IMG/VR virus record: IMGVR_UViG_3300042308_001616 | Coordinates: 124,001-188,000 of that record | Direction: 5' to 3' (one strand) | DNA length: 64,000 bases | In this document: positions 1 through 64,000 of the stretch, in pieces | How the letters are laid out: every line of letters starts with the position of its first letter | How positions within the stretch are numbered: position 1 is the first letter of the stretch | The notes under the pieces: model-generated | What the model was told of the DNA's origin: nothing | Database searches by the model: none | Seen by the model: only the letters and a program-made list of their open reading frames with translations | Program-made: the position numbers and the translations under genes

Positions 1-1
1 G

Positions 2-1285
2 CAAGGAACAACATCTGAAAGAATAAAGGACTTTTTTGAACAGAAATGTAAAACGGTAAAATCTTATGTTCTTGAGAAGACAGAGGTTGAAAAAATTGTA
101 GCAAACTTCGAGAGTATCGAAAAGGAAGGAAAAGGTTTGGTAATAAACGGAATTGATCCTATAATGCAGATATGTAGACTTTTCAACCGTGCATACAAGC
201 TCTATATGAGAGAGAAGATATCACAAAGACAGGGTGGTGAAATTGGTGCAACAATCGCAGGAAGATATACATCATATGGTGGTGATAAGAGTGGACCTTT
301 CAGAATAAACAAAGTTTTTAACCAATGGGAGGACGCAGTACTCAAAATTATGGGTGATAGAAAATATGAGTATATTTTTAGTAAAAATACCAAAATGAGG
401 TTTCCACTAGTACCAGATCCGAAAAATGAAGAAGATTGGGAGATTAGGAAAGGTGCTGGTCTAGCACTTAATAATTTTATGAATGAATTAATCGACGGTG
501 ATAGTCTTTATAAAACCAGTTCTACGGATAGAGGTGCTCAAGCAAAATTTATTGAAAAATATTTTGGTAAAGTTGGTGAAGCTGACTTAGAAAAGTCGGG
601 AGGTCTTACAATAGGTGATGATGGTGAAAGTAACACCAAAATTGCAACAGCGGTAGAAAATGGCTCGGTAAAGTTATCATTTACTAAGTTGAATGAGAAA
701 CCGAATTTCAAAGCCAATACATTTTTTGCCATAAAGTACAAAAACATAAAAGAAGGAAAAATAGAAGGTGACTCTAAATACTACTACGTATGGACTTTAA
801 CAGATGCAAAATCTATTGCATTTAGTGGAACATTCAAATATTTTGATGAATTGATACAATCTAGTCCATTAAGTGATCCAGAAAGTGAAATTGTTGATTC
901 CAGAAAGAAGGTAATAGACAAAGGAGCTCTACCGAAAATTACGAAGGACACAATTTATAGCAAAGTTGATGGTACTACAGACCATTGGCAGACAAATTAT
1001 GCTAGAACAACAAAGGATTTAGGAGATTTATTTCTAAGAGGTTCAAAATTGAATATAAAATATATCGACGGAAGAGACAAAAGGAAAACGTATGATAAGT
1101 CTATATTCGTGGAAGACATATATTCAATAAACACCGTTTCGGATAAACCAGAACAATTTGTACCTAAGATAACAACAGAATGGTTAAAGAAACAAAAAAT
1201 TGCATCATCCAGTGATAAAAGTCCATTCTCTAAAGATCCATCACAACATCTAACCGAAAGAAACACAGACATAACCAAAGTATGA
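2..1285 (+). CDS. Hypothetical protein, 5'-truncated by window edge
   Basis: Frame of ORF 137..1285 is open back to position 2 (QGTTSERIKDFFEQK...); overlaps next gene by ATGA. Confidence 0.75.
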   Translation, partial: QGTTSERIKDFFEQKCKTVKSYVLEKTEVEKIVANFESIEKEGKGLVINGIDPIMQICRLFNRAYKLYMREKISQRQGGEIGATIAGRYTSYGGDKSGPFRINKVFNQWEDAVLKIMGDRKYEYIFSKNTKMRFPLVPDPKNEEDWEIRKGAGLALNNFMNELIDGDSLYKTSSTDRGAQAKFIEKYFGKVGEADLEKSGGLTIGDDGESNTKIATAVENGSVKLSFTKLNEKPNFKANTFFAIKYKNIKEGKIEGDSKYYYVWTLTDAKSIAFSGTFKYFDELIQSSPLSDPESEIVDSRKKVIDKGALPKITKDTIYSKVDGTTDHWQTNYARTTKDLGDLFLRGSKLNIKYIDGRDKRKTYDKSIFVEDIYSINTVSDKPEQFVPKITTEWLKKQKIASSSDKSPFSKDPSQHLTERNTDITKV

Positions 1286-1845
1286 GAATAATAAGATATA
1301 GTGAGTTTAGTGAGAAGTTGAGTTTAAATTCTGCAGACTCCCCAGCACTCAAAATGGACAAACAATCCATAAATAAAACCGAAGAACATATCAAGGATTA
1401 CGATTCTAAAAAAAACACTATCACTTCGTTATATACACAGATTGGGAAAGATAATAAGTTTCTTTATAGTGATGAGATGATTAAAGATAAAGTTGAAGAG
1501 ATAATGGGTGCAGAAGATGATGAAAATAGAAATCCATATCTACAGAAGCTAATAACGGTATTGGATCTGGAGAGAAAACTTGTCGGTGATACAAAGTCTC
1601 AAAGTGACGACAAACTTGCTTCGGAAAATTTAAGACAAGAACTATCCAATGAAAAGGATGATGCTAGAAAAGGAGAGATTCAGAAAAAAATGGATGACTT
1701 AAATAAACGACTCAGTGAGTATGACATCACAAATCTAACAAAACAGGTAGAAGAGTCGAGGAAAAAATTCTTCGACGATATGAATAAGTTAACACAAGAT
1801 TACAAAACGGCCGTAAATAAGATAAAGACGACCAAACAAAAATAG
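1282..1845 (+). CDS. Coiled-coil protein with capsid-targeting-like leader (MRIIRYSEFSE); possible head core/scaffold-type protein
   Basis: Heptad-rich charged sequence; leader motif; directly upstream of tail sheath. Confidence 0.6.
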   Translation: MRIIRYSEFSEKLSLNSADSPALKMDKQSINKTEEHIKDYDSKKNTITSLYTQIGKDNKFLYSDEMIKDKVEEIMGAEDDENRNPYLQKLITVLDLERKLVGDTKSQSDDKLASENLRQELSNEKDDARKGEIQKKMDDLNKRLSEYDITNLTKQVEESRKKFFDDMNKLTQDYKTAVNKIKTTKQK

Positions 1846-1867
1846 AAAAAAATTGGTTTTTTTATTT

Positions 1868-1875
1868 TATATATA
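1868..1875 (+). promoter_or_regulatory. WATATATA box (putative late promoter) upstream of tail sheath
   Basis: TATATATA; the same motif recurs upstream of more than 20 mostly virion or leader-bearing genes. Confidence 0.6.
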
Positions 1876-1903
1876 CCAATAGAAAAAAAACAAAGACAAA
1901 AAC

Positions 1904-4900
1904 ATGGCAATTCAAATTGGAAAATACAAGAGGCCGGGAATATTCCTCGAGGAATACGACAACTCGGTCATCGCCACTCCGATTGTCGAGGGTATAACTA
2001 ACCTTGTTATTGGTGTCTCTAAAAAGGGACCTATTAACACACCGGTAAGGTTGACCACCGTCAGTGACTTAGAGTCCATATTCGGACAACTCGACAGGGG
2101 TCTCGAAAGAAAAGGTTCATACTTCCACAGAACCGTGTCCAAAATGCTCGAGAGCTCACCGGTATTCGCGATGAACTTGCTCTTGACAGATGACACATTA
2201 GACACTATAGAATACAAATCAGTATCTACGTCCTCTGATAAGGCCAATGATATGGAAAGACTCGGTGCATACAGAAGGTTTCACGACACAACTGGTTTCT
2301 GGAAAAGAGATACTGAATCGTTTCTAAACCTAACTAAAACGAACACAGGGTATAGTGATAGAGTTCTTAACTTCACCAACTTATCTGATAGATATGCAAC
2401 GGTGTTTGTTTTCAATTCAAAAGTATCTGGTTTTGACAGAACATTGATTGAGTGGTATGGTTCTATAGAAAAAGTTCCGGCATACGTCAACTCAACAGAT
2501 TGGGCATCAGACTATATGGTGGATGTAGTAATCATTGCGGGAGACTGGTCAGATTATAGAACACTATCAGTAGATCCTAGATGGAGTGCATATTTCAATG
2601 CAAATGGTCTTAGAAAAGAACAAATTAGAAACTTCGCAAACGATAGAAACGTAAGTGCACTTGCGTATTACGAAGGACTTTCTTTGATACCTTACTTTAG
2701 AGATGCCAACGGAAGAAATATCTTCATCGAGACTACAATCAATAGAGATACAGACAAAACAGGAATCTTCTGTGCATTCAATAATGATTTAGTAGAAGCG
2801 GACTTTTATAATGGTAAAATTGATATAATTGGCCAAACTATAGTTGGTAACAATAAAGAATCTATTGAATTCCTTTCTTATCAAGACACAATTACGGAAC
2901 AAGTTGATTTTACAACAACACCACTTGACTTACCAGGAAACGTAACTGCCTTAATTGGCCCTATTCAAGCAGTGGGTGATGCATTTGGAAGTCATGCATT
3001 CGAAAAAAGTAATAATCCTAGAACATCTGGAGTTCTTCAAAGTTATGATAGAACCGCTTATTATGCAGAAGATTTCGTAAGAAATGTATCACTTTCTGCA
3101 AGTGCATCTAGGGTAGATGTTAATACAGTATCCGTAACTTACAAAGTTCACACAGATGGTGGTTATGCTGTTATTGGTGACAACCTTGTAGAATTGGCAG
3201 GACCTATGGCACACACATTATCCATAAGTTCTTTCAATTTTGCTACTAGTTCAACTGCATTAGTATACAAATCTGCATTCGTTCTTGATTCAACAGGTAA
3301 TTTTAAAGTTGTTACAGGTGACGTTCCTAACACTCAACCTACCGTAGAGTCTAGTGATATAGTTCTGGGTCACACATCTTACACCGTTCAATCACAACAA
3401 TTTCAAACAACGGTTACACAAACCAACGTTTATATAGATCCAGAAAACACAGGAGTTACTGCATATAGACACTTAATATTAGGTACAGATTATACGGTTA
3501 ATTTATTACCATCTCAAATACCAGGTTCAAGTCAAACACGAACGGGTGCTATTGAAATAACATTCTTAGGTACAAACAAAACTCCGGATTTATCGGATTA
3601 TGTAACTTATAGAAGGTTTAAAGCATTCAACAGGTTAGTAGATTTATTAGATAGTCCTAATAGAGAAAAAATGACAATGTTAATCGATATTACTTCTATG
3701 AAGAAAGCATCTATGGCTAATATGGAGGTAGTAGATATAGTAACATCTACAACACAGAATAAATCTTTTACCATCGTTACAGGATTAAATCCATCCGAAA
3801 TTACAGATGTTATAAACGGGCGTTTAGTTTTCTATACAAAAGATAACGAATTAATATTAGGTGAAGAATCGATTGTTTCTAAAGATACAACAGTAGATAC
3901 TAACTGGAGAGAAGGAGTTGTTGGTAAATATTCAAATCTATATTCTAAATTCTACGATGGTCAAATATCTACAGGAGACGTCATATACAATAACAGAATA
4001 AAATATGTAGGTACAGAAACATCTGTGGCAACATATTCAGTTTATTTTGTTCCAGGTGAGACATTGTCTGCAGTATCAGGATTCCTAACAGGACCAACTA
4101 CAGATTATGCAGGAAATGACTATATCGTATTGATGGGTGGTGCTGCGGATCCACAATTTCAACTAAACGACATAATAAAAGTAAAAGGTGCAGTTAATAA
4201 CACAGGAAACTTTACAATAGTTTCAGGAAAACTTAACTCTACAACATTTGGTGCAGGTTCTGGTTTCGTTTATCAAGTAAATGAAAATACAACATATGAG
4301 TACGTACCGGTAACTAGTCAAATAAATGATATGAACTCCGGAAGTGAGCACTACCTAAAAATGTACTTAGATGGTGAAAAAATAACTATCAACTTTGTAG
4401 ATGCAGCAGGTGCAACTTCTTCATTACTAAACTGGGACGGTAGTACATCAGGCGCAGGTGTTCAAGCATCAACAAACTTCACTATCAACTCAATGGATAC
4501 AAACTTCAAACAATCTATCGAGATTGAAGTTCCATCTGGTTACACAGAAGTTGATAATAAAATATTAGTAAATGCACAAAGATACCCAGAGGTTATGAAG
4601 GGTGACTTCTTAGAGGCAGAATATGACGAGTCAACACTCGAAATAGGACAAGTTGCTAGAAAGATGACAAGAATACTCGACAAAAAACAATACTCTAAAG
4701 ATGTATCACTTATGGAAATAACATGTGATAGTAAAATCAAAAAAGTATACTCTGGTTCTGCATACCAAACTATTAGATACAAAAAAGTTGAGAATTATAT
4801 AGAAACCTACAAAGCAATATCACTAAAAGGTTTCAGAGTAAGACAAGCTTCACTTCCTGATGGAACAGAAACTAAACAAAACCAAATACTCAACCTTGTT

Positions 4901-5848
4901 GCAAAAGGAACTACATTGTTCAAAGCACTTACAAACAAAGAAGCGATTGATTTCAGATACTTGATTGACTCTTTCGGAAATGGTCTTACAGAGAATTCTA
5001 AACAACAACTTGCAGACATCTGTGGTGATAGACTTGACGCATTTGGATTCTTAAATATGCCATCAATGAGAGCATTCAAAAACTCTAGTTCTCCATCATT
5101 TGTGAACTCGGAAGGTGTTCTTCAAGCAGAATACATTGCAAAAGGAGCAGATCCTGAAAGTGGGCCAGCATTCTACTATACTTTCGCACAAGGAGAAGGA
5201 ACAACATGTGTTGGATACTTCTTACCATATCTTAGTGTGAATGATAACGGAAGACCTATGGATTTTCCACCTGCATCTTTCGTGGCTGCGACATATATGA
5301 GAAAACACATCAGTAACTTAGGTGGATTAACACCTTGGACAATCGCGGCGGGTGTAATAAACGGAAGAATTACAGGAATAAATGGTATAGAAATGGACTT
5401 CACACCAAGTGATATCGAATTTTTGAACCAAGCTCAGATGAACCCTATTGTTTTCAAAAGAAATAGAGGAAACGTTATCGAGACAGAGAACACAGCACAA
5501 ACTCTTTACAAATCTGCACTTTCTTACATACACGTTAGAGAGGTATTGATTGAACTTGAAAGAGAATTATCAAGAATGTTGTTAGACTTCCAATGGCAGT
5601 TCAACACTTCTGAAATCAGATCTGAAATTAAAATGAGGGCTGATATGATTTGTGAAACATTCGTAAGTAGAAACGGTCTATATAACTATTTCAACAAAAT
5701 GGACGAAGAGAACAACACCGCAGAGATTATCGATAATCAAATTGGTGTACTTGACACATACGTAGAACCAATAAAAGGTATGGGAATAATCGTGAATAAC
5801 GTAACCATATTAAGAACTGGTGCTATCGATTCAGGTGGATTCATATAA
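1904..5848 (+). CDS. Contractile tail sheath protein (T4 gp18-like) with large central insertion
   Basis: N-term 'RPGIFLEEYDNS...GVSKKGPINTP'; C-term sheath domain 'PPASFVA...PWTIAAG...LNQAQMNPI...SALSYIHVR...DEENNT.EIIDN...YVEP'. Confidence 0.93.
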   Translation: MAIQIGKYKRPGIFLEEYDNSVIATPIVEGITNLVIGVSKKGPINTPVRLTTVSDLESIFGQLDRGLERKGSYFHRTVSKMLESSPVFAMNLLLTDDTLDTIEYKSVSTSSDKANDMERLGAYRRFHDTTGFWKRDTESFLNLTKTNTGYSDRVLNFTNLSDRYATVFVFNSKVSGFDRTLIEWYGSIEKVPAYVNSTDWASDYMVDVVIIAGDWSDYRTLSVDPRWSAYFNANGLRKEQIRNFANDRNVSALAYYEGLSLIPYFRDANGRNIFIETTINRDTDKTGIFCAFNNDLVEADFYNGKIDIIGQTIVGNNKESIEFLSYQDTITEQVDFTTTPLDLPGNVTALIGPIQAVGDAFGSHAFEKSNNPRTSGVLQSYDRTAYYAEDFVRNVSLSASASRVDVNTVSVTYKVHTDGGYAVIGDNLVELAGPMAHTLSISSFNFATSSTALVYKSAFVLDSTGNFKVVTGDVPNTQPTVESSDIVLGHTSYTVQSQQFQTTVTQTNVYIDPENTGVTAYRHLILGTDYTVNLLPSQIPGSSQTRTGAIEITFLGTNKTPDLSDYVTYRRFKAFNRLVDLLDSPNREKMTMLIDITSMKKASMANMEVVDIVTSTTQNKSFTIVTGLNPSEITDVINGRLVFYTKDNELILGEESIVSKDTTVDTNWREGVVGKYSNLYSKFYDGQISTGDVIYNNRIKYVGTETSVATYSVYFVPGETLSAVSGFLTGPTTDYAGNDYIVLMGGAADPQFQLNDIIKVKGAVNNTGNFTIVSGKLNSTTFGAGSGFVYQVNENTTYEYVPVTSQINDMNSGSEHYLKMYLDGEKITINFVDAAGATSSLLNWDGSTSGAGVQASTNFTINSMDTNFKQSIEIEVPSGYTEVDNKILVNAQRYPEVMKGDFLEAEYDESTLEIGQVARKMTRILDKKQYSKDVSLMEITCDSKIKKVYSGSAYQTIRYKKVENYIETYKAISLKGFRVRQASLPDGTETKQNQILNLVAKGTTLFKALTNKEAIDFRYLIDSFGNGLTENSKQQLADICGDRLDAFGFLNMPSMRAFKNSSSPSFVNSEGVLQAEYIAKGADPESGPAFYYTFAQGEGTTCVGYFLPYLSVNDNGRPMDFPPASFVAATYMRKHISNLGGLTPWTIAAGVINGRITGINGIEMDFTPSDIEFLNQAQMNPIVFKRNRGNVIETENTAQTLYKSALSYIHVREVLIELERELSRMLLDFQWQFNTSEIRSEIKMRADMICETFVSRNGLYNYFNKMDEENNTAEIIDNQIGVLDTYVEPIKGMGIIVNNVTILRTGAIDSGGFI

Positions 5849-5862
5849 AATATAATAAAAAT

Positions 5863-5893
5863 AAAAACCCTCGAAATTATCGAGGGTTTTTTT
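5863..5893. terminator. Bidirectional intrinsic terminator
   Basis: AAAAACCCTCGA-aatta-TCGAGGGTTTTT between convergent genes. Confidence 0.85.
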
Positions 5894-5913
5894 ATTTAAT
5901 AAAAACGATAAGA

Positions 5914-6372
5914 CTAAGAAATTCTGATTGTTCTGTAGTTAGAGTTATTGCTTTTAGGAACAATAATAGTCAAAATTCCGTTATTGTATTTAGCATTAGC
6001 TTCGTTAGTATCTGCATTAGAAGGAAGTGTAAACTCTCTTGTAAATGAAGAATAGTTGAACTCTCTGTAAGAGTAGTTACTAGGTCTCTCAGACTTAGGA
6101 GTATTAGCTTTCAAAGTCAATGTGTTGTTGTTGTATGCAACCTCAAAAGACTCAGTAGTGTAACCAGGTGCAGCAAGTTCGAAAACATAAGAATCTGTGT
6201 TCTCATAAGCATTAAGTGTTGGTGTTGTGTTAGCGTGGTTTGCCCAAGTAGTAATCGCTGTGTTGTAAGGAGCGTTAGTAAATGGTGCAACGTTCCATGC
6301 TGTGAACGGGTTGCTTGTCAAGTTAGACCAATTAGTCTCAGGTGTGTTCCAAGGGTTGTTTCTGTTTGTCAT
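5914..6372 (-). CDS. Small heat-shock protein (Hsp20/alpha-crystallin)
   Basis: 'LNAYEN.DSYVFELAAPGY...YREFNYSSFTREFTLP...AKYNNGILTIIVPK'. Confidence 0.92.
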   Translation of the reverse strand: MTNRNNPWNTPETNWSNLTSNPFTAWNVAPFTNAPYNTAITTWANHANTTPTLNAYENTDSYVFELAAPGYTTESFEVAYNNNTLTLKANTPKSERPSNYSYREFNYSSFTREFTLPSNADTNEANAKYNNGILTIIVPKSNNSNYRTIRIS

Positions 6373-6458
6373 TTGTTTTTATTTTATTTTTATGTTATAT
6401 ACAGAATAATAAATAAAGTTTAAACCACAATAAAAAATTCAGGAGAGAGAGGCAAACG

Positions 6459-6466
6459 AATATATA
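6459..6466 (+). promoter_or_regulatory. WATATATA box (putative late promoter)
   Basis: AATATATA 19 nt upstream of ATG 6486. Confidence 0.55.
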
Positions 6467-6485
6467 ACCAAAAACAACATATAAT

Positions 6486-7454
6486 ATGTCTGATAACAAC
6501 ATGAGCGAGGAAGACTACCTCAGAATACATTTGGAGGACCTCGAAAGGAACAAAAGGACACCGGAACAACCGGAACCAACAAATCACATATCAAGTGACA
6601 TACCTTTTAACACAAACACTGGTAACTCAGAAAACACAAAGGTAAGTGACCTTCAATACTTCCATTTTGACATCAAAGAACTACCATGTGGTCAATTCTA
6701 TCCACAAGGAACTGTACTTATGATTAGACCTGCACAGGTTAGGGAAATACAAGCATATTCGATGGTAGATGATAATAACTTCTATGATATAGTAGAGAAA
6801 ATGAATGATATGCTACAATCGTGTGTTAGAGTAAAATATGTAGATGGTAAGATAGGCTCTTTTTTAGATATAAAGGATCAGGATAGATTATTCATTATCT
6901 TCGCAATAAGAGAACTTACATTCCAACAAGGAAACTCACTAAGTGTAAATACTAAATGTGGATCTTGTGGAATAGAGGAAACGGTAGAATTGAAAAGAAG
7001 TAACTTTGCATTCCACGAGATTGACGAAAAACTAGCAAAGTTTTATAACAAAAACGCAGGATGTTACCAATTCAAAACCATCAACGGTAAAACATTTGAA
7101 CTAACACCACCAAACATCGGTTTACAAAAAGCATTTACTGACTACATCATAAAAGAAAACAACGACAAAAGGAGTCCGAATTTGGCATTCCTTAAGATAA
7201 TACCTTTTATGTTAGGTGGAAGATCTAGTATAACATACGAAGGAATAAAGGCAAAACTAAGAGAATTTGAAGAGATAGATGGAACTTCTTTTCAGTTCTT
7301 AAATAGTGCAGTAGGGAAAATGACTTTTGGTATAAAAGAGTTAAGTAAAACGTGTCAGTGTGGTGAGGAGATCCGCACTGAAATGCAATTTCCCAACGGA
7401 GCCTCAGGTATTTTCGTTATTCATGATGCCTTTGAAGCATATATTAAAGAATAA
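6486..7454 (+). CDS. Baseplate hub / tail assembly chaperone (T4 gp26-like)
   Basis: 'ELPCGQFYP...IRPAQVREI...DRLFIIFAIRELT...KCGSCG' pattern, second Cys pair near C-term; lies between sheath and tube. Confidence 0.6.
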   Translation: MSDNNMSEEDYLRIHLEDLERNKRTPEQPEPTNHISSDIPFNTNTGNSENTKVSDLQYFHFDIKELPCGQFYPQGTVLMIRPAQVREIQAYSMVDDNNFYDIVEKMNDMLQSCVRVKYVDGKIGSFLDIKDQDRLFIIFAIRELTFQQGNSLSVNTKCGSCGIEETVELKRSNFAFHEIDEKLAKFYNKNAGCYQFKTINGKTFELTPPNIGLQKAFTDYIIKENNDKRSPNLAFLKIIPFMLGGRSSITYEGIKAKLREFEEIDGTSFQFLNSAVGKMTFGIKELSKTCQCGEEIRTEMQFPNGASGIFVIHDAFEAYIKE

Positions 7455-7671
7455 ACTACTTTTACAAAAACACTTCAATACACAGGAGGATTCTATGGAT
7501 AGATGGCCGTTCTGGATGCTTGAAGAGAATATAAAAATAGTGAACGAAATAGTAGAAGAAGAGGAAAAACAAAGAAAGCAAGAAGAAGAAGGACAAAGTG
7601 CAAGTATGCCAGATACAAATGCAATGATGAGAAATGCATCGAATATGACGGCAAATATGCCAAAAATATAA
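7423..7671 (+). CDS. Small baseplate/tail assembly protein (T4 gp51-like)
   Basis: 'LLLQKHF...SMDRWPFWMLEENIKIVNE' resembles gp51-type 'L..H......E.M.PWE...Y' pattern; follows gp26-like gene. Confidence 0.55.
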   Translation: MMPLKHILKNKLLLQKHFNTQEDSMDRWPFWMLEENIKIVNEIVEEEEKQRKQEEEGQSASMPDTNAMMRNASNMTANMPKI

Positions 7672-7672
7672 T

Positions 7673-7703
7673 AAAAACCCACTCAAATTTGAGTGGGTTT
7701 TTT
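7673..7703. terminator. Bidirectional intrinsic terminator
   Basis: Perfect inverted repeat AAAAACCCACTCAAA/TTTGAGTGGGTTTTT between convergent genes. Confidence 0.85.
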
Positions 7704-7750
7704 AGTACAAAAAAAAGAGACATTTGCCTCTTTTTCTATATTGTTTATTA

Positions 7751-8392
7751 TTAGTATCCACTGACCATAGGTCCAGATATACCAAATCCGTTGTCAATAT
7801 ACTCATCTACGAAGTAGTCGTATAAGAAAGTAGCATCAACGTTATTCACGATATCATTTGAAGCCCAGTCTAGTGCCCACCCTGTAAGTTTAGACATTTG
7901 ACAGTTCATAAATGTAACTCTTCTCAATACAACACCTTTCTTATCGTGTTGGTTAACAATTATAGTTCCAACCATATCACTTTTATAGTGTAAAGTACCA
8001 TTTTGTGAGTTGAATAAAAGGTCATACCATGCCTTAAGAGTCGTCCATGTAGTCATCTGACCCGCATTGTTAACGTTAACCTGGAAAGGTATGGTAATCT
8101 CACCACTGGTTTTACTCGGTGTTGTTTGAAATTGTCTCGTTGAATACTTGAATCTTTGTTCTTTGGCAGCAACCTCGAAAGATGTTAGGTTAGATAAATC
8201 TATCTTAGTCGCATTCTCGAGAAGCAACAATTTGTTTGCTCCTGTATCGTAGGGTGTTCCTGCAAAAATAGTAGGAAGTACAAACGTAATCTCGAATAAG
8301 TTTGTGTAAACAACTTCATCCGTCGTAGTTGGTGAACCTGGTCCACCAGGTGAACCAACATTCGATAATTGGGTATAATGCGGTAATGGCAT
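7751..8392 (-). CDS. Tail tube protein (T4 gp19-like)
   Basis: 'NLFEITF...LKAWYDLLFNSQNG...YKSDMVGTIIVNQHDKKG..LRRVTF.NC...LDWAS...F.YDYF'. Confidence 0.82.
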   Translation of the reverse strand: MPLPHYTQLSNVGSPGGPGSPTTTDEVVYTNLFEITFVLPTIFAGTPYDTGANKLLLLENATKIDLSNLTSFEVAAKEQRFKYSTRQFQTTPSKTSGEITIPFQVNVNNAGQMTTWTTLKAWYDLLFNSQNGTLHYKSDMVGTIIVNQHDKKGVVLRRVTFMNCQMSKLTGWALDWASNDIVNNVDATFLYDYFVDEYIDNGFGISGPMVSGY

Positions 8393-8434
8393 ATTCTTTT
8401 CTTATTTTTTTGTAATCGCCTAACAATTATATTC

Positions 8435-8493
8435 TATATATTAAGTATAAAATTTCTTCTGTTTTCCTAGTCTCTTACCTAATTGTATATATT
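8435..8493 (-). promoter_or_regulatory. Tandem TTAATATATA boxes upstream of tail tube
   Basis: Minus-strand AATATATA at 8435-8442 and 8486-8493. Confidence 0.55.
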
Positions 8494-8575
8494 AAGTCCA
8501 AAAAACGTTTTTCTGTCATTTAGTTGAACTAAGAACACACAAACACCTATAAAATAAAAAAATGGTCAAAATTAT

Positions 8576-9700
8576 ATGAAAGTTTATATGATAACCGATA
8601 CACATTTCGGAATTTACCTAAACAACTTAGACAAATGGCAAAATATGATGGAGTCAACATTCTACGACTTTGTTATACCGTATCTCAAAGAAAATGTAGA
8701 AGAGGGAGACATATTGATACACCTTGGTGACTTATTCGATAACAGGACAAGTATACCCATAATAACATTAAATAAAGTAGAGAAAATTCTAAAAGAAATA
8801 AGTGAAATACTACCAATACATATAATGGTTGGAAATCACGATTTATTCAATAAGGGATCAAATGATATAAACTCAGTAAGACTCTTTTCTTACATATCAA
8901 AAAGCATTAGTGTTTATGAAAACACAACAACGTTAAATATAGACAACCAAAAGTTGGTACTAATGCCGTGGATTGAGAAGAGATTAGATATGGTAAAATC
9001 ATTAAAAGAAAATCCAGGTGATTACTTATTTTGTCACTCCGATCTAAATGGGTGCAAAATGCACCTAAACTCTGTTGCACATAGAAATCCAGATAAAATT
9101 GAGGTAGAGCAATTCAAAGGCTACAAAAAAGCATTCTCTGGTCACATACACATCAGACAAACTAGTGAAAACTTCGAATTCATCGGATCACTTTACCAGA
9201 TGGATAGGAATGACTCAGGAGACCAAAAGGGAATAACCGTATTAGACCTATCTACGGGAAAAACACACTTTGAACCGAATAAATATTCACCAGTTTTTCG
9301 TAAATTCAGGGTAGTAGACGAACAATCTATAGATGATTTGGATGGACTAAAAAATACCAAAGATTACATCGACCTCGCTATATCTAACAACCTTCTCGTA
9401 AGTAACAGAAAACTTCGAAGAAAATTGGAAGCAATGCTCGAAAAAGGTAACTTTGCATCAGTTGAATACATCGACGATATAGTAAAAACCGACGAAAACG
9501 GAGAAGTTATCAACGAGCAGGTAATAGATAACAACTCTACAGGAATAGACATATCTATACAATTAGACTACGAGGTATACATAAGAGAGTATATTGAAAA
9601 ACTTACATACGATAACGAAAAATACAAAAACGGAATAGCAGGAGAGTTCGACGAAGTTATAAAAATATACAACGAGAACTATAAACCGAAAAACGACTAA
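8576..9700 (+). CDS. Mre11/SbcD-like recombination nuclease (T4 gp47-like)
   Basis: Metallophosphoesterase motifs DTHFG, GDLFD, GNHD, SGHIH, GSLYQ. Confidence 0.9.
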   Translation: MKVYMITDTHFGIYLNNLDKWQNMMESTFYDFVIPYLKENVEEGDILIHLGDLFDNRTSIPIITLNKVEKILKEISEILPIHIMVGNHDLFNKGSNDINSVRLFSYISKSISVYENTTTLNIDNQKLVLMPWIEKRLDMVKSLKENPGDYLFCHSDLNGCKMHLNSVAHRNPDKIEVEQFKGYKKAFSGHIHIRQTSENFEFIGSLYQMDRNDSGDQKGITVLDLSTGKTHFEPNKYSPVFRKFRVVDEQSIDDLDGLKNTKDYIDLAISNNLLVSNRKLRRKLEAMLEKGNFASVEYIDDIVKTDENGEVINEQVIDNNSTGIDISIQLDYEVYIREYIEKLTYDNEKYKNGIAGEFDEVIKIYNENYKPKND

Positions 9701-9703
9701 TTT

Positions 9704-10480
9704 CTATCTCCTACCACCACCAAACTGGTATCCGAAACGGAGCTGCCATACCCACGATAGTGGAGTAGTTCCGTCCGGACCAGGATAAAACTGAACTCCA
9801 CCCATCGGTGTCAATGTGAATGAATTAGAGTAGTCACTGTCATTTCCAATTACGATAAATTTATTACCTAAGTCAACACCAAAACCAAAACCACCAAACG
9901 GTGAAAGTCCGTCTCCCCAGAAACGACCATAACCCATTCTTCCCTGTAAGAATGCACCCTCACCAGATGTGTTTTGAACAAAATAGAACCTAGTAAATAT
10001 CTCTGGTCGGACACCCACATAGTAATAACTAAGTGTGTAAAAACTTAAAACTCCACCTACTGTCCAATGTTCAGTACGTGTATCAGACTCCCACTCTACT
10101 CTGAACTTAGAGACCGACATTTCACTTAATTTAACTCCCATCGAAACAGAAAGATGACCTAAGAAATTGTATGTATATCCATGATGTACTGACGATGATG
10201 TTGTCAATGGAAGGTTAATTCTACCAGCCGGCTCCGGAATATCCGAAGTAGAAGAAAGTCTCTTAGTATTATAAACACACGCGATTACAACTGGATCAAC
10301 TTTCTCATATGGACAACTACCAACTGTGTCTATATTATAAATTTTATATTTAGGAACCTCAATAGAAGGATACTCAACAGACCATTTCATATTTGGTCTA
10401 AGTTCAATTGACTGACCTCTCAGTGTAAATACGGTAAATGTGGCTAATAATAGTGCCAACAACCACGAAATCAACTTCAT
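9704..10480 (-). CDS. Secreted, probable outer-membrane beta-barrel protein
   Basis: Signal peptide; alternating hydrophobic/Gly strands; terminal strand 'WVWQLRFGYQF'. Confidence 0.55.
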   Translation of the reverse strand: MKLISWLLALLLATFTVFTLRGQSIELRPNMKWSVEYPSIEVPKYKIYNIDTVGSCPYEKVDPVVIACVYNTKRLSSTSDIPEPAGRINLPLTTSSSVHHGYTYNFLGHLSVSMGVKLSEMSVSKFRVEWESDTRTEHWTVGGVLSFYTLSYYYVGVRPEIFTRFYFVQNTSGEGAFLQGRMGYGRFWGDGLSPFGGFGFGVDLGNKFIVIGNDSDYSNSFTLTPMGGVQFYPGPDGTTPLSWVWQLRFGYQFGGGRR

Positions 10481-10584
10481 AACTAAAAATAATTATTTTT
10501 ATCATAATTATATATTTAGTAATGAAACATAATTATTTCATAAGTGTTGAAAAATCAATAATTTTGACTATGTTGAAAAAAAAA

Positions 10585-10980
10585 TTAAATTTTTCTACAA
10601 ACTCGAAAAACAACAACCGGATAGGGATATGGTTGTCTGTCAAACCAATCAAACCTAGATCCACCACCAACAGTCATATTAAGTGAGCCATAGTTCCAAG
10701 ACTTTGAGAAATATATCAAACTACGCCATCCACCAACAGAAGGAATCATCTGAAGTCCGTGTGCAGCACCAATAGACCAATCGTCATATATTCTGAAACT
10801 ACTACCAAACCAGGCACCAAAAACACCAACACCTAACTCCGGTTTTATTCTTCCATTATAAATTGAATACTCCACAGAAATACCGGCAGGAAGAACACCA
10901 CCAACACCATAAGAAAGTCTTGCTTGACCAAAAGATATAAACGAAGTCAATAAGAATAACAACAAAAGACGCATAATCAA
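10585..10980 (-). CDS. Secreted small beta-barrel-like membrane protein
   Basis: Signal peptide ending 'SFGQ'; Gly/aromatic amphipathic strands. Confidence 0.5.
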   Translation of the reverse strand: MIMRLLLLFLLTSFISFGQARLSYGVGGVLPAGISVEYSIYNGRIKPELGVGVFGAWFGSSFRIYDDWSIGAAHGLQMIPSVGGWRSLIYFSKSWNYGSLNMTVGGGSRFDWFDRQPYPYPVVVFRVCRKI

Positions 10981-11537
10981 TACTTTATTTTTATAAAAAT
11001 GTCATGTGGTGCTGTCTCATCACCACCAAAATAAGGCCAAAGGTAATACCTACTACCAGAAACATTATGCCATCTCTGCATATGTACGGTTATTGGATTG
11101 ACACCATCCAAACACGTGAATGTGTAATCATCACCAAGCGAAATACTACACGTATATTGTTTCCCTATCTCCAAATCACAAACCTTTTCAAAATGAAAAA
11201 TACCATTTAGATGTGTATAAGACATCAGTTCGAGTTTACCATTCAACCAACGCCATCCAAAACGAGCAGAATTCCTAATATGTAAACCACCATCACTTAC
11301 ACCAAATAGTTTATTGACATCATATTGATTTATCGGGTCGACGGTTGTATAAATAGATGTACTATCGAAAACAACATCGAATGTTATTATGTCTTTCCTA
11401 GTCCACTCTAGCGAGTTTGATGATGAATGATCACCCGAATCGATACGGAAGACAGACCACCCAGAGTCGTCTTTTTTATTACAACCCAATAAAATAAAGG
11501 AAAGTAACAAAACATATATTATTTTAAACATAAACAA
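10977..11537 (-). CDS. Lipoprotein (beta-sandwich-like)
   Basis: Lipobox LLG-C followed by NKKDD. Confidence 0.65.
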   Translation of the reverse strand: MFMFKIIYVLLLSFILLGCNKKDDSGWSVFRIDSGDHSSSNSLEWTRKDIITFDVVFDSTSIYTTVDPINQYDVNKLFGVSDGGLHIRNSARFGWRWLNGKLELMSYTHLNGIFHFEKVCDLEIGKQYTCSISLGDDYTFTCLDGVNPITVHMQRWHNVSGSRYYLWPYFGGDETAPHDIFIKIKY

Positions 11538-11579
11538 TACGTTTTTTTTTCATATTATATAGTAAAAAAATATCTCTAA

Positions 11580-11957
11580 ATGAAGACAAAGTTATTACTC
11601 GCACTATTTGTAATTGGAATCGCAATTGCAGCATATGTAGATCTTAGTAAGAAAGATCCTGAATGGACACCAAGTACTTGCAATAAAGGATTAGAAAGTT
11701 CAGTACATCAAAGAGAAAAGGATGGAACATGGGTGGTTGGTATAAAGAATAGATATCCAGATGAGTTGAAGACATTTGTAAACATACACACTTCTACGAA
11801 TGACATAACACAGGTAGTAAGACTAAGACCTGCTGAGACAATCTACCTCGATGCAAGTAAAATTAAAAATCCAGAAGAAGTAAAAGTTAAAATAGGTCCA
11901 TCATTCATTGTTAAAAATGATACAACAACCACATTGGTAATCTGTGACAGAAAATAA
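11580..11957 (+). CDS. Exported/membrane-anchored hypothetical protein
   Basis: N-terminal hydrophobic signal; 'W..GIKN' beta-rich domain. Confidence 0.6.
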   Translation: MKTKLLLALFVIGIAIAAYVDLSKKDPEWTPSTCNKGLESSVHQREKDGTWVVGIKNRYPDELKTFVNIHTSTNDITQVVRLRPAETIYLDASKIKNPEEVKVKIGPSFIVKNDTTTTLVICDRK

Positions 11958-11962
11958 TTAAA

Positions 11963-12364
11963 ATGATGGATACCATTAAGTACTTTTTTTATAAAATCGT
12001 AAAGGTCGTACTAATAATATTAGTTATGGCATTTATATATGCTGCGTGTGATAGTATCTTCGGAAAAGAAGATCCTAAGAATACCTGGTATTGGGCAGAC
12101 CAATGTCTACAAGACAGAATAACATACCGTGCCTGGAAACAAAATGGTGTCTGGTCATTCGAACTTGCCAACGATATGAAAGGTGATGTTATGATTACTT
12201 ATGAGATTATCGGTGATAAGATCGATGAACATACACAGATAATAAAATCTGGTGATTCATCTGGTATATTACCGGTGGATTCAGAGGAATGTCCAAAGGT
12301 AACAATTGTTTCAGTTGTTATGATGAAGTATGGAAAACCAGACTACATACTAAATTGTGAATAG
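11963..12364 (+). CDS. Membrane-anchored or lipoprotein hypothetical, possible paralog of the preceding gene
   Basis: Hydrophobic N-term, YAA-C; 'NGVWSFELAN' vs 'DGTWVVGIKN'. Confidence 0.55.
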   Translation: MMDTIKYFFYKIVKVVLIILVMAFIYAACDSIFGKEDPKNTWYWADQCLQDRITYRAWKQNGVWSFELANDMKGDVMITYEIIGDKIDEHTQIIKSGDSSGILPVDSEECPKVTIVSVVMMKYGKPDYILNCE

Positions 12365-12705
12365 TGATGAAATTAGACGAGACAGATGAAATAATAAAAG
12401 ACAAAATCAACGAGATAATGTCTGGTGAGTGGGACTCGAACTTCGAACCCGAGCAACTCAATATGCTGAAACGTAGGTCTTTCTTACTTAATAATATTAG
12501 CCAGAATGGTGCAGACATAACATTTGAGTGGAACGGAAACAAAATAAACGTACACAACAGCGACATAGTCGAACTGAGTATGTTCTGGGCTGACACATTC
12601 AACCACATCGTGTCGTCAATCATGTCGGATCCAATTTTCATAAACGCATATAACGCGTTCTCTCGTGAATGGAAGATAGACGGACTTCTCAAAAATAAAA
12701 AATAA
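12364..12705 (+). CDS. Hypothetical protein with C-terminal RExKIDxLL motif
   Basis: ORF in operon; ends 'REWKIDGLLKNKK'. Confidence 0.65.
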   Translation: MMKLDETDEIIKDKINEIMSGEWDSNFEPEQLNMLKRRSFLLNNISQNGADITFEWNGNKINVHNSDIVELSMFWADTFNHIVSSIMSDPIFINAYNAFSREWKIDGLLKNKK

Positions 12706-12709
12706 TGCA

Positions 12710-14086
12710 ATGATAAAACTTATTATATTTGATATGGATGGAGTTCTCGTAAATGCCAAAGAAATACACTACGAGACGTTGAATAACGCCATAGAGTTGA
12801 TTGTTGGTAAAAAATTCACAATAGATTTTTCAGAACACCTATCAACGTACGATGGTCTAAAAACTACACAGAAGTTAGATATGTTAAGTGAGAAGAAAGG
12901 ACTTAATAAATCAGAACATCAGAAAATATGGGACATAAAACAAAAACTAACACAAAAAAGTATTGGTGAAATTGGTCAGAATAACGAAATTATTTCATTA
13001 GTAAGTTGGCTCAAAGAAGAAGGATATATACTAGCGTGTTGTTCAAACTCAATAAGGAAAACAATATTTTTAGCATTATCTAGGATTGGTATTATAGAGT
13101 ATATGGACCTAATACTCTCCAATCAAGATGTACAGAGAGGGAAACCATATCCAGAAATTTACTGGAAAGCAATGAGTAATTTAGGATACTTACCAGAAGA
13201 AACACTAATAATTGAAGACTCACCTACAGGATTATTAGCAGCACATAGATCCGGTGCCAATATACTCAGAGTTGATAATCCATCACAAGTTCGAAAATCA
13301 AAAATCGATGAAGTAATATCAATGATAAATAAAACAAATAATATGAAAAACCCAAAGTGGAGAAATGATAAATTGAACGTACTCGTACCGATGGCCGGTG
13401 CAGGTACTCGTTTCGAAAAAGCAGGATATACATTTCCAAAACCTCTAATAGAAGTAAACGGAAAACCTATGATACAAGTTGTTGTAGAGAACTTAAACAT
13501 AGATGCAAACTACATATATGTCGTACAAAAAAGTCACAGAACTAAATACAATTTAGACACTCTTTTGAATCTAATAACTCCAAATTGTAGAATAGTGGAG
13601 GTAGAAGGAATAACAGAAGGTGCGGCATGTACTGCACTTCTCGCTAAAGAATTAATTGATAACGACGAACCACTTTTCTTTGCTAACTCAGATCAGTTCG
13701 CAGAATGGGACTCAAATGAGTTTATGTACAAAATGACAGAGACCAATTGTGATGGTGCAATTGTCACTTTCAAAGCTACACACCCAAAATGGTCATTTGC
13801 CAAATTAGATGATAATGGATTTGTTACAGAAGTTGCGGAAAAAAATCCTATCTCAGAAAACGCAACGGTCGGATTCTACTATTGGAAGAGAGGTTCGGAC
13901 TTTGTGAAGTATGCAGAGAGTATGATAGATAAAGATATACGTGTAAATAACGAGTTCTATGTTTGTCCTGTTTTCAATCAAGCGATTGATGACGGTCTAA
14001 AAGTCAGAACATTCGAAATTAGTAGAATGTGGGGACTCGGAACACCCGAAGATTTAAACCACTACCTAAATCATCATACAGAATGA
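12710..14086 (+). CDS. HAD-family phosphatase fused to sugar nucleotidyltransferase
   Basis: N-term DMDGVL, KPYPEIY, IEDS; C-term PMAGAGTRF, PKPLIEV, NSDQ, EKNPIS, GLGTPEDL. Confidence 0.9.
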   Translation: MIKLIIFDMDGVLVNAKEIHYETLNNAIELIVGKKFTIDFSEHLSTYDGLKTTQKLDMLSEKKGLNKSEHQKIWDIKQKLTQKSIGEIGQNNEIISLVSWLKEEGYILACCSNSIRKTIFLALSRIGIIEYMDLILSNQDVQRGKPYPEIYWKAMSNLGYLPEETLIIEDSPTGLLAAHRSGANILRVDNPSQVRKSKIDEVISMINKTNNMKNPKWRNDKLNVLVPMAGAGTRFEKAGYTFPKPLIEVNGKPMIQVVVENLNIDANYIYVVQKSHRTKYNLDTLLNLITPNCRIVEVEGITEGAACTALLAKELIDNDEPLFFANSDQFAEWDSNEFMYKMTETNCDGAIVTFKATHPKWSFAKLDDNGFVTEVAEKNPISENATVGFYYWKRGSDFVKYAESMIDKDIRVNNEFYVCPVFNQAIDDGLKVRTFEISRMWGLGTPEDLNHYLNHHTE

Positions 14087-14532
14087 TACTCATATCACAC
14101 CGCGGAAACACCAACGGAAGGCTCGATGATAAAGAGAACGAACCAACTTATATAGATTTTGCAATAAAAAAAGGATTCGACGTCGAGATTGACGTATGGT
14201 ACAAAGACAAAATGCTTTGGCTAGGACACGACGAACCACAATATGGTGTGGACTTCAGATGGTTCCGTGACAGACTAACGAAACTATGGGTACACTGCAA
14301 AAACACAGCAGCAGTGGTTTATTTCAAAGATTGTGGATACGACGTCAACTACTTCTGGCACCAGGAAGACGACCTAACACTAACATCCAAAGGTCACATC
14401 TGGGCTTACCCAGGTAAGCAACCAATAAAAGGATCAATCGCAGTGATGCCAGAGATACACGGTGACGACCTTTCAGAATGTCTGGGTATCTGTTCGGACA
14501 ACCCAGAACTTTACTCACAAACCGAAGAGTAA
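14083..14532 (+). CDS. Glycerophosphodiester-phosphodiesterase/PLC-like small protein
   Basis: 'ISHRGN...EIDVW...LGHD...WVHCKN...GICSD'; ATGA-coupled to the upstream gene (start revised from 14029). Confidence 0.75.
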   Translation: MILISHRGNTNGRLDDKENEPTYIDFAIKKGFDVEIDVWYKDKMLWLGHDEPQYGVDFRWFRDRLTKLWVHCKNTAAVVYFKDCGYDVNYFWHQEDDLTLTSKGHIWAYPGKQPIKGSIAVMPEIHGDDLSECLGICSDNPELYSQTEE

Positions 14533-14909
14533 TGAAAACATACGTAACACATACACACCATTTCACATACGAATGTTTGATGATATTCTATGTAAAGCCG
14601 TACTCTAAACTTGTCGACGTAAACATAGCAAACAACATGGTCTATGCTACGTTCGAATCACCAATAGAACCGATGGATTGTAACAAGAAATTCGAGATAA
14701 AACTCGTGAATACGTTCGCAGTAACACCATTTGAACTCTCCTTCTATGGTTCTGTAAAGAAGTCTGATATCAATATTATAGTCACATCTTCTGGTGCCTC
14801 TGCACAATTCTCACCCGAACTACTCGAGACTCTTTATATGGTCTACTACACCGAGTCGAAGCAACCGGAGGAGATACGTGACGAAAGGATTGATGAAGTT
14901 TTAATGTAA
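14532..14909 (+). CDS. Hypothetical protein with C-terminal RDERIDEVL motif
   Basis: TAATG coupling (start revised from 14478); C-terminal motif. Confidence 0.65.
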   Translation: MKTYVTHTHHFTYECLMIFYVKPYSKLVDVNIANNMVYATFESPIEPMDCNKKFEIKLVNTFAVTPFELSFYGSVKKSDINIIVTSSGASAQFSPELLETLYMVYYTESKQPEEIRDERIDEVLM

Positions 14910-14938
14910 AATGCCACTCTTAGAGTGGCATTTTTTTT
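14908..14938. terminator. Intrinsic terminator between convergent genes
   Basis: AAATGCCACTCT-t-AGAGTGGCATTTTTTTT. Confidence 0.8.
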
Positions 14939-15189
14939 AGTTTTATTTTTAAATCACCAGTTCCTTTTATAAGTCGGTGATAAACACCCATTGGTATGAA
15001 TACTTCTCCTTCTATTTTCATCGGAAGTTGATTATCTAATTGAATACCCCAATCAGTATCACCAATTGATTCAATTACACGAGATTCAAAATCTCGATGC
15101 CACATAAACTCACCGGAGTCAGTATCCTGACTAAACTCTCTGATAAACGTATTATCACTTATTTTAGTTTCTTGAAATGGAAGTGTCAT
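14920..15189 (-). CDS. Small cupin-like protein
   Basis: 'MWHRD.ESR...WGIQLDNQLP...IPMGVYHRLIKG'; ATGA-coupled start MTLPFQETK. Confidence 0.65.
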   Translation of the reverse strand: MTLPFQETKISDNTFIREFSQDTDSGEFMWHRDFESRVIESIGDTDWGIQLDNQLPMKIEGEVFIPMGVYHRLIKGTGDLKIKLKKMPL

Positions 15190-15190
15190 A
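15158..15190. repeat. 33-bp direct repeat, copy 1 (start of cupin gene)
   Basis: cttattttagtttcttgaaatggaagtgtcata; 1 mismatch to 15614-15646. Confidence 0.9.
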
Positions 15191-15605
15191 CACCAACCCA
15201 CGCTTTAATTTTATCCTGTAATTCACTAACAGCAACCGCTCTATGAGCACCGTCTATAATTCTATAATCCTCATCGACAACTATTGGTGGATAATCACCG
15301 GTTTCCTCTATAATACTTTTGTATTCCAGGACACTATCCTCGTTGATATAAAACTCATCCAAGTCTATTTGAGATATAGATAATTCAGTAAGTTTGTATA
15401 TTTCAAATTCTTCTATTCGGTCACTCAAATCACCATCTATAAAAGCACCTTCATAATCATCGTGTAAATATTGAACATAGTTGTAGATATATTCCTCTGA
15501 GATTTTATCACCAATCTTGGCATTGTACCAACATTTATTCAAATCAGCTCTACTCTTCAACTTCTCGTTTGCTTCAAATATTTTATATGTCTTCAAATGT
15601 CTCAT
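15186..15605 (-). CDS. ParB/Srx-like domain protein with capsid-targeting-like leader
   Basis: 'YPPIVVDEDYRIIDGAHRAVA'; starts MRHLKTYKIFEANE. Confidence 0.75.
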   Translation of the reverse strand: MRHLKTYKIFEANEKLKSRADLNKCWYNAKIGDKISEEYIYNYVQYLHDDYEGAFIDGDLSDRIEEFEIYKLTELSISQIDLDEFYINEDSVLEYKSIIEETGDYPPIVVDEDYRIIDGAHRAVAVSELQDKIKAWVGV

Positions 15606-15613
15606 ATAATTCT

Positions 15614-15646
15614 CTTATTTTAGTTTCTTGAAAAGGAAGTGTCATA
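15614..15646. repeat. 33-bp direct repeat, copy 2 (orphan copy of cupin gene start)
   Basis: cttattttagtttcttgaaaaggaagtgtcata; encodes a truncated MTLPFQETKI on the minus strand. Confidence 0.9.
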
Positions 15647-16445
15647 TTTTAAACTTCGTTTTATTTAACATATCTATTATATAATCTGAATATTGTTCAG
15701 CTGTAAACTTTTTACCATATTGAGATTTCATTTTCTGAAACTGATCATTTACTCTATTTGCAACCATTAGACCAAAGCTATTTTTATCTCTACCTTTTGC
15801 AGTATCTATTCCAAAATCATAAGCTCTTTTCTTAGTTTGTATACCAGTTTTCTTTAACCAATTATTATATACTTCTAATACTTTATTTTGGTCATTATCT
15901 TTATACCAATAAAACTTTAGATGGTCATTATCTTCGATAAAATGTTTAGCATCATATCCACATTTGAAAGAAATTGCTGAGTTTTTTAATTCACCTTCTG
16001 TACAAGATTTGTAGAAGTCACTTATAAGAGTTCCGAGGCCATTGAACCATCTTTTCAAGTTGTCTTCACTTTTTTCAAATGTTACATAAAAGTTTTTTGT
16101 TATTTCCTGATCACCTATTACTTCTTTTTGTTTAAGACTTGAGTTATAATTTACACCAAACCACTCATTTTGGTCATCCTGTCCAATTTTCATTACCCCA
16201 CTTTTATACTTAGCTAAGTATTCATCAAGTGTTTTTTTCCAACTAGTAGATACTTTTTGAATAAAATCATTAAGTTCTGTATGTTCTTCTTTTCCTCGAA
16301 TTATATTTTGATAAATCCAAGAAGAAAAATCCATATTCGCACCATCTAAGCTACTATTTATAAAATTGATTAGTTTTTTTCTTCTCTCATCACTTATTGT
16401 GAAAAATGAGTTTTCAAATATTTTATATGTTTTTAAATGTTTCAT
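15642..16445 (-). CDS. Hypothetical protein with leader MKHLKTYKIFEN
   Basis: Start revised from 16490; leader nearly identical at DNA level to that of 15186..15605. Confidence 0.7.
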   Translation of the reverse strand: MKHLKTYKIFENSFFTISDERRKKLINFINSSLDGANMDFSSWIYQNIIRGKEEHTELNDFIQKVSTSWKKTLDEYLAKYKSGVMKIGQDDQNEWFGVNYNSSLKQKEVIGDQEITKNFYVTFEKSEDNLKRWFNGLGTLISDFYKSCTEGELKNSAISFKCGYDAKHFIEDNDHLKFYWYKDNDQNKVLEVYNNWLKKTGIQTKKRAYDFGIDTAKGRDKNSFGLMVANRVNDQFQKMKSQYGKKFTAEQYSDYIIDMLNKTKFKI

Positions 16446-16456
16446 AAATCTTTTTT

Positions 16457-17029
16457 TTACCAAAAGCCGGGATAGGTACGGCCGTTCCACAAATGCGAGT
16501 AGCGGTTAATTCTGCATGCCCAGTACCCTGCTTTTGTTTTATCTTTTTTATCTTTACAATTATGACGCGCAGAAAATGCCTTTCTTGCCTTAGGATTAGA
16601 TACCTTAGCAGTTAATCCACCATGAACATCACCAAAAGCAATCTTTTTTACTTTACCGGTCTTAGGATTCTTAACATAAACGTGGTACTTCTTAGTTCCA
16701 CCTCTCATAGGATGGTTCAGTTTAACTTCTCTACCTTTGTATTCCGCCTCATTCATCTCTTCAACAGTCTCCATCGGAAGATCCAACGGAACTATCTCAC
16801 CATCAAATTCGACAAACTTACCTAAATCTGTACTCTCAAAAAGATATTTATCCAATCCACTAAATATAACTTCACCAGAATCAAATAATAATCTAGCCTC
16901 TTTTATGAGTTCAAGAAAGGAATCAGATCCAGGTCTAAAAACATTTTCAACAACAGATATATTATTATCAAGGTGATAATTCAATTTCTCAGAAACTAAA
17001 AAATTATTGAATTTCTTTATATAATTCAT
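16457..17029 (-). CDS. Conserved viral protein with basic C-terminal domain and leader MNYIKKFNNF
   Basis: 'KKYHVYVKNPKTGKVKKIAFGD...ARKAFSARHNC...AGYWAC' recalls basic domains shared by jumbo phages and giant viruses (family name uncertain). Confidence 0.65.
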   Translation of the reverse strand: MNYIKKFNNFLVSEKLNYHLDNNISVVENVFRPGSDSFLELIKEARLLFDSGEVIFSGLDKYLFESTDLGKFVEFDGEIVPLDLPMETVEEMNEAEYKGREVKLNHPMRGGTKKYHVYVKNPKTGKVKKIAFGDVHGGLTAKVSNPKARKAFSARHNCKDKKDKTKAGYWACRINRYSHLWNGRTYPGFW

Positions 17030-17037
17030 AATGTTTG

Positions 17038-17502
17038 TTATACATTTTTAATAAAGTCTATAAAAGGAACAACACCAGACACATCAGTTGTTTGAGTTGT
17101 TTCTTCACCACCATCAATATTTTCACATTCACAAGGATTACAATCACAACCAGAACAACACTCATCATCACTAGGGTTTATAGCACCCATAAAAATTTTA
17201 GAAGGATCTAAAACATCTTCTTCCGGTGCCACTTCATCAACAGATATAGAAATTGTAAAGTCTTCAAACTTTTTAATTGATTTCTTCAAACCAGGTGTTG
17301 TTACCTGTATTTCTTTTTTGAGTTTTTTTTCTGCAGCCTTTGGCATCTCCTCTAAATCAGAAACGAATGGTGCTTTACTAACAAAACCTTCTGTTTCATC
17401 AACTTCTTTATCTAATAAGGAATCTACATCAAACTCAATCTCAATATTTTTATCCTTAGCAATCTTAGCCTTAGCGGCCTCATGGAATCTATTTATGTGC
17501 AT
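17038..17502 (-). CDS. Acidic hypothetical protein with Cys cluster and internal IKKFEDF motif
   Basis: 'ECCSGCDCNPCECE'; WATATATA box upstream. Confidence 0.65.
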   Translation of the reverse strand: MHINRFHEAAKAKIAKDKNIEIEFDVDSLLDKEVDETEGFVSKAPFVSDLEEMPKAAEKKLKKEIQVTTPGLKKSIKKFEDFTISISVDEVAPEEDVLDPSKIFMGAINPSDDECCSGCDCNPCECENIDGGEETTQTTDVSGVVPFIDFIKNV

Positions 17503-17523
17503 AGTATTAAATTATTTGTAGTG

Positions 17524-17560
17524 TATATATTATTACCGAGATATGCCAATTTTATATATA
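17524..17560. promoter_or_regulatory. Back-to-back divergent WATATATA boxes
   Basis: Minus AATATATA 17524-17531; plus TATATATA 17553-17560. Confidence 0.55.
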
Positions 17561-17581
17561 AGCTAAACAAAAGGTCTTTAG

Positions 17582-20500
17582 ATGTCCAACCACAAAAACC
17601 TCATTTTCTTTAACAAAGAAGGTGATGCACTAAATTTCAACTACAACGAAACTAGCGATAGATTCGAGGGAGACATACTCTTCCACGAAAACTCAAGTGA
17701 TACGTATAAAACGTACGGAATATACACAATGGAAAAGATACCGTCTTTCGATTTCGAAATGACTGGTGAATTAACATTGGACAAATTTCAACTATTCAAC
17801 GAATGGGGACTGCACTTCTATGGTGGATCGACACAAAGTCAACCTATTGTAGGAATAGAACCGGTAAATAATGATCCAACATTCTACTCTAAATGGATTT
17901 ATGGAGTCAACTTCGAAGTTTTATTTCCAATTGGTTCAATCATAACTTTTAGTAAATCCATTTTTGAGTTTACAAATCAAAAAAGAACTTACAATGTTGT
18001 TGCTACCAAAAAAAATGCAATAATGATTATAAGTGAAATGGATAATGCAACATTTGAATCAAACTATAAATCAAATTACTCTTTCGCAGAAACATTTTAC
18101 TCAACAAACCCAACTAACGGAATAAACACATACATCTATAATATAAAAATTGTAAATGCGATAGGTGTTTATAATTATATAGATTCAAAATACCAAAATA
18201 ACTTATCTAACTGGAACGAACCAAACTTCTACGACAAATACTTCATAAATCAAAAATTGTGTGTAGTTAACACCGAAAATAACGACGGAACATACACCAT
18301 AAAAGAAACGGAGTTGACGGATCCTTTAGCATTTGAATACTACGTGACTTCTATACCAACGGGAGATGACCTTATAATAGAATATAAGAGCAAAACAGAC
18401 ACACCAATGGTTTTCGAGGGTAAAATACAAATATCATCAGACGGAAAACTAATACTCGATGAATTAGTTCCAGATGTCATAAAACCAGGTACTCAGATAA
18501 GAATCGCAGGTTCCAATCTAAACAATAATCCACTAATAGTCGCAAACGTACCGACATTCGAATCATTCTCGAACATAACTTACTTTGAAACTAACTCACA
18601 AGTTTTATATAATAATAGAATTTTTGAGTGTATAAAAGGATACACACATAGTTTCTCTACACTACCAACCAGAATAGTTACACCACTCTCAACCAATTAT
18701 TGGAGAAGAAGTCTAATATTAAAAGTAGAAGAAACAACTACAGCAGAAAACTTACTAAACGCACAGATTTATCTAACGACTGATACTCTTTACTTCACAC
18801 AACCATTTACTCAAAGTTCTGTGATGACATTGGCGATGGCCGCAGATAAATATTCAGAAGAAATGAAGTCACTGGGAGTAGACTTATACAGTGAAAGAGG
18901 TGTTCTAAGAGCAGACCTTATATATCCAAGTGAATATGCGATTGTAAACTTCTATCACAAAGATAAAACACAAAAGATTGGTTCAACACTAAGGACAAAC
19001 GAGAGACTTGTAGAGGTGTATGAGAATATTATTCCCGAACTAAATTACGACACAAATGAAAACCACCGATATAATATAGTTTTCACCGACTTAGATAGTT
19101 ATGGAATAAAGGTAGTGATAAACAAAGAAGTTTATGATGAAGAAGCATCGATAATATACACTGGTCCTAACATAGACATAGAGAGATCGATAGACAGGAC
19201 TTTAAGAAAATGGTTAGACAGGAATTACCTAAGGCTAAAACTATTAGGTGTTATTGCGGAATTAGAGTACATAGGTAATTTATCTTCTATATTCTTCAAT
19301 TCTATAATTCTAAAGAGTGAGTATCCTAACGTACCTATGTACATAAATCGTATAGAGGTAGGTAGTACAGCAGACTTCCACATAGAACACTCACGAGTTC
19401 TTTTCAATGGAACTCAATCAATAGGTCCGATGATTAACATAAATATAAACGGAAAGGACTATCAACAACAAACAATTTACGCAACATATTCAGCGACAGC
19501 GTCATACAAAGATCCAGACGTATCTGCAACTCTCGATAAATGGGTAGAGACACATGGTGCATTTCTGACGGATTTGGGATTAATACCAACAAACATAAAC
19601 AATCTTCTAAAGTTCGACATCAAAAAGACTGATATAGAATTCACATACACAATAGATTCTGGAAAATTACAATTACCCGGAAATAGTGAGATTGTTGTGA
19701 CCAAAAAACTAAAGGGTTCTTTCGGTTCCTTAGTCACATCAAATAGTGCAACACTCACAAAAGGACTAACCACATCATTTATGGATGCAGGATTTGCCAC
19801 AGGTATGGCGGTTTCGGTAAACAACACAATATATCCATTAATGAATAGGGAGTACAACCTAAACTATATTGATGATAATAAAATGTGTTTTAGTTACGAA
19901 GGTCCTTTTTGGGCACTAACCGATCCACTCTGTAATACATCGGCTTATGTTAGTGTTGCATTTAACTCAGGTTTTGGACAGACTGCTTGTGTACCGACAA
20001 CGGCATTAGGTGAAGGAAGTCCATTTGATTTGGATCAATTCAATAACTTATCATTCACAAAATACAAATTTGGTACCGCCTATAACACAGATTATATAGC
20101 ATTTTCATCAGTTCCTGGTTCTAATAATATGGTTGATATAAAATATATACAACTTTCTGAAATGATTTATGTCCTAGCGGACAACCTAATTGCCGTAGAT
20201 GCTTTTAATTTCGAATACGAGATATACATACCTCTAAACGGAAATAGTACCAGTATAAAAATGGAGTTCAACGAGTACAATAACTACATCTATTGTCTTT
20301 CAAAGAACGACATATACATTGTTGACCCACTACTAAATATACTAATGTCAACAATATCAATACCAACTTTAGATGCGGCAGACATTATTATCAATCCACT
20401 AAATGGTGATATCTACGTCAGTTTCACAAACTCACCAATCGTAAAAGTTTATGACTGGTCAAATACACCAAAAGCAACTATAACTATGCCATTTGTCTGT

Positions 20501-23377
20501 AACGCAACAGGTAAAATGGTTTTCAACTCATACGAAGAAGATATCTACGTGACAACAGATGGTGGTTCTGTAGTAAGGATAAATGGTAGTAACCTAAGTA
20601 TACAGGATAGTTATCCGGTTTCGGGTCTAACAACAAACGACATATTCTACGACCCTGTGAACGAGGCGGTATACGTATGGTCAAATTCAAATATGTTTAA
20701 GGTGGTCACAGGACAGGTAGTATCATTAACTACAATAACTGCGGGCTCTACAAACAAAACTATATTCAACAACCTTACAGGTGAGCTAAACGTATCAAAC
20801 ACAACAGGATTCAAATCGGTCGTACTGGACACAGACACATTATCTTTCAACGAATCGATTGGTGACTACGGACAAATAGTTCTAAATCAATATGATGGTA
20901 TGGTGTATATGGCATCATTGACAAATAATGCAGTAATTACAATCAATTCCGGTAATGGATGGGTGATACACTCTGAAGCAACAAATTCTCAGGCAACAAA
21001 GATAATATACAACCCTCTCAGGAAGTCTACCTGGTCTATGATACCGGGCTCTAAATCATTATTCGAAGTAAAACCAAGCATAAGTACATCAGTTTTACCA
21101 TCAACGACAAATAGTATAAAAATAACAGACGGACTATTCGGAACACTTTCTGACGAATATATTAAGAAGACAAATATATGGTTGAAGACTAGGGAATATT
21201 TAAGAAGACCGAGAGAGAATTTCAGTAATGATGTCAAAGTTAACTACTATTGGCAATGGATTGATGATCAAACACCGGAATTCTTCATATACGACTTCAC
21301 TGGATCACAATTAGAAAAAGGAACCAGTTATTCATATACCGGACCCGTTCCACTCGGAGATGTTCCTCTAAATACAAAACCAAATAGAGATTTAACGAAA
21401 ACCTCATCATCACAATATCAACAAACCGTATTCAACAAAGTTAGTTACGGATTAGAATATTTGGATAGTCTTACCGACACAAAACCAACATCATCAACAC
21501 TAGAGACGTTTATTGGGTTCAAATCAACGGACGAAGGACCAAAATCATCCACATTACAATTATACAAAGAGGAGTTGGTTGAGATTTTTATAACAAGCAC
21601 ATCTCAGAATCAGACAACTGTTTCTATGCACACCATAACAGAAAATGGTATAAAAACTGGTGTGATGAAAATAAATACAAACTCACAAGAAACTTTTACA
21701 GGAAAAGGATTGAAAACAGGCCAACATATAAGCCTAGATATTTTCGATATGAGTAACACAACTGCTCAGTTTACATCTTACAACCACGGAAAAAAGTTTA
21801 TAATACGTAATGTATATACGAAGACGTTGACACTCGATTTCTTAGAAGAGACAGATGAACTATTTGAGGAAAGTACCGTAGTAACTAACTATCCAATAGA
21901 AAACAACACAACATACCTAAGATTAAAAATAATCGTAATCGACAGAGAGATTGCCAGATTCACTTTATTTGCACAGACCGAGATAGAAGATATCAGATAT
22001 AAAATAAACCTCTCAAATGAAGGTAAAAATATAGGACCTAATGAAGTATTCATATTCAAAGACTATGATATATTAGAAGGTGGAATAGACTGGAAGTTCC
22101 TCAATATGAAGAGGAAAGAAATGTTACTAAACAAGCACCAAATATACACTTATATAGGTGCATACAAATCTATCATAAACGCAATAAACTATTTCGGTTT
22201 CAACGATTTGAAACTAAACGAATACTACAAAAACGTTATAAGTGGATCTAAAGAATATGGAAGACTTTTCAAAGTAGAAATACCCGACATATTCGATAAC
22301 TCAACACCAGGTTGGACAGAAAACGATTTCATAAAACACACTTTTCCGAATGAAAACTACGAGTCCACAAACTTACTGAACCTAACATATGATATAACGG
22401 ACAGAGAAGGTAGTAGTGTATTGAACTATAGTATAGAAGAGGTAACTATAAAACTTCAGGGTCTCAAAACGTGGTTATCTAAAAACATAGTACCACTAAC
22501 ACATAAAATACAAGACATAACAGGAAAGTCAAACTTTGCAACAGCAAATGAGATTGACCACCAAATGTACGACATCAAAACATTCAAAATACGTGAAGAG
22601 ATGACACCTATATCATTCAAACTAAATGAGGCGTATCTACTTCCAATAAACAGTGGCTCTACCGTATACAATTGTGTTATCGATTTCTACTCTATGTTAG
22701 ATGGTGCTGGTGAAGATAGACCATTATACAGAGGAAATGAGATAAGACCATATCCAGATAGTAACATAGTACTACCAGACTACTATACGATAAAAGTTAG
22801 AACTTATAGAACATATAAGGAATGGATGCCATTCGAAACATATTCGAAAGGTGATAGAGTCATATACTACGGAAAACTTTACGAGTCCTACATAAATGTA
22901 AATAAAATGAGAAATCCAAGGTCTAACGATGATGTACAATTATGGGAAAGTGGAAGAGAATATGTAGTTACCGATATTGTGAAATATAACGAAAGAACAT
23001 ATGCTAAACAAGAAGTTTCAACATCATTAACAACATCACCACTATTCAACAATGGTGATGGTAAAGATTGGTTGGACATAACAGACTGGTTTGAAATAGA
23101 CTATACTCCAGTACAGACAATAAGTGAATATAGAAATACAAACCCTGCATATCCAACAGGAGTTTCACACTCTACACCATGGCCACTTCTACCATTCAAT
23201 TTCACAATTGACTCAAACTTAGATCCTTTTGTGGTGATTGAAGTTAGTAGTGATAATGGGTATGGAAGTACTTACACAGATAGGAAAAGTTATGAAATAA
23301 GAGGTATAAAAGATTTAATGCAGAAACAAATACCGATAGAAAGAATAGGTCCATTTCAACCAATAAATCTTCTTTAA
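17582..23377 (+). CDS. Large virion protein, probable baseplate wedge with beta-propeller region
   Basis: 1931 aa; repeated 'FN.YNNYIY/INPLNGDIYV/YDPVNEAVYV' blades; 'IGAYKSIINAINYFG' wedge-type motif; late box upstream. Confidence 0.6.
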   Translation: MSNHKNLIFFNKEGDALNFNYNETSDRFEGDILFHENSSDTYKTYGIYTMEKIPSFDFEMTGELTLDKFQLFNEWGLHFYGGSTQSQPIVGIEPVNNDPTFYSKWIYGVNFEVLFPIGSIITFSKSIFEFTNQKRTYNVVATKKNAIMIISEMDNATFESNYKSNYSFAETFYSTNPTNGINTYIYNIKIVNAIGVYNYIDSKYQNNLSNWNEPNFYDKYFINQKLCVVNTENNDGTYTIKETELTDPLAFEYYVTSIPTGDDLIIEYKSKTDTPMVFEGKIQISSDGKLILDELVPDVIKPGTQIRIAGSNLNNNPLIVANVPTFESFSNITYFETNSQVLYNNRIFECIKGYTHSFSTLPTRIVTPLSTNYWRRSLILKVEETTTAENLLNAQIYLTTDTLYFTQPFTQSSVMTLAMAADKYSEEMKSLGVDLYSERGVLRADLIYPSEYAIVNFYHKDKTQKIGSTLRTNERLVEVYENIIPELNYDTNENHRYNIVFTDLDSYGIKVVINKEVYDEEASIIYTGPNIDIERSIDRTLRKWLDRNYLRLKLLGVIAELEYIGNLSSIFFNSIILKSEYPNVPMYINRIEVGSTADFHIEHSRVLFNGTQSIGPMINININGKDYQQQTIYATYSATASYKDPDVSATLDKWVETHGAFLTDLGLIPTNINNLLKFDIKKTDIEFTYTIDSGKLQLPGNSEIVVTKKLKGSFGSLVTSNSATLTKGLTTSFMDAGFATGMAVSVNNTIYPLMNREYNLNYIDDNKMCFSYEGPFWALTDPLCNTSAYVSVAFNSGFGQTACVPTTALGEGSPFDLDQFNNLSFTKYKFGTAYNTDYIAFSSVPGSNNMVDIKYIQLSEMIYVLADNLIAVDAFNFEYEIYIPLNGNSTSIKMEFNEYNNYIYCLSKNDIYIVDPLLNILMSTISIPTLDAADIIINPLNGDIYVSFTNSPIVKVYDWSNTPKATITMPFVCNATGKMVFNSYEEDIYVTTDGGSVVRINGSNLSIQDSYPVSGLTTNDIFYDPVNEAVYVWSNSNMFKVVTGQVVSLTTITAGSTNKTIFNNLTGELNVSNTTGFKSVVLDTDTLSFNESIGDYGQIVLNQYDGMVYMASLTNNAVITINSGNGWVIHSEATNSQATKIIYNPLRKSTWSMIPGSKSLFEVKPSISTSVLPSTTNSIKITDGLFGTLSDEYIKKTNIWLKTREYLRRPRENFSNDVKVNYYWQWIDDQTPEFFIYDFTGSQLEKGTSYSYTGPVPLGDVPLNTKPNRDLTKTSSSQYQQTVFNKVSYGLEYLDSLTDTKPTSSTLETFIGFKSTDEGPKSSTLQLYKEELVEIFITSTSQNQTTVSMHTITENGIKTGVMKINTNSQETFTGKGLKTGQHISLDIFDMSNTTAQFTSYNHGKKFIIRNVYTKTLTLDFLEETDELFEESTVVTNYPIENNTTYLRLKIIVIDREIARFTLFAQTEIEDIRYKINLSNEGKNIGPNEVFIFKDYDILEGGIDWKFLNMKRKEMLLNKHQIYTYIGAYKSIINAINYFGFNDLKLNEYYKNVISGSKEYGRLFKVEIPDIFDNSTPGWTENDFIKHTFPNENYESTNLLNLTYDITDREGSSVLNYSIEEVTIKLQGLKTWLSKNIVPLTHKIQDITGKSNFATANEIDHQMYDIKTFKIREEMTPISFKLNEAYLLPINSGSTVYNCVIDFYSMLDGAGEDRPLYRGNEIRPYPDSNIVLPDYYTIKVRTYRTYKEWMPFETYSKGDRVIYYGKLYESYINVNKMRNPRSNDDVQLWESGREYVVTDIVKYNERTYAKQEVSTSLTTSPLFNNGDGKDWLDITDWFEIDYTPVQTISEYRNTNPAYPTGVSHSTPWPLLPFNFTIDSNLDPFVVIEVSSDNGYGSTYTDRKSYEIRGIKDLMQKQIPIERIGPFQPINLL

Positions 23378-23382
23378 ATAAG

Positions 23383-23412
23383 AAATGCCACTTTTATAGT
23401 GGCATTTATTTT
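23383..23412. terminator. Bidirectional intrinsic terminator
   Basis: AAATGCCACT-tttat-AGTGGCATTT. Confidence 0.8.
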
Positions 23413-23413
23413 T

Positions 23414-23528
23414 CGGCGGTCGCCATTGTGTTTATGTGAGGCACACTGAGAAATGTTTATCGGATCCTGCCTTTCCATGTTCGACGACCCTAAGGTGGTC
23501 ACGCTCTCCATTACTGGACCACCAACCT
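23414..23528 (-). ncRNA. Putative structured RNA element (family not recognised)
   Basis: GC-richer non-coding stretch with stems GGTGG/CCACC, TCCA-GTAA-TGGA, GGTCGTC/GGCGACC, AGGCA/TGCCT. Confidence 0.35.
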
Positions 23529-23529
23529 A

Positions 23530-24177
23530 TTATGCTTCAGACTCTTCAACAACGTTTACAGACTTCTCATAAGTTACACCTTCTTCGAAAGAACTTATCC
23601 AGTTCTGAATATCGGAAGATAAATTTTTACCTAAAGTGTCGTAATAATTGAATAATTTACTGATATTTCCAATTCTTACAAGAATTTCACTGAAAAGGAA
23701 TGCATCTTTTGTGAGTCCTTTTACTTTGTGCTTAGAGATAAGGTGGTATACGTAAGTAATCTCTGTGGCATTAACTTCTACTAAATTAAGTTCAGTATCG
23801 TTTGTGAATTTTACCTCTCTAAGTGTACCCAAAAGCTCTACCAATTCAATTGCAAAGAATACAGTATTCACATCGTACTCAAGTTTACTAAGAAGAAGAT
23901 CTGTCAAAAATTTCCATTGTCCTCTGTTTAGGTGGAAGTTATATTTAGCATTCTTCATAGAATCTGCATAATCCTTCCAAAGTTCTTGTGCATTTTGGTA
24001 CAAAGAGTCTTTCTCCTCATCGGTCTTATTAGTACCATCCTGTTCCATAAACTTCTCAATATCTCTTACATTATTCTCAAGTATATTTTCTTGTTCATTG
24101 TTGATTAAGAGATACTCAACATCGTTAGATACGAATTTTATCTCTGGTTTTACTACATTAGTCTCAATAGTTGACAT
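23530..24177 (-). CDS. Hypothetical helical protein
   Basis: 215-aa ORF in minus-strand operon. Confidence 0.7.
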   Translation of the reverse strand: MSTIETNVVKPEIKFVSNDVEYLLINNEQENILENNVRDIEKFMEQDGTNKTDEEKDSLYQNAQELWKDYADSMKNAKYNFHLNRGQWKFLTDLLLSKLEYDVNTVFFAIELVELLGTLREVKFTNDTELNLVEVNATEITYVYHLISKHKVKGLTKDAFLFSEILVRIGNISKLFNYYDTLGKNLSSDIQNWISSFEEGVTYEKSVNVVEESEA

Positions 24178-24202
24178 ATTATATTTTTTTATTTTTTACA
24201 GC

Positions 24203-24454
24203 TTAGCTGTTGATTCTTTCACTTGATTTCGAGTGATTTGTTAAGTCCAATGACTTCAAAGTCTCTAATTTATCTTTCGCATTTGTATATTTTTCAATCC
24301 ACTTATCTTGCTCTTCCATAAGATCAGAATGTTCACCAATTGCAGCAAGATTTTGACCTGAAAGGTAAAGTGCAATATTTGCCTCTGCCTCTGCCATCTC
24401 TGCCTCATATCTCTTTTGAAGTGCAGATATATATTTAGTAGTTATAATACTCAT
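24203..24454 (-). CDS. Conserved small myophage hypothetical protein
   Basis: 'AL..RYEAE...A.ANI..YL...AAIGEHSD' pattern seen in T4-like phages. Confidence 0.7.
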   Translation of the reverse strand: MSIITTKYISALQKRYEAEMAEAEANIALYLSGQNLAAIGEHSDLMEEQDKWIEKYTNAKDKLETLKSLDLTNHSKSSERINS

Positions 24455-24456
24455 AA

Positions 24457-24903
24457 TTAGATAATAAATTGTTCGTCTTTTTCTACGTCTGCTTTCTGTT
24501 CAGCGTAAAGCTCTTCTACTTTGTTCGCACGTGCAACTTTTTCAACACCCCATTTAGAAACAATAGATGAGAAAGTATTTAGGTCAGTACTCACCAACTT
24601 AATTTTCCCACTCTCCATATTGATATTGATTTTATCAATCTCTTGTTCGAACAAAATAGTTATCGAGTCGTTATCAAAAACGTTCATAAGATCTTCGTTT
24701 ATAGATATCAAAAGCTCCTTACCAAGAGAGAACGCATATTGGTCAGGAATTTTGGATACCTTTATCATCTGTTTTTGTTTGGAGTTACCCTGGAACAAAA
24801 ACTTTATGTTTACTGGGAAAGACTTTTTGTTGAAGACATCCATAAAGTCTTGCTCGGTGCTAGGATCTAACTCGTAGTAAATTTCCTTTGCTTCTTTTGC
24901 CAT
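24457..24903 (-). CDS. Putative phage-metallopeptidase-like fold, HExxH degenerate
   Basis: 'LLISINE...ILFEQEIDKI...KLVSTDLNTFSSIVSKWG' pattern. Confidence 0.4.
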   Translation of the reverse strand: MAKEAKEIYYELDPSTEQDFMDVFNKKSFPVNIKFLFQGNSKQKQMIKVSKIPDQYAFSLGKELLISINEDLMNVFDNDSITILFEQEIDKININMESGKIKLVSTDLNTFSSIVSKWGVEKVARANKVEELYAEQKADVEKDEQFII

Positions 24904-24935
24904 ATATTTTGTTTTTTAGTTTATGATTATAAACT

Positions 24936-25391
24936 TCAAAAAAACAAAAGTTTGAATATGTATGCCAATAAAGGTAACAAAATTACAGAAGACACGGTTA
25001 TAGGAAGCCAATAACGCATTATCTTCTCTCGACGGGAATCACTTCGGAACATAGAATAACCAATCACTATAAGATATGAAAATTTATCAACCTTCTTTAT
25101 CTCATATACCTCATATAATTCAGTCAATCCTTTGGTATTTAGAAAACTACCAACCTCAGTCATATATTCTTTTATAAAAGCCTCCGATATACGATCAATA
25201 TCTGCTTTCCTGATAGAGTAGGCCTCACCCACAATCTCCTCCGGTATATTTATAACGGTGTATAAACGATTGGCATCATCGATGCGTAGATTGAATTTGG
25301 TGTTAAGTTCAGAACCAAAAGCAGAAATTACTTTTTTATAATCTCTGAATAAAGATAACTTTTTGAATATAGAAATATACTTATATGACAT
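24936..25391 (-). CDS. Hypothetical protein with C-terminal TM helix
   Basis: Hydrophobic C-term; follows tape-measure-like gene. Confidence 0.65.
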   Translation of the reverse strand: MSYKYISIFKKLSLFRDYKKVISAFGSELNTKFNLRIDDANRLYTVINIPEEIVGEAYSIRKADIDRISEAFIKEYMTEVGSFLNTKGLTELYEVYEIKKVDKFSYLIVIGYSMFRSDSRREKIMRYWLPITVSSVILLPLLAYIFKLLFF

Positions 25392-25420
25392 AGAATTTAT
25401 AGTTAAAAATTAATATTGGT

Positions 25421-28400
25421 TTATTCTGCATTCATTTTCTCATCTATGTATTCCTCAAGTGTACTGGTATTTCCTACAAGTTGATTCAATAGGTCTATCA
25501 TTTTATCCAATTGTTCCATATTAGTTCCATGCTTACCTTTCTTCTCAACGACCGTTGGTGTATCTTGTCTTTTACTAGCCTTTGGCTGTACGTTTGGAAG
25601 ACTAATCGAGCCAAGTACGTTAGCCATTATAGAAGAGGCATTAATAGAAGTTTCAACGTTAGAAAGTTTATTTATTCCTTTTGCGTTTAAAACTTTCGTA
25701 TTTAGACTATTGAAGGATTTAACCTTCTTATCATCTATACCTCTTACTGCAGAATTGAACTTTATGAGTGATGTAGCTAGCTTACCATACGCACTGGCAA
25801 GTTTTACCATACCAGATGCCAGATTCGATATAGGATCACCAAATATAGCATTCTTTGTGAGCTTTCCAAGTGAGTTTTCATCATTTAGTTTTGCAACTAA
25901 ACCAAGATAAGAACTTACGTTTCCTGAAAGTTTACTCATAAAATCTCTAGGTATCGAAGTTGTAAACACAGACCTATTCTTATGTAATATAGCAGCAAAC
26001 CTTGAAAACGACTTAGCAAAAGTCTCAGTGTAGTTTTCTTTCAACATATCCGCAAAACCTCCCTTTTCTATGTAGTTTGTTGCCCAAAGGAACTTAACTA
26101 TATTAGATTTCATAGGATTCATATAGTCTTCGACCATTTTAAATCGGAAGAATCTGGCATTTTTATAAAACACCCTAGCCATAGCAGACATCGATTGTGC
26201 TGTGTTTAGAACCGGATCTTCTGACATATTCTGAACAGCAGAATTTCTAAGAGTCTTTGAAAGAAATGAAAATGATACCATATTTCCCATAATCGGTAAC
26301 ATATAGTCTTCAGGTATACCTTTTGTAAAAAACTTACCATTCTTCCAAAATACTCTAGCGACCGCAGACATCGATCGTGCAGCCAATACCACCGGACTTG
26401 TATCTGGTGAAAGAGCCACAGGATCATAGAAACCACCAATCTCATCAACCAGATTCATATAACCCTTAATAACCGCAGAGATACCACCTATCCATTTTGA
26501 TTCCGGAAAATTAGTCCACTTAAGTTTAGACCACTCAAATATTTTACCCACACGCACTATCGTTCTTGCAACCATTTTGATTGCATAAATCATATTATTT
26601 ACAACTTCTTCACCACTAGTAAACCATCCACTATCCTTACTCATCATGTTAAATATAGGTGTGAATGCTTTCAATGCAGCACCTACACCCTGTCCCCACT
26701 TAGCAGAAGGATATTTACCTTCTTCGAATTTAGTATTGTTATCTGCAAATACTCCAGCCGCAGCTATAATACCATTACTAACCGTAATAATTGCAGCAGC
26801 AAACTCGTTTGGTCCAACACCACCACCTTTCTTAAAAAATCCAGGTGCGTTTTCAAGTAACATCATATAGACTGGTGCAAATGCACCTATGGCTCTACCT
26901 ACACCCTCTGCCCATTCTTTACCAGGACCTCCCACAAATGCAGCAGTATTCTTTTGAAAGAAACCGGCAGCATCAACTATACCCTGTGATATAGTAGTTA
27001 TGGCAACACCAAAATCTTCTGGTTTTATATTAGCACCAAAAATCGCATTTATAGCACCGGCCTTTAATATAAGAGAGTATACCTCACCAAATGCACCAAT
27101 TGCCAAAGAAACTCCTTCTGCCCATTCTTTAGTAGGACCTTTTTTGAAAACTCCACTACTCTTAGCAAAAATATAACCCGTACTTACTATCGATTTAGCA
27201 ACTTGCTTAACTGCCCACGTACCATCTTTTATTATAAATTTGGGAAGTAGACCCAATACCGAAACTCCAACTGACCAAGCAGTCATCAATAAACCAACAG
27301 TTGTCGCCCACGGAACACTCGGAAAATTCTTATAATTACCCCTAGAAACAATTCTATCAGTAGTCAATATAGATTTAGCAACACTTTTGAGAGCCCAAGT
27401 ACCATCTCTAACTATCATCTTTGGTAAAACACCAAGTGCTGCCATACCCACCGCATATCCCAACATAAGTGCCGAAACGGTAACAGACCAAGCTATACCC
27501 GGAAAATTCTTATACTTACCCCTAGATACTATTCTATCAGTAGTTAATATAGATTTTGCAACATTTTTGAGTGCCCATATACCATCTCTAACTATCATCT
27601 TTGGTAAAATACCAAGTGCTGCCATACCTGCAGCATATCCTAACATAAGTGCCGAAACAGTAACAGACCAAGCTATACCCGGAAATTTATCATATTTACC
27701 TTTTCTAACTTCTCGATCAGTTGTGACTATAGACTTAGCAACTTCTTTAAGTGCCCAAACACCATCTTTTATTACAAACTTAGGTAAAATACCAAGTGCT
27801 GCAATACCAATAGAATAACCAATCATAAGTGCAGATACACTCAAAGACCATGCTAAACTTGGAAACTTATCATATTTACCTTTTCTAACTTCTCTATCCG
27901 CAGTTACTATAGATTTGGCAACTTCCTTAATTGCCCACGCACCATCCCTAATTACTAACTTAGGCATTACACCCAATAAAATCATAGATGCACCAAACGC
28001 AACCATCAATCCACCAACAGAAAGAGCCCAAGCTATACCCGGATAATTAGTATATCTACCTTTAGCTACTATATGTGAAGAAGCTGCAATAGATCCTGCC
28101 ACAATAACAACCGCCACAGCACCTAACGCAATAGCCGCTAATCCGACTCCTGCAGTAAGTGCTATAGCCATACCCAATCCAAGAACTGCCAATCCAAAAG
28201 TTAATATAGCAGCACCAGTCCCTAACGACCAAGCTATACTTGGATATTTAGTATACTGACCCATACCAACAATATGAGAAGATACCATAATAGCAGTAGC
28301 AATTGCTATTATTGCAATTGTTCCTTTTACTATATCAGTTATTCCTATTTTGAATTTACTTATTATCACAAAAGGTATCATCATAACTGCTATTATAATA

Positions 28401-29998
28401 CCCAGTGCGATTCCAAATAATGCAATTTTTAATGTTTCTGCGATACTCGGTGCCTTTGTTTTAGCAAGTATATGAGATGAAAGCATTATAGCAAGTGATA
28501 CCAAAGTAAATAATGCAGGCATCTTTATGATAGAACTCCACCGCATACCATCTAAAGCCCTACCAATTATCTTAACCGCAAATCCTATTACTACAAAAAC
28601 TAAGGCAATTGCAATTGATGTTAGGAACTGAATAAAAGTTATCGGTTGCACCATAGACAAAAACTTAGACGAAAGAACAATCGCCAACGAAATAAGAGGT
28701 AATATGATAGGTATCATAAGAACAGATTTCATATTCACTTTACCCATTGCTTGTATTATATTCTTCAATCCAAAAGAAATAACGGTAAATATGAAAGCAA
28801 CCATTATAGCACCCCATGCCTGAGGAAGTCCAATTGGTTGAGTCTTCTTCAAAACATAAGAAGAAAGAACGATACCTAGTGCAATTGCAGGTAGTATCAA
28901 TGGTAAGAAAACAATTGCCTTAAGCATAGTACCAATACTATTTCCACCTAATGCCTTCAATAACTTATTTATACCATAGGAAACAACCGTAAACATCGCA
29001 GCAATAAAAATTGCACTAAGTGCCTGTGTAAAGCCAATAGGAGTTATTTTCTTCAATATCCAAGAAGATATTGTTATACCTAGTGCAATAGCTGGTAAAA
29101 CTAATACTAAACCTGCAACCGACTTAATAACCTGACCCCAGGACATACCACTAAATGCCTTTATTATACTACCTATCGCAGGACTAAGAACACTGAATCC
29201 AACACCAATCAATATCATAGTCAAAGATTGTGTAAAACCAATAGGATTTATTTTGTTCAATATCCAAGAAGATAGAGTTATACCTAAAGCAATCGCAGGT
29301 AACACCATCACTAAACCAACAGCGGCTTTCAAAACCTGACCCCAGGACATACCACTAAAAGAACTTATTATTTTACCTATCGCAGGACTAAGTAAACTGA
29401 ATCCAACACCAATCATTATCATTGTTATCGATTGTGCAAATCCAATAGGAGTTATTTTCTTCAATATCCAAGATGACGCAGTTACTGCAATTGACATCAA
29501 AACCAATGCCGCCGCAGTTACAGCCGCTTCTTTTAGAGTAAGTCTTAATGCACCAATTTTTTGAAATGCTTCTGCGAGAATTAATATTGCAATAGAAATA
29601 CCAATAACCGAAAGAAAATTTACTCCACCCACTATTTTGAATGCAAGACCTATCGCAAGAACTGCAAGTGCAATAAGAAGTATCGCACCAACACCTTTCT
29701 TCAAATTACTTTCAGACTTTTTATCACCACCTGCCTTCTCAAAAAAAGACTTCTTCTCATCATCCTTCTCTTTCGAAATAGATGAGATTGTATTTTGTTT
29801 ATTTAGTATTGCTTGTGTATCTTTCTTAATAGACTTTATACCATCACTTATACTTTTGAGATCATTACCAAAATTACCAGATTGTAGTGCTGTAGTGGTG
29901 GGTGATTTTTTCTCACCACCCTTAGTTTTTAATGTCTCTGCAATCTCCTGTAATGCTTCTGATAAGTTATTTAACGCATCGAGTAACCTCTTGTCCAT
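25421..29998 (-). CDS. Tape-measure-like protein with many hydrophobic helical repeats
   Basis: 1525 aa, Ala/Gly/Ile-rich, 68-aa and 60-aa repeats, charged termini, late box upstream. Confidence 0.65.
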   Translation of the reverse strand: MDKRLLDALNNLSEALQEIAETLKTKGGEKKSPTTTALQSGNFGNDLKSISDGIKSIKKDTQAILNKQNTISSISKEKDDEKKSFFEKAGGDKKSESNLKKGVGAILLIALAVLAIGLAFKIVGGVNFLSVIGISIAILILAEAFQKIGALRLTLKEAAVTAAALVLMSIAVTASSWILKKITPIGFAQSITMIMIGVGFSLLSPAIGKIISSFSGMSWGQVLKAAVGLVMVLPAIALGITLSSWILNKINPIGFTQSLTMILIGVGFSVLSPAIGSIIKAFSGMSWGQVIKSVAGLVLVLPAIALGITISSWILKKITPIGFTQALSAIFIAAMFTVVSYGINKLLKALGGNSIGTMLKAIVFLPLILPAIALGIVLSSYVLKKTQPIGLPQAWGAIMVAFIFTVISFGLKNIIQAMGKVNMKSVLMIPIILPLISLAIVLSSKFLSMVQPITFIQFLTSIAIALVFVVIGFAVKIIGRALDGMRWSSIIKMPALFTLVSLAIMLSSHILAKTKAPSIAETLKIALFGIALGIIIAVMMIPFVIISKFKIGITDIVKGTIAIIAIATAIMVSSHIVGMGQYTKYPSIAWSLGTGAAILTFGLAVLGLGMAIALTAGVGLAAIALGAVAVVIVAGSIAASSHIVAKGRYTNYPGIAWALSVGGLMVAFGASMILLGVMPKLVIRDGAWAIKEVAKSIVTADREVRKGKYDKFPSLAWSLSVSALMIGYSIGIAALGILPKFVIKDGVWALKEVAKSIVTTDREVRKGKYDKFPGIAWSVTVSALMLGYAAGMAALGILPKMIVRDGIWALKNVAKSILTTDRIVSRGKYKNFPGIAWSVTVSALMLGYAVGMAALGVLPKMIVRDGTWALKSVAKSILTTDRIVSRGNYKNFPSVPWATTVGLLMTAWSVGVSVLGLLPKFIIKDGTWAVKQVAKSIVSTGYIFAKSSGVFKKGPTKEWAEGVSLAIGAFGEVYSLILKAGAINAIFGANIKPEDFGVAITTISQGIVDAAGFFQKNTAAFVGGPGKEWAEGVGRAIGAFAPVYMMLLENAPGFFKKGGGVGPNEFAAAIITVSNGIIAAAGVFADNNTKFEEGKYPSAKWGQGVGAALKAFTPIFNMMSKDSGWFTSGEEVVNNMIYAIKMVARTIVRVGKIFEWSKLKWTNFPESKWIGGISAVIKGYMNLVDEIGGFYDPVALSPDTSPVVLAARSMSAVARVFWKNGKFFTKGIPEDYMLPIMGNMVSFSFLSKTLRNSAVQNMSEDPVLNTAQSMSAMARVFYKNARFFRFKMVEDYMNPMKSNIVKFLWATNYIEKGGFADMLKENYTETFAKSFSRFAAILHKNRSVFTTSIPRDFMSKLSGNVSSYLGLVAKLNDENSLGKLTKNAIFGDPISNLASGMVKLASAYGKLATSLIKFNSAVRGIDDKKVKSFNSLNTKVLNAKGINKLSNVETSINASSIMANVLGSISLPNVQPKASKRQDTPTVVEKKGKHGTNMEQLDKMIDLLNQLVGNTSTLEEYIDEKMNAE
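27190..28070 (-). repeat. About 5 tandem 180-bp (60-aa) repeats within tape-measure-like gene
   Basis: 'GKY.KFPGIAWS..VSALM.GY..G.AALGILPK..V.DG.WALK.VAKSI.TTDR.V' periodic at 180 nt. Confidence 0.9.
28840..29480 (-). repeat. 204-bp (68-aa) repeats within tape-measure-like gene
   Basis: 'SSWILKKITPIGF.QS...FSGMSWGQV.K...LPAIALGIT'; gttattttcttcaatatccaaga at 29043 and 29451. Confidence 0.8.
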
Positions 29999-30021
29999 TT
30001 AGACTTATAAATTTTACAAAG

Positions 30022-30055
30022 TATATATAAAATAAGACTCACTCTTTAATATATA
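30022..30055. promoter_or_regulatory. Back-to-back divergent WATATATA boxes
   Basis: Minus TATATATA 30022-30029; plus AATATATA 30048-30055. Confidence 0.55.
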
Positions 30056-30525
30056 TGGTCAAGAACATGAAGATAAAGAAGCTAATAAGACACTACCTTT
30101 TCAGGGAGTCGATAAAAGATATCGAGTTGAACAGAATACTAGACAAAATCGATAAGAAAGAGGCTCTCTCTAATAGAGAGATGAGATTCCTTGAATTATA
30201 TCAATTCACATGTGAAGAGGACCGAGACTTTATGTTATTATCAAAAAACTCAGCAGCGAGCAAAGTAACTCAACTAATTGATGGTGGAAAGACCGTAATA
30301 TGTGATTTAGAAGATAGGTACGGAAGGATAGGTTTAGGCATAATCGGAATAGAAAACAATCACCAAAACGATGATTGTACGATAAAAATGAGAGGAGGAG
30401 AGACACACACTATGAAAGATAGTTCTCTTTATAACATAATATTCAACGTGAAAAAAAATAAATACTCATTACAAGAACACGACGAGTATATTGAGAAAAT
30501 AGAAGCAGGTAATGATGAAAATTAA
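30055..30525 (+). CDS. Hypothetical protein with DUF6576-like helix pair (start may be 30067)
   Basis: 'LNRILDKIDKKEALSNREMRFL'. Confidence 0.65.
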   Translation: MVKNMKIKKLIRHYLFRESIKDIELNRILDKIDKKEALSNREMRFLELYQFTCEEDRDFMLLSKNSAASKVTQLIDGGKTVICDLEDRYGRIGLGIIGIENNHQNDDCTIKMRGGETHTMKDSSLYNIIFNVKKNKYSLQEHDEYIEKIEAGNDEN

Positions 30526-30805
30526 TAATTTTAAACAATTCAAAGAGGCCATATCTGGAACCGAAGTTCCTGTAATGAGAAAAGGAAGTTATTTCGGTGC
30601 CGCTTACGGAGACGAAGATATGCCAGATACCGTTGACACCACAAAAAACAGACTTCAATGGTCATCAAAAGGAATAGTTACCGAAGATCAGTTCCAGGAT
30701 ATGATTACCAACTTTCTTAAATCTGGAGGTCAATTAGATAATCTACCAGTAGAGAATGGTGAGTTCTGTCAAGTGAATATAGACTTCCTAAACAATTTAG
30801 ACTAA
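30512..30805 (+). CDS. Small protein with leader MKINNFKQFKE
   Basis: Leader motif; overlaps upstream gene. Confidence 0.65.
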   Translation: MMKINNFKQFKEAISGTEVPVMRKGSYFGAAYGDEDMPDTVDTTKNRLQWSSKGIVTEDQFQDMITNFLKSGGQLDNLPVENGEFCQVNIDFLNNLD

Positions 30806-32100
30806 CCCATAATAACAACGTTAGCACTCGCTATCGAAGTACCATTATTAGTTATAGTAATATCATTTGAACTACCCAAAGAAATATCAATATTCGAAGT
30901 AACAAGTGTGAATCCGTCATAGACAGATGTGAAGATTGACATTGAATTGAGATTATGTGTTATGGATATTGGAGTTCCGTTCGGCAACGCTACTGATGTA
31001 GCATATTTCCTTACCGCAACATTCGAAACAGATGTCGCCAATGTTATCAAATGAACGTTACCAGAGTTAGAAACCGTACCACCATTTATATTTAATGCAC
31101 CATTCACAACAACTACCTTACCCAGTGGATCAACATTCAGAAATCCATTTACTTCCAAATCACCATAAACCAAATATTCCTGGTATGCAGGTACTACAAC
31201 TGTCTCAGATGTTTGTATTCTATACTTAACAAGTGTAGGATCACTCTGTGGTTTAGTCAATCTGAAATAAGTACCGTCATATTGAAGATTGTATTTGACA
31301 GAAGTACTTATATCTTTACCACTAAAACTAAGTAAACCGGCATCAGTTTGTTGTTTAATTGTTTTAGCACCCAATCCATTTATATTCAGAGTTACTGTCC
31401 CACCAGCATTGGCTGTGGCAAACTGAACCATATAGAGTGAATCAACATCATATGAAAAAACTCTCTGATCAGTAGCAGTATACGCTATACCATTATTACT
31501 AGACGCAGCAACACTTAGTAATTGATTCTCTTTTTCCTTTATCCAAGATGTTGTAGAAATTTCATATCTGTATATCGAGTTATCCTGATCATTTACACGT
31601 ACAGACATACCATCCATAGGTGTGGTAATATTCCACGTAGATGTTGTAGAGTCATACTGAACTACCACATCCTCAACAAAAGAACCAACTCCCCAGACAA
31701 CACCCGTAGGAGATGGCCCGAGTATGTACCGATCACCATCAGTAGGCGATCCAGGTTCGTTAGACTCAACCGATTTAACAGGATCTATCCAATATGCACT
31801 ACCACCACTAGAGCCAGAACCAGAGCCAACAAACTTAACCCAGTTAAGGTTATCCATTATGTTAGTACTCGTTTTTCCATAGACGAGCTGGTAGGTACCA
31901 TTGTTTACACCATCATTATAAACGTTACAAAGCATACCCCACTCTCTCCTCTCGGTGATTATAGAATTTCTATCATTCTTAGTAGCATAACTATGAAGTC
32001 CTCCCTTTATCTCAACAGCATAAGCTGAAGCGATTTTATCATCACTATTATTCGGTCTTATTGCCGCAGTTACGAGAGTACCAGTATTCTTAATTCCCAT
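30802..32100 (-). CDS. Tail-fibre-associated virion protein with DUF2793-like segment
   Basis: 'PGSPTDGDRYILG..PTG..WG...VVQY...W....P.DGMSVRV.D'; 'ANAGGTVTLNINGLGAKTI'. Confidence 0.65.
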   Translation of the reverse strand: MGIKNTGTLVTAAIRPNNSDDKIASAYAVEIKGGLHSYATKNDRNSIITERREWGMLCNVYNDGVNNGTYQLVYGKTSTNIMDNLNWVKFVGSGSGSSGGSAYWIDPVKSVESNEPGSPTDGDRYILGPSPTGVVWGVGSFVEDVVVQYDSTTSTWNITTPMDGMSVRVNDQDNSIYRYEISTTSWIKEKENQLLSVAASSNNGIAYTATDQRVFSYDVDSLYMVQFATANAGGTVTLNINGLGAKTIKQQTDAGLLSFSGKDISTSVKYNLQYDGTYFRLTKPQSDPTLVKYRIQTSETVVVPAYQEYLVYGDLEVNGFLNVDPLGKVVVVNGALNINGGTVSNSGNVHLITLATSVSNVAVRKYATSVALPNGTPISITHNLNSMSIFTSVYDGFTLVTSNIDISLGSSNDITITNNGTSIASANVVIMG

Positions 32101-32115
32101 CTATCTTTATTTTCT

Positions 32116-33129
32116 TTATGTGACGTCTAATGCGTCTATAGGTGAATTTTGTGCAGTATTAGATACCCAAACATCATAATTTACTATTAGACCGGTATCA
32201 GTTGTAAATGCAGATCCACTCTTCACTTTAGTGAACGCTGTATTAGGTGCACCATTTATTTTGAATACAGGATCTCTACCAGCAGTGGTAGTAAAAATTG
32301 TAGGAAATGCAAATATTATGTATTGTCCTCCGCCATCCATACCATTGTAATTCTTTACATAACTAGTAGCAAGTGCATAACCAGGGGATACGGCAGCACC
32401 AGTGAGTGCCTTTATAACAACATCAGTACATTTGGTTGCAACATTTGCCGATTGACCAGGTGTCGTTGTAAGGTTTGGATTACCAATAGAAGAAAGGTCA
32501 ATCTTACCCCAGAAAATTTTATGTCTCCAATTTAGTATGGTCGTCTTATATTGAGTACTCGTTCCATCAACTACAGACATAGTAAATGTTTGATTTTCAG
32601 AAACGGTCGTATTGTAACTCAATGAGTGTGTACCAGTAGCAGCTGTTGTACCGTTTTGGTTACCACCATTTACAGGTGTTATCGTATTCCCATCAACTAC
32701 TATACCCGTTATAGCCAACTTCTTCTTCGTAACCGACCAGGTAAGTGTTGTTGCTAAAGATGAACCAAATTGTCTCGGTGTATTACTTGCACTTATTGCA
32801 AGTTCAGGTGCAGTATATGGATAAAGTAATAAATCAAACATCTGTTGAACAGAATAAGTTCCATTGAATGTTGTACCTACTGCAATACCACCAACTTCTT
32901 TAGATGTAGGATTAGGATTGGTAAAATAAGAACTAGCTGAAGCAAGAGATTGACTAGCCGTTATCTGTACGTCATCTATTCTGTTCCATAGAGTCCACAC
33001 GGAATCTCTTATGTCTTTCGGGTCTATCAACTCACTAGTGTTATCTCTGAGTTGATATAATGCGTCAGCGACGTTCAATATATAGTCGGAGTTGACATTG
33101 GTACCCGTATAGTTACCTGTTCCTGGCAT
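32116..33129 (-). CDS. Thr/Gly-rich virion structural protein
   Basis: 'VGGIAVGTTF...QQMFDLLLYPYTAP'; Ig-like beta composition; late box upstream. Confidence 0.6.
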   Translation of the reverse strand: MPGTGNYTGTNVNSDYILNVADALYQLRDNTSELIDPKDIRDSVWTLWNRIDDVQITASQSLASASSYFTNPNPTSKEVGGIAVGTTFNGTYSVQQMFDLLLYPYTAPELAISASNTPRQFGSSLATTLTWSVTKKKLAITGIVVDGNTITPVNGGNQNGTTAATGTHSLSYNTTVSENQTFTMSVVDGTSTQYKTTILNWRHKIFWGKIDLSSIGNPNLTTTPGQSANVATKCTDVVIKALTGAAVSPGYALATSYVKNYNGMDGGGQYIIFAFPTIFTTTAGRDPVFKINGAPNTAFTKVKSGSAFTTDTGLIVNYDVWVSNTAQNSPIDALDVT

Positions 33130-33166
33130 ATCTAAAAGATAATTTTTGGTTATATATTAAAATCTG

Positions 33167-33174
33167 TATATTTG
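33167..33174 (+). promoter_or_regulatory. Bacteroidota-type -7 promoter box (TAnnTTTG)
   Basis: TATATTTG with TTTG at 33145-33148 upstream. Confidence 0.5.
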
Positions 33175-33276
33175 TATTGATAAAATACCAGTTAATCAAA
33201 AATAAAAAATATGTGACGAATTAAAAACTATATGAATCACTAAAAAAGAAGAATATAAATTGGAAAAGACAAAGAA

Positions 33277-34464
33277 ATGAGACAAGAACTTGAAAAGCTT
33301 ATACATGACAAATCACCAGGTGCCCAACCTCTGTTACTCGTAGTCAGAGGATCACATGCATACGGAACAAACGTAGAGACTTCAGATACCGACTACGCAG
33401 GTGTTTTCATACAATCAATCGACGACATACTCGGTAACGGATACAAAGAACAGATTAACGACGATAAAAACGACATTGTCATCTACGAGATAAAAAGGTT
33501 TCTAAACCTATTGGCATCAAACAACCCAACCGTACTGGAACTACTCAACACACCAGAGGACTGCGTTGTGTACAAGCACCCAGTATTCGACGAGGTACTA
33601 AAAAATAGAGAAAAGTTCATCACCAAAATCTGTGCTAAGTCTTTCGGTGGATATGGAAAGATACAAATTCAAAAAGCGAAAGGACAGAATAAAAAACAGA
33701 ACTGGGAAAAAGATAAAGTAACTCGAAAAGATGTTCTTGACTTTGTTTATGTAATTGATGGACCTAAATCTATTCCTTGGAAAAAATGGAATGAAGGTAA
33801 AGGATATGAAGAAAAGTTCTGCGGAGTTGTAAATGTTCCAAATGCCAGGGATGTCTATGCTGTTTATTTTGATAAGATTGCTTATAGCTGCTTCAGCGAA
33901 GCGGTGCCCGACAATCTTAGAGAATATCAAAAAAATATACAAAACGATAAGAACGAACCTATGGGATTCGGGTACAAAGGTTTAGTTAAAACTGGTGAAG
34001 GTGCAAATGTAGCAGAGTCAAATGCTCTTAGATTATCTTCTATTCCAAAAAGCGAAACTCCAATCTGTAACATCGTCTACAACAAAGACGGATATTCTGA
34101 ACATTGTAAAGATTATAAATCTTACGAAGATTGGTTAGTAAATAAAAATGAAGCAAGATGGGTGGATGTACAATCACATGGTCAAAAGATTGATGGTAAG
34201 AATATGATGCACTCAAAACGTCTAATGTCAATGGCACGTGAAATTGCTGAAGGTAAAGGTATCAATGTTAGAAGGGATGATGCCGAGTACCTAATCTCAA
34301 TCAGGAGGGGTGCAATCGACCTACAAACACTAATCGACGAGGTCGAATCAGAGATTGTTGAGATTGACAAGCTTTTTGAGGAGTCAGATTTACCGGATTC
34401 GGTTGATCAAAAATTCATAGATAATCTACTCATCAAAATAAGGAAATCTATATATAACCTTTAG
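33277..34464 (+). CDS. DNA polymerase beta-superfamily nucleotidyltransferase (RlaP/YcgL-like)
   Basis: 'VRGSHAYGTN.ETSDTDYAGVF', 'NNPTVLELL', 'DGKNMMH..RL...IRRG'. Confidence 0.85.
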   Translation: MRQELEKLIHDKSPGAQPLLLVVRGSHAYGTNVETSDTDYAGVFIQSIDDILGNGYKEQINDDKNDIVIYEIKRFLNLLASNNPTVLELLNTPEDCVVYKHPVFDEVLKNREKFITKICAKSFGGYGKIQIQKAKGQNKKQNWEKDKVTRKDVLDFVYVIDGPKSIPWKKWNEGKGYEEKFCGVVNVPNARDVYAVYFDKIAYSCFSEAVPDNLREYQKNIQNDKNEPMGFGYKGLVKTGEGANVAESNALRLSSIPKSETPICNIVYNKDGYSEHCKDYKSYEDWLVNKNEARWVDVQSHGQKIDGKNMMHSKRLMSMAREIAEGKGINVRRDDAEYLISIRRGAIDLQTLIDEVESEIVEIDKLFEESDLPDSVDQKFIDNLLIKIRKSIYNL

Positions 34465-34497
34465 TTTTTATTATATTTACAAAAAAAACAAAAACAT

Positions 34498-35124
34498 ATG
34501 ACATTCGCACTCTACTTCATTTTAGGCTTTCTTTTCAAAGCAATAGTTGATGGTATAAAAAGCACAAACGCTGCTATTAAAATCAAAAGGGAAAACGAAC
34601 AAAAGTACAAACAGGTACTACGAAAATTACAAAAAGGAAAATCTAAATTCAAAACGAGAGTAAATAATACGGTGTATATCGGCACAACACTTCACGAGAT
34701 AGGTGATGTCGATGTAATACTATTCTTAGATACGAAAAAAGTAGCAATCTTCCAGAATAGTAATTGTCTTCACACATCCGATACTATAACAGACGAACTA
34801 AGAAATGAAATTGTCAATGAAATTCAAAAAATATACGCAGTTGAAATTGATGATGTTGTCGAACTATTAGGTAACAAAATATCAAGAACTGAAGTAGAAG
34901 ATAAAATATCAGAAGTAATGCAATCTGATGAAGTAAGTTCAAAATTAGAAGAACTTAAACAATACCTTACAAATAATAACGATAATATAAAAATAATCGA
35001 AGATTATGGTTACACACAGGAAGATGTGGATGCAATATTTGACAAAATTGCCAAAAGTGGTATGGTGTCAATAACAGAAGAAGAAAAGAAAATACTCGAC
35101 GATTATAGTAAAAATCTTAACTAA
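34498..35124 (+). CDS. Membrane-anchored protein with C-terminal DUF6576-like motif
   Basis: N-term TM; 'DVDAIFDKIAKSGMVSITEEEKKIL'. Confidence 0.7.
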   Translation: MTFALYFILGFLFKAIVDGIKSTNAAIKIKRENEQKYKQVLRKLQKGKSKFKTRVNNTVYIGTTLHEIGDVDVILFLDTKKVAIFQNSNCLHTSDTITDELRNEIVNEIQKIYAVEIDDVVELLGNKISRTEVEDKISEVMQSDEVSSKLEELKQYLTNNNDNIKIIEDYGYTQEDVDAIFDKIAKSGMVSITEEEKKILDDYSKNLN

Positions 35125-35351
35125 TGTATACAATAAAAAGTAACGATACGAGGATAAATACCACATTTGAAAGAATATCAAAAGGAATTTCATTTGATGA
35201 AAAACTCGTACCATATAGTATAACTTTTCTCAACGAAATAATAAAATACTTCGAAGACAAAGAAGACTTCGAGAAGTGTCAAACGGTAATGAATGCACTG
35301 AACGATAAAACACACGAAAAGGCATACACAAAATGGACACAAAATATTTAG
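35124..35351 (+). CDS. Small protein with UVR-like helical hairpin
   Basis: 'IIKYFEDKEDFEKCQTV'. Confidence 0.55.
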   Translation: MYTIKSNDTRINTTFERISKGISFDEKLVPYSITFLNEIIKYFEDKEDFEKCQTVMNALNDKTHEKAYTKWTQNI

Positions 35352-35968
35352 AAAATATAATAAATGAATGTGAACGGCTCGCCCAGGAGACTGGCGAGCC
35401 TCACTTCGTTCTGGACTGGAAAACTTTACACGAGATAAAGAAGAAAACTGCCGAAAATAAAGAGGATAAAAGAGAAGCTGATCTCGAAGAGATCCTCGAC
35501 GAGCAGGAATATGAAATAGGTGACTGGACAACCGTTCAACAGATGCCATCTATGGAAATATTCTACGATAGTGTTTCGAAGCTCACCGAGCAAAAGGACA
35601 GAATGCTTTGGGCCATACGAAGACTCGAGAGGCTAGGTTTCAAAAAAAACTCAATATTTGACCTAATCGACGAGGAAGACAGAGACGTATTACAAACGAA
35701 CTTCAATATGGAGTTCTCGATGAAGATTGAACTCGAATACGGAGACTTCATAAGCGCCACAATATCACCGAACCTACTTACCAAAATCAAACATTTCTCC
35801 ACCATCGATAGCTCCAAAACAACAATCGGTCACGAGATGATATTCAGGGAGATATACCACGGATACCTGATAACGGAAGACATCATCGAGGCAATCACCA
35901 ACAAAGTGAAAGCCGAGTCGATGAAACCAATCGTAAGGGATATCAAAATAAACGAGCTGTTAGACTAA
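35333..35968 (+). CDS. Hypothetical protein with C-terminal RDIKINELL motif
   Basis: 211-aa ORF; motif at end. Confidence 0.7.
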   Translation: MDTKYLENIINECERLAQETGEPHFVLDWKTLHEIKKKTAENKEDKREADLEEILDEQEYEIGDWTTVQQMPSMEIFYDSVSKLTEQKDRMLWAIRRLERLGFKKNSIFDLIDEEDRDVLQTNFNMEFSMKIELEYGDFISATISPNLLTKIKHFSTIDSSKTTIGHEMIFREIYHGYLITEDIIEAITNKVKAESMKPIVRDIKINELLD

Positions 35969-36643
35969 GTAGTTCCTAAGTGCAGATCCAACATCGGGCG
36001 ACTTATTCTCCTTATTCATATACTCGAAGAAACAACGATGTGACAAAATGTCCTGTACCTCGTTGACACCAAACCTGCTGATACTTTCGAAAACTTGGCA
36101 ATCGTGATGAGTTATGTAAATCTGGTCATCGAAAGACCAGGGTGTTCCATATGCAGAGTCGTAAACTGTCCTCGACCTCAAACTTTGCCTTAACGGACTC
36201 AGATCCGACACCGGTAAATAGTCAAAACTTATGACAAGATTATCGCGTACTGCCTTTTTAACATAATCAAACTTCCATTTAACATCATAAAGAGAATAGA
36301 ATAACCAACTAAAGGGATGTTCTCGGAAAACACGAGCTATCTTATCACCATATTTATCAATCGGTATGAGATTCACCTTTCCCCTTTCACATATGACAAG
36401 TCTATGACCGACATCTTGACCATTCTCATAGAGCTTACCGCAGTCGAACGCATCTAGATCTAGGTAGGAAAGCCTCTCCTTCAGCTCGACTAACCGGTCG
36501 CCGTCCATATCCTCGCACTGCCAAACCTGAATGTCTTGCCAAGTCCGTACCAGCACAGGCGACTCCGAAACCGAAAGGATCAAATCCTTTATCTCCGAGT
36601 CACGTTCCGACCCGAAATACTCAAACATCTTAATATACCTCAT
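35960..36643 (-). CDS. Hypothetical protein with leader MRYIKMFEYF
   Basis: AATATATA 4 nt upstream of ATG; weak similarity to 56054 and 56761 genes. Confidence 0.7.
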   Translation of the reverse strand: MRYIKMFEYFGSERDSEIKDLILSVSESPVLVRTWQDIQVWQCEDMDGDRLVELKERLSYLDLDAFDCGKLYENGQDVGHRLVICERGKVNLIPIDKYGDKIARVFREHPFSWLFYSLYDVKWKFDYVKKAVRDNLVISFDYLPVSDLSPLRQSLRSRTVYDSAYGTPWSFDDQIYITHHDCQVFESISRFGVNEVQDILSHRCFFEYMNKENKSPDVGSALRNYLV

Positions 36644-36656
36644 AGAGTATATATTA

Positions 36657-37463
36657 TCAGTTCGATCCGTTTAAAGTGTAGGCATTGTTGGTCTGATCCC
36701 AACCGAGATTGACTACGAAAAACCGTTCATGACAATAAGTAATCCATTTTTTAGCCCACCTAATCGAGAACTCTAATTCTGTCCTCATTGTAGAAGGGTC
36801 GTAGTCCGTAGAGAATTCACCTATCGAAAGAAACTTAACGGTATCGTGGATGCCAGGTCTAAGAGAGAAGCTCGGCCAGTTTATCATCATGATCCAAAAT
36901 CCTGGGACAAGAGTCTGTATGGAACCTACGTCGTCGTAGAAAAGGTTGCAGTTCAATGGAAGACTTTCGTCGTAAGGCCATTTCCAAAACCTGACACGTC
37001 CAAACTCGCTTATATCTGGTTCCATACCGATAGGAAATTTCTTCATAGATTGATAGTAGGAAACATATGCACATTTAGGTTCAGACACCATAAGATCCAA
37101 ACCTGGAACCAAATCAAAAAAGTCTATAAACAGATAGTCATCTTCGAGTAGGAAGAAGTAGCCAGACCCGGTATCTATGAGCTTGTCACGCATTGAATTC
37201 AATATTCTCGAGTGTCTGTACCCATCAGTAAACGATTCTGGATAGAAGTTCGTTACATAAACCTGTTTGGAAGGAAATAGCTCATGTAATAAAGACTCCA
37301 TAAGAGCTTTCTCGTCATCGGTCGACGAGTCGTCGAAGAATACAACGTCATCTATAATATCCAAATCTCTACAGAAAAGGCTAAATGCACGTAGAACTCT
37401 CTCTAGTAGATGCCAACGACGAGACGAAGTCATCGTCAAAGTTACTCTTTTACCATTATACAT
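36657..37463 (-). CDS. Glycosyltransferase, GT-A/GT2-like
   Basis: 'LTMTSSRR..LL...FFDDSS...YFFLLEDDYLF'. Confidence 0.75.
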   Translation of the reverse strand: MYNGKRVTLTMTSSRRWHLLERVLRAFSLFCRDLDIIDDVVFFDDSSTDDEKALMESLLHELFPSKQVYVTNFYPESFTDGYRHSRILNSMRDKLIDTGSGYFFLLEDDYLFIDFFDLVPGLDLMVSEPKCAYVSYYQSMKKFPIGMEPDISEFGRVRFWKWPYDESLPLNCNLFYDDVGSIQTLVPGFWIMMINWPSFSLRPGIHDTVKFLSIGEFSTDYDPSTMRTELEFSIRWAKKWITYCHERFFVVNLGWDQTNNAYTLNGSN

Positions 37464-37567
37464 AGAAATTATAGAATTTCAAACTCCAATGGTTCAAATA
37501 TCTTAATAATTTTATTAAAAATCTAAAGGAAAACTCAATTAGTATATCTATATATCATGATGTTGCA

Positions 37568-38299
37568 TTAAAATGAACCTTCAAATATATAATATTCCAT
37601 TTTTTTACCTTTGAAATCGGTTTCTGTTAAGTTTTCTATTATCGAGATGAAACCCCTTTCAGAATAATTACCACCTCTCAACATTTCGTATTTTAATTTT
37701 TCTTTGAAGGTATTTTCATCTAAAATTTTGTTTAGACTTATTTCTATTCCAACTGGAAGATTTATAGACTTACTTTTTGCCTCATTGAAAAGATATTCTG
37801 AAACATTCTCATATATTATCTCAATTTCACTCTGACTATATGCTATAACTCTCAATGTTTCTTCGTTTCCCCAACCCTCAACACTAAATGAGTGTTCTTC
37901 AGGATCTATGGATTCTATATGTCCTAAGTTTGTGTCGTAGTACTCTGCTATTGCTTTCTCAGTATCAATTGTTGCACGATTTATTCCTTTCGATAAACAT
38001 TTCCCTATTTCTGATATTTTATATTCATCAGACTCGTATAATTTGAACTTTTCAAATGTCATTACTCCATCTTCTTCCATTCCTACTAAATCATCTATTG
38101 TGTCTTTTAGAACTACATCAATTCCATTAACTTCTTGTAGGTTGTTCATCTTAAGGAAAAGATTGAAATTGTCATTTCCAGTTTTCATATATCTCCTAAG
38201 TTCGGATGGTCTTATACTTTCTCTTCCAATGTAGTCGTTTACGAGTTTTTTCATCTCGTCGTAATACCTGTTGGCGTCTTCTCTGTTATTGATTGACAT
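37568..38299 (-). CDS. Hypothetical protein (internal 'VMTFEKFKLYES')
   Basis: 243-aa ORF, late box upstream. Confidence 0.7.
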   Translation of the reverse strand: MSINNREDANRYYDEMKKLVNDYIGRESIRPSELRRYMKTGNDNFNLFLKMNNLQEVNGIDVVLKDTIDDLVGMEEDGVMTFEKFKLYESDEYKISEIGKCLSKGINRATIDTEKAIAEYYDTNLGHIESIDPEEHSFSVEGWGNEETLRVIAYSQSEIEIIYENVSEYLFNEAKSKSINLPVGIEISLNKILDENTFKEKLKYEMLRGGNYSERGFISIIENLTETDFKGKKMEYYIFEGSF

Positions 38300-38323
38300 A
38301 TCGTTATAAAGATTTTTACAGAA

Positions 38324-38366
38324 TATATATAAAATACCGGATGCGACAATTCCAAATTAATATATA
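38324..38366. promoter_or_regulatory. Back-to-back divergent WATATATA boxes
   Basis: Minus TATATATA 38324-38331; plus AATATATA 38359-38366, 4 nt before ATG. Confidence 0.55.
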
Positions 38367-38370
38367 AAAC

Positions 38371-39273
38371 ATGAGTTTATCACATTCAAGAACATATTAC
38401 AATTTGAAACCGGTCGAATATGTAATCAAAGAAAGATACAATCTTTTAGAAGATAATGAGTTCGTTCCTAGGTTTTCACTTAAGAATGTGAAGGATATAG
38501 CCAATATACCAATCAATGAACCAATCAAATATAACGAACAGATATTAATAAAGGCCATAAAGTATGGTATGATATTCCTCATCAATTACAAAGGAGAAAA
38601 AGATAAACATTTCGCCGGCCATGAACGTGTCGTGTACCCTATGGTTTTAGGAAGGTCATCTAAAGGAAAACCACTTCTCAGAGGATGGCACCTAAATGGA
38701 TGGTCAGTTTCACAGAATAGACATATCAACAAAATTTGGAGGATGTTTAGGACAGACAGGATATTATCAATGACATTCACAGGTTCATTTTATAGGTTAG
38801 CACCCGCAGGTTATAATATGAACGATAAAGGTATGAGGGGTGGAATTATAGCTAAGGCAGATTTTGCCGAAATAAGAAGAAACCAACAGAATCTTGTAAA
38901 TCAAAATAAAATACAAGCGAGAGAGGAAATAGAGATGGGTACTCCAGAAAAGAAATTCTCGTCAATTATAGTTAAGGATACTGAGACACAATTAGATTTG
39001 TTGAAACCTATGGAAAATGCCAATATATCTGGTATAAAAGATATAAATACACTTAGACTTTCTTTTTTGAAGAGTGTTTATGGTAATAAATATATTGCAG
39101 TTATGGGTGCACTTGGACAACCAGGAAATACAGTAAAAGTAAATACTGATAAAGGTAGCCAGCTGGGAGTATTCAAAGTACTCGACTCAATCACTGGCCA
39201 AGTACTCAAAAATATTAAAAATGTAAAAGGTAACACAATTTATGATTTGTATTTATTTGATAAAAAAGTATAA
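38371..39273 (+). CDS. WYL-like domain protein
   Basis: 'INYKG...ERVVYPMVLG...LLRGW...WRMFRTDRILSM'. Confidence 0.7.
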   Translation: MSLSHSRTYYNLKPVEYVIKERYNLLEDNEFVPRFSLKNVKDIANIPINEPIKYNEQILIKAIKYGMIFLINYKGEKDKHFAGHERVVYPMVLGRSSKGKPLLRGWHLNGWSVSQNRHINKIWRMFRTDRILSMTFTGSFYRLAPAGYNMNDKGMRGGIIAKADFAEIRRNQQNLVNQNKIQAREEIEMGTPEKKFSSIIVKDTETQLDLLKPMENANISGIKDINTLRLSFLKSVYGNKYIAVMGALGQPGNTVKVNTDKGSQLGVFKVLDSITGQVLKNIKNVKGNTIYDLYLFDKKV

Positions 39274-39326
39274 AAAGGCTTTTATAAATGAATATATAGT
39301 TATATAAAAAAAAATAAAATTTAAAC

Positions 39327-39941
39327 ATGAAGCATATTAAAAAATACGAAAGCTTTTCTGTTAATGAGGAATTACAATTGTTTAATTTTGCTGCAGCTTT
39401 GAAAAAATTAGTTTCTATGTCAGCGGATGAAATCAAAGCAAAGTTTCCTGGTATAGATAAAGCTGTTGAAAAACCTGAGGTTAATGCAGTTTTAAGTAAT
39501 CAAGATATAGATGCCGCAGATTTCAGTGATCCAAATGCAAGTGGACAATTAAGTAGTGTTGCAGGTGATTTAGAAAAACAAAGTGAATCTAAAATCAATG
39601 AAAATATTTTCATTGATAAGTTAAAAAGTATTTGGAATAAAGTAAAAGCACCTGCAGCATTAGTTTCTGCTGCGGCTGCATTAGCTCCAATCTTTATGGG
39701 TATGAAGGATTTTGTCACTAACGTTCCAGCTGATACTTTCAAATTTCTTGGTTTCAACGATTATGATGCGGGTGGTCAAAGTTTTACTGGATTAGGTTTT
39801 GCTGCAATGGTTTATGCAGTTGCTGCATTAGCATTTTTTGTCAAAAAAGGTTTAGTAGATAAACAAGTTGCTGCTGAAACTACTGCTCCTAAAAAACCAG
39901 TCAATGTGGTTAAGAGAGACAAATATGGTAGACCAATCTAA
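39327..39941 (+). CDS. Leader-bearing (MKHIKKYESFSVNE) protein with two hydrophobic helices
   Basis: Leader; second 'KINE' site; Ala-rich TM-like segments. Confidence 0.7.
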   Translation: MKHIKKYESFSVNEELQLFNFAAALKKLVSMSADEIKAKFPGIDKAVEKPEVNAVLSNQDIDAADFSDPNASGQLSSVAGDLEKQSESKINENIFIDKLKSIWNKVKAPAALVSAAAALAPIFMGMKDFVTNVPADTFKFLGFNDYDAGGQSFTGLGFAAMVYAVAALAFFVKKGLVDKQVAAETTAPKKPVNVVKRDKYGRPI

Positions 39942-39954
39942 ATAATTTTTATAT

Positions 39955-39985
39955 AAAAAGGCCGATTTTATTATCGGCCTTTTTT
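39955..39985. terminator. Bidirectional intrinsic terminator
   Basis: AAAAAGGCCGAT-tttatt-ATCGGCCTTTTT. Confidence 0.85.
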
Positions 39986-39992
39986 ATTTATT

Positions 39993-40310
39993 CTAAATTT
40001 CGTTTAGAACTTTTTTGTGATTTTCTATTTCTTCAACTTCTTTATCAAATTCATCATTTGTTTTTTTCAATTTTGTGTTATAAACATATAAGTGTGATGT
40101 AAGAATGAATAATGCAATAATAGTAGAGTAACCATTTATTAGTGTAACAATACTGAAACCAATCAAAAAAGGAATCAGTGATATTACATATGTTGTAACT
40201 GGTAATATTAAGATACTTGCTAATTTACATAAGAAAAGTTGTTTCTTTATCTGTGACTTAGTAAGGTTTTTATCTAAGTATTCTTTTTTTATTTCTTCTA
40301 ATGTCTTCAT
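39993..40310 (-). CDS. Small two-TM membrane protein
   Basis: Hydrophobic core; TAnnTTTG box upstream. Confidence 0.65.
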   Translation of the reverse strand: MKTLEEIKKEYLDKNLTKSQIKKQLFLCKLASILILPVTTYVISLIPFLIGFSIVTLINGYSTIIALFILTSHLYVYNTKLKKTNDEFDKEVEEIENHKKVLNEI

Positions 40311-40334
40311 GTCTGTCGTTGTTTGTTTGTTTTA

Positions 40335-40342
40335 CAAAAATA
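40335..40342 (-). promoter_or_regulatory. Bacteroidota-type -7 promoter box
   Basis: Minus-strand TATTTTTG(TAAAA). Confidence 0.45.
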
Positions 40343-40390
40343 ATCATTTTATTCATAGTTACAGAATTTTTTCTGAAAAAATATTAATAA

Positions 40391-40876
40391 TTATTCTGAG
40401 TCAGATATGTTGAAGTGGTCTAATAAAGGAGATCTCATTTCTTCACCTCTAAGTATTCTCTTGTCGTTCTCTGTAAGAGATTCGATTCCTACTTCGTTTA
40501 TCTTATCGAGTATTTCGTCAGATCCGATGAAGTCCAGCTTGTATTGGTGAAACTCAATAATCATTTTTTCCTCTGCGTACCCCAAAATTGAAGTATCGTA
40601 TTTCCCGTTGATTACGTCGCTTGTTATGTCAGTAAATACGTCTGGTGTTGAACCGGTTTTGATTTCTAGTTCGATTACCTTGTCTATATCCTGTTTTTCC
40701 ACGAATGTGATTAGTAACATTTCATCAGTTTCTTTCCAAGTACAATTTTGTCCGTCGAATCCGAATATGTGTGCGTTGCTGATGAAGTCCTCAATGAAGT
40801 CCTTTTCTCTTTGGTCTAAAAGGTTCTCGTCTAATTGCTGACCTGGCTTCAATATAGTTTGGAATATTCTTTTCAT
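40391..40876 (-). CDS. Hypothetical protein with DUF6576-like C-terminal motif
   Basis: 'DEILDKINEVGIESLTENDKRIL'. Confidence 0.7.
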   Translation of the reverse strand: MKRIFQTILKPGQQLDENLLDQREKDFIEDFISNAHIFGFDGQNCTWKETDEMLLITFVEKQDIDKVIELEIKTGSTPDVFTDITSDVINGKYDTSILGYAEEKMIIEFHQYKLDFIGSDEILDKINEVGIESLTENDKRILRGEEMRSPLLDHFNISDSE

Positions 40877-40894
40877 AATCTTCCTCTGTTTTTA

Positions 40895-40902
40895 CAAATA
40901 TA
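40895..40902 (-). promoter_or_regulatory. Bacteroidota-type -7 promoter box
   Basis: Minus-strand TATATTTG(TAAAA). Confidence 0.5.
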
Positions 40903-40975
40903 CGCCAAGTTTCAATAACACACATTACCAAAAATAAATTTCAGTTTATTATATATACTAAAAAATAAAATCATT

Positions 40976-41548
40976 ATGATGAACAATATCAAATGTTTCG
41001 ACTCTTTCAACGAGAAGAAAGAAGAATTAAAACATAAAGCTCTATCTAAAGAGATTAAAGATTTGAAAAAGAAAAGAGATCAATTGTTAGTTGTTAGACC
41101 TAAAAAGGATACGGATAAGCATATTATTAAATTGAATAAGGAAATTGAGAATAAGGAAAAAGATTATAAAAATGAAGTAAAAGCTCTTAAAGAGAATCAT
41201 GATGGAGGTCCTCAAAACTATATGTTCTTTGGCAATCTTAAAACAATCAAAAGATTGGTTGATGAGATGTTAGAAATGGATGAAGCCGAAGTTGATTCTA
41301 TGCTCACAAATGGACACAATTGGGCATTAGATCACATTGCAACATCTAAAGACGATGTAGAAGAAGTATTCAACTTCCTCGCAGGACACAAAGAATCGGA
41401 AGGTCATGAAGAGCACGAAGAAGAACATCATATAGAAAAACCACTATTAGGCGGACCTGAATCATCTCACACGGTTCATGACAATCATATGAGAAATATG
41501 ACATCCGAAGAAGATGATAATATAAAAGGATTTGAGGATTTTCAGTAA
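40976..41548 (+). CDS. Hypothetical protein with leader motif at both ends (NIKCFDSFNE ... NIKGFEDF)
   Basis: Coiled coil, 'NYMFFGNL...HNWALDHI', His/Glu-rich tail; late box upstream. Confidence 0.7.
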   Translation: MMNNIKCFDSFNEKKEELKHKALSKEIKDLKKKRDQLLVVRPKKDTDKHIIKLNKEIENKEKDYKNEVKALKENHDGGPQNYMFFGNLKTIKRLVDEMLEMDEAEVDSMLTNGHNWALDHIATSKDDVEEVFNFLAGHKESEGHEEHEEEHHIEKPLLGGPESSHTVHDNHMRNMTSEEDDNIKGFEDFQ

Positions 41549-41577
41549 TCTATCAAATAAAAAAATAAATAAAAACA

Positions 41578-42189
41578 ATGTCTTATACAAGAGAACAAAT
41601 TGAAGCAGCCGTAAAGGCCAAAGGTTATGTTTGGTTTTCCGATAACTCAAATAAAAGTTATGATGTAAATATTGTTGGAGTTAGAAATTCATCAACTGGT
41701 AAAAAAGTTACCAATGTATTTGATGACGTAATCACTATATCATTTAAAGATGAATCAGGAAAATGGCAATACTTTGAGTGGAACAATACTACCGATCCGG
41801 GCAAGAAATCTATGCTTGAGTGGAAAAAGATGGGCATAACTGGTGGTTGTGCTAGGTTGTTAGCTGGACAATACCGTTCTGTTTGGACAATAGATAAACA
41901 CCAAGGAAAGTATGAAGCATTATGTCAAAGAAATGGAAAAGTTAAAGTTTATAGGGATTCTGATTTAGATCTTGAATATGATGAAGATAAAATTACCGAA
42001 GGAATCTACGGCATAAACATTCATAAAGCTGGACAAGATTCTACATGGGTAGAAAATTGGTCGGCCGGATGCCAAGTGTTTAAAAGAGTAAAGGATTTTG
42101 ATGTATTTATGAAAATTGTTAAGAAGGCTGCTAAAATACACGGTAATTCTTTCACTTATACACTTTTAGAAAGTAAAGATATAGTATAG
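41578..42189 (+). CDS. YkuD/L,D-transpeptidase-like Cys enzyme, candidate endolysin
   Basis: 'GINIHKAG...VENWSAGCQVF' H...SxGC motif. Confidence 0.6.
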   Translation: MSYTREQIEAAVKAKGYVWFSDNSNKSYDVNIVGVRNSSTGKKVTNVFDDVITISFKDESGKWQYFEWNNTTDPGKKSMLEWKKMGITGGCARLLAGQYRSVWTIDKHQGKYEALCQRNGKVKVYRDSDLDLEYDEDKITEGIYGINIHKAGQDSTWVENWSAGCQVFKRVKDFDVFMKIVKKAAKIHGNSFTYTLLESKDIV

Positions 42190-42309
42190 AATTTATAACT
42201 GATAAGTAATATAAGAACAAATACATAAAACCATATATAATTATGGGAAGAAAAATAAGAGCCATCCATAGATGGCTCTATTTATGTGAAACAAAAACAA
42301 TCCAAAATA

Positions 42310-42807
42310 ATGAACCTTTTCACTCCAGAAGAAATCGATAGAATAAATAAATCGACAGAGAAAAACACACGAATGGAGACATTCTTTGATGAAAAGAGAG
42401 AGGGGTGGAATGTTGCAGTCGAACCTCTATTTACAACACTCAATATAGATTTATCAAATCCAAATAACTCTTATAAAATATTCGAGGCACAAGCAACCGC
42501 ACTCACATTTAGACAAAAACTGAATGAAGAGATAACAACCTTTATAATAAGAAGAGGTAAGGAAGATAGCAAACTCAGATCACTGAAACACGAGAAACTC
42601 GTTTTCTACGCAGTTTCATCACCACTAAAAGCAACATCTCAGTCCGATAAATCAGTTCTCATAGAAGGACATATTGCAGAGAATCAAAGAGGAATACAAA
42701 TAATAGAGTCTTATATAGACTTCTTACGCGAAACTAATAAAACACTCGAGTCATTCCAATACTCAATCAAAAACCGAATAGAACTAATGAATTACTTAGG
42801 AAAATGA
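42310..42807 (+). CDS. UvsY-like recombination mediator
   Basis: Helical; C-term 'DFLRET.KTLESFQYSIKNRIEL' resembles UvsY tail; first ATG used (GTG at 42286 possible). Confidence 0.5.
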   Translation: MNLFTPEEIDRINKSTEKNTRMETFFDEKREGWNVAVEPLFTTLNIDLSNPNNSYKIFEAQATALTFRQKLNEEITTFIIRRGKEDSKLRSLKHEKLVFYAVSSPLKATSQSDKSVLIEGHIAENQRGIQIIESYIDFLRETNKTLESFQYSIKNRIELMNYLGK

Positions 42808-43163
42808 TAAAATTTAGACTAATATTCGACTGGTACGTCAACGACTTTTTCGATAAGGTCAAAATTTTCGAAGCAGGACATATTTTTTTACCATCAGAAG
42901 ATGGTAATTATATAATCGAAAATCCAATAAATGGTGGAAAAACAAAGATGGATATCGAACAGATGAGAAATGCTAAAGATGGTTCAGTACTTATGTTTGA
43001 AGAGATAGAAGAACAGGAAATCAATATAATTATCGATGAGGTACCAGAGGAAAAGGATCTCGAGATAAAGAACTGGCGCATACAACTCGACGTGAAGACG
43101 TCACTTAGAAATCTCAAAAAGATTGAGGTTTTCATAAAAGAAAATATACAGGAATTACTATGA
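42804..43163 (+). CDS. Hypothetical protein
   Basis: ATGA-coupled on both sides. Confidence 0.65.
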   Translation: MIKFRLIFDWYVNDFFDKVKIFEAGHIFLPSEDGNYIIENPINGGKTKMDIEQMRNAKDGSVLMFEEIEEQEINIIIDEVPEEKDLEIKNWRIQLDVKTSLRNLKKIEVFIKENIQELL

Positions 43164-44218
43164 AGGTAAATAAGGCAAAAGTTACATTCTCATCAATCGT
43201 TAGTATCGGTGAGGAAGTTAGCAGACTTGAGAAAGAGACCGGTGAAAAATACCTCAAATTACACAGAGGTGTTATGGACGTAACCAACCTGAATATGACA
43301 TCATCAATTGCAAAGGCAATGTGCTCACCTACAATTGACCATTATGGACCTAATGACGGATGGCCGGATCTTTTGGAATACCTAAACGAAGGTATGCCGG
43401 ATAATACAAAAACATTGATAACACCCGGTGGAATGGCAGCACTGGATCTTCTAATAGAGTCTATGGACTATAAAAACTTTTACGTGCCTAATTTCCATTG
43501 GGGCTCATGGAGTAAAATACTTATCACACACGATAAAGAAATAAAGACATATGACGACTTCAACCTTAGTAATTTCAGACCAAGAAGTGGGGTTGTTATG
43601 TTGTGTGTTCCTTCTAACCCTACCGGATATCGCGCAAGTGATAAAGAGATTGAGGATTTCCTGAACTACGCTTCAAACAATAATATTGTTGTAATATTAG
43701 ACCTTCCATATTGGGATTTACTATGTGAGGAAGGGAAATACAAAAGATTTATCAGTGAGAACGTTATTATCGTTTCTTCTTATTCGAAGTCATTAGGTTT
43801 ATCTGGTTATCGAGTGGGAAGTGTATCTACACTTTCAGATGAACTTTATCAATCGATGAGAGTAAGGTCTCTCTACAAATATAATTCTCCTGCAACCATT
43901 ACACAATACATAATAAGTAATGCACTCTATAAAAGAGAAGAAATGATTGATTTCAGAAAGGAGACCGCCAATCACATAAGTAGAAATATAGAATTACTTA
44001 AGAATAATGGTTTACTTTACGACGGATATCCAACTACACCAATAGGTCCTTTCGCAATAGTTAATATAAGTCAAGAGGAACTTATGTCTAAGAAAATATC
44101 AAGTGTTCCATTAACGAGTTTCACAATTGACAAAGATCCTAAATACAACGGACTCAGTAGAATATCTGTGGCAGTAAGAAGTGAAATATTTGAAGAATAT
44201 TTCAAAGTATTCAAATAA
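43160..44218 (+). CDS. PLP-dependent aminotransferase, class I/II
   Basis: 'PSNPTG', 'ILDLPY', 'SSYSKSLGLSGYRVG', C-term 'RIS'. Confidence 0.88.
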   Translation: MKVNKAKVTFSSIVSIGEEVSRLEKETGEKYLKLHRGVMDVTNLNMTSSIAKAMCSPTIDHYGPNDGWPDLLEYLNEGMPDNTKTLITPGGMAALDLLIESMDYKNFYVPNFHWGSWSKILITHDKEIKTYDDFNLSNFRPRSGVVMLCVPSNPTGYRASDKEIEDFLNYASNNNIVVILDLPYWDLLCEEGKYKRFISENVIIVSSYSKSLGLSGYRVGSVSTLSDELYQSMRVRSLYKYNSPATITQYIISNALYKREEMIDFRKETANHISRNIELLKNNGLLYDGYPTTPIGPFAIVNISQEELMSKKISSVPLTSFTIDKDPKYNGLSRISVAVRSEIFEEYFKVFK

Positions 44219-44222
44219 GTAC

Positions 44223-44230
44223 TATATTTG
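44223..44230 (+). promoter_or_regulatory. Bacteroidota-type -7 promoter box
   Basis: TATATTTG 3 nt before ATG 44234. Confidence 0.4.
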
Positions 44231-44233
44231 AAT

Positions 44234-44659
44234 ATGAGTGCCGATAGAGATTTTGTAAAGATAATCACCGCCGAGTGGACCACACTGATTGAATCGGTCG
44301 AGGTAGATGGTTTCAACCGACCAGTGGAGAAAGTCAGAAAACACATAGATTTCGAAAGGTGTTACTTAAGCTTTATTCTTGAAGACCTTTCACAAGATGA
44401 TAGGTTTATACCAATAGACGAGAATACAAAAAAGACCTACCGCAAATGGGGCGACAAACTCGTACGTATATTTGAAAACATACTAGGTGAAAAAGATAAG
44501 ACAGTACCAAATAGTTCTTTTACAGAATTCAAATTCCGTTCCGGATGGGGTGAGAGTCTGGAATACTCAGTATGGAGAATAAGTATTGTTTTCAATATAC
44601 CTGGTATGATGGCTAGACATAGAGAGATGAAAATAGACGAACTTCTGAACGGTAAATAA
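44234..44659 (+). CDS. Hypothetical protein with C-terminal REMKIDELL motif
   Basis: First ATG at 44234; motif at end. Confidence 0.7.
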   Translation: MSADRDFVKIITAEWTTLIESVEVDGFNRPVEKVRKHIDFERCYLSFILEDLSQDDRFIPIDENTKKTYRKWGDKLVRIFENILGEKDKTVPNSSFTEFKFRSGWGESLEYSVWRISIVFNIPGMMARHREMKIDELLNGK

Positions 44660-44693
44660 ACTATTTTGGAATAGAGATATGAATATATACTCT

Positions 44694-46340
44694 ATGAAGA
44701 ACATAAAGGGTTGGAAAAAATACTTCGAACGAGAACTCACACTCAACAATTTAGGTAGTAGAAAAAGAGGAGACGTTTTAGTCGCCAAATTACGTGCCGG
44801 TGATGATATCGAACTAAATAATGGTAAGAAAGTCGACATCGAGAAGATGAAAGATCCAGATGTTGATGGTGAATGGAAAGACATCGATGTTGCAGTTGCT
44901 AATATAACTGACGATGAGGGTCATTACGATACTGAGAAAGCATCCGATTATCTAAAAAAGAAGAATAGACTTACTAATGTATTTTTAGATGAAGATGATG
45001 GTAAAATTTATAAAATATCCGACTTCAAAAAGACTACCGATTTTGGATCATCTGGATCCGGAAGACGAATAAGAGAAAACGAGTCTATACAAGCACTTTT
45101 CCTAGCCAAAAGAATTGTAGATGGTGTGGATATACCAGAAGATCCAGAAGCTATTAGAAATATCCTTTTAGGATTATCCGAAGATTTATCACATACAAAA
45201 AAGTTTAAATACGAGAAGACTGAATTATGTGAGGTTTATGTTGCACCAACATTCGTACTTGACGACGAGGTTATAGATTACTATATGTCCGATTCTGCAT
45301 GGATTGCAACTTTCTGTAAAGTTCCGAATCTACTTGCCAAATATCGACTCAAAAGTGGTAAATCTATCGAACCACTTATACCTACATCAATAAAATACAG
45401 GATATATCATATTTCTTACAAAGAACCAGATTCGGTACCAGCCAAACTCATATCTACGTATAATCGTATAAACAAAGAGTTCGGCTTCTCGGTCGAGTTC
45501 TCAAAGTACAATCCTGCCGACGTTTTTATGGTCGATATAGACCGGATAAATGAAATCTACACAACAATGGACTCATGTAGTGACATACTCGAGTTAAACA
45601 CCGCTATGAATTCTATGTTCGACGAAAGGATATTAATACCAATATCACTCAAACGTTCAGGTCCTAGTGACGGTGATACACTTATTGTTGTGAATGCCGA
45701 ACACGAAATGACACTTCCACAGTTTTCGGTAAGAGGTATGAGATTATCTAATGATGTGAGTAAAGGTATTGGTACCAAAATTATGACTATATCAACCTGG
45801 AACAATGGTGGTCGGCTAATTGAAACAGAAAGGAACTTATCAATAGACTCACCTAACACTGGACAGAATGTAAATATTGATGGTGAGATTGACGGAAAGT
45901 GGGCTAGACACGGAAAGATATCACTTTCATGGATGATAAAATTTATCGAAGAATCAAATCTCTACGACAGAGTAAGAGATTACGTAGAGGATCAACCAAT
46001 AAATACTTTCCAGGATTTAAACAGACTCAGTGAAGAAGAATTGGAATCTATTTTATCATCAATAAACGCTGACATATTATCAATGGAAAGAGATATAAAG
46101 GTTGAAATTCTATCTGATGTACGTGGTAGAAATATAGATGGTGAGGGTAGGAAGAGGAAACTAATATCGAAAGTACAATCGATGCAGGTCATAAGAGCAC
46201 TCACTGTAATAGATTCACATGATAATTCCGAAAAAGAGAGAGAGATAGACAAAATTGTCTCAAATATGATGTTGTATGCACTCTCTATCAAAAACCCTAA
46301 CTTTGAATCACCTAGGTACGTCAGAGCGGTCGAACGATAA
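44694..46340 (+). CDS. Putative PD-(D/E)XK nuclease-like protein with leader MKNIKGWKKYFERE
   Basis: 'SKYNPADVFMV...LIPISLKR'; AATATATA 4 nt upstream of revised start. Confidence 0.5.
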   Translation: MKNIKGWKKYFERELTLNNLGSRKRGDVLVAKLRAGDDIELNNGKKVDIEKMKDPDVDGEWKDIDVAVANITDDEGHYDTEKASDYLKKKNRLTNVFLDEDDGKIYKISDFKKTTDFGSSGSGRRIRENESIQALFLAKRIVDGVDIPEDPEAIRNILLGLSEDLSHTKKFKYEKTELCEVYVAPTFVLDDEVIDYYMSDSAWIATFCKVPNLLAKYRLKSGKSIEPLIPTSIKYRIYHISYKEPDSVPAKLISTYNRINKEFGFSVEFSKYNPADVFMVDIDRINEIYTTMDSCSDILELNTAMNSMFDERILIPISLKRSGPSDGDTLIVVNAEHEMTLPQFSVRGMRLSNDVSKGIGTKIMTISTWNNGGRLIETERNLSIDSPNTGQNVNIDGEIDGKWARHGKISLSWMIKFIEESNLYDRVRDYVEDQPINTFQDLNRLSEEELESILSSINADILSMERDIKVEILSDVRGRNIDGEGRKRKLISKVQSMQVIRALTVIDSHDNSEKEREIDKIVSNMMLYALSIKNPNFESPRYVRAVER

Positions 46341-46341
46341 A

Positions 46342-49209
46342 CTATTTCAATTTAGATTTAACAGAATTCCAATATGTTTTATAACTTGTTGGATGAATAT
46401 AATCTGTTGTATTAGGATCGAAACCACCCAAAAATACGAAACCGTTTGATTCTACTTCAGTTTTGAGCCAATCATTACCACCAACTAAATTTGGATGTTT
46501 CTTTGGATTATTTGATATACCCATAACATATACCGTACAACCTTTATCTTTTAATAATTTAAGTTGATCCTTAATAACCTGTTCAGATGCGGGAGTTCCA
46601 CCACCATTAGAATATCCTGTTGATAAAATAACAATTTTACCATCCAAAGTAAAAGTGGTGTCTTTTAAATATCCTAATACAACACTAGGTGCTGCACCAA
46701 CCATTGATATACCTTTAGCGTCTTTTGATACTTGTCCAAAAGAACCTGATCTATTCAAACCAAGTTCTTTGGAAACACCTGCAGCAATACTATCTCCAAA
46801 TATGAAATCCCAACTACCATTACCAGATGAGTTATTATTTACTACATTCGAAGATGAGCTATTAGAAGGAGGTGGTGCATCCACATCACCAACTTGAGCA
46901 CCCAACAATGTATTCAGTCCTGGTGCATCATAATCATCTTCTACATATTCATCTGATAACATATCATAACCTGTTATATCGTCATCAATTAATCCAGTAT
47001 CACCAATCAAAACATAGAAAGGAAGCATAGACATTCTTGCATAACACGTAATTGCTGGATCTATATCAACAAACATAGGAATGGTGGGAACAGAAACAGA
47101 TGTTACACCAACAACATCCATTGGGGTTTTTGCATATACTTTCTGTACAGGATCAATAAATGGTATGTCTTCGGTTGGTTCAGTACAATCCGCATCAAGT
47201 ATTACAATATTATCATTTGGATATAATTTCTTCCACTCCTTAAGTATTATGTCTAATATTACAAAATCATCAAACTCAAATTCGTTATTTATTGTATAAG
47301 TATAACCCAATCTATTATCACCTAACTCAGAGATATAGTCGAACTTACTTTCTTTATCGAATGTTATTCCCGGAAGTTGTTTTTTATCCGAAGGTCTCGA
47401 CGGTATTATATCAAATGTCTTAACTGCCATTGACCGAAGACCATTTTTTTCATCTCTCGGTGTAACTTCTCTACCCCAGTTATCGTTATATTCCTTTCCA
47501 CCCATTGGATTTCCTTTGAGTTCTTTATCGTGCCAGTTTATAACTATTGATGAACCATTATTTAAATGATATGTGCAATTTCCATATTTTTTTAATATAA
47601 TCTTATAAGATTCGCTCCAAGAATCTTCAACTATTTCCCAATAAGGTTTTATATTTTCAGAATATAACTTTAATTTTTCATCATCCGTTACTTCATTGCC
47701 AATAATTTCCGTAGAGTCTGTTGGTGCTTGTGATGATGTATTATAACCAACGTCCATTAGTGATGGTTTGATAACATCATCTGTAATCAAACCATCCTTC
47801 AACATATATCCTAAATGTGAAATATAAGATTGTGTATAAACTTTGTCTAATTTTGTAACAGGAAGATAATCACCTTTATAAACGAATATATGATTGAATT
47901 GAACCACCCAAAGTGCATCACCATTCTCTATATTTTTTGCTTTCGCCTCGTCTATTCGTTTTTGACCTTCTTCCAACCTTTTTTTATCAGTCGCTGCTTT
48001 ATCAGCTGCAGCTTTATCCTCAGCTTCTTTTTTCGCTTTTATTTGAGCTTCTGTTGTTGCATTGAGTTCCTCTACTTTTACGAATTTTATAAATCTTAAT
48101 TCTACACCAGATACTGGAGTTAAATCAATTGGGTTTCCGTTTGTATCTCTCTTCATTCCCTGAACAACTCTACCTGCGATAAATCCATCATCTGTAGATA
48201 TTTTCTTATCTGACAGATATTTTCTTAAATAAGTATTCGAACTTTCTTGAGTTTCTGCCCATGCCACAACACCCAAATCTTTCAAAGTTTTCGATTCTGG
48301 TTCTGTATATTTAGGAGTACTATAACCCATACTCACAATATCCTTCTGTGTTATGTATTTATCAGGATCGTTGGAAATGTATTTACCCTCACTAATTCCT
48401 AACATTCCTGATGCATATCCATTAGAGCCTGTAGGTTTATTAGTATTATCCAATTCTGTAATAAGGAAAAGTCTTGCTTGTATTTCCCTATATTTTTTAT
48501 CAATTTCAACAACTTTATACAAAACAAGATAATCTTCACTTTCTTTAATTGATATTCCTTGTTCCTTCATAACCTCATGAAGTTTAGTATATGTATCCTC
48601 TTTCCCAATAAAAATAGTAGCAATATCGTAATTGGTAGACGTAACAGATATTCCCGAATCGTAAAGTCTCTCTGGGATTGGATCATTTAAACTAAATTCT
48701 AATCGAATGGTTGGTCCATAGCCAAAATATTTATTTTTAGAAAAAGGTTTTTCATACTGCCATCCAAGTTTATCGAGTTTTTTAGTTTTATATTCAATCT
48801 TATCAGGATCTAAGTATTCTTTAACTTTTGCATCATTTAGATACAGTTTATTAATATCGAAATCTTCACCAATCGAACCCGATGCATCAGAACCCGGTAT
48901 TTCCGCATTTGGATCCTCCTTAAGATTATTGTAGTAAAATTGGTCGTATAAAAATCTAACCAATAAAAAGTCTTCTACTTCTAAACCACTACTTTGTGGT
49001 GTTATACCACCAATAGTAAGACCCTCTATTTCATCTTTAGTATACTCTTTCGATCTAGGAGTATCCTTTAATTCGTTGAGTGTACCAGATTCTACTCTTA
49101 CAACCCTTTTACCAGAAATTCCTTTTTTGTATATCGAAATTTTGACGTCAGTGCTATCAACACTCATACGTCTGGGTCTTACACGTATAGATTTTATAAA
49201 CCTCTCCAT
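46342..49209 (-). CDS. Large protein with C-terminal SGNH/GDSL hydrolase domain
   Basis: 'FIFGDSIAAG', 'ILSTGYSN', 'DYIHP'; late box 4 nt upstream. Confidence 0.7.
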   Translation of the reverse strand: MERFIKSIRVRPRRMSVDSTDVKISIYKKGISGKRVVRVESGTLNELKDTPRSKEYTKDEIEGLTIGGITPQSSGLEVEDFLLVRFLYDQFYYNNLKEDPNAEIPGSDASGSIGEDFDINKLYLNDAKVKEYLDPDKIEYKTKKLDKLGWQYEKPFSKNKYFGYGPTIRLEFSLNDPIPERLYDSGISVTSTNYDIATIFIGKEDTYTKLHEVMKEQGISIKESEDYLVLYKVVEIDKKYREIQARLFLITELDNTNKPTGSNGYASGMLGISEGKYISNDPDKYITQKDIVSMGYSTPKYTEPESKTLKDLGVVAWAETQESSNTYLRKYLSDKKISTDDGFIAGRVVQGMKRDTNGNPIDLTPVSGVELRFIKFVKVEELNATTEAQIKAKKEAEDKAAADKAATDKKRLEEGQKRIDEAKAKNIENGDALWVVQFNHIFVYKGDYLPVTKLDKVYTQSYISHLGYMLKDGLITDDVIKPSLMDVGYNTSSQAPTDSTEIIGNEVTDDEKLKLYSENIKPYWEIVEDSWSESYKIILKKYGNCTYHLNNGSSIVINWHDKELKGNPMGGKEYNDNWGREVTPRDEKNGLRSMAVKTFDIIPSRPSDKKQLPGITFDKESKFDYISELGDNRLGYTYTINNEFEFDDFVILDIILKEWKKLYPNDNIVILDADCTEPTEDIPFIDPVQKVYAKTPMDVVGVTSVSVPTIPMFVDIDPAITCYARMSMLPFYVLIGDTGLIDDDITGYDMLSDEYVEDDYDAPGLNTLLGAQVGDVDAPPPSNSSSSNVVNNNSSGNGSWDFIFGDSIAAGVSKELGLNRSGSFGQVSKDAKGISMVGAAPSVVLGYLKDTTFTLDGKIVILSTGYSNGGGTPASEQVIKDQLKLLKDKGCTVYVMGISNNPKKHPNLVGGNDWLKTEVESNGFVFLGGFDPNTTDYIHPTSYKTYWNSVKSKLK

Positions 49210-49224
49210 AGACTATATATACAC

Positions 49225-49262
49225 AAAACCGCCACTTGTCGGTGACAGGTAGCGGTTGTTTT
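49225..49262 (-). terminator. Intrinsic terminator
   Basis: Minus strand CCGCTACCTGTC-acc-GACAAGTGGCGG-TTTTG. Confidence 0.6.
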
Positions 49263-49276
49263 TATGTAAAAATATC

Positions 49277-49873
49277 TTACTTTTTTTTCTTTTTCCTTTC
49301 TTTGGCAGCCTTTGCCTTTGTCCATAATTCAGAGTCTGCTTTCCTTGCACCACCTGAACCAGTAATGAAACTATTCACTCTACCAAATGCCCATTGATGT
49401 TGTGCAACACCAGGTCTGTGTCCAGCGTTCCACGCTTGCATTCCTTTAGAGAAAACTTTTCTAAGAATACCTACCGGTATTCCAGATGCTTCAGATTTCT
49501 TTTTTAATGATTTGGCAACACCTGATTTTTTTTTTTCATCGATACTCTCTAACCAGTAGAGCTCATCGTTGAAAGATTCGAAGCAAAGTATCCTACTCTC
49601 CTCGAGAGAGTCATCTATCTCTTCATCATTCCTTTTATCAACACCTTTGTTGTGTTCAACATCGTCTGCCATAGCTTTGTAAAGTTTCGTAATCTCTTCT
49701 TTATTCATTGGTTTTCCGTCTTCATCACCATCGATGAAACCATCAGGGAAACCACCAACAATCTCTATCTCATCCTCAAGTTCTTCAACACTTTTACCTT
49801 TGGTCTTACCGAAGTCGTCAATATTTTTCCATCGGTTTATTTCCGAATCTTTAAATTCTCTGAGGTATCTCAT
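49277..49873 (-). CDS. Leader-bearing protein with DUF5824-like C-terminal domain
   Basis: 'SGIPVGILRKVFSKGMQAWNAGHRPGVAQHQWAFGRVNSF'; starts MRYLREFKDSE; internal ILCFESFNDE. Confidence 0.7.
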   Translation of the reverse strand: MRYLREFKDSEINRWKNIDDFGKTKGKSVEELEDEIEIVGGFPDGFIDGDEDGKPMNKEEITKLYKAMADDVEHNKGVDKRNDEEIDDSLEESRILCFESFNDELYWLESIDEKKKSGVAKSLKKKSEASGIPVGILRKVFSKGMQAWNAGHRPGVAQHQWAFGRVNSFITGSGGARKADSELWTKAKAAKERKKKKK

Positions 49874-49882
49874 ATCCTTTAT

Positions 49883-50452
49883 TTATTTTTCTTTATCACC
49901 AAACATCTTTTGGTATGCTTTGGTTGCAGCAGACTTTTTCGTCTTCACCCTTTTACCTTCACCACCTTTTCCAGATGTATAATCAGCATCCCAATCTTTT
50001 TTATATGTCTTTTTGCCTCTAAAAGTGTCAATCTCTTTTTTCATCTTACCTGGGTTTTTAGTAAGGTATTTTCCAGGTATTTTATGACCTTTATAGCGTT
50101 GAGATTTTGACTTCTCTTCTACACCTTCTGGCATTATAACTTTTAGGTCAGATTCTATAAGCTCCATAGCATCCTCTAATGAGTCTACATTTTTTTTGAA
50201 GTCTACTCTTCCACCGAAAGTTTTTTCAACAAATAAATCATCTACATCGAGATCATATTTTACGGCAACATCTTGCCAAACAAAATCGAGAACTACATGA
50301 TGATCGTCAGTACTACTCCATTTGTATACAAACTCACCCACAACAGATTTAGAGACTAAGTCCCTTATTCTCTCCATACGTTCCTCGACGTAATCTGAGC
50401 CCACGAAGCCACCGCCCTGAACGAACTCGTAGAATTTCTTTATTTTTGACAT
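49883..50452 (-). CDS. Leader-bearing protein (MSKIKKFYEF) with basic C-terminal domain
   Basis: 'KIPGKYL...KTKKSAATKAYQKMFG'; late box 4 nt upstream. Confidence 0.7.
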   Translation of the reverse strand: MSKIKKFYEFVQGGGFVGSDYVEERMERIRDLVSKSVVGEFVYKWSSTDDHHVVLDFVWQDVAVKYDLDVDDLFVEKTFGGRVDFKKNVDSLEDAMELIESDLKVIMPEGVEEKSKSQRYKGHKIPGKYLTKNPGKMKKEIDTFRGKKTYKKDWDADYTSGKGGEGKRVKTKKSAATKAYQKMFGDKEK

Positions 50453-50509
50453 ACACTATATATAAAGTTTTAACTGTAAACAAATCAATTTTGTGTAAAT
50501 ATATTCTAT

Positions 50510-51289
50510 ATGGCAACTAAAACTAAACTAAAGCTAAAGAAGGAATGTTTCTCGGATTTCGTTGACAAACTCACCGACTTAACAGCTATATCAGACACTA
50601 TCAAACTTAAGATTGATAACAAACACATTATGATGTACTCAACACTGGGTGGACAGGTGTTATTGGCATTCAAAAACTATCTTTTGGACACAAAAGAATA
50701 TTTAGATTATGAGGACCTAGAGTATTCCATTGATGTGGTGATAGTGAATGCTAAAAAATTCGTGAAGAACTTAAATTTTTTGATGCAATCAGATAAACTA
50801 ACAATAGATATAACACATAAAGCATCCCCAGATGATGAATCTGTTATGATTGCCAGAGGAATACAAATAAATGGTGGTAGACTTAAAGTAAATTGGATAG
50901 CAGGTGAACATTATGAGATAAGGGACATTGATAAGTCTATTCTTCAGGAACGACTGGATATACGATTACGTAAGTGGAACTTTATAATAGAGAAGGCGGA
51001 CTTTACAGATATTAAAAAATTGAGTACTATAAATGATGGAAAACTTCTAAATATATCTGCAAGTAATGGTAAGGTAACCATATCAGAAAGTGCCGCTTGG
51101 GAATTACAAATAGCAGATTGTGACCCAGATAAAAACTCGAATATGATACTTAATAAAAAGTTTTTGAAGTCTATAGACGATAGTAAAGATGTCGATTTTA
51201 GCATATTTGAAAATTTTATGCTAGTAAAAGATGAGAACACAAACCTAATGCTTAGTTACGAACAAGATTTTTCAGAAGAAGATGAATAA
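50510..51289 (+). CDS. Probable sliding clamp (gp45/PCNA-like)
   Basis: 259 aa, two-fold alpha/beta pattern, just upstream of DNA polymerase; no hallmark motif. Confidence 0.45.
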   Translation: MATKTKLKLKKECFSDFVDKLTDLTAISDTIKLKIDNKHIMMYSTLGGQVLLAFKNYLLDTKEYLDYEDLEYSIDVVIVNAKKFVKNLNFLMQSDKLTIDITHKASPDDESVMIARGIQINGGRLKVNWIAGEHYEIRDIDKSILQERLDIRLRKWNFIIEKADFTDIKKLSTINDGKLLNISASNGKVTISESAAWELQIADCDPDKNSNMILNKKFLKSIDDSKDVDFSIFENFMLVKDENTNLMLSYEQDFSEEDE

Positions 51290-51608
51290 TAGGAATTACA
51301 ACAGACAAAAACCTAACAGGGCACCATATATTATGTTTATTATAATACTTGCTTTATTGTGGCTTGTAAGAGATTTACATAAAGATGCAATTGATGCAGA
51401 CAATACACTAGAGAAAATTAGAATCGAAAGTACACATACTGATACACTTCTTAGAATTAAGACTAACGAAGTAGATTCACTTATTGAAGTGGTTGAATGG
51501 TATAGAAAGTTAGAAGAAAATAAAAAGAATACATCAAAGAAAATATCAGTAAAAACTAACAAAGTTCATAAACAGGAAACTATCGTTAGTAACGATACAA
51601 TAAAATAG
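51282..51608 (+). CDS. Single-TM coiled-coil protein (i-spanin-like topology)
   Basis: Basic N-term, TM helix, coiled coil. Confidence 0.5.
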   Translation: MNNRNYNRQKPNRAPYIMFIIILALLWLVRDLHKDAIDADNTLEKIRIESTHTDTLLRIKTNEVDSLIEVVEWYRKLEENKKNTSKKISVKTNKVHKQETIVSNDTIK

Positions 51609-51614
51609 TAATAT

Positions 51615-53045
51615 ATGACACGTGATGAAAAAATAAATAAAATAGAAGATCTAAAAAACAAAGCAACACAATTAAAAAGAGAGGTTGATTATTATAACGC
51701 AATGCAGACTGCACTAAAACTTGTGTTAAATGGATCTTATGGTGCGTTCGCCACGCCCTACTTTGTTTTATTCAACAACAATGTGGCATCAACTATAACA
51801 GCACAAGGTCGTGACCTAACAAAGACGATGGACAAAGTGAATGAGGACTACTGGTACAAACAGTGGCACTTAGATTACGAACTTCACCGTAGGTTATGTG
51901 TAACCAACGTAACACAAATACCTATTGATGAACCTGTATCAATTTATGCAGATACAGACTCACTTTTTGTTTCGTTTCTTCCTGCGATAAACCACTCGAA
52001 CTGGAAAGACCTAATATTCAATAAAAAAAGAATTGAGTCTATTAAAAAACCATTCATAGTATTAGCTAAAGAAATATGTCAATTTGAAAACGAAAATTGT
52101 TTAGGTAAGGCAGAGACTATTGAAGAACTAAAAGAATTACTTACTACTGAATACCAAGAGGTTCTAATAGATGGTAGGTTCATACTCGATCGAGAACTAA
52201 AAAAAATACTCACATCCGGAGTTTTTACATGCGAACCTAGATGGAACTGGGCAAGAGAATTAGATTACATTCACGGTATTGACCAAATGAGATATGGAGA
52301 TTATTTCAAAAAGTGTCTTGAAGAATACGCTGGTGGGTTTGGTGTCGAGAATAAAGAAGACTTCGAACTTGAGAGAGTCTCTGAATCAATCATATCACTT
52401 GCTAAGAAGAAGTATATACAACACGTCGCATTCGAGGACGGAATACCATACGAAAGACTTACATATCTATTCCCGAAGGGAGTTGAGTTAGTAAGGAGAT
52501 CGACTCCTGCATTCGCACGAGATAAAATTATTAACATTGTTAAATACCTCTTTGAGAATTCCGACACGTTCAACATAAAAGACCTATTGAAATTAGTTAA
52601 ACAACTAAGGAAAGAGTTTGAACTGGCAGATATTGATGATATATCAATGCAAAGTTCGTGTTCTAAGTACGACCAGAAAGTAATTGATGATAAGACACTT
52701 CCTCTGAAGTTTGTGAATGGTGCACACTTTGCAGTAAAGGCCAGTGCATATCACAACTACCTTATCTCACAAGATAAAGAGATACAGAGAAAATACGAAC
52801 CAATCAAATCCGGAACAAAGATTAAGTACTACTATTGTAAGAATCGTTCAAACGGAGATATGTTTGCATACATAAGAGGTCAGTACCCAATTGAGGTGGC
52901 ACCAGAGATAGATTTTGACACACAATTTGAAAAATCTATTCTTTCACCAATCAATACTATTATTGAACCATTAGGTATGCCAGAAATAACAGCTCGATTA
53001 TCAGTTGTAATGGATATATTTAGCGGTTTCGGTTTCGGGAAATAG
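51615..53045 (+). CDS. Family B DNA polymerase, C-terminal subunit (split gp43)
   Basis: Motif B 'QTALKLVLNGSYG', 'ITAQGR', motif C 'YADTDSLF', 'KKKY', 'KGVELVRRSTP'; lacks exonuclease and motif A. Confidence 0.92.
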   Translation: MTRDEKINKIEDLKNKATQLKREVDYYNAMQTALKLVLNGSYGAFATPYFVLFNNNVASTITAQGRDLTKTMDKVNEDYWYKQWHLDYELHRRLCVTNVTQIPIDEPVSIYADTDSLFVSFLPAINHSNWKDLIFNKKRIESIKKPFIVLAKEICQFENENCLGKAETIEELKELLTTEYQEVLIDGRFILDRELKKILTSGVFTCEPRWNWARELDYIHGIDQMRYGDYFKKCLEEYAGGFGVENKEDFELERVSESIISLAKKKYIQHVAFEDGIPYERLTYLFPKGVELVRRSTPAFARDKIINIVKYLFENSDTFNIKDLLKLVKQLRKEFELADIDDISMQSSCSKYDQKVIDDKTLPLKFVNGAHFAVKASAYHNYLISQDKEIQRKYEPIKSGTKIKYYYCKNRSNGDMFAYIRGQYPIEVAPEIDFDTQFEKSILSPINTIIEPLGMPEITARLSVVMDIFSGFGFGK

Positions 53046-53076
53046 AAAAGCACAGATTATTCTGTGCTTTTCTATT
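53041..53076. terminator. Bidirectional intrinsic terminator
   Basis: AATAGAAAAGCACAGA-ttat-TCTGTGCTTTTCTATT. Confidence 0.85.
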
Positions 53077-53885
53077 TATGCTTTATGAACAAAGTTCGTT
53101 TTTGGAACCAGATAGTGACCCTCCATAGTAATAACTCCTTTGCCTCTGAAAATGTAGCTAGGTTTTAAATTATCAACAGACATAACCACAAAATAATCAG
53201 TCTTCATTTCTGTGTAGTCACCGGAAATAACTACTTTGTAATACTCAACACCATCTAATATTGTTTCACTAACATTATCCAGTGTCTTAACCTGTATTGT
53301 GAAATCTTTTCCGTTATGATTGAACATTAGGTCTATACTTTCTAATGCATCTTCCTGTTTAGTGGTAGGCCTACGAATCTGTACGTTTATACCCTTCGAC
53401 TTTGCATATTCTGTAAAGAACACCTCTGCATCTGACTCCTTCTGCTGACCTAAATCACTCTTACCTGACACCGTTGCATACAGACTCCAGAAGAACTTAT
53501 TCGTAGGTTTGAATAAATCCGTGTTTCTCTCTAAGTAATCGAGTAAATCCTGTGCGTTATCTACGACGTGTCCATCCGCAAGTGCTTTGTAGACTATCCT
53601 ATGTAGTACCGTTATGTTGTTCGGCATCATCGCTACATACTCCGTATAGATTTGACCCTGTGGTGTACTCACCGTACGTATGTCGTAAAATCTTTTACCA
53701 GGTGTATATTGATGGAACACCGGCTGTGACATCAACGAAGCTTTTATTGTTTTCCTTATTTCTCCCAACATATCACCATCTACATAGATACTGGCAATAA
53801 CACTACCATTCTTATCTTTTATAAGTAAAGTTATCGGTTTTTTTGGCTTTTCTACATATTGTGAAAATTCTCTAATGTATATCAT
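53076..53885 (-). CDS. Putative PD-(D/E)XK nuclease-like protein with leader MIYIREFSQYVE
   Basis: 'G..KESDAE...QEDALESIDLMF...TIQVKT'. Confidence 0.55.
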   Translation of the reverse strand: MIYIREFSQYVEKPKKPITLLIKDKNGSVIASIYVDGDMLGEIRKTIKASLMSQPVFHQYTPGKRFYDIRTVSTPQGQIYTEYVAMMPNNITVLHRIVYKALADGHVVDNAQDLLDYLERNTDLFKPTNKFFWSLYATVSGKSDLGQQKESDAEVFFTEYAKSKGINVQIRRPTTKQEDALESIDLMFNHNGKDFTIQVKTLDNVSETILDGVEYYKVVISGDYTEMKTDYFVVMSVDNLKPSYIFRGKGVITMEGHYLVPKTNFVHKA

Positions 53886-53890
53886 CCAGG

Positions 53891-53912
53891 TATATATTAT
53901 TTCCGATATATA
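53891..53912. promoter_or_regulatory. Back-to-back divergent ATATATA boxes, each 5 nt from an ATG
   Basis: Minus AATATATA 53891-53898; plus GATATATA 53905-53912. Confidence 0.55.
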
Positions 53913-53917
53913 CTTTT

Positions 53918-54139
53918 ATGAAGAATGACGAAAAATACCCACTCTACCTGGCCTGGCTAGAAGACCAACTGAAGGCAGGAAAGCTTAACCGAGGAACTTG
54001 GTCACTGAGGAAGATGAGTCGACAAGCATTCGACGAATTCAAACAAAGACTCGATGATGGTCAGTTTGAGAACAAAGTAGTACAGGTAAATCGTGATAGT
54101 AAGATAGATGACCTTTTCGACGGTTTCGACTTTGATTGA
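53918..54139 (+). CDS. Small protein ending RDSKIDDLFDGFDFD
   Basis: Shared motif. Confidence 0.65.
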   Translation: MKNDEKYPLYLAWLEDQLKAGKLNRGTWSLRKMSRQAFDEFKQRLDDGQFENKVVQVNRDSKIDDLFDGFDFD

Positions 54140-54151
54140 AAATAAACTTAT

Positions 54152-54481
54152 ATGGTAAGGCTTATAGAGACATACGAACACGAGAGTTATGACATAATCT
54201 TCTATGAGGGTATCGACTTTGATATGATACGTAATCATAGTGACGATTCTTCGAATTTTTTAGTCTTTTATATAGAATCTTGGAAATTAGAAGTCGAAAG
54301 ATGGAAGAGAGATAAGAAGATAGACGAACTACTCGGTTGTGAGAAGGATTTATTCGATCCTGAACTGATAAAGAAGAATACCGTAGCAATTTATTTGACT
54401 AACGGATACTTAGAACCAACACACCAGGCAATAAAAAAGAAACTCATCGAACCACATAGCTGGAAAAACTGGCTTTGTTAA
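54152..54481 (+). CDS. Small protein with internal RDKKIDELL motif
   Basis: Shared motif. Confidence 0.65.
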   Translation: MVRLIETYEHESYDIIFYEGIDFDMIRNHSDDSSNFLVFYIESWKLEVERWKRDKKIDELLGCEKDLFDPELIKKNTVAIYLTNGYLEPTHQAIKKKLIEPHSWKNWLC

Positions 54482-54497
54482 AGTAATATATAACAAC

Positions 54498-55034
54498 ATG
54501 AAATGGATAAAACTATACGAGGAGTTCACCAACGACAGTATGCAGGATTTGTTAACCGATGCTCTCGAAGAGGAAATAAAAGCGGTCATAAAAAAAAATG
54601 GTCACTTCTCAGCAAAAGACTATTACGCACTCATGAAGTCTAGGAAATTAGACGATAGGATGGCAGATGAAATATTCCACGACTTAGTCGGTAGAGGAAT
54701 CGGATTCAGTGATGGTGAAGAAATAATTATCGAAGACGAACAATTCATATTCCACTTTGAAAAAATACAAAGACAGGGAGAAGAGACATATTATTGGGGA
54801 ACTCTTTATTGTCCAGACTACACTTATGGTGGTGAAGAAGATGAACAAGAAACTATACCGGGTGAATTATATGGTAGATTTGTCGCATTTGAAGACGGAC
54901 CGACAATGTTAGATTTCGAAGGACCAAATGATCTTACCGTATATGATTTCTGTGAAGGACTCGAACATGAGTTAGACAACTTTGCAGAATACGCTGTTGA
55001 TGAAATAAATAAAAAAATAAATAATAATGGATAA
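54498..55034 (+). CDS. Acidic protein with leader MKWIKLYEEF
   Basis: AATATATA 5 nt upstream. Confidence 0.7.
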   Translation: MKWIKLYEEFTNDSMQDLLTDALEEEIKAVIKKNGHFSAKDYYALMKSRKLDDRMADEIFHDLVGRGIGFSDGEEIIIEDEQFIFHFEKIQRQGEETYYWGTLYCPDYTYGGEEDEQETIPGELYGRFVAFEDGPTMLDFEGPNDLTVYDFCEGLEHELDNFAEYAVDEINKKINNNG

Positions 55035-55647
55035 AAAAGTATTGAGATACGAGGGATTCGTTAGAAAAATAAACGAAAACCAACCGGCAATTAAGCCTGC
55101 ACCTACAACTACACCGGCACCTACAGCACCACCAATGCCTTCAATCATCACACCGGAAAAGCCTTCTGTAGAGGACGATCCAATGGCAAAAACACAAGAC
55201 CTTTCAATGAATCAACCGGCAACTAAACCGGCACCAACTGAAACTCCAGCACCGACGGCACCACCAATGCCATCGATTGTTCCTGAGAAAAGACCTTCTG
55301 TGGAAGATGAGCCTATGGCGTCATTAGACGACCTTCATGGTATGTTCGGTGACACACCAGAGGGTGCTGAGATTATGGGTAATGTTCTAAACTACAGAGG
55401 ACCATACCAAAACATTGAGGTTGAAGTTCCTTCAGAGACTGGACACTATATGGTTGATGGAAAGAACCTGAAGACTAAGGATCCAAAGAAGGCATACGAC
55501 TATGTTCAAGCACAGGTTCAAGCACAGGTTCAAGCACAGGTTCAAGCACCGGATGCAGAGGAACAAGCATACGCAGGACAAAACGAACTCGTAGAGTCTA
55601 AGTCATATAGTAAGACCAGAAAGTTCGAAAAAAGAACTAAGAAATAA
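55027..55647 (+). CDS. Pro-rich repeat protein with leader-like VLRYEGF..INE
   Basis: Duplicated 'NQPA.KPAPT.TPAPTAPPMPSI...PSVED.PMA'. Confidence 0.7.
   Translation: MDKKVLRYEGFVRKINENQPAIKPAPTTTPAPTAPPMPSIITPEKPSVEDDPMAKTQDLSMNQPATKPAPTETPAPTAPPMPSIVPEKRPSVEDEPMASLDDLHGMFGDTPEGAEIMGNVLNYRGPYQNIEVEVPSETGHYMVDGKNLKTKDPKKAYDYVQAQVQAQVQAQVQAPDAEEQAYAGQNELVESKSYSKTRKFEKRTKK
55504..55549 (+). repeat. 12-bp tandem repeat (VQAQ) x about 4
   Basis: gttcaagcacag x3 + gttcaagcac. Confidence 0.9.
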
Positions 55648-55673
55648 AAAGAGAGGCTTTGGCCTCTCTTTTT
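55646..55673. terminator. Bidirectional intrinsic terminator
   Basis: AAAAAGAGAGGC-tttg-GCCTCTCTTTTT. Confidence 0.85.
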
Positions 55674-56020
55674 TATTTATCAATTGGTTCATCAACACTT
55701 TCACTATCTTCTACAGAATTATTATTTTGATCATCATCATTATATCTAAGATGATCACATTTCTCTTTTTGTATTTGTCTTATTATGTACCCCGCTATAA
55801 AGAATTGTATACTAGCCCACATTCCAAACTCGACCATTGTCATCGTATTTATTTTAGCCAGAAGGTAGAATATCATACCCCATTCTGCTATAACAAACCC
55901 TATTCCAGACTCTATTCTCTTTTTTGAGAAATAGGTCTTTCTCGCTGTGTATATGTTTACCATCTCTGTGATAAACCACTTTATGTTGGTCCATCCAAAG
56001 AACCATTTACCCTTTCCCAT
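55673..56020 (-). CDS. Two-TM membrane protein, holin candidate
   Basis: 'SKKRIESGIGFVIA' then two TM helices, charged tail; late box upstream. Confidence 0.5.
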   Translation of the reverse strand: MGKGKWFFGWTNIKWFITEMVNIYTARKTYFSKKRIESGIGFVIAEWGMIFYLLAKINTMTMVEFGMWASIQFFIAGYIIRQIQKEKCDHLRYNDDDQNNNSVEDSESVDEPIDK

Positions 56021-56053
56021 AAAACTTTTGTTTTTATATATTAAAAGGGAAAA

Positions 56054-56761
56054 CTAAAAACCTTCATCATCCACATCCGGATCGTGAAATGGTGAGTAGA
56101 AAATATTATCTTCTGATGGTGTTACCGGAAGTCCGCACTCGGCCAAAAGAGGTATAAATACTTTGTCAGTCTGACCAAGAAGTAGACCTAAGTAGAAAGA
56201 AAATGGCCAACAAATCTCATAGTTGATGTAAACGGTTCTATAATTTTTTCTTTCTAACGAAATATTGTTATTTTTCATTAGATGATATGCCTCGTTTCTG
56301 TAACGGAAGACGTATTCATCATTGTTATAGTAGACAATCCACTTCCACTTTGCTTTATCATCTGGATTTGCCTCAATATTTTCATCTTCGTATGGATCAA
56401 CAACCTCCTTTTTTGTAAGCCCTTTTAACTTTTCAACTATGAATTTAGAACAAGCATTCACAATGTCAGTTCCTCTGTAAAGTGTTATCGAGTAACGGTT
56501 CTTCCACATCTTCGTAATTGAAATATTATAACCGAGACTTTCGAACATATCCCTGTAGTTTTCTATGTGATGATCAAACTTCCAGTAGAACCCCTTCACA
56601 ACGTCGTTCTCGTTCGGAAACTCAATCTCGTAGACTTTTAGTATATCACTTCCTTTGAAGAAGTCAATCTCTTTGAAACCGTCGGCACCTGTCTCATCAA
56701 CAAAGTGTGAAAGTATCTGTTCAATCTCGTTGAACTCCTCAAATAACTTTATGTACCTCAT
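56054..56761 (-). CDS. Hypothetical protein with leader MRYIKLFEEF (paralog family)
   Basis: Shares 'LGYN' and 'V.[IV]NY...W.F' with the neighbour. Confidence 0.7.
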   Translation of the reverse strand: MRYIKLFEEFNEIEQILSHFVDETGADGFKEIDFFKGSDILKVYEIEFPNENDVVKGFYWKFDHHIENYRDMFESLGYNISITKMWKNRYSITLYRGTDIVNACSKFIVEKLKGLTKKEVVDPYEDENIEANPDDKAKWKWIVYYNNDEYVFRYRNEAYHLMKNNNISLERKNYRTVYINYEICWPFSFYLGLLLGQTDKVFIPLLAECGLPVTPSEDNIFYSPFHDPDVDDEGF

Positions 56762-57375
56762 TAGTAGATTGAAACCCTTTTTATCTCTCTTCCGGTAACA
56801 TAACTAGCCCAATCACAGAGTATACTATTTATAGTCTTGTCATAAAATTCACTAGCAATCATCTCGTCCAAGAACGCCCAAGTTTGATGGTAGTTGACGA
56901 ACGCCTCGTCTACACACTGTGGTGCCTCCACTGGATCGTAGACCTTCAGTATCTGCTTACCGTCCTTCATCCACTCGACGAATGAGCTCTTTCTGACCCA
57001 CGGAGTACCCGGTTCCACACCCAAGCGCTTTCCCATATCACGTCCGTATACTTCCTTTAACCATTCAGTTGCTGCCTGTAACATAGTGCCTTTGTGAAAA
57101 ACAGTGTAGAATATTGTAGGCATCGTAGTGGATCCTACCATCCTTTTGTCAGTCCTGGTGAATTTTAGATTATAGCCTAAGTACTCTGCAAGTTCACTAT
57201 ACTCTAAACTCAACTTTTGAATCTCGTCTTTGTTATCCTCACTACCTTTAAGTCTGTACGCAATCATCGCATCAGACTTAATGACCTCCAGCATTTCCAT
57301 CTCAAAATCCTCGCAGATTCTGACCATAATCTGTACGATAGGATTGAACTCTTCGAACATTCTCAAATACCTCAT
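56761..57375 (-). CDS. Hypothetical protein with leader MRYLRMFEEF (paralog family)
   Basis: Start revised from 57525; TATATATA 4 nt upstream. Confidence 0.7.
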   Translation of the reverse strand: MRYLRMFEEFNPIVQIMVRICEDFEMEMLEVIKSDAMIAYRLKGSEDNKDEIQKLSLEYSELAEYLGYNLKFTRTDKRMVGSTTMPTIFYTVFHKGTMLQAATEWLKEVYGRDMGKRLGVEPGTPWVRKSSFVEWMKDGKQILKVYDPVEAPQCVDEAFVNYHQTWAFLDEMIASEFYDKTINSILCDWASYVTGREIKRVSIY

Positions 57376-57397
57376 AGGGTATATATAAAAAAAGGAA

Positions 57398-58594
57398 TTA
57401 CATATTGTCGAAGAACCTGAACTTACTATCGTAGTCCTTTTTATCGTCACCTTTCTTACGACGACCGTACTTAGGAAGCCATCGGATGTCGAATTCATCT
57501 TTACTAAAGAAATTATCCAGAACAAGTTTCTTATATGAGTCTGGTACGAGCTGTGCCAATTTGTTCATGTCCTTCACCTTACTTATTCTGTGCATAAGTT
57601 GTTCAGGATTGGTAGATTTCTTTTTCGCAACTATATCTTCAAAAAGTTTCCTCCATAAAAACACAGGGTAACCCTGTCTCATTTTCTCTTCGGTTTTTCG
57701 GTAACCGGCTTCATCATTGTCGAAGAAGTACCTGAGATCCAATCCAGATCCTTCTAACAAACGGAAGTCAGTATTTACACCAACGAGACCAATTGAGTTA
57801 GGGAAGTAAAGTGAATCGATATAACCCTCGAAAACCGTAACGGTATCACCAAAGTTTATGTTGAGTATGTTAAAGTAGTATGATAATTTGTTATAAATAA
57901 CTATCTCACCAGCGTCTACATCGTGTTCTGTATCCTTTCCAATCATAATCCACTCAAGTAGATTTTCATAGTTGTATATTTTGAACATCCTACGTTTACC
58001 CTCTTTCAAATTACGTATCTGCATACCGAGTACTTTATCATCTCTTCTGTTGAGCATCACTATTATCCACTCATGCTCATCCTCGTTCTTCCAGTATTTT
58101 GCTTGGTATATATTTTTGTGAAATTCAGGACCAATTCCACGTCCTATTAGATATTTGTAAACACCGCTATTAGATTGTATTGGTTTGAAATCTGATATTG
58201 GTGTCAGATTTTCAGAGAATATACGTTCGAGTTCCGATAGTTCAATAAGATTTTCGAACCTAGCATCAGCCATACTCGCTTCAGCATCTTTATATGTAAC
58301 TACCGAGTCGAGATATTCTATCATCTCTAACTTTTTATCAGGATCGATGACTTCATTGTGTTTCTTACAAAGTCGATCAAGACCCATACTAGATCCACAA
58401 TTGAAACATACATATCTAAGACTTTTTAGATAAAGATTTCCCCTTTTCTTATGTTCGTTATTATGTGAATCACCACAACATGGTGCACAGAAGTTTAGAC
58501 GATCAACGTAGTCCCTAACCTTTCTCCTAGCAGGAGATGCAAACTCTTTATCGAGAATCTTTTGTATAAGCCCTTTTACATACTCCTTGTCCAT
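57398..58594 (-). CDS. DNA primase (T4 gp61-like)
   Basis: Zn ribbon 'NFCAPCCGDS...KRG...VCFNCG'; TOPRIM 'VFEGYIDS', 'FFDND', 'KDMN'. Confidence 0.9.
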   Translation of the reverse strand: MDKEYVKGLIQKILDKEFASPARRKVRDYVDRLNFCAPCCGDSHNNEHKKRGNLYLKSLRYVCFNCGSSMGLDRLCKKHNEVIDPDKKLEMIEYLDSVVTYKDAEASMADARFENLIELSELERIFSENLTPISDFKPIQSNSGVYKYLIGRGIGPEFHKNIYQAKYWKNEDEHEWIIVMLNRRDDKVLGMQIRNLKEGKRRMFKIYNYENLLEWIMIGKDTEHDVDAGEIVIYNKLSYYFNILNINFGDTVTVFEGYIDSLYFPNSIGLVGVNTDFRLLEGSGLDLRYFFDNDEAGYRKTEEKMRQGYPVFLWRKLFEDIVAKKKSTNPEQLMHRISKVKDMNKLAQLVPDSYKKLVLDNFFSKDEFDIRWLPKYGRRKKGDDKKDYDSKFRFFDNM

Positions 58595-58624
58595 ACAGAG
58601 TATATTGTATCAAACTGTCTTTGT

Positions 58625-60517
58625 TTACACCATTCTCAGGAGTATCCATCTTTTGTAGAGTTCCTCACCCGGCTCCGGCATCTTAAGCAACCTCGTCATA
58701 TCCAGACTGCCGAACACCTGACCGATCCTAGGATGGTTCTCGTAGCAAGCAGCGGCGTACCTGGCTTTCCCAACCATCACTTTCGCATCCTCTTCACTCA
58801 GATTCAACCTCGACCTCAGGTCAGGCTTTGTCTTCTCGTCACCGTATATCCTCGAGGCTACGTTACTCACCGCACCCTTGCTACGCCCGTCGAACCCACC
58901 GCCATACAGATAAACTATAAAGGCGGGCACAAGATCCGTCAGGCCGGTGGTCACGAACTCTTTGTTGTCCATTCCTATATCACAGTATGTCGCGTATTCG
59001 TAGTGAATACCCTTGAAAAGATCTTTCACAAAGTCTTCAATCGAGACCGAATATCCTTTCCACTCAACCAGCATCGACTCGGTGTCCTCCCTGAGCATCA
59101 GCTTGTCGAACTTGCCGCTGTCACTTCTGGCAACGCCGTTCTGCACGTATTCCCTCTTCAGCTTGCTCTCGACCTCCTCGCGGTCGAAGGTGAACTCCTT
59201 ATCGATCGGGTCGTAGGTGTAGTCCTTGGAGTAGTACTCGCCGTCGACCTTCACGTAGAGCGCGACCTCATCCTTGTGACACCAGTCCGTGTTGCCCTCC
59301 TCGTCGACAATCACCTCGATGGCATCGTCCTCCGGAATCCAGTCGCTCATCATCTCGGACTTGACGGTGTCCTCCTCGAGGTATGTGTTGCCGTCGAACT
59401 CGCAGTACCTTGTGTTTGCCCTGTCGGAGACGTAAACGTCCCTGTATTCGAGCCAGGTCGCGTGGTCGGCCGTCACGTAGTCGTCTATGTCATCGCAGTA
59501 GAATGCGTCGTCGACCGGAATCCAGTCGTCGAGGTATTCCGAACGCCTGAACTCCTCCTCGAGCGACGGCCCTTCGCCGTGTGTCGACTGCAGGTACAGA
59601 ACGTTATCGGTGTAGGTGGGAATTGACTTGGTAAGCGTGCCTTCCTCAGTGTCGTAGTACTTGAAGGTGTCCATGTAAGGGTACTTCCCGTAGTCCTTAG
59701 CCTTCACCTCGACCGTAGCGTTTGCCGGTGCGACCGGTGTCAGACCGTAGCTGTAGTCTATCTTGTTGGTCTTTCCCCAGTCGTAGAACTTACCGATGTT
59801 GGCGTTCGTGTCGACGCAGTAGACGCGGTCCATGTAAGTCTTCCCGTCGTCAAGCGTCCAGATTAGCGCTCGACCCATCGTCTTACCTTCTTTGTCGAGC
59901 ATGACCAGTAGCTTCACAACATCCGGGTTCTCGGTGTAAATACCGAAGAAGCCGGCACAATCGGGCTTCCTCATGCAGGATCCGTGCAGCGAGTCGTTGC
60001 CTGAGTAGTCCTTTTTGTCGACGAAGCTGCTTTCCAGGTACCTCCTCACTATCTCTACACCCTGTACGACCTCGAAGGTGTGAGAGTCTCCTTTCTGTGC
60101 TAGGTCGTACTCCACCCTGTAGGCGTTTACAAATAGTTCGAGCTCTGCACCAGGTACCTCTTTGTCAACGTTTTTCATCACCATCTGTGCAAATTTACCA
60201 ATCGCATACTCTGGTGTTCTTCCTTCACTCCAATATTTGTTTGTCTTATCAGGTCTTTCACCATCGGGGTGAACTTTTAAGTATCTGTTGGCTTGTACAA
60301 ATGACACTTTGTCGTTTTTATCAGTTATGTCTATAAGTGAATAGGGGTATTTCGACTGACCACCTGTTTCCTGTAGTATTAATACACCAGCCACTCTTTC
60401 AGCAGTTCCGTTATATTTTTCATAAATAAATTTCAGTATGTTCCTGAATTGGTCGGAATAATAGAGTTGCATACCTTTTGTAGAACTCTCGATAATAAAG
60501 TCTTCGTATCTTAACAT
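58625..60517 (-). CDS. Conserved phage protein ('SCM...GRALIW...YMDRVY...YPYMDTF' family) with leader MLRYEDFIIES and acidic repeats
   Basis: Motifs as given; GC-rich body; late box 4 nt upstream. Confidence 0.75.
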   Translation of the reverse strand: MLRYEDFIIESSTKGMQLYYSDQFRNILKFIYEKYNGTAERVAGVLILQETGGQSKYPYSLIDITDKNDKVSFVQANRYLKVHPDGERPDKTNKYWSEGRTPEYAIGKFAQMVMKNVDKEVPGAELELFVNAYRVEYDLAQKGDSHTFEVVQGVEIVRRYLESSFVDKKDYSGNDSLHGSCMRKPDCAGFFGIYTENPDVVKLLVMLDKEGKTMGRALIWTLDDGKTYMDRVYCVDTNANIGKFYDWGKTNKIDYSYGLTPVAPANATVEVKAKDYGKYPYMDTFKYYDTEEGTLTKSIPTYTDNVLYLQSTHGEGPSLEEEFRRSEYLDDWIPVDDAFYCDDIDDYVTADHATWLEYRDVYVSDRANTRYCEFDGNTYLEEDTVKSEMMSDWIPEDDAIEVIVDEEGNTDWCHKDEVALYVKVDGEYYSKDYTYDPIDKEFTFDREEVESKLKREYVQNGVARSDSGKFDKLMLREDTESMLVEWKGYSVSIEDFVKDLFKGIHYEYATYCDIGMDNKEFVTTGLTDLVPAFIVYLYGGGFDGRSKGAVSNVASRIYGDEKTKPDLRSRLNLSEEDAKVMVGKARYAAACYENHPRIGQVFGSLDMTRLLKMPEPGEELYKRWILLRMV

Positions 60518-60551
60518 AGTGTATATATTACAGGAATGATTTTAAAAAAAA

Positions 60552-60576
60552 GAAAAGGCGCTAATCGCGCCTTTTC
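60552..60576. terminator. Intrinsic terminator
   Basis: GAAAAGGCGC-taatc-GCGCCTTTTC, T-run on minus strand. Confidence 0.75.
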
Positions 60577-60580
60577 AATA

Positions 60581-61711
60581 TTATTTACGTTTTTTCGGCA
60601 TCTTAGGATTCACACTAAGATTCTTCGAAATTTTGGTCAAAGCTTTGACTTTGTTATTGAGCTCTTTGGTGTAAGGGTCTCTCATATCGAGTTCACCAGA
60701 CATCGCTGCGTTAGGTAACCTCATTGAGACGGTCGATGCATCTATACCTTCAGAGAATTTGTCAAAAGTCCTTACGAACTTACTCGGCTCCTGTGGCTTG
60801 TTTGTGTCTTTCACCGTGAAGGATATTATGTTTGCAAACCTTTCGTGATGTAGGTTCTTGGCAAGATCAGTAATGTGTCTAACGTTACCCGGATCATCAT
60901 CAGAGAATCCAATTTTGGCTTTTTTACCAACCATTTTTGCAAATCTATCTGCTTTATCAGCAAATTGCATAAGTGCATCTTCCTTAGCCTTTTCAGGGTT
61001 GGAAGCAGATCCTGACCTAGACGGTGCAGAAACTCCTACGAGGTCACAATTGTCTAAATAAGCTTTTACAATTGGATCTTTTGATGGTGTAGATAAATCT
61101 TCAAGTAACTTTGGAACATTATCTATATTCTCATCTTTGAACATATAAAGGTATGCTAAAAGATGATTATACATTTCTTGCTTCTGGGTGTCTGTAAGTA
61201 CTTTGTCTATAATATACTCAATACCAGGTCTCATACCTCCTGATATGATTTTACCATCTGTTGATTTCCCATATACTTCTTTTTCATGTCCTCTTGCTGT
61301 TATTATTGCAAAAATTGCACCCGAAGTTAGACACTCGATGAAATCTTCCCAAGCAGGTGCGTATCTATTTTCAGTAATGGCTTTCTTTACATCTAAAGAG
61401 AATGCTTCGATACCTCTCGGTCCGTTGTCACGGAATTCTGAGAAAGCCGCAGATGGATCACCATTTAATATCCTCCAATTATCACTATCACCACGTACAA
61501 CCGCAAAATCCGCAGTTGAAACGTCAGTAGGAACCCAATCACCATCAATGAATTTCTCCATATGGATCACCGTTGGCATATTAAGGATATTGTCATCCCA
61601 GTCGAAAGCATAGTACAGGAGGTGATTATCAGTAGACTCAACCGGTACAGACTCGAGTGAGTGCTGGTAGAGTGCCCTGTTCTCGTTGAACTGGTTCCAA
61701 CTCTTTATCAT
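60581..61711 (-). CDS. HAD-superfamily phosphatase-like protein with leader MIKSWNQFNE
   Basis: 'YAFDWDDNIL', 'IITARGH', 'K', 'GFSDDD'. Confidence 0.7.
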   Translation of the reverse strand: MIKSWNQFNENRALYQHSLESVPVESTDNHLLYYAFDWDDNILNMPTVIHMEKFIDGDWVPTDVSTADFAVVRGDSDNWRILNGDPSAAFSEFRDNGPRGIEAFSLDVKKAITENRYAPAWEDFIECLTSGAIFAIITARGHEKEVYGKSTDGKIISGGMRPGIEYIIDKVLTDTQKQEMYNHLLAYLYMFKDENIDNVPKLLEDLSTPSKDPIVKAYLDNCDLVGVSAPSRSGSASNPEKAKEDALMQFADKADRFAKMVGKKAKIGFSDDDPGNVRHITDLAKNLHHERFANIISFTVKDTNKPQEPSKFVRTFDKFSEGIDASTVSMRLPNAAMSGELDMRDPYTKELNNKVKALTKISKNLSVNPKMPKKRK

Positions 61712-61712
61712 A

Positions 61713-62021
61713 TTACTTTCTTTTTTTGTTAATGAATGATTGAAAAGACTCTAATTGACCCATTTCTTCTTCTTCCTCTTCTTCATTTTGTCCGAAATCA
61801 TCCTCATCCTCATCTTCTTCCTCTTGTCCGAAATCCTCTTCTTCCTCTTGTCCGAATTCGCCAAAACCTTGAACATCATCCGATTCACCTTCTTGACTTT
61901 CTTCTAATTCGATTGTGAATTCTTCTACAACCTCTTCGTCTTTTGTAGCAGAAACAGATATATTTCCTTCAGACTCTTCTATCACGATTAGGTACCCGTT
62001 TATTTCAACTGTTGTTTTCAT
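61713..62021 (-). CDS. Highly acidic small protein ending in LESFQSFIN motif
   Basis: Glu/Asp runs with 'FGQEEE' repeats; late box upstream. Confidence 0.65.
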   Translation of the reverse strand: MKTTVEINGYLIVIEESEGNISVSATKDEEVVEEFTIELEESQEGESDDVQGFGEFGQEEEEDFGQEEEDEDEDDFGQNEEEEEEEMGQLESFQSFINKKRK

Positions 62022-62097
62022 GTGTATTTTCTATTTTTTGGATATATATTAAAACTTTTAAACCGCTTTGTTATAAAAACTATAAAAAAACTAAAGA

Positions 62098-62781
62098 ATG
62101 AACAAATTCGATATGATGAGAAGTATGAAATCACACTTCAGAGATAGTGGTATTAGTCAATCTGTTGGCAATGATTACTTCAACAAACTGACAAAAAAAG
62201 TTAACAATAATACATCGGTATTAATAGAAGGTGGTGGATACCAAGTAGATGTTTTTTCTAAACTAATTGAGGACCGTATAATATTTTTATCCACAGAAAT
62301 TGATGATTATACCTGTAACCTAATAAAAGCACAACTTCTTTATTTAGAACAGGAGAGTGACGATGAAATTAAACTTTATATCGATTCAGGTGGTGGATCT
62401 GTATATAGTGGTTTAGGATTACTCGATGTAATGGACTACATAAAACCGGACATCGTTACCGTAAACACAGGTCTTGCAGCATCAATGGCTGCTGTTATAC
62501 TCTGCTCCGGAACCAAAGGTAAGAGAAGAGCTCTGAAGAGAAGTCGTACGATGATCCACCAACCATTAACTTATGGTGGATGGATGCAACAAGCGTCAGA
62601 CATTGAGATTGAAGCAAAAGAGATGAACTCTTTGAAAAAAGAACTATACGAAATTATTTCAGATAAAACGGGTCAGACGTATGATCGAGTATATAAGGAT
62701 GGTGATAGAGATTACTGGATGACTTCCGAAGATGCAAAGAGATATGGAATGATAGATGAGATAGTTAAAAATAAAAAATAA
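62098..62781 (+). CDS. clpP: ATP-dependent Clp protease proteolytic subunit
   Basis: 'DVFSKLIEDRIIFL', 'GGSV', 'GLAASMAAVIL', 'MIHQP', 'DRDYWM'. Confidence 0.95.
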   Translation: MNKFDMMRSMKSHFRDSGISQSVGNDYFNKLTKKVNNNTSVLIEGGGYQVDVFSKLIEDRIIFLSTEIDDYTCNLIKAQLLYLEQESDDEIKLYIDSGGGSVYSGLGLLDVMDYIKPDIVTVNTGLAASMAAVILCSGTKGKRRALKRSRTMIHQPLTYGGWMQQASDIEIEAKEMNSLKKELYEIISDKTGQTYDRVYKDGDRDYWMTSEDAKRYGMIDEIVKNKK

Positions 62782-62789
62782 AAAATAAT

Positions 62790-63740
62790 ATGAGAATACT
62801 TGCAAACGACGGTATATCCAAAACCGGTAAGGAGATGTTAGAAGCAGCGGGATACACCGTTGATACCGAACACAGACCACAGGACCAATTGGCACAAGCA
62901 ATAAACGATGGTGGATATGAGATACTTTTAGTGAGAAGTGCCACTAAAGTAGATAACGTTCTTATGGATGCTTGTCCAGGACTTAAGATGGTTGGAAGAG
63001 GTGGTGTCGGCCTCGATAACGTGGATAAATACCACGCAAAAAATAATGGAATAATAGTTTTTAACACACCAGAAGCGAGTTCAAGATCTGTTGCAGAATT
63101 GGTTGTAGGTTCTATGTTTACACTTTCAAGGTCTCTACATGATTCTGCTAGGAATCTTACTCAGGACGAATTCGGTAAACTAAAGAAGAAATATTCTAAT
63201 GGTATCGAGCTAAGAGGAAAGTCTATCGGAATAATTGGCTTTGGTAGAATTGGCCAAGAGTTAGCATCATATGCAATTGCAATGGGAATGGATGTTTTTG
63301 CTGTAGATTTAGAGGATAAAGAAGTAATCATTCCTGTAGAGATTTACAACAAAGTTATAGAGGTACCAGTAATGGTCAGAAAAAACTTTGATGTAGTACG
63401 TTATTGTGATTTCGTTTCTGTACATATACCGAAACAACCAAATGGTGATTCTGCTATCACATACGGAGATATTGAGTTAATGAAAGACGGTGTCATCATA
63501 ATAAACACATCCAGAGGTGGCGTAGTCAACGAGGATGATTTATTGGACGCATTAGAAACCGGAAAAGTAGCAGCAGCAGCACTTGATGTATTTGAGGACG
63601 AGCCTAAACCTAACCCTGCATTATTGAATCATCCGAAAATATTTGCTACACCACATATCGGTGCTGCAACCGTTGAGGCACAATATAGAATTGGAACAGA
63701 AATTGCAGATATAATAACTGCGGTCTATGGAACTAAATAA
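62790..63740 (+). CDS. serA: D-3-phosphoglycerate dehydrogenase (D-2-hydroxyacid dehydrogenase)
   Basis: 'ILANDGIS', 'VRSATKV', 'RGGVGLDNVD', 'GIIGFGRIG', 'NTSRGGVV', 'TPHIGAAT.EAQ.RIG'. Confidence 0.9.
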   Translation: MRILANDGISKTGKEMLEAAGYTVDTEHRPQDQLAQAINDGGYEILLVRSATKVDNVLMDACPGLKMVGRGGVGLDNVDKYHAKNNGIIVFNTPEASSRSVAELVVGSMFTLSRSLHDSARNLTQDEFGKLKKKYSNGIELRGKSIGIIGFGRIGQELASYAIAMGMDVFAVDLEDKEVIIPVEIYNKVIEVPVMVRKNFDVVRYCDFVSVHIPKQPNGDSAITYGDIELMKDGVIIINTSRGGVVNEDDLLDALETGKVAAAALDVFEDEPKPNPALLNHPKIFATPHIGAATVEAQYRIGTEIADIITAVYGTK

Positions 63741-63756
63741 AAATTATAATATACAA

Positions 63757-63788
63757 AAAGGCCACTCAATGAGTGGCCTTTATTTTTT
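63757..63788. terminator. Bidirectional intrinsic terminator
   Basis: AAAGGCCACTC-aat-GAGTGGCCTTT. Confidence 0.8.
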
Positions 63789-63799
63789 ACAATAAAAAC

Positions 63800-64000
63800 T
63801 TATTCAGGTTTTTTAGCAGCTGGTTTTCTTGGTGCTCTTTTCCTTGTGGCTTTCTTAGGAGCATCCTCTTTTGAAATCTCAATCTCGGCCTTAGGTTTAG
63901 TTGTCTTAGGCTTAGAAGCTTTAGCTTTGATTTGTTTTGCTGTCAAAGGCTTTTCTTCTTTAGCAACTTCAACTAACCTTTCCTCAATCTCTTTAGTAGA
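63800..64000 (-). CDS. 3' end of protein with Lys/Ala/Pro-rich (histone H1-like) tail, truncated by window
   Basis: Open frame '...KAKASKPKTTKPKAE...PKKATRKRAPRKPAAKKPE*'. Confidence 0.7.
   Translation of the reverse strand, partial: STKEIEERLVEVAKEEKPLTAKQIKAKASKPKTTKPKAEIEISKEDAPKKATRKRAPRKPAAKKPE

What the first reader, a model, noticed from the sequence alone, without database searches (positions are those of the whole stretch)
1868..62050. Recurrent WATATATA box, often 4-5 nt before the ATG: a novel late promoter making (near-)leaderless mRNAs
Seen: a correctly oriented (A/T)ATATATA box at 1868, 6459, 8435, 8486, 10509, 17524, 17553, 30022, 30048, 33151, 36648, 38324, 38359, 39291, 40950, 44682, 49214, 50457, 53891, 53905 (G variant), 54485, 56035, 57380, 60522 and 62043. 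It precedes the sheath, tube, baseplate, tape measure and most leader-bearing genes. In ten cases only 4-5 nt separate box and ATG (e.g. AATATATA-ctct-ATG at 36648 and 44682; -ccct-ATG 57380; -cact-ATG 60522). Four divergent gene pairs have back-to-back boxes. Known: T4 late promoters are a lone TATAAATA box read by gp55, with initiation a few nt downstream. Inference: this is a variant late promoter, and the fixed spacing implies transcripts starting at or next to AUG. Box + ATG + leader would be a ~45-bp portable 'express late and package' module.
Basis: partly seen in the sequence, partly recalled or inferred. Interest (0 to 1): 0.78.

Follow-up and report, generated by a model that had tools for sequence, protein, structure and literature searches.

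The report
Conserved TATATATA phage promoter box
An 8-base (A/T)ATATATA box heads about 25 transcription units in this piece of a huge Bacteroidota-type phage. It is a one-base variant of the phage T4 late promoter and is conserved across the largest known phage genomes. In about a third of cases it lies only 4-5 bases before the start codon, so those mRNAs should have almost no leader.

Summary
WATATATA occurs at 31 sites in the window. 23 lie in the 2.4 kb of intergenic DNA, against 2.5 expected from composition-matched shuffles. None lies between convergent genes, and all strand-informative copies point at a gene start. The box is purged from coding DNA on both strands.

The window belongs to the 'Mahaphage' clade of 460-735 kb phages. 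In those complete genomes ATATATA is the top upstream motif. The box is the invariant block upstream of orthologous sheath, tube and hub genes.

Box-to-ATG spacing is bimodal: 4-5 nt or 18-30 nt, and almost never 10-16. In the complete relative LR745206.1 the counts are 95 and about 100 genes. In the long-spacer class the fifth base after the box is A in 76% of cases, which is the likely start site.

LR745206.1 and all clade members encode a 121-aa gp55-like minimal sigma factor. Virion genes carry the box; most replication genes do not. A separate host-type TAnnTTTG class exists.

The best reading is a T4-style, -35-less late promoter (TATATATA against T4 TATAAATA) that makes leaderless or near-leaderless mRNAs for about a third of its genes. 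Timing, start sites and the sigma gene of this particular genome are not shown. It is a new variant of a known kind.

The parts
1868..1875 (+). TATATATA box, 28 nt before the ATG of the tail sheath gene (1904-5848)
   Evidence: A box is conserved upstream of the sheath orthologue in 4 of 4 genomes
6459..6466 (+). AATATATA box, 19 nt before the baseplate-hub-like gene 6486-7454
   Evidence: Conserved in 4 of 4 genomes; it is the invariant block of alignment A2
8435..8442 (-). AATATATA box, 42 nt before the tail tube gene 7751-8392. A second copy lies at 8486-8493, 93 nt before the ATG
   Evidence: Both copies point at the tube gene and not at the divergent SbcD-like gene. Tube orthologues have a box in 4 of 4 genomes
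10509..10516 (-). AATATATA box, 28 nt before gene 9704-10480
17524..17531 (-). AATATATA box, 21 nt before 17038-17502. It heads a minus-strand run of leader-bearing genes that extends to 15186
17553..17560 (+). TATATATA box, 21 nt before the 1931-aa gene 17582-23377. It is back-to-back with the box at 17524
   Evidence: The orthologue in LR756502.1 has a box at the same 21-nt spacing
30022..30029 (.). Palindromic TATATATA in a 56-nt divergent spacer, 23 nt before 25421-29998 (-) and 25 nt before 30055-30525 (+). A further AATATATA at 30048-30055 overlaps the ATG and its role is unclear
33151..33158 (-). AATATATA box, 21 nt before 32116-33129
   Evidence: The orthologue in LR745206.1 has a box 19 nt before its ATG
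34449..34456 (+). TATATATA inside the last codons of 33277-34464, 41 nt before 34498-35124
36648..36655 (-). AATATATA + 4 nt + ATG of 35960-36643 (N-terminus MRYIKMFEYF). The box fills a 13-nt spacer after the upstream stop codon
38324..38331 (-). TATATATA box, 24 nt before 37568-38299
38359..38366 (+). AATATATA + 4 nt + ATG of 38371-39273
39291..39298 (+). AATATATA box, 28 nt before 39327-39941 (leader-bearing)
40950..40957 (+). TATATATA box, 18 nt before 40976-41548. It heads the unit that contains the endolysin-like gene 41578-42189
44682..44689 (+). AATATATA + 4 nt + ATG at 44694. This is the likely true start of the 548-aa gene that ends at 46340
49214..49221 (-). TATATATA + 4 nt + ATG of the 955-aa gene 46342-49209. 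It lies directly after a terminator-like hairpin (49229-49248)
50457..50464 (-). Palindromic TATATATA + 4 nt + ATG of 49883-50452. It is also 45 nt before the divergent gene 50510-51289
53891..53898 (-). AATATATA + 5 nt + ATG of 53076-53885, in a divergent spacer of only 32 nt
53905..53912 (+). GATATATA variant + 5 nt + ATG of 53918-54139. It is 6 nt from the opposing box
54485..54492 (+). AATATATA + 5 nt + ATG of 54498-55034 (N-terminus MKWIKLYEEF), in a 16-nt spacer
56035..56042 (-). AATATATA box, 14 nt before 55673-56020. This is the only spacing between the two modes
57380..57387 (-). TATATATA + 4 nt + ATG at 57375 of gene 56761-57375 (N-terminus MRYLRMFEEF)
60522..60529 (-). AATATATA + 4 nt + ATG of the 630-aa gene 58625-60517, 22 nt after a terminator hairpin (60552-60576). 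The primase gene 57398-58594 follows with no box of its own
62043..62050 (-). AATATATA box, 21 nt before 61713-62021
40311..40390 (-). Contrast class: a TATTTTTG element (host-type TAnnTTTG) 24 nt before 39993-40310. A similar TATATTTG lies 18 nt before 40391-40876
   Evidence: The same class is the top motif among box-less genes of LR745206.1

Best explanation
WATATATA, usually preceded by T, is the sole recognition element of a phage-specific, -35-less promoter class. The model is that host core RNA polymerase reads it together with a phage-encoded minimal sigma factor of the T4 gp55 family, and that it drives mainly virion, lysis and putative packaged-protein genes, that is, late genes.

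Transcription is inferred to start at an A about 5 nt after the box, sometimes 6 nt. This is one base closer than, or equal to, the T4 geometry.

Two gene architectures follow:
- A short leader of about 14-25 nt (box-to-ATG spacing 18-30 nt), translated through the A-rich, Shine-Dalgarno-less initiation region typical of Bacteroidota.
- Box + 4-5 nt + ATG, where the A of the start codon is the start site or lies next to it. This gives leaderless or 1-nt-leader mRNAs.

Shown here: the motif, its statistics, its conservation, the spacing modes, the sigma gene in relatives and the split between virion and replication genes.
Inferred: that the sigma reads this box, the timing, the exact start site and leaderless translation.
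For: - **Signal at the DNA level.** 23 intergenic sites against 2.5 expected. Orientation is 29:4 toward genes. The box is absent from convergent spacers in the window. It is purged from coding DNA in both orientations: in LR745206.1 TATATATA is seen 9 times against 122 expected; observed/expected is 0.43 for sense AATATATA and 0.31 for antisense. Control AT 8-mers give 0.7-1.25 and T4's TATAAATA gives 1.25.
- **Conservation.** ATATATA is the top upstream 7-mer in LR745206.1, LR756502.1, LR756504.1, LR756501.1 and LR756500.1 (there in the 8-mers ATATATAA and GATATATA). The box is the invariant block upstream of sheath and hub orthologues at 42-71% protein identity.
- **No -35 element.** No conserved upstream position apart from T at -1. 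Sigma70-type two-hexamer sites are not enriched, 65 against 66.8.
- **Unit boundaries.** Terminator hairpins lie directly upstream of the boxes at 49214 and 60522. A 32-nt divergent spacer holds two boxes, each 5 nt from its ATG.
- **Spacing in LR745206.1.** d=4: 60; d=5: 35; d=10-16: 3 in total; second mode at 18-27. The same shape is seen in the window and three relatives.
- **Start-site signature.** The fifth base after the box is A in 76% of 139 long-spacer cases. In the d=4 class the base before ATG is T in 77% and never G, which fits a pyrimidine(-1)/A(+1) start.
- **Sigma factor.** LR745206.1 positions 189151-189516 encode a 121-aa protein. It matches my gp55 HMM at E=3e-6 among 3158 ORFs, PHROG_234 'late sigma transcription factor' at E=1.9e-7 and the gp55 family by hhalign at 94% probability. 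Homologues occur in all six complete Mahaphage genomes, in 15 Lak phages, and in Xanthomonas phages where they are annotated as late sigma factor. 272 IMG/VR contigs also hold one.
- **Function split in LR745206.1.** Head completion, neck, large terminase, sheath, tube and hub genes have the box (6 of 6). SbcD, DNA polymerase, primase, SSB and nucleotidyltransferase genes do not; a helicase gene does (1 of 6). Fisher one-sided p = 0.008.
- **T4 description in the literature.** An 8-bp TATA box about one helical turn upstream of the start, no -35, A in place of T at -13 in 9 of 50 sites, and late transcripts of either polarity (PMC2988020). Bacteroidota jumbo phages (Lak, PTm1) lack an RNA polymerase and encode minimal sigma factors (PMC7824862).
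Against: - There are no transcript data, so the start site and timing are inferred.
- No sigma gene lies in the window. I could not show one on the window's own contig.
- No gp33 homologue was detected in LR745206.1 with a narrow T4-like HMM; the best E-value was 0.64.
- The sigma is only 121 aa. Nothing in it aligns to the C-terminal third of T4 gp55, so clamp coupling may differ.
- Box and sigma are linked only by co-occurrence in the clade.
- Some non-structural genes sit in box-headed units (primase in the window, a helicase in the relative).
- About half of the 4-5 nt class in LR745206.1 share a paralogous N-terminus. Part of the fixed spacing could therefore be inherited by duplication and not selected independently.
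Confidence: 0.6

Rival explanations
1. The box is a promoter, but something other than the gp55-like sigma reads it. Candidates are host holoenzyme (housekeeping or alternative sigma using it as an AT-rich -10) or another phage-encoded factor or polymerase. Timing need not then be late.
For: The sigma-box link is only co-occurrence. No gp33 was detected. TATATA resembles a generic -10 hexamer. Huge phages encode several transcription proteins (PMC7162821).
Against: Bacteroidota housekeeping promoters use TAnnTTTG (my knowledge). That element forms a separate class here: TATATTTG is the top motif of box-less genes and occurs upstream of 39993 and 40391. Sigma70-type two-hexamer sites are not enriched. 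Group 2 jumbo phages are reported to lack their own RNA polymerase (PMC7824862). Virion genes have the box and most replication genes do not.
Confidence: 0.17
2. The box acts in RNA, not DNA. It would be an AU-rich processing site or a ribosome-loading or translation-enhancer element placed before start codons in a host phylum that does not use Shine-Dalgarno pairing.
For: The box lies upstream of start codons, sometimes in spacers of 13-16 nt right after a stop codon with no terminator. The hosts lack Shine-Dalgarno sequences and rely on A/U-rich initiation regions (PMC6028130).
Against: - The antisense orientation is avoided in coding DNA as strongly as the sense one (observed/expected 0.31 against 0.43), and the palindromic form most of all (0.07). 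An RNA signal would be avoided only in sense.
- The distance to ATG is bimodal and reaches 93 nt, which does not fit a fixed ribosome-site distance.
- Most tightly packed operon-internal genes lack the box.
- Short divergent spacers (32-79 nt) must hold promoters, and the boxes are their recurrent element.
Confidence: 0.06
3. The box is a late promoter, but the 4-5 nt class is not leaderless. Those genes would be translated mainly from longer read-through transcripts, or initiation would occur upstream of or within the box. The fixed spacing would then reflect duplication of a 'box + leader-peptide' gene cassette.
For: About half of the 4-5 nt genes share the MKYLKxFEEF-type N-terminus and look like an expanded paralogous family. 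Several lie inside co-directional gene runs with no terminator before them (36648, 54485).
Against: - The other half of the class has unrelated N-termini.
- Spacings of 10-16 nt are almost absent genome-wide. That is expected if leaders must be either about 0 nt or long enough to load a ribosome.
- The A-peak at the same offset in the long-spacer class and T(-1)/no G before ATG both point to initiation at that A.
- Two such genes follow terminator hairpins, and two face each other across a 32-nt spacer.
Confidence: 0.15
4. Chance or compositional artefact of AT-rich intergenic DNA.
For: Intergenic DNA is 22% GC, and alternating TA is a common low-complexity pattern.
Against: Dinucleotide-matched shuffles of the intergenic segments give 2.5 +/- 1.7 against 23 observed. 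The two box forms are the most frequent AT-only 8-mers in intergenic DNA. The orientation bias, the absence from convergent spacers, the orthologous conservation and the coding avoidance all argue against chance.
Confidence: 0.01

Closest known systems
Bacteriophage T4 late promoters (TATAAATA) read by gp55, with gp33 and the gp45 sliding clamp
   Same: Both are 8 bp, A/T only, with T or A at the first position and no -35 element. Both are used on either strand, lie about one helical turn from the inferred start and head virion genes. A gp55-family sigma is encoded by the clade (PMC2988020).
   Different: - The consensus differs at the fifth base (TATATATA against TATAAATA). T4's own consensus is neither enriched near starts nor avoided in coding DNA in LR745206.1.
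- The sigma is 121 aa against 185 aa and lacks the C-terminal third.
- gp33 was not detected and clamp dependence is untested.
- The host is Bacteroidota-type.
- To my knowledge T4 late mRNAs have Shine-Dalgarno leaders, whereas here about a third of the boxes abut the start codon.
Leaderless-gene architecture of Actinobacteria and Deinococcus (GeneMarkS-2 'group C'): a -10 box at a fixed short distance from the start codon
   Same: A promoter element at a fixed short distance from ATG, together with a second class of leadered genes, is the accepted sequence signature of leaderless transcription (PMC6028130). The same two-mode pattern is seen here.
   Different: Here the pattern is in a phage of a phylum classed as 'group B' (non-Shine-Dalgarno ribosome sites; not assigned to the leaderless group). 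The box is an 8-mer read by a phage-type sigma, and the spacer is 4-5 nt, not 6-8 nt.
Bacteroidota housekeeping (sigma A) promoters, -7 element TAnnTTTG
   Same: Both are AT-rich single downstream elements close to the start site, in the same host phylum.
   Different: The box lacks the TTTG part. TAnnTTTG elements form a separate class upstream of other genes. In Lak-C1 they appear as GTGTATCTTTG.
Poxvirus late promoters (TAAATG), where initiation occurs within a motif that overlaps the start codon (from memory, not checked here)
   Same: A late-gene promoter core is fused to the ATG, giving mRNAs with essentially no templated leader.
   Different: That is a eukaryotic virus with its own polymerase, and its poly(A) heads are made by slippage. 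There is no homology.

Membership tests
T4-type (gp55-dependent) late promoter | 8-bp A/T-only box with consensus TATAAATA | tested here: not met
   The consensus is WATATATA, identical to T4's at 7 of 8 positions. TATAAATA itself shows no start-proximal enrichment (5 of 303 copies at 4-5 nt) and no coding avoidance (ratio 1.25) in LR745206.1. This makes it a variant, not the same motif.
T4-type (gp55-dependent) late promoter | No conserved -35 element | tested here: met
   Position frequency tables of about 100 instances show only T at -1 and a terminator-derived G/T-run upstream. Two-hexamer sigma70 sites are not enriched.
T4-type (gp55-dependent) late promoter | Box centred about 10 bp upstream of the transcription start | not testable with these tools
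   No transcript data are available. The indirect evidence is an A-peak 5 nt after the box (76%, n=139) and T(-1)A(+1) in the 4-nt class.
T4-type (gp55-dependent) late promoter | The phage encodes a gp55-family sigma factor | tested here: inconclusive
   Met for relatives: LR745206.1 189151-189516 and homologues in all complete clade genomes and Lak phages. Not found in the 64-kb window and not shown on its 249-kb contig.
T4-type (gp55-dependent) late promoter | gp33 co-activator and gp45 sliding-clamp dependence | tested here: inconclusive
   A gp33 HMM built from T4-like sequences finds nothing in LR745206.1; the best E-value is 0.64. The literature reports gp33 orthologues in this phage group (PMC7824862). 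The clamp was not tested. The sigma lacks the region that corresponds to T4 gp55's C-terminal third.
T4-type (gp55-dependent) late promoter | Heads late (virion, lysis) genes and not early replication genes | tested here: met
   In the window the sheath, hub and tube genes and the endolysin-like unit have the box; the SbcD and nucleotidyltransferase genes do not. In LR745206.1 the split is 6 of 6 virion genes against 1 of 6 replication genes. Timing itself is inferred.
Leaderless mRNA genes | Promoter element at a fixed short distance from an AUG start, forming a mode separate from leadered genes | tested here: met
   Ten cases in the window. In LR745206.1, 95 cases at 4-5 nt against 3 at 10-16 nt. 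The same modes appear in three further genomes.
Leaderless mRNA genes | Primary 5' end at or within a few nt of the start codon, and translation of that transcript | not testable with these tools
   This needs 5'-end mapping and translation assays.
Bacteroidota sigma A promoter | -7 element TAnnTTTG | tested here: not met
   The box has no TTTG. TAnnTTTG occurs as a separate class.

The most novel reading that the evidence does not exclude
A whole clade of the largest known phages (460-735 kb, Bacteroidota hosts) would express roughly a hundred genes per genome as truly leaderless mRNAs from a gp55-type late promoter fused to the start codon. About half of these genes would begin with a T4 capsid-targeting-like peptide (MKYLKxFEEF). 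Box + ATG + leader would then be a compact cassette that has been multiplied to send many proteins into the virion at the right time. This would be large-scale leaderless translation in a phylum not known for it, possibly helped by the translation factors these phages encode.
Probability: 0.4. Interest if true: 0.8.

Novelty: new variant of a known kind. Interest (0 to 1): 0.62.

Why it matters
No promoter has been described for the Mahaphage/Lak group. None of these phages is cultured, and their genomes are deposited without annotation.

- A simple, highly specific 8-mer that marks unit starts gives a direct way to partition these 0.5-0.7 Mb genomes into early (TAnnTTTG) and late (WATATATA) regulons. 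It also helps fix start codons and pick out candidate virion-packaged proteins.
- The 121-aa sigma with its 8-bp site is a minimal, testable sigma-promoter pair for Bacteroidota, which could be useful as an orthogonal expression part.
- If the 4-5 nt class is truly leaderless, it shows that Bacteroidota ribosomes translate leaderless mRNAs efficiently. It would also link promoter, start codon and packaging signal in one module of about 45 bp.

Tried and rejected
- **Near-identity search.** A search of 20 kb of the window against GenBank phages found nothing. Relatives were found only at protein level.
- **Sigma factor in the window.** PHROGs scans of 64 window proteins (the 70 gene calls minus the shortest) found none. 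A weak gp55-HMM hit to the 75-aa ORF 35124-35351 (E=0.58) was not backed by PHROGs or Pfam and was dropped.
- **tblastn of T4 gp55 against phages.** It returned only T4-like and cyanophage hits in the rows shown and was uninformative for this clade.
- **Sigma gene on the window's own contig.** I tried to place it on IMGVR_UViG_3300042308_001616. The contig is not among the 80 loci kept of 272 and not among 23 exact-pattern hits. Walking upstream returned the same stored block. This is inconclusive, not negative.
- **gp33 search.** No hit.
- **phmmer of the sigma against PDB sequences.** It did not reach T4 gp55. Pairwise BLASTP (E=2e-4) and hhalign (94%) did.
- **Tape-measure assignment.** Pfam and PHROGs give nothing for the large proteins.
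- **tRNA and Rfam scans of the window.** Both were empty.
- **Rejected readings.** Host sigma70-like -35/-10 promoters, host TAnnTTTG identity, an RNA-level signal and chance.

Full report
**What the window is**

The 64-kb window is 35% GC and 95% coding. It has A-rich, Shine-Dalgarno-less sequence before start codons. It encodes a 1314-aa tail sheath, a tail tube, a baseplate-hub-like protein, an SbcD-like nuclease, a DNA polymerase piece, a primase and many unknown proteins.

The sheath is 57-60% identical to those of LR745206.1 (635 kb) and LR756502.1 (642 kb). It is more distant from those of LR756504.1, LR756501.1 (735 kb), LR756500.1, the Lak megaphages and Tenacibaculum phage PTm1. These are the 'Mahaphage' clade, predicted to infect Bacteroidetes (PMC7162821). 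The window lies on IMG/VR contig IMGVR_UViG_3300042308_001616, which is 248,751 bp.

Yes. Every listed box is present.
- 23 of the 31 distinct sites lie fully within the 2,432 nt of intergenic DNA. Dinucleotide-preserving shuffles of those same AT-rich segments give 2.5 +/- 1.7, with a maximum of 10 in 1000.
- Convergent spacers, which hold terminator hairpins, have none. Divergent spacers have 14.6 per kb.
- In co-directional spacers the asymmetric form AATATATA points with the genes 7:0 in the window, and 29:4 over four genomes.
- ATATATA is the most enriched upstream 7-mer, and the two box forms are the most frequent AT-only 8-mers in intergenic DNA.
- Within genes the box is counter-selected: 4 sites against 17.0 +/- 4.5 in codon shuffles.
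- In the complete relative the palindromic form occurs 9 times in coding DNA against 122 expected. For AATATATA observed/expected is 0.43 in sense and 0.31 in antisense. Ten other AT-rich 8-mers range from 0.7 to 1.25, and T4's TATAAATA is at 1.25.

Avoidance in both orientations indicates a signal read on DNA, not on RNA.

**Conservation**

ATATATA is the top upstream 7-mer in 44-kb samples of LR745206.1, LR756502.1, LR756504.1, LR756501.1 and LR756500.1; in the last it is embedded in the 8-mers ATATATAA and GATATATA.

Orthologues of the sheath, hub-like and tube genes carry a box in four of four genomes. The 1931-aa gene and gene 32116 carry one in both genomes that have them. Spacings are similar in each case. 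One 4-nt-class gene (58625) has an orthologue with box + 5 nt + ATG. In alignments of the sheath and hub upstream regions the box is the longest invariant block, while the flanks have drifted.

The motif does not extend unchanged to the whole clade. The PTm1 sample is dominated by ATACATA. The Lak-C1 sample, read with code 15, is dominated by ATAAATAT and by a host-type GTGTATCTTTG.

**Anatomy**

Around the box only a T immediately upstream is conserved. G-rich then T-rich sequence 8-14 nt upstream comes from terminator hairpins that often abut the box. Examples are at 49229-49248 and 60552-60576. Sigma70-type two-hexamer sites are at the chance level, 65 against 66.8.

Box-to-ATG spacing has two modes. 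In the window, ten genes have 4-5 nt and most others have 18-30 nt. Across the whole 635-kb relative the histogram is 60 at 4 nt, 35 at 5 nt, three in total from 10 to 16 nt, and a second mode at 18-27 nt.

In the long-spacer class the fifth base after the box is A in 76% of 139 cases, against about 45-64% at neighbouring positions. In the 4-nt class that same position is the A of ATG, and the base before it is T in 77% and never G. A pyrimidine followed by A at a fixed offset from a -10-like element is what a transcription start looks like.

T4 late promoters place their 8-bp box about one helical turn upstream of the start (PMC2988020); in T4 numbering (box at -13 to -6, from memory) that leaves a 5-nt gap. 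So a start 5-6 nt after the box matches T4 geometry to within one base. The near-absence of 10-16 nt spacings is expected if an mRNA must have either no leader or one long enough to load a ribosome. A promoter box at a fixed short distance from the start codon is the accepted sequence signature of leaderless genes (PMC6028130).

A 32-nt divergent spacer (53886-53917) holds two opposed boxes, each 5 nt from its ATG. That leaves no room for conventional leaders if the promoters are inside the spacer.

**Who reads it?**

The window has no sigma gene. I fetched LR745206.1 completely and searched its 3,158 open frames with an HMM built from 120 gp55 homologues. One frame, 189151-189516 (121 aa), scores E=3e-6. 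PHROGs assigns it to 'late sigma transcription factor' at E=1.9e-7. Pfam Sigma70_r2 is below threshold. BLASTP to T4 gp55 gives 26% identity over 111 residues at E=2e-4. hhalign gives 94% probability over residues 2-96, and the family's conserved Y-x-N-N-K, N-F-(D/N)-E and A-Y-x-T motifs are matched.

Homologues are found in all six complete Mahaphage genomes (47-93% identity), in all 15 Lak genomes, and in Xanthomonas jumbo phages where they are annotated as late sigma factor. 272 IMG/VR contigs also hold one.

This agrees with Iyer et al., who place Lak and PTm1 in a jumbo-phage group that lacks its own RNA polymerase but encodes minimal sigma factors and gp33 (PMC7824862). I did not detect gp33 with a narrow HMM. 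The sigma has nothing matching the C-terminal third of T4 gp55.

**Is it 'late'?**

In the window the sheath, hub-like and tube genes and the unit containing an endolysin-like gene are box-headed. The SbcD-like and nucleotidyltransferase genes are not.

In LR745206.1 the head completion, neck, large terminase, sheath, tube and hub genes all have the box. The SbcD, DNA polymerase, primase, SSB and nucleotidyltransferase genes do not, and one helicase does. This gives a Fisher one-sided p of 0.008.

Among 243 box-less genes with a real upstream gap, the top motif is TATATTTG(TA), the Bacteroidota TAnnTTTG type. In the window it appears before 39993 and 40391. So there are at least two promoter classes: a host-type class that is presumably early, and the box.

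The split is not absolute. The window's primase probably rides on the transcript from the box at 60522.

**Link to the N-terminal 'leader'**

Six of the ten 4-5 nt genes in the window clearly begin with M-[KR]-Y-[IL]-K-x-[FY]-E-x-F-like peptides, and two more do so partly. In LR745206.1 the position-by-position consensus of the 103 genes at 4-6 nt is M-K-Y-L/I-K-x-F/Y-E-E-F. A strict pattern is matched by 16% of them, against 3% of box-less genes.

The peptide resembles the T4 capsid targeting sequence (from memory, not tested). This fits co-expression with head assembly. It also means that part of the fixed spacing may be inherited within an expanded gene family, although many of the class have unrelated N-termini.

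**Verdict**

The finding is a real, strongly selected, clade-wide promoter element. The best mechanism is a T4-style late promoter whose consensus differs from T4's at one base and which a gp55-family minimal sigma reads. Its start site is so close to the box that about a third of its genes should yield leaderless or 1-nt-leader mRNAs.

It is a new variant of a known kind. The scale of the leaderless architecture in a Bacteroidota phage is the unexpected part. Timing, start sites, the sigma-box pairing and leaderless translation remain inferences that need transcript mapping and in vitro transcription.

Noticed in passing
window genes starting at 1282, 15605(-), 16445(-), 17029(-), 30512, 36643(-), 39327, 40976, 44694, 49873(-), 50452(-), 53885(-), 54498, 56761(-), 57375(-), 60517(-), 61711(-): About 20 of 70 genes begin with an M-[KR]-Y-[IL]-K-x-[FY]-E-x-F-like peptide that resembles the T4 capsid-targeting sequence. 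In LR745206.1 this is the consensus N-terminus of genes whose ATG lies 4-6 nt after a box.
   Followed up: partly
window 40311-40390 and 40877-40975; LR745206.1 genome-wide: A second promoter class, TATATTTG/TATTTTTG (Bacteroidota TAnnTTTG type), lies 18-24 nt before genes 39993(-) and 40391(-). It is the top motif among 243 box-less genes of LR745206.1 (38 genes).
   Followed up: partly
window 58001-60000: This segment is 48% GC against about 35% elsewhere. It covers the 630-aa leader-bearing gene 58625-60517, which has no family match.
   Followed up: no
window 23378-23529 (- strand): A 152-nt GC-rich non-coding stretch lies downstream of gene 23530-24177. It folds better than shuffles (z = -2.8) and ends in a terminator hairpin. 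It has no tRNA or Rfam match.
   Followed up: partly
window 51615-53045: The DNA polymerase gene matches only the C-terminal half of the PHROG_262 profile (positions 490-842 of 856). The polymerase may therefore be split or its N-terminal part may be encoded elsewhere.
   Followed up: no
window 14920-16445 (- strand): Neighbouring genes 15186-15605 and 15642-16445 have nearly identical 5' ends (MRHLKTYKIFE and MKHLKTYKIFE). The start of 14920-15189 is repeated just upstream of 15186, which suggests local duplications.
   Followed up: no
L007 (Lak-C1) and L008 (PTm1): More distant relatives have different candidate boxes. Lak-C1 has ATAAATAT plus a host-type GTGTATCTTTG. PTm1 has ATACATA, for example before its sheath gene. 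The box appears to drift with sigma divergence, which is 41% and 36% identity respectively.
   Followed up: partly
L012:42151-42516 and L023-L102: The gp55-like sigma is unusually conserved. It is at least 88% identical in the best 80 of 272 IMG/VR contigs, and 93% identical between LR745206.1 and LR756502.1.
   Followed up: partly
window 30048-30055: An AATATATA copy overlaps the annotated ATG of 30055-30525. Either it is non-functional or the gene starts at the in-frame ATG at 30067.
   Followed up: no

Follow-up and report, generated by a model that had tools for sequence, protein, structure and literature searches.

A C-terminal tag shared by small proteins of a group of very large freshwater phages

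Why should otherwise unrelated small phage proteins end in the same nine-residue helix? The initial annotation of a 64,000-nucleotide stretch of a phage genome (positions 124,001 to 188,000 of IMG/VR record IMGVR_UViG_3300042308_001616; hereafter the window) pointed to six copies of an R-[DE]-x-K-I-[DN]-[ED]-L-L amphipathic helix on unrelated proteins, and proposed that it is a docking or sorting peptide for a common partner such as the clamp, a protease or adaptor such as the encoded ClpP, or a scaffold. The observation holds, and it proves to be much larger than first described. A group of very large freshwater phages places the helix R-D/E-x-K-I/L-x-x-I/L-L (or an ending in L-G-I) at the end of 20 to about 150 otherwise unrelated small proteins per genome, where it behaves like an address label; our literature searches found no description of the motif. 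The interpretation is partly supported. A modular, protein-level tag on unrelated small proteins of a non-virion class is well documented here, conserved in orthologs while the rest of the protein diverges and mutually exclusive with the N-terminal leader, which is what a docking or sorting peptide for a common partner predicts; its reader was not identified.

All six motifs are present in the window (Table 1), and five of them lie 1-6 residues before a stop codon. In six frames of the whole 248,751-bp genome, the pattern R[DE]x[KR]I[DN]x[LIVM][LFIM] gives 10 matches, 9 of them within 12 residues of a stop, while third-order Markov simulations give 0.175 on average (maximum 1). Among called proteins there are 7 matches, compared with 0.02 in residue shuffles. 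A frequency no higher than in composition-matched shuffles had been put forward as grounds for abandoning the idea, as had a lack of conservation in orthologs, and neither is what we found. Two further statements of the initial annotation require correction. The restriction of the motif to the plus strand applies only to the window, since 2 of the 10 strict matches genome-wide (3 of the 11 looser ones) are on the minus strand, and both strands are used about equally in LR756502. The N-terminus of the DNA polymerase subunit, which had been listed as a further copy, lacks the final hydrophobic pair and is kept in LR756502 but not in LR745206 or LR756504, and is therefore probably not an instance of the tag.

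Table 1. Tag copies, look-alikes and candidate partners in the window
Position	Strand	Feature	Sequence	Gene	Remarks
12664..12690	+	Tag, 4 residues before the stop	REWKIDGLL	ORF 12364-12705 (113 aa)	No known family
14877..14903	+	Tag, 1 residue before the stop	RDERIDEVL	ORF 14532-14909	Followed by a terminator-like hairpin and a convergent gene, so no downstream gene is coupled to it
35936..35962	+	Tag, 1 residue before the stop	RDIKINELL	ORF 35333-35968 (211 aa)	Tag conserved in 23 metagenomic homologs and in the 28%-identical LR756502 ortholog (RDIKIESIL)
44621..44647	+	Tag, 3 residues before the stop	REMKIDELL	ORF 44234-44659 (141 aa)	A TATATTTG box lies directly upstream of the gene
50510..51289	+	Sliding clamp (two-domain PCNA/gp45-like fold)			Candidate partner
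51621..51644	+	Look-alike at the polymerase N-terminus, probably not a tag	RDEKINKI (in MTRDEKINKI)	DNA polymerase subunit	
53004..53042	+	Polymerase C-terminal tail	VVMDIFSGFGFGK	Polymerase	Resembles the RB69/T4 clamp-binding tails; differs from the general tag
54092..54136	+	Tag fused to an acidic-aromatic tail (tag at 54092-54118)	RDSKIDDLF + DGFDFD	ORF 53918-54139 (73 aa)	Hybrid of the tag and a polymerase-like clamp-type tail; orthologs end in RDKKIDDIFDGIG (LR756502) and RDQKIDDIFDELDF (LR745206)
54308..54334	+	Internal tag, 48 residues before the stop	RDKKIDELL	ORF 54152-54481	Also internal in the LR756502 ortholog (RERKINNIL, 54 residues before the stop); probably a tagged protein fused to a further C-terminal piece
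62098..62781	+	ClpP protease (PF00574, E 2e-65)			Candidate reader or effector of the tag, not tested

The tag is not confined to this genome. LR756502 and LR745206 carry about 145 tagged ORFs each, LR756504 carries about 60 with a charge-swapped variant (R-K-x-K-I-E-x-L-L), and many IMG/VR contigs carry arrays, whereas LR756501 and Lak-A2 have none. Counting only the last 20 residues of ORFs, there are 110+48, 119+26 and 67+2 tagged ORFs in LR756502, LR745206 and LR756504, respectively, where about 11+1 would be expected from internal rates. De novo discovery of C-terminal patterns recovered the tag at p 1e-60 to 1e-84 and revealed the LR756504 variant, which a strict DNA pattern requiring D/E at position 2 had missed; a second, stop-anchored DNA pattern was too narrow to be informative. 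Two endings, I-L-x-stop and L-G-I-stop, are interchangeable.

Could such a repeat arise by chance, or be a nucleic acid signal at gene ends, such as a recombination linker, a translational coupling element or a terminator? The tag's codons are A/T- and purine-rich, and many tagged genes are followed within a few bases by the next start codon. However, enrichment is 50-fold or more over shuffles, Arg is encoded by AGA, AGG and CGT and Leu by CTN and TTA, information at the third codon position is near background, and the substitutions seen are I/L/V and D/E/N. In addition, two of the five C-terminal copies in the window have no co-directional downstream gene. We consider this explanation refuted by the codon analysis. 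Constraint is instead on the protein: in 55 between-genome homolog pairs the body is 33% identical, the tag core 71% and the x positions of the tag 30%.

A second possibility is that the helix has no external reader and is the only conserved remnant of one exploded paralog family, kept for folding, self-association or helix capping. Tagged genes do lie in tandem arrays, with about 50 of 66 consecutive ORFs tagged at 620-642 kb of LR756502, a few small paralog clusters exist, and L-x-x-L-G-I fits the helix C-cap pattern of Schellman motifs. Nevertheless, 362 tagged ORFs fall into 310 BLASTP clusters, 275 of them singletons, and the bodies range from 50 to 730 aa with no detectable similarity outside the motif, although profile-profile comparison was not done. 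No Pfam, PHROG or NCBIfam family is matched by more than one of 67 carriers, and a feature search of a tag region in the ESM Atlas returned only unnamed viral clusters. An AlphaFold model of the 35333-35968 protein (pLDDT 67) gives the tail low confidence, so it is not confidently packed on the body, and a Foldseek search of the PDB with this protein found nothing below E 0.1. An invariant Arg and Lys are not needed for capping, and the coordinated D-to-K change across about 60 proteins in LR756504 is hard to explain without a common constraint. A single paralog family is rejected on the BLASTP clusters and family searches, without profile-profile comparison, and the wider idea of a helix without a reader seems unlikely.

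The tagged genes also form a class of their own. The phage promoter AATATATA, which precedes the sheath gene and giant putative structural genes, lies within 40 nt of the ATG in 0-4% of tagged genes, compared with 55-73% of genes whose products carry an N-terminal leader. Gaps upstream of tagged arrays carry it in 0-6% of cases against 20-36% elsewhere, and their top motif in LR756502 is TATATTTG. TTTG-N19/20-TAnnTTTG is a real bipartite signal here and matches the Bacteroides -7 consensus (PMC4747536). The initial annotation had stated that tagged proteins never carry the N-terminal leader; this is confirmed and extended, as across four genomes 0 proteins carry both tags where about 10 would be expected by chance. 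An early assignment of the tagged class rests on promoter motifs, and it becomes noisy when promoters are propagated along operons (115 A-type, 52 B-type and 194 unassigned), too noisy to assign timing to each gene. In the 249-kb genome, moreover, the carriers are scattered among metabolic and replication genes rather than sitting in clean early arrays. Of metatranscriptome sequences, only a few contigs of 151-207 nt lay on the region, which is not proof of transcription.

These findings bear on whether the tag might load proteins into the head, as a C-terminal counterpart of the T4 capsid targeting sequence, of encapsulin cargo-loading peptides or of scaffold C-termini, so that the small proteins would be packed into the huge head and injected with the DNA. 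T-even internal proteins are a precedent for diverse bodies sharing one conserved targeting peptide (PMC3012670), the L-G-I ending recalls encapsulin cargo peptides, and the bodies are hypervariable, as expected of injected anti-defence cargo. Against this, the tagged genes lack the promoter that precedes the sheath gene, a separate N-terminal leader resembling the T4 signal already exists and is never combined with this tag, and carriers are not next to head genes, lying instead in arrays of small genes or among metabolic and replication genes. We regard a capsid-loading role as unlikely.

Is the partner perhaps the sliding clamp? The protein encoded at 50510-51289 is indeed a sliding clamp, confirmed by fold, and two carriers sit next to the polymerase and clamp genes in this genome and in LR756502. 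The hydrophobic residues at tag positions 4, 7 and 8 have the spacing of the PIP-box, Q-x-x-[ILM]-x-x-[FY]-[FY], and also resemble the T4 tails SLDFLF/Y. However, position 1 is D/E/N (K in LR756504) rather than Q, and positions 7-8 are aliphatic in over 90% of copies. The phage's own polymerase ends in a different tail, MDIFSGFGFGK (MDIFGGSGF and MDIFGGFK in relatives), without R-D-x-K, and no replication or repair enzyme carries the tag, nor do carriers have replication domains. The suggested likeness to T4/RB69 clamp-binding tails holds for 53918-54139 only, whose DLFDGFDFD resembles the polymerase tail and the RB69 tail SLFDMF, and does not extend to the general tag. A multimer prediction against the clamp had been suggested as a check; one complex of the clamp trimer with the 44234-44659 protein was modelled, scored 0.00 and returned no answer, which counts neither way and leaves binding at the interdomain hydrophobic pocket undecided. 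It would also be odd for 100-150 clamp clients all to be ORFans of another gene class, and LR756501 has a clamp homolog but no tag. A clamp-binding role appears improbable, though it is untested and not excluded.

Our preferred reading is that the motif is a modular C-terminal recognition handle, a short amphipathic helix with an invariant face of R0, K3, I/L4, I/L7 and L8 (positions i, i+3, i+4, i+7 and i+8), ending either in 0-6 polar residues or in a Gly-capped L-G-I, and appended to a large, fast-turning-over set of small proteins in a clade of huge phages predicted to infect Bacteroidota. In this view, all carriers would be read by one shared partner and would form a class distinct from the late or virion class, most likely the early host-takeover class. 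What the analysis demonstrates is the existence of the tag, its statistics and protein-level conservation, its modularity and clade distribution, and its exclusion from N-tagged proteins and from genes driven by AATATATA; early timing, a single shared partner and the identity of that partner are our inference.

Of specific partners, it is tempting to speculate that the handle couples these proteins to Clp-type proteolysis, although this is no more than a tentative best guess. It would act either as a common degron that lets the phage clear its early proteome on schedule, or as a tether that makes each small protein an adaptor for that machine. ClpP is genuine here and is present in 2-3 copies in the tagged huge relatives, and the larger relatives add a ClpC-like unfoldase, which in LR756502 has a VGF loop and no Clp_N domain. 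Many tags end in aliphatic residues at the very C-terminus: 28 of 63 in LR756504 end exactly at LL, and most LGI-type tags in the LR756502 array end exactly at G-I. In this genome and its two closest relatives, by contrast, most copies are followed by 1-6 mostly polar residues, and some copies sit 11-55 residues from the end, so the position expected of an ssrA-like degron, at the extreme C-terminus with a free carboxylate, is seen in part of the set and does not settle the matter; no binding was shown for any partner, and reporter stability was not measured. A degron also rarely needs an invariant Arg and Lys. This genome record holds no AAA_2 unfoldase, ClpP and a Clp-type unfoldase are also present in Lak-A2, which lacks the tag, and LR756501 has the unfoldase but neither ClpP nor the tag. 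Across the six genomes compared, neither ClpP, nor the ClpC-like unfoldase, nor the clamp tracks the tag cleanly, and no McsB-like arginine kinase was found.

An equally tentative alternative is that the handle docks to some other single hub, phage- or host-encoded, such as RNA polymerase, SSB or a phage protein specific to this clade, and that each small protein would be concentrated at, or would bring a target to, that hub. The evidence for modularity and constraint applies here too, the invariant Arg and Lys next to a hydrophobic stripe suggest a specific protein groove, and the charge swap at tag position 1 in LR756504 (D/E to K) suggests a co-evolving partner. As candidate partners, 27 genes of this genome are conserved in the three tagged relatives and were not found in the sampled parts of the two untagged genomes, too many to test. 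No candidate was singled out, and none of the known-function proteins in these genomes carries the tag, so there are no functional hints.

It is possible, though far from certain, that these phages run a proteome-wide addressing system of their own, in which one genome-encoded C-terminal helix would mark essentially the whole fast-evolving early or 'arsenal' proteome, up to about 150 proteins, for a single phage-controlled machine. Perhaps this is a timer that hands them to the phage's own ClpC-like/ClpP protease, or a hub that concentrates them at one cellular site, while a second, N-terminal label would mark the late, head-directed proteins. That would be a two-label protein sorting scheme in a bacterial virus. 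Most genes of huge phages are unannotatable ORFans, and here one 9-10-residue label is shared by 10-18% of ORFs in several 630-kb genomes and by many environmental contigs, under much stronger constraint than the proteins on which it sits. Finding the single partner would say something about hundreds of unknown proteins at once, and could reveal coordinated disposal, tethering or localisation of an early arsenal. The tag could also give a portable tool for work in Bacteroidota and, together with the two promoter types, marks a gene class in these genomes.

Terminal peptides that address diverse proteins are not unprecedented. The T4 capsid targeting sequence is likewise the only thing shared by a diverse, fast-evolving set of small phage proteins with roles in defence (PMC3012670). 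The T4 signal, however, is an N-terminal leader of about 10 residues on late-made proteins and is removed by the prohead protease, whereas this tag is C-terminal, sits on a gene class without the late-type promoter and is far more numerous; the separate N-terminal leader of these phages is the better analogue. PIP-box and T4/RB69 clamp-interaction tails share the C-terminal position, hydrophobic residues at i, i+3 and i+4 and flanking basic and acidic residues, yet the tag has no Gln and no aromatic pair, and has an invariant Arg three residues before the Lys. C-terminal degrons and tethering peptides of AAA+ proteases (the ssrA tag, the MuA C-terminus, the SspB ClpX-binding tail, and the HslU and HbYX docking tails) are also short, portable and often end in aliphatic residues, but the tag has no sequence match to any described degron and is genome-encoded on many ORFs rather than added to a few substrates. 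Encapsulin cargo-loading peptides, Gly/Leu-rich C-terminal peptides that address otherwise unrelated proteins, have a different consensus, and their cargo genes sit next to the HK97-fold shell gene. Finally, in the poxvirus ankyrin/PRANC F-box-like proteins, dozens of variable proteins share only a short C-terminal motif that plugs them into one cellular machine; those are eukaryotic ubiquitin-ligase adaptors with a roughly 40-residue domain and homologous ankyrin bodies, whereas here the motif is 9-10 residues and the bodies are unrelated.

The window is bases 124,001-188,000 of a single linear IMG/VR virus record of 248,751 bp, with a GC content of 35.7% and a completeness of about 90% as estimated by CheckV, which encodes a tail sheath and a split family-B DNA polymerase. 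The polymerase subunit is 73% and 68% identical to those of the uncultured huge phages LR756502 (642 kb) and LR745206 (635 kb), respectively, and is more distant from LR756504, LR756501 and the Lak phages. These belong to the 'Mahaphage' clade, whose genomes over 634 kb were predicted to infect Bacteroidetes (PMC7162821). The same DNA occurs in lake and river metagenomes from more than a dozen studies (19 DNA runs listed, from at least 13 studies, for window positions 50500-56400). One freshwater metatranscriptome also holds short contigs on the polymerase gene and within the gene that carries an internal copy of the tag, although this is not proof of transcription. The coordinates of the features discussed here are collected in the table below.

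Positions of the features considered in this part of the analysis (window coordinates unless another sequence is named)
Feature	Position	Strand	Remarks
Split family-B DNA polymerase subunit	51615-53045
Polymerase C-terminal tail	53004-53042		VVMDIFSGFGFGK
Sliding clamp	50510-51289
ClpP	62098-62781
Tagged gene with AlphaFold model	35333-35968
Tagged gene followed by hairpin	14532-14909
Terminator-like hairpin	14910-14945		GCCACTCTTAGAGTGGC followed by T8; directly after the tagged gene, between convergent genes
73-residue tagged protein	53918-54139		ends in RDSKIDDLFDGFDFD
Tail of the 73-residue protein	54110-54136		DLFDGFDFD
Metatranscriptome contigs inside the gene with the internal tag	54214-54420
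Gene with N-terminal leader	15186-15605	-
Gene with N-terminal leader	15642-16445	-
Gene with N-terminal leader	35960-36643	-
Gene with N-terminal leader	39327-39941	+
Gene with N-terminal leader	54498-55034	+
Gene with N-terminal leader	56054-56761	-
Phage-type promoter-like boxes (examples)	1868, 17553, 30022, 50457		AATATATA-type
Box upstream of tagged gene	about 44220		TATATTTG
610-residue tagged protein (outside the window)	genome 239,985-241,817 (L225:3985-5814)		LGI-type ending, FLRDKKLKALGIK
ClpC-like unfoldase of LR756502	LR756502 440,544-442,664 (L024:544-2664)
Array of about 60 small genes	LR756502 620,000-642,428	-	most genes tagged
Array of about 25 small genes	LR756502 1-19,000	+	most genes tagged

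The observation made in the initial annotation, that small proteins share a short C-terminal helix motif, holds: all six of the peptides it listed are where it placed them, with five lying 1-6 residues before a stop and one being internal. A failure to exceed shuffled sequence had been named in advance as grounds for dismissing the motif, and this is not what we found. A strict pattern searched in six frames of the whole genome gave 10 hits, 9 of them within 12 residues of a stop, against 0.175 expected in third-order Markov simulations, and in called proteins it gave 7 hits against 0.02 in residue shuffles. Copies use different synonymous codons (AGA, AGG and CGT for Arg, and CTT, CTG, CTA and TTA for Leu), and over 71 copies codon position 3 carries almost no information beyond what the amino acid forces, so this is a protein-level motif and not a DNA repeat. 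Two of the five C-terminal copies in the window have no co-directional downstream gene, which argues against a translational-coupling signal. Explanations at the nucleic-acid level, and chance, are excluded.

The phenomenon is far larger than the initial annotation reported. A degenerate DNA pattern for the motif hits LR756502 37 times (0 in the reversed-pattern control) and LR745206 34 times (1 in the control), and a de novo search of these genomes for patterns enriched in the last 16 residues of ORFs recovered the tag as by far the top signal in LR756502 (p 1e-84). LR756504 has a variant, R-K-x-K-I-[E/D/K]-x-L-L, often at the very C-terminus (p 1e-62). A long minus-strand array in LR756502 (620-642 kb) revealed a second ending, R-[DN]-x-K-L-x-x-L-G-I at the stop, and about 50 of 66 consecutive small ORFs there carry one ending or the other. 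The two long diverging arrays of LR756502 have hardly any internal promoter motifs and look like a hyperplastic region in which genes turn over quickly; even LR756502 and LR745206 share few of these genes. In contrast, LR756501 and Lak-A2, from each of which 400 kb was sampled, show no such enrichment. One scan of IMG/VR found many further viral contigs of 18-476 kb and 24-38% GC with arrays, for example 13 tags in 13.4 kb.

Tagged ORFs counted in the last 20 residues of ORFs of at least 50 aa, with expected numbers in parentheses
Genome	LL-type	LGI-type
This genome	20 (4.0)	4 (0.3)
LR756502	110 (10.7)	48 (1.4)
LR745206	119 (9.2)	26 (0.9)
LR756504	67 (10.9)	2 (0.8)

The bodies that carry the tag are unrelated, whereas the tail is constrained. 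With the tag removed, 362 tagged ORFs from four genomes fall into 310 BLASTP clusters, 275 of them singletons, and among 67 carriers scanned no Pfam, PHROG or NCBIfam family is hit by more than one. Nor is the tag confined to very small proteins, as a 610-residue protein of this genome and proteins of 622 and 731 residues in the relatives are tagged, none of them with a Pfam match. Lack of conservation in orthologs was the other outcome that had been set out as counting against the motif, but in 55 homologous pairs between genomes the median body identity is 33%, while the tag core (positions 0, 1, 3, 4, 7 and 8) is 71% identical and the tag's x positions are 30% identical. Homologs can switch between the I-L-x and L-G-I endings, so the two endings are interchangeable. 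For the window gene 35333-35968, 23 metagenomic homologs and the 28%-identical LR756502 ortholog keep R, K, I/L and L-L. The tail of its AlphaFold model forms short helices of low confidence (pLDDT about 52) and is therefore not confidently packed on the body. The conserved residues R0, K3, I/L4, I/L7 and L8 fall on one face of a helix. The possibility that the helix is a structural remnant without any reader is, in our view, unlikely.

Two promoter-like signals dominate the intergenic DNA of these genomes, and together they could be used to sort the genes of this clade into expression classes. The first, a phage-type AATATATA, lies close to the ATG and precedes the sheath gene, the clamp gene, the 1931- and 1525-residue genes, and 55-73% of genes whose products start with a second shared label, the N-terminal leader M-[KR]-x-[IL]-[KR]-x-[FY]-[EDN]-x-F (for example MRYIKLFEEF). 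This leader, which recalls the T4 capsid targeting sequence, is on 8 proteins in this genome and on 33-50 in each huge relative, and its genes mostly have the AATATATA box within 40 nt of the ATG. The same box precedes only 0-4% of C-tagged genes, and gaps upstream of tagged arrays carry it in 3%, 6% and 0% of cases, against 36%, 35% and 20% of other gaps; the most frequent 8-mer in those gaps in LR756502 is TATATTTG. The second signal is a host-type TAnnTTTG: of 325 intergenic boxes, 102 have TTTG exactly 23-24 nt upstream, giving the bipartite Bacteroides-type promoter TTTG-N19/20-TAnnTTTG (the -7 consensus is as quoted in PMC4747536). The plus-strand tagged array of LR756502 starts behind such a promoter. 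In addition, no protein carries both the N-terminal leader and the C-terminal tag, where about 10 would be expected. We infer that C-tagged genes belong to a separate class, probably early and host-polymerase-driven. This inference is only moderately strong, because the picture blurs when promoters are propagated along operons and because the carriers in the 249-kb genome are scattered among other genes. Loading of the tagged proteins into the capsid is a further possibility that we regard as unlikely.

The initial annotation had suggested a clamp, the encoded ClpP or a scaffold as the common partner. Its clamp candidate is a genuine two-domain sliding clamp, with an AlphaFold model of pLDDT 83 and Foldseek matches to PCNA, the beta clamp and T4 gp45 at E about 1e-10. 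A multimer prediction against this clamp had been proposed as a check of the docking idea, and the one complex modeled, the clamp trimer with the protein encoded from 44234, returned no answer; the partner chain's own fold had low confidence (pLDDT 40-42), and the result is not evidence either way. The phage's polymerase ends in MDIFSGFGFGK (MDIFGGSGF and MDIFGGFK in relatives), which is like the RB69 ending SLFDMF and unlike the tag. The tag has PIP-box spacing, but it lacks the Gln and the aromatic residues, and no replication enzyme carries it. The 73-residue protein next to the polymerase, however, ends in the tag fused to a polymerase-like tail, an arrangement that its orthologs keep, and its tail shares with the polymerase tail the pattern [IL]-F-x-G-F-x-F, like RB69 SLFDMFDF. 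This small protein may be a clamp client or competitor. Thus the comparison drawn in the initial annotation with T4/RB69 clamp-binding tails is reasonable for that protein only, and clamp binding as the general role of the tag seems improbable.

With regard to the Clp machinery, the encoded ClpP is genuine, and the tagged huge relatives have 2-3 ClpP copies. LR756502 also encodes a ClpC-like double-AAA+ unfoldase with a UVR motif and a VGF (ClpP-docking type) loop but no Clp_N domain, so it has a complete phage-borne Clp protease, whereas this 249-kb record has ClpP and no such unfoldase. However, Lak-A2 has both ClpP and an unfoldase without the tag, and LR756501 has the unfoldase without ClpP or the tag. 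No McsB-like kinase was found. A comparison of gene content across genomes leaves 27 further candidate partners, which are those of the 66 genes shared by this genome and the three tagged relatives that were not found in the sampled parts of LR756501 or Lak-A2; none of them was tested.

Taken together, the data fit a modular recognition handle read by one shared partner, on a rapidly turning-over set of small proteins that are probably early. The interpretation offered in the initial annotation, a docking or sorting peptide for a common partner, is therefore partly supported. The excess of the motif, its constraint at the protein level, its spread over unrelated bodies and its separation from the N-terminal leader are results of the analysis, while the early timing and the single reader are inferences from them, and the partner itself was not identified. 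Among specific readings, we rank first, tentatively, a coupling to Clp-type proteolysis, in which the tag would act as a degron or an adaptor tether, but it is about equally possible that another, unidentified hub is the reader.

None of the libraries searched (Pfam, PHROGs and NCBIfam) contains the motif, and the papers searched, including the huge-phage survey and a comparative study of jumbo phages (PMC7162821, PMC7824862), do not mention it. Terminal address labels are themselves familiar, but the scale seen here has not been described for a phage. The closest conceptual precedent in phages is the T4 capsid targeting sequence, in which diverse internal defense proteins share only a short signal (PMC3012670). 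That signal is N-terminal and late, and the phages studied here have their own N-terminal leader for that role.

Follow-up and report, generated by a model that had tools for sequence, protein, structure and literature searches.

Cassette exchange at a hyperplastic locus of an uncultured lake phage, and a putative capsid-targeting leader on its cargo genes

Why should the first codons of one gene stand twice in an operon, and why should two neighboring genes with different bodies open with nearly the same eleven amino acids? Both features meet in the window analyzed here, a 64,000-nt stretch (positions 124,001 to 188,000) of IMG/VR record IMGVR_UViG_3300042308_001616. The source phage, an uncultured and distant freshwater (lake) relative of T4, has a 248,751-bp genome and a T4-type head module. 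A first-pass annotation made from the sequence had read the locus as alternative cargo alleles of one slot, stacked by recombination at short homologies. All genes of the locus lie on the minus strand (ORF list), and 14908-17502 is a single operon in the order g154, g190, variable cassettes, cupin-like gene, terminator (Table 1). The homologs of g154 keep its position in relatives, at 29-57% amino acid identity, and neither a Pfam nor a PHROG family matched it; g190 has no Pfam match, and its PHROG matches are to families of unknown function only. The cupin-like gene is represented by 285 homologous loci in IMG/VR; the gene itself has no Pfam match, and an Atlas cluster nearly identical to it has a model that aligns with Cupin_2 families at TM 0.73-0.80. 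Synteny with relatives stops at the hairpin that closes the operon; DNA below 14908 matches no relative, and an Rfam search of 13500-18500 gave no match.

Table 1. Features of the variable locus, in window coordinates
Feature	Coordinates	Strand	Description	Source or match
Terminator-like hairpin	14908..14934	.	perfect 13-bp hairpin flanked by T/A runs; bidirectional; at operon end	
Cupin-like gene	14920..15189	-	89 aa; right slot anchor; without leader	
Cupin 5' end	15158..15189	-	conserved; stub template and right-hand crossover zone	
ParB/sulfiredoxin-domain cargo	15186..15605	-	139 aa; sharply bounded cassette	
ParB-like gene leader	15573..15605	-	MRHLKTYKIFE	
Orphan stub ORF	15583..15645	-	20 codons; first 32 nt (15614-15645) are a copy of the cupin start	
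Joint between stub and ParB start	15606..15613	-	8 nt, AGAATTAT	
Imported patch (inferred)	15611..16730	-	g190 3' half, cargo B and cupin stub; left end approximate	
Cargo B	15642..16445	-	267 aa; HopA1/phospho-Ser/Thr-lyase-like predicted fold	
Cargo B leader	16413..16445	-	MKHLKTYKIFE	
g190	16457..17029	-	190 aa; conserved left slot anchor; N-terminus MNYIKKFNNF	phrog_7595, E 1e-12
g154	17038..17502	-	154 aa; first gene of operon; divergent from 1931-aa ORF at 17582	ORF list

The 32-nt start of the cupin gene is repeated in the stub with one mismatch; the two copies in the window are also the only two in the whole genome, and 100 shuffles contained none. The 33-nt repeat announced at first pass (15158-15190 and 15614-15646) is thus real, with a single mismatch, although its range is right only when the T before each ATG is included. 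It covers 10 2/3 codons rather than the 11 claimed, because the eleventh codon differs (AGT versus AGA). Each copy of the repeat is coupled to the gene before it, its ATG sharing an ATGA with that gene's TGA stop, as had been noted. The stub is coupled in this way to cargo B; its reading frame, which differs from that of the ParB-like gene, closes 23 nt into the latter. One stub codon reads CCT, as in cupin alleles linked to cargo B, and the intact cupin gene has CCA, as in ParB-linked alleles. The leader repeat is likewise present, one base away from where it had been placed, with 30 of 33 nt the same; over 34 nt the alignment reaches 91% identity, with none expected by chance. Many metagenome contigs match just the 34-nt leader of cargo B and diverge on both sides of it (loose ends at 16413 and 16445/6). 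The layout, a leader, cargo and stub followed by a leader, a second cargo and the intact cupin gene, stands as first described, and independent assemblies from at least three studies contain it. The 8-nt joint between stub and ParB start is the same in the window and in L113, L110 and L111, and unlike the junction of gene C with ParB found in other relatives.

That the bodies of the two tagged genes are unrelated agrees with their structural models. The AF2 model of cargo B (pLDDT 87, pTM 0.81) retrieves HopA1 (4rsw_A) in Foldseek at E 3.7e-6 and probability 1.0, with a TM of just 0.47-0.49, as well as LxmY and, more weakly, OspF/SpvC; Atlas HopA1 clusters score 0.85/0.83, and no Pfam family, PF17914 included, matches at E 0.1 or better. 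The other cargo is a predicted member of the ParB/sulfiredoxin superfamily, with a ParB N-terminal/Srx nucleotide-binding fold, and the earlier label of ParB-like fits: the protein matches phrog_620 (E 1.5e-5), its homologs carry PF02195, its AF2 model finds 5k5d, 7bnr and 6ky4 by Foldseek (E about 1e-4), and DGAHR, a D-G-x-H-R box, is invariant in the family alignment. Identity as a ParB partition protein was considered and rejected: of the 139 residues, the ~75 C-terminal ones match ParB, and they represent its N-domain alone, without the HTH/dimerization domain.

Alignment with relatives, which the first-pass annotation had proposed, covered 67 loci that each contain both anchors, g190 and the cupin gene. 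Between the same anchors, relatives carry the ParB-like gene only, cargo B only, other cargos or nothing. Gene content is far from invariant: 21 architectures occur, with 0-3 genes between the anchors (19 loci are empty, 15 have C only, five have B only, and others make up the remainder), and L107 and L108 also have cargos downstream of cupin. When cargos are clustered with the leader removed, they fall into at least 15 families, at least 11 of them tagged. The cassettes run head-to-tail, with stop and start codons overlapping or nearly so and gaps of 0-36 nt. Genes for GIY-YIG/I-TevI-like homing endonucleases (PF01541 and an I-TevI DNA-binding domain) sit in ~12 of the 67 slots; the window's own slot has none. 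The ParB protein found only four further loci in a metagenome scan, and an exact-pattern scan of IMG/VR for the stub followed by the leader gave zero hits, the pattern being strict enough to miss an L110-type stub, which has AAAG instead of CAAG, and the set scanned excluding records close to that of the window. Interchangeable tagged cargos were thus correctly foreseen; "alternative cargo alleles of one slot" is too narrow for an array of several cassettes that draws on at least 15 families and has 0-3 genes per locus. The site is very probably a hyperplastic array whose cassettes are exchanged among relatives.

How cassettes move can be read from the limits of sequence identity. The ParB cassette is 98-99.8% identical at the nucleotide level in at least three genomic contexts, where the adjacent cupin gene ranges from 75 to 99%; it stands behind three different upstream cargos, next to cupin alleles of no more than 75-90% identity. 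Three different upstream genes precede the coding sequence of one and the same ParB protein (P0020). In every pair compared, the block of ParB identity starts exactly at the ParB ATG or in the stub and ends within the conserved 5' end of cupin, where pairwise differences set in abruptly at the start codon, are sparse for the first ~55 nt and then become dense. Upstream, g190 of the window is a mosaic: its identity with the A-type locus L004 is 93-100% over the 5' ~300 nt but only 68-78% in the 3' half, which is 80-87% identical to B-type loci, and sliding identity switches near alignment column 300. ParB and cupin together are 93.7% identical to L004, and the HSP to B-type loci covers 15611-16995, ending at the stub end. 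In L110, the 5' part of the stub equals the junction of a 194-aa cargo with the cupin gene in L076 and the 3' part equals the window's stub. Two different cargo-stub junctions thus share one stub-ParB joint, which places crossovers inside the stub. Since L110 and L111 have the joint behind another cargo, it is older than its link with cargo B.

The comparison shows co-infecting relatives to gain, lose and exchange cassettes by recombination in short conserved patches: the 33-nt leader, the 3' portion of g190 and the conserved opening ~33-55 nt of the cupin gene. For this genome the following reconstruction is proposed. An A-type backbone with the order g190-C-ParB-cupin, as in L004, would have received a patch of ~1.1 kb from a g190-B-cupin donor, replacing gene C, with the left crossover inside g190, near 16730; the patch would have brought the 3' half of g190, cargo B and 33 nt from the start of a cupin allele linked to B. 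On the right, the donor cupin start would have been fused immediately ahead of the ParB start, creating the stub and stacking B on ParB. The stub would have been re-used as right-hand homology in L110/L111, where another cargo and its linked cupin start were fused to the stub-ParB joint. The GIY-YIG/I-TevI-like endonucleases of the slots could supply double-strand breaks for such exchanges.

Recombination at short homologies, as the first-pass annotation had it, is borne out insofar as breakpoints coincide with the homologies it named; in this genome, however, the left crossover falls in g190 and not in the leader. For the leader itself, block boundaries at the ParB ATG suggest a crossover site, and no exchange was mapped inside it. 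At the DNA level, 31 distinct leader sequences average 87% identity between different families. A form with the ~456-bp deletion between the cupin-start repeats, also suggested at first pass, was not seen in four runs, among assembled contigs, which lose rare variants.

The stub could instead be the neutral scar of one illegitimate insertion, with homing endonucleases and general hyperplasticity causing the variability and the repeats being no special crossover sites. The stub-ParB joint indeed lacks clear homology on the ParB side, and a microhomology search with the 8-nt joint found only a weak match (about 22/32), to the 3' end of gene C. A second scar of this kind, left by an illegitimate deletion, is known from L006/L038, where 87 nt of gene C remain, and the ~12 slots with endonuclease genes fit as well. 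Under such a reading, however, it is hard to see why two different upstream cargos sit on the same stub with the switch point inside it, or why the ParB block is bounded by the ParB ATG or stub and the conserved cupin 5' end in every pair. Homology of <50 bp is, moreover, enough for T4-type recombination (PMC2839356, citing Singer et al., 1982). The neutral scar is therefore unlikely. The locus offers an unusually clean natural record of single-gene swapping by phages: one near-identical cassette in three contexts, its crossovers placed to within some tens of bases. It indicates that very short coding homologies suffice.

What does the shared leader do, a question on which the first-pass annotation took no position? 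Its consensus is M-K-H/Y-L-K-T-Y-K/Q-I/L-F-E followed by S/N/A. Among 37 distinct leader N-termini from 11 families, 32 have [ILVM]-x-E at positions 9-11; L4, Y7, F10 and E11 are near-invariant, and E11 is invariant in two family alignments. Codons vary synonymously at H3, L4 and S12. The leader lies outside the folded domain in both AF2 models, with pLDDT below 50 (residues 1-12 in cargo B), and in some homologs (P0013, P0036) the same body follows a different N-terminus. In T4, the capsid-targeting sequence consists of the first 10 residues of IPIII, with residues 4 and 7 governing targeting and 8 and 10 processing, and the protease gp21 cuts after L/I-X-E (PMC9026906); T-even internal proteins are described as diverse, the targeting sequence alone being conserved (PMC3012670). 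IPII and IPIII begin MKTYQEFIAE and IPI begins MKTFKEF; one slot cargo begins MKSYKEFVLE. In T4, a change of the E11D kind prevents processing and leaves targeting intact. The leader and the T4 sequence have K-T-Y-x-x-F and I-x-E in common with a shift of one residue, a likeness too short for statistics. The phage encodes a gp23-like capsid protein (PF07068, E 4.2e-27), a gp20-like portal protein (phrog_213) and a head maturation protease of the gp21 family (phrog_207, E 1.3e-30; PF03420 at 2.7e-5 only, below Pfam's cut-off). Its 699-aa protease-scaffold protein, with the protease domain in residues 1-270, contains ~10-11 tandem 14-aa repeats with Y-S-E-Y-I-A-E-N (I/L-A-E-N sites) and carries [LI]xE[SAGN] at a density of 2.8 per 100 aa, compared with 0.32 in the proteome (99th percentile).

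By analogy with T4, we lean towards the leader being a capsid-targeting propeptide, whose packaging and cleavage are inferred. The leader would direct its cargo to the prohead's scaffolding core, and the prohead protease would cut after E11; injection of the mature enzyme would accompany that of the DNA, probably to act against host defenses. A looser N-terminal motif (M-K/R-Y/H-I/L-K-x-F/Y-E-x-F), scattered over the genome, opens 17 of the 252 predicted genes, mostly without E at position 11. This is a large number for internal proteins and counts against capsid targeting.

The same 17 genes, and the predominance of A-rich codons, would suit a leader that is some other N-terminal module: a signal for secretion or membrane insertion, an oligomerization helix, a degron or a favorable translation-initiation region conserved as RNA. 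Shuffling would still be real if it were. Such a module is nonetheless unlikely, given that the amino acids are kept through synonymous codon changes, that hydrophobic residues at 4, 7 and 10 and the invariant E11 before a small residue fit a protease site, and that the same site recurs ~10-11 times in the phage's own scaffold. For a secretion signal, no hydrophobic stretch is as long as a signal peptide. A cultured relative, Flavobacterium phage immuto, has different leaders that likewise end in I/L-x-E, and they are common to small proteins within its head-gene module.

A role for the stub itself is still less likely than either of these alternatives. Translation would restart at the ATGA and, as a coupled upstream ORF, the stub would open the ParB start, an idea compatible with cassette exchange and a targeting leader. 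The ATGA coupling is suggestive; the joint and the AAG before it form AAGAGA, a putative Shine-Dalgarno-like run that could act as ribosome binding site 7-12 nt before the ParB ATG, and the joint is letter-identical in four contigs from different samples. But the stub of L110/L111 has GTG as its start codon, after a TAG, an end 23 nt past the ParB start is poor geometry for termination-reinitiation, and in C-type loci ParB is directly ATGA-coupled with no stub at all.

An assembly artefact, which the first-pass annotation had flagged as a danger, finds no support in contigs carrying the stacked arrangement. Logan contig X2 record 10 spans 15049-16436 without gaps and with 9 differences, X5 record 26 spans 14920-16638 without gaps and with 42, and L113, a 12.7-kb contig from another run, has an identical B-stub-ParB junction; the 9-42 scattered differences mark independent genomes. 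A chimera between a B-cupin and a ParB-cupin strain via the shared 33-mer is almost certainly wrong: both parental types do co-occur in lake metagenomes and Logan contigs of run X4 break exactly in the stub, but joining through the cupin start should yield B-cupin and not a stub linked to the ParB gene by a new 8-nt joint, and the same joint is present in X2, X5 and L113, gapless contigs from other studies and assemblers.

Cassette exchange together with a capsid-targeting leader is, as a whole, the probable explanation of the locus. Proteins injected with phage DNA act ahead of any phage gene expression, which makes them prime counter-defense candidates; to our knowledge, few are known outside T4. 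Candidates at this locus are the HopA1/phospho-lyase-like protein, the ParB/Srx-domain protein, a GNAT and a metalloprotease-like (HExxH) protein. More tentatively, the leader may mark a large exchangeable arsenal of capsid-packaged, injected enzymes in an abundant freshwater phage lineage. The tag and the start of the next gene would be the homologies that keep cassettes mobile, and a packaging signal may thus double as a recombination linker. If so, the tag could be used to mine metagenomes for injected anti-defense effectors, and a single locus with dozens of natural variants would provide a comparison route to candidates.

Several known systems share parts of this picture. As in PeSL shuffling (Arbiol et al., 2010, PMC2839356; PMC4122927), short conserved flanks of non-essential ORFs serve as portable crossover sites, and the outcome is insertion, deletion or replacement between near-identical phages; from a direct repeat around one gene, at this locus a 456-bp unit of ParB and one repeat, a PeSL-type mini-circle is predicted to be released. 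PeSLs, however, are intergenic and made of a promoter and a stem-loop terminator, whereas the homologies here lie in coding sequence, that of the leader and of the following gene's 5' end. The locus was therefore not assigned to the PeSLs: its cassettes are not separated by promoter or terminator units, promoter-like matches are at shuffle level (17 versus 15.6), and the sole terminator-like hairpin follows the cupin gene. Integron-type cassettes were rejected as well, as there are no attC-like inverted repeats at cassette borders and no integrase in the operon. The endonuclease genes resemble those of T4 Seg proteins and I-TevI in being free-standing GIY-YIG genes between conserved genes in some relatives only; in T4, segB is annotated a few kb from ipI. 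Many head-internal proteins, among them ejection (E) proteins, of phiKZ, 201phi2-1 and SPN3US, giant phages of similar genome size, are cut after the Glu of a short motif by a gp21-related protease (PMC9026906, PMC5694885). Their propeptides differ in being long and varied, and those two papers describe no short common tag or cassette slot.

The closest known system is the polymorphic internal-protein loci of T-even phages with their capsid-targeting sequence (Repoila et al., 1994, as cited by PMC3012670; Mullaney and Black, 1996, reviewed in PMC9026906). The leader here differs from theirs in sequence and is one residue longer; the protease is fused to a repeat scaffold, unlike that of T4, and the cassettes, unlike those of T-even loci, are translationally coupled within one operon. 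The likenesses extend to a locus that varies strongly among close relatives, to otherwise unrelated small proteins that share only an N-terminal propeptide of ~10 residues ending in I/L-x-E, to a T4-type head module, and to cargos that resemble enzymes or inhibitors aimed at the host.

The duplicated gene start lies in a minus-strand operon (table below) of a 248,751-bp genome with a G+C content of 35.7%, whose bases 124001–188000 form the window. The first 32 nt of the cupin-like gene are copied with one mismatch at 15614–15645, upstream of the ParB-like gene, as an orphan stub. At both copies of the start an ATGA overlaps the stop of the upstream gene, and the 33-nt leaders of cargo B and the ParB-like gene differ at three positions. 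By chance alone, neither repeat would be expected; no further copy of either was found elsewhere in the whole genome, where the exact slot-type leader occurs twice. The first-pass annotation had described the duplicated cupin start and the shared leaders, and both observations are confirmed, with coordinates correct to within one base. The duplicated start (15161–15189 and 15617–15645, minus strand) also matches a sigma-70-like promoter at 10 of 12 positions (ATGACA, 17 nt, TAAAAT), a score in the best class in the region, where the overall hit total is at the shuffle level; a transcript from the stub match would begin a few bases upstream of the ParB ATG. RNA family matches in the region: none.

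Coordinates of the operon, the recurrent upstream element and the genes with a looser leader motif (window positions unless a related contig is named)
Feature	Position	Strand	Description
g154	17038–17502	−	operon gene
g190	16457–17029	−	operon gene
cargo B	15642–16445	−	267 aa
orphan stub ORF	15583–15645	−	20 codons
ParB-like gene	15186–15605	−	139 aa
cupin-like gene	14920–15189	−	89 aa
perfect hairpin terminator	14908–14934		13-bp, 3' of cupin-like gene
upstream element	L031:4600–4612		example
upstream element	L034:4181–4193		example
upstream element	L066:4561–4573		example
upstream element	49453–49463	−	example
looser-motif gene	35960–36643	−
looser-motif gene	39327–39941	+
looser-motif gene	49883–50452	−
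looser-motif gene	53076–53885	−
looser-motif gene	54498–55034	+
looser-motif gene	56054–56761	−

The stretch is real DNA. Its sampled words recur at 63–100% in 20 public metagenome runs from lakes and rivers. Logan contigs (assemblies of such runs) from two studies other than the probable source, aligned to window 14600–17200, are gapless from cupin through ParB and the stub to B; 9 and 42 differences are scattered along them. Logan contigs from a third study end exactly in the stub, as expected of a k-mer graph at a repeat, and L113, a 12.7-kb contig from yet another run, has a junction identical to the window's. An assembly chimera formed via the shared 33-mer could not yield the 8-nt joint downstream of the stub. 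A second contig from the probable source sample (run X1, record 2) matches the 5' part of cupin (window 15091–15183) with 8 differences and then runs into different upstream sequence, at a depth of 9 versus 17, so this lake sample contains at least two slot variants.

The slot, the space between g190 and the cupin-like gene, is highly variable. Cupin homologs mark 285 loci in IMG/VR; 80 were retrieved, and the 67 that also carry g190 display 21 architectures. The slot is empty (6–33 bp) in 17 of the 67 and holds a short non-coding remnant in two more; gene C (130 aa) is the sole cargo in 15, B in 5 and ParB in 1, and the rest carry many combinations of one, two or three genes. Clustering of the cargo proteins without their 14 N-terminal residues gives 15 unrelated families, 11 of which open with the common leader. 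Homing endonucleases make up two more families (GIY-YIG catalytic domain, I-TevI DNA-binding domain), and their genes mostly come first in the slot. Cargos also occur downstream of cupin (L107, L108), and the slot of the cultured Flavobacterium phage immuto is empty. An element, ATATATAG, followed by ATG after 3–4 nt, recurs immediately upstream of many cassettes in relatives; it occurs 25 times in this genome, 7 of them upstream of genes, and is a candidate promoter or initiation element; some copies form the end of a homing endonuclease gene (…F-Y-I-stop).

Synteny between the window and all relatives stops at the terminator (window 14029–14909, +, versus L110–L115): beyond it lie, in the window, two genes on the plus strand (143 and 167 aa) as well as a HAD-nucleotidyltransferase fusion (12710–14086), and in the relatives a convergent metallophosphatase gene. 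A 1931-aa ORF (17582–23377, +) is divergent from the operon, and in L110 the operon is flanked by an equally long gene. In immuto, the operon neighbours are tail spike and fibre genes.

Cassette exchange at the slot is very likely. Three different genes precede the coding sequence for one and the same 139-aa ParB protein: gene C, with an ATGA overlap (L112, L114 and others); B with the stub (L113; the window ParB is 99% identical); and a 194-aa cargo with the stub (L110, L111). In the two stub contexts, the stub 3' part and the 8-nt joint are identical letter by letter and the 5' part differs; in L110 the latter is identical to the junction of the 194-aa cargo with an intact GTG-initiated cupin in L076, so upstream cargos were swapped by a crossover inside the ~30-nt stub. 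In six contigs, ParB DNA is 98–99.8% identical, as against 75–99% for the adjoining cupin. On the cupin side of every pair, differences start at the start codon, are few within the conserved initial ~55 nt and dense beyond; on the other side, pairwise comparison places them from the ParB ATG or inside the stub. The pattern is the footprint of a cassette newly spread between diverged backbones by exchange in its short, conserved flanking sequences. Between unrelated cargos, the leaders share 87% identity over 33 nt, and many metagenome contigs resemble the window over the 34-nt leader only; for T4-type recombination, homology of <50 bp is reportedly enough (PMC2839356). In L006:3915–4000 (a contig shared with L038), g190 and ParB are separated by 87 nt left over from the gene C 3' end, another type of deletion scar at this slot.

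The proposal of the first-pass annotation that cargos were stacked by recombination at short homologies holds in substance, with its mechanism refined. Relative to the related locus L004 (g190, C, ParB, cupin), the window is 93–100% identical in the leading ~300 nt of g190 and falls to 68–78% in the g190 3' half; identity is 93.7% across a block of terminator, cupin and ParB that reaches to 28 nt before the ParB start. Relative to B-type loci (g190, B, cupin), homology begins at the final base of the stub and continues across B into g190, the 3' half of which is 80–87% identical. The stub has a CCT codon, as in B-linked cupin alleles, and the intact cupin has CCA, as in ParB-linked alleles. 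The simplest history consistent with these alignments would be replacement in a ParB-carrying backbone, in which a donor patch spanning the 3' half of g190, B and the initial 33 nt of the donor cupin took the place of the g190 3' half and gene C. The left crossover would be an ordinary homologous exchange within g190; the right one would have fused the donor cupin start 8 nt upstream of the ParB ATG, and the sequence at this joint, which may stem from microhomology or from a subsequent deletion, bears a loose likeness to the gene C end (about 22/32).

The T4 protease cleaves after L/I-X-E, thereby dismantling the scaffold, and the T4 capsid-targeting sequence comprises IPIII residues 1–10, with residues 4 and 7 needed for targeting and 8 and 10 for processing (PMC9026906). 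Reviews describe T4 internal proteins as diverse, the targeting sequence alone being conserved (PMC3012670); the starting sequence is MKTYQEFIAE in IPII and IPIII and MKTFKEF in IPI. The slot leader, M-K-H/Y-L-K-T-Y-K/Q-I/L-F-E, then S, N or A, has near-invariant L4, Y7, F10 and E11 and I/L at position 9, and so ends in I/L-F-E with a small residue next. It has K-T-Y-x-x-F in common with the T4 sequence, and one slot cargo starts MKSYKEFVLE. Leader amino acids are preserved across synonymous changes, and the leader is unmodelled, outside the fold, in the structure predictions for both cargo B and the ParB-like protein. Prohead targeting followed by proteolytic removal, as in T4 internal proteins, is the likeliest function of the leader, at odds slightly better than even. 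A looser motif (M-K/R-Y/H-I/L-K-x-F/Y-E-x-F) starts 17 of 252 predicted genes, versus 0.33% of internal Met; its genes lie in the window (table) and elsewhere in the genome.

The distant homologs P0013 (B family), P0036 and P0035 (ParB family) keep the body with a different N-terminus, either lacking the leader or bearing a 40-residue extension before a leader-like I-V-E, which makes the tag itself exchangeable. Immuto (L123:17727–19787; L124:3356–3577, 5242–5469) carries a further pair of shared N-termini (MKKSQL…I-K-E; ME-N-x-FD…L-x-E), both ending in I/L-x-E near residue 12 and common to genes beside the g190–cupin pair and small proteins of the portal–protease–capsid module; immuto gene 200 contains F-I-A-E-A.

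The genome has a T4-type head module with a Gp23-family capsid protein, portal and head maturation protease. A 699-aa protein has the protease as its N-terminal ~270 residues, and its scaffold-like remainder contains a 42-bp tandem repeat (9.9 copies; L109:5226–5641, G000:C1 ~98225–98640, outside the window) that encodes 14-residue units with Y-S-E-Y-I-A-E-N, each a putative protease site resembling the T4 capsid-targeting sequence. [LI]-x-E plus a small residue occurs 2.8 times per 100 residues in this protein versus 0.32 in the proteome. A 716-aa HNH-type homing endonuclease lies directly 3' of the major capsid gene (L109:353–2503, −) and a 644-aa nuclease between protease and portal (L109:7039–8973, +), both outside the window, so mobile nucleases have invaded the head module too.

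Cargos with a guessable function are enzymes: a GNAT acetyltransferase (PF00583, 4e-12), an HExxH protein, the ParB/sulfiredoxin-domain protein and cargo B. The confident cargo B model (pLDDT 87) is nearest to HopA1 effector structures, LxmY and class III lanthipeptide lyase domains, with weaker likeness to OspF/SpvC phosphothreonine lyases. Since its TM-score against HopA1 is 0.47–0.49 and its family has no Pfam match, B is best called HopA1/phospho-lyase-like and not a member.

An integron-like reading is rejected, attC-like repeats being absent, and promoter–terminator units between cassettes were not found in the operon. The locus is a translationally coupled array of leader-tagged effector genes whose products are probably delivered by the capsid; its carrier is an abundant uncultured freshwater T4-like phage. 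Cassette exchange at coding homologies of 30–50 nt is recorded here with unusual clarity. Among known systems, the nearest is the polymorphic internal-protein locus of T-even phages, and the shuffling resembles PeSL-mediated modular exchange (PMC2839356), although the linkers here, unlike PeSL, are coding sequences.
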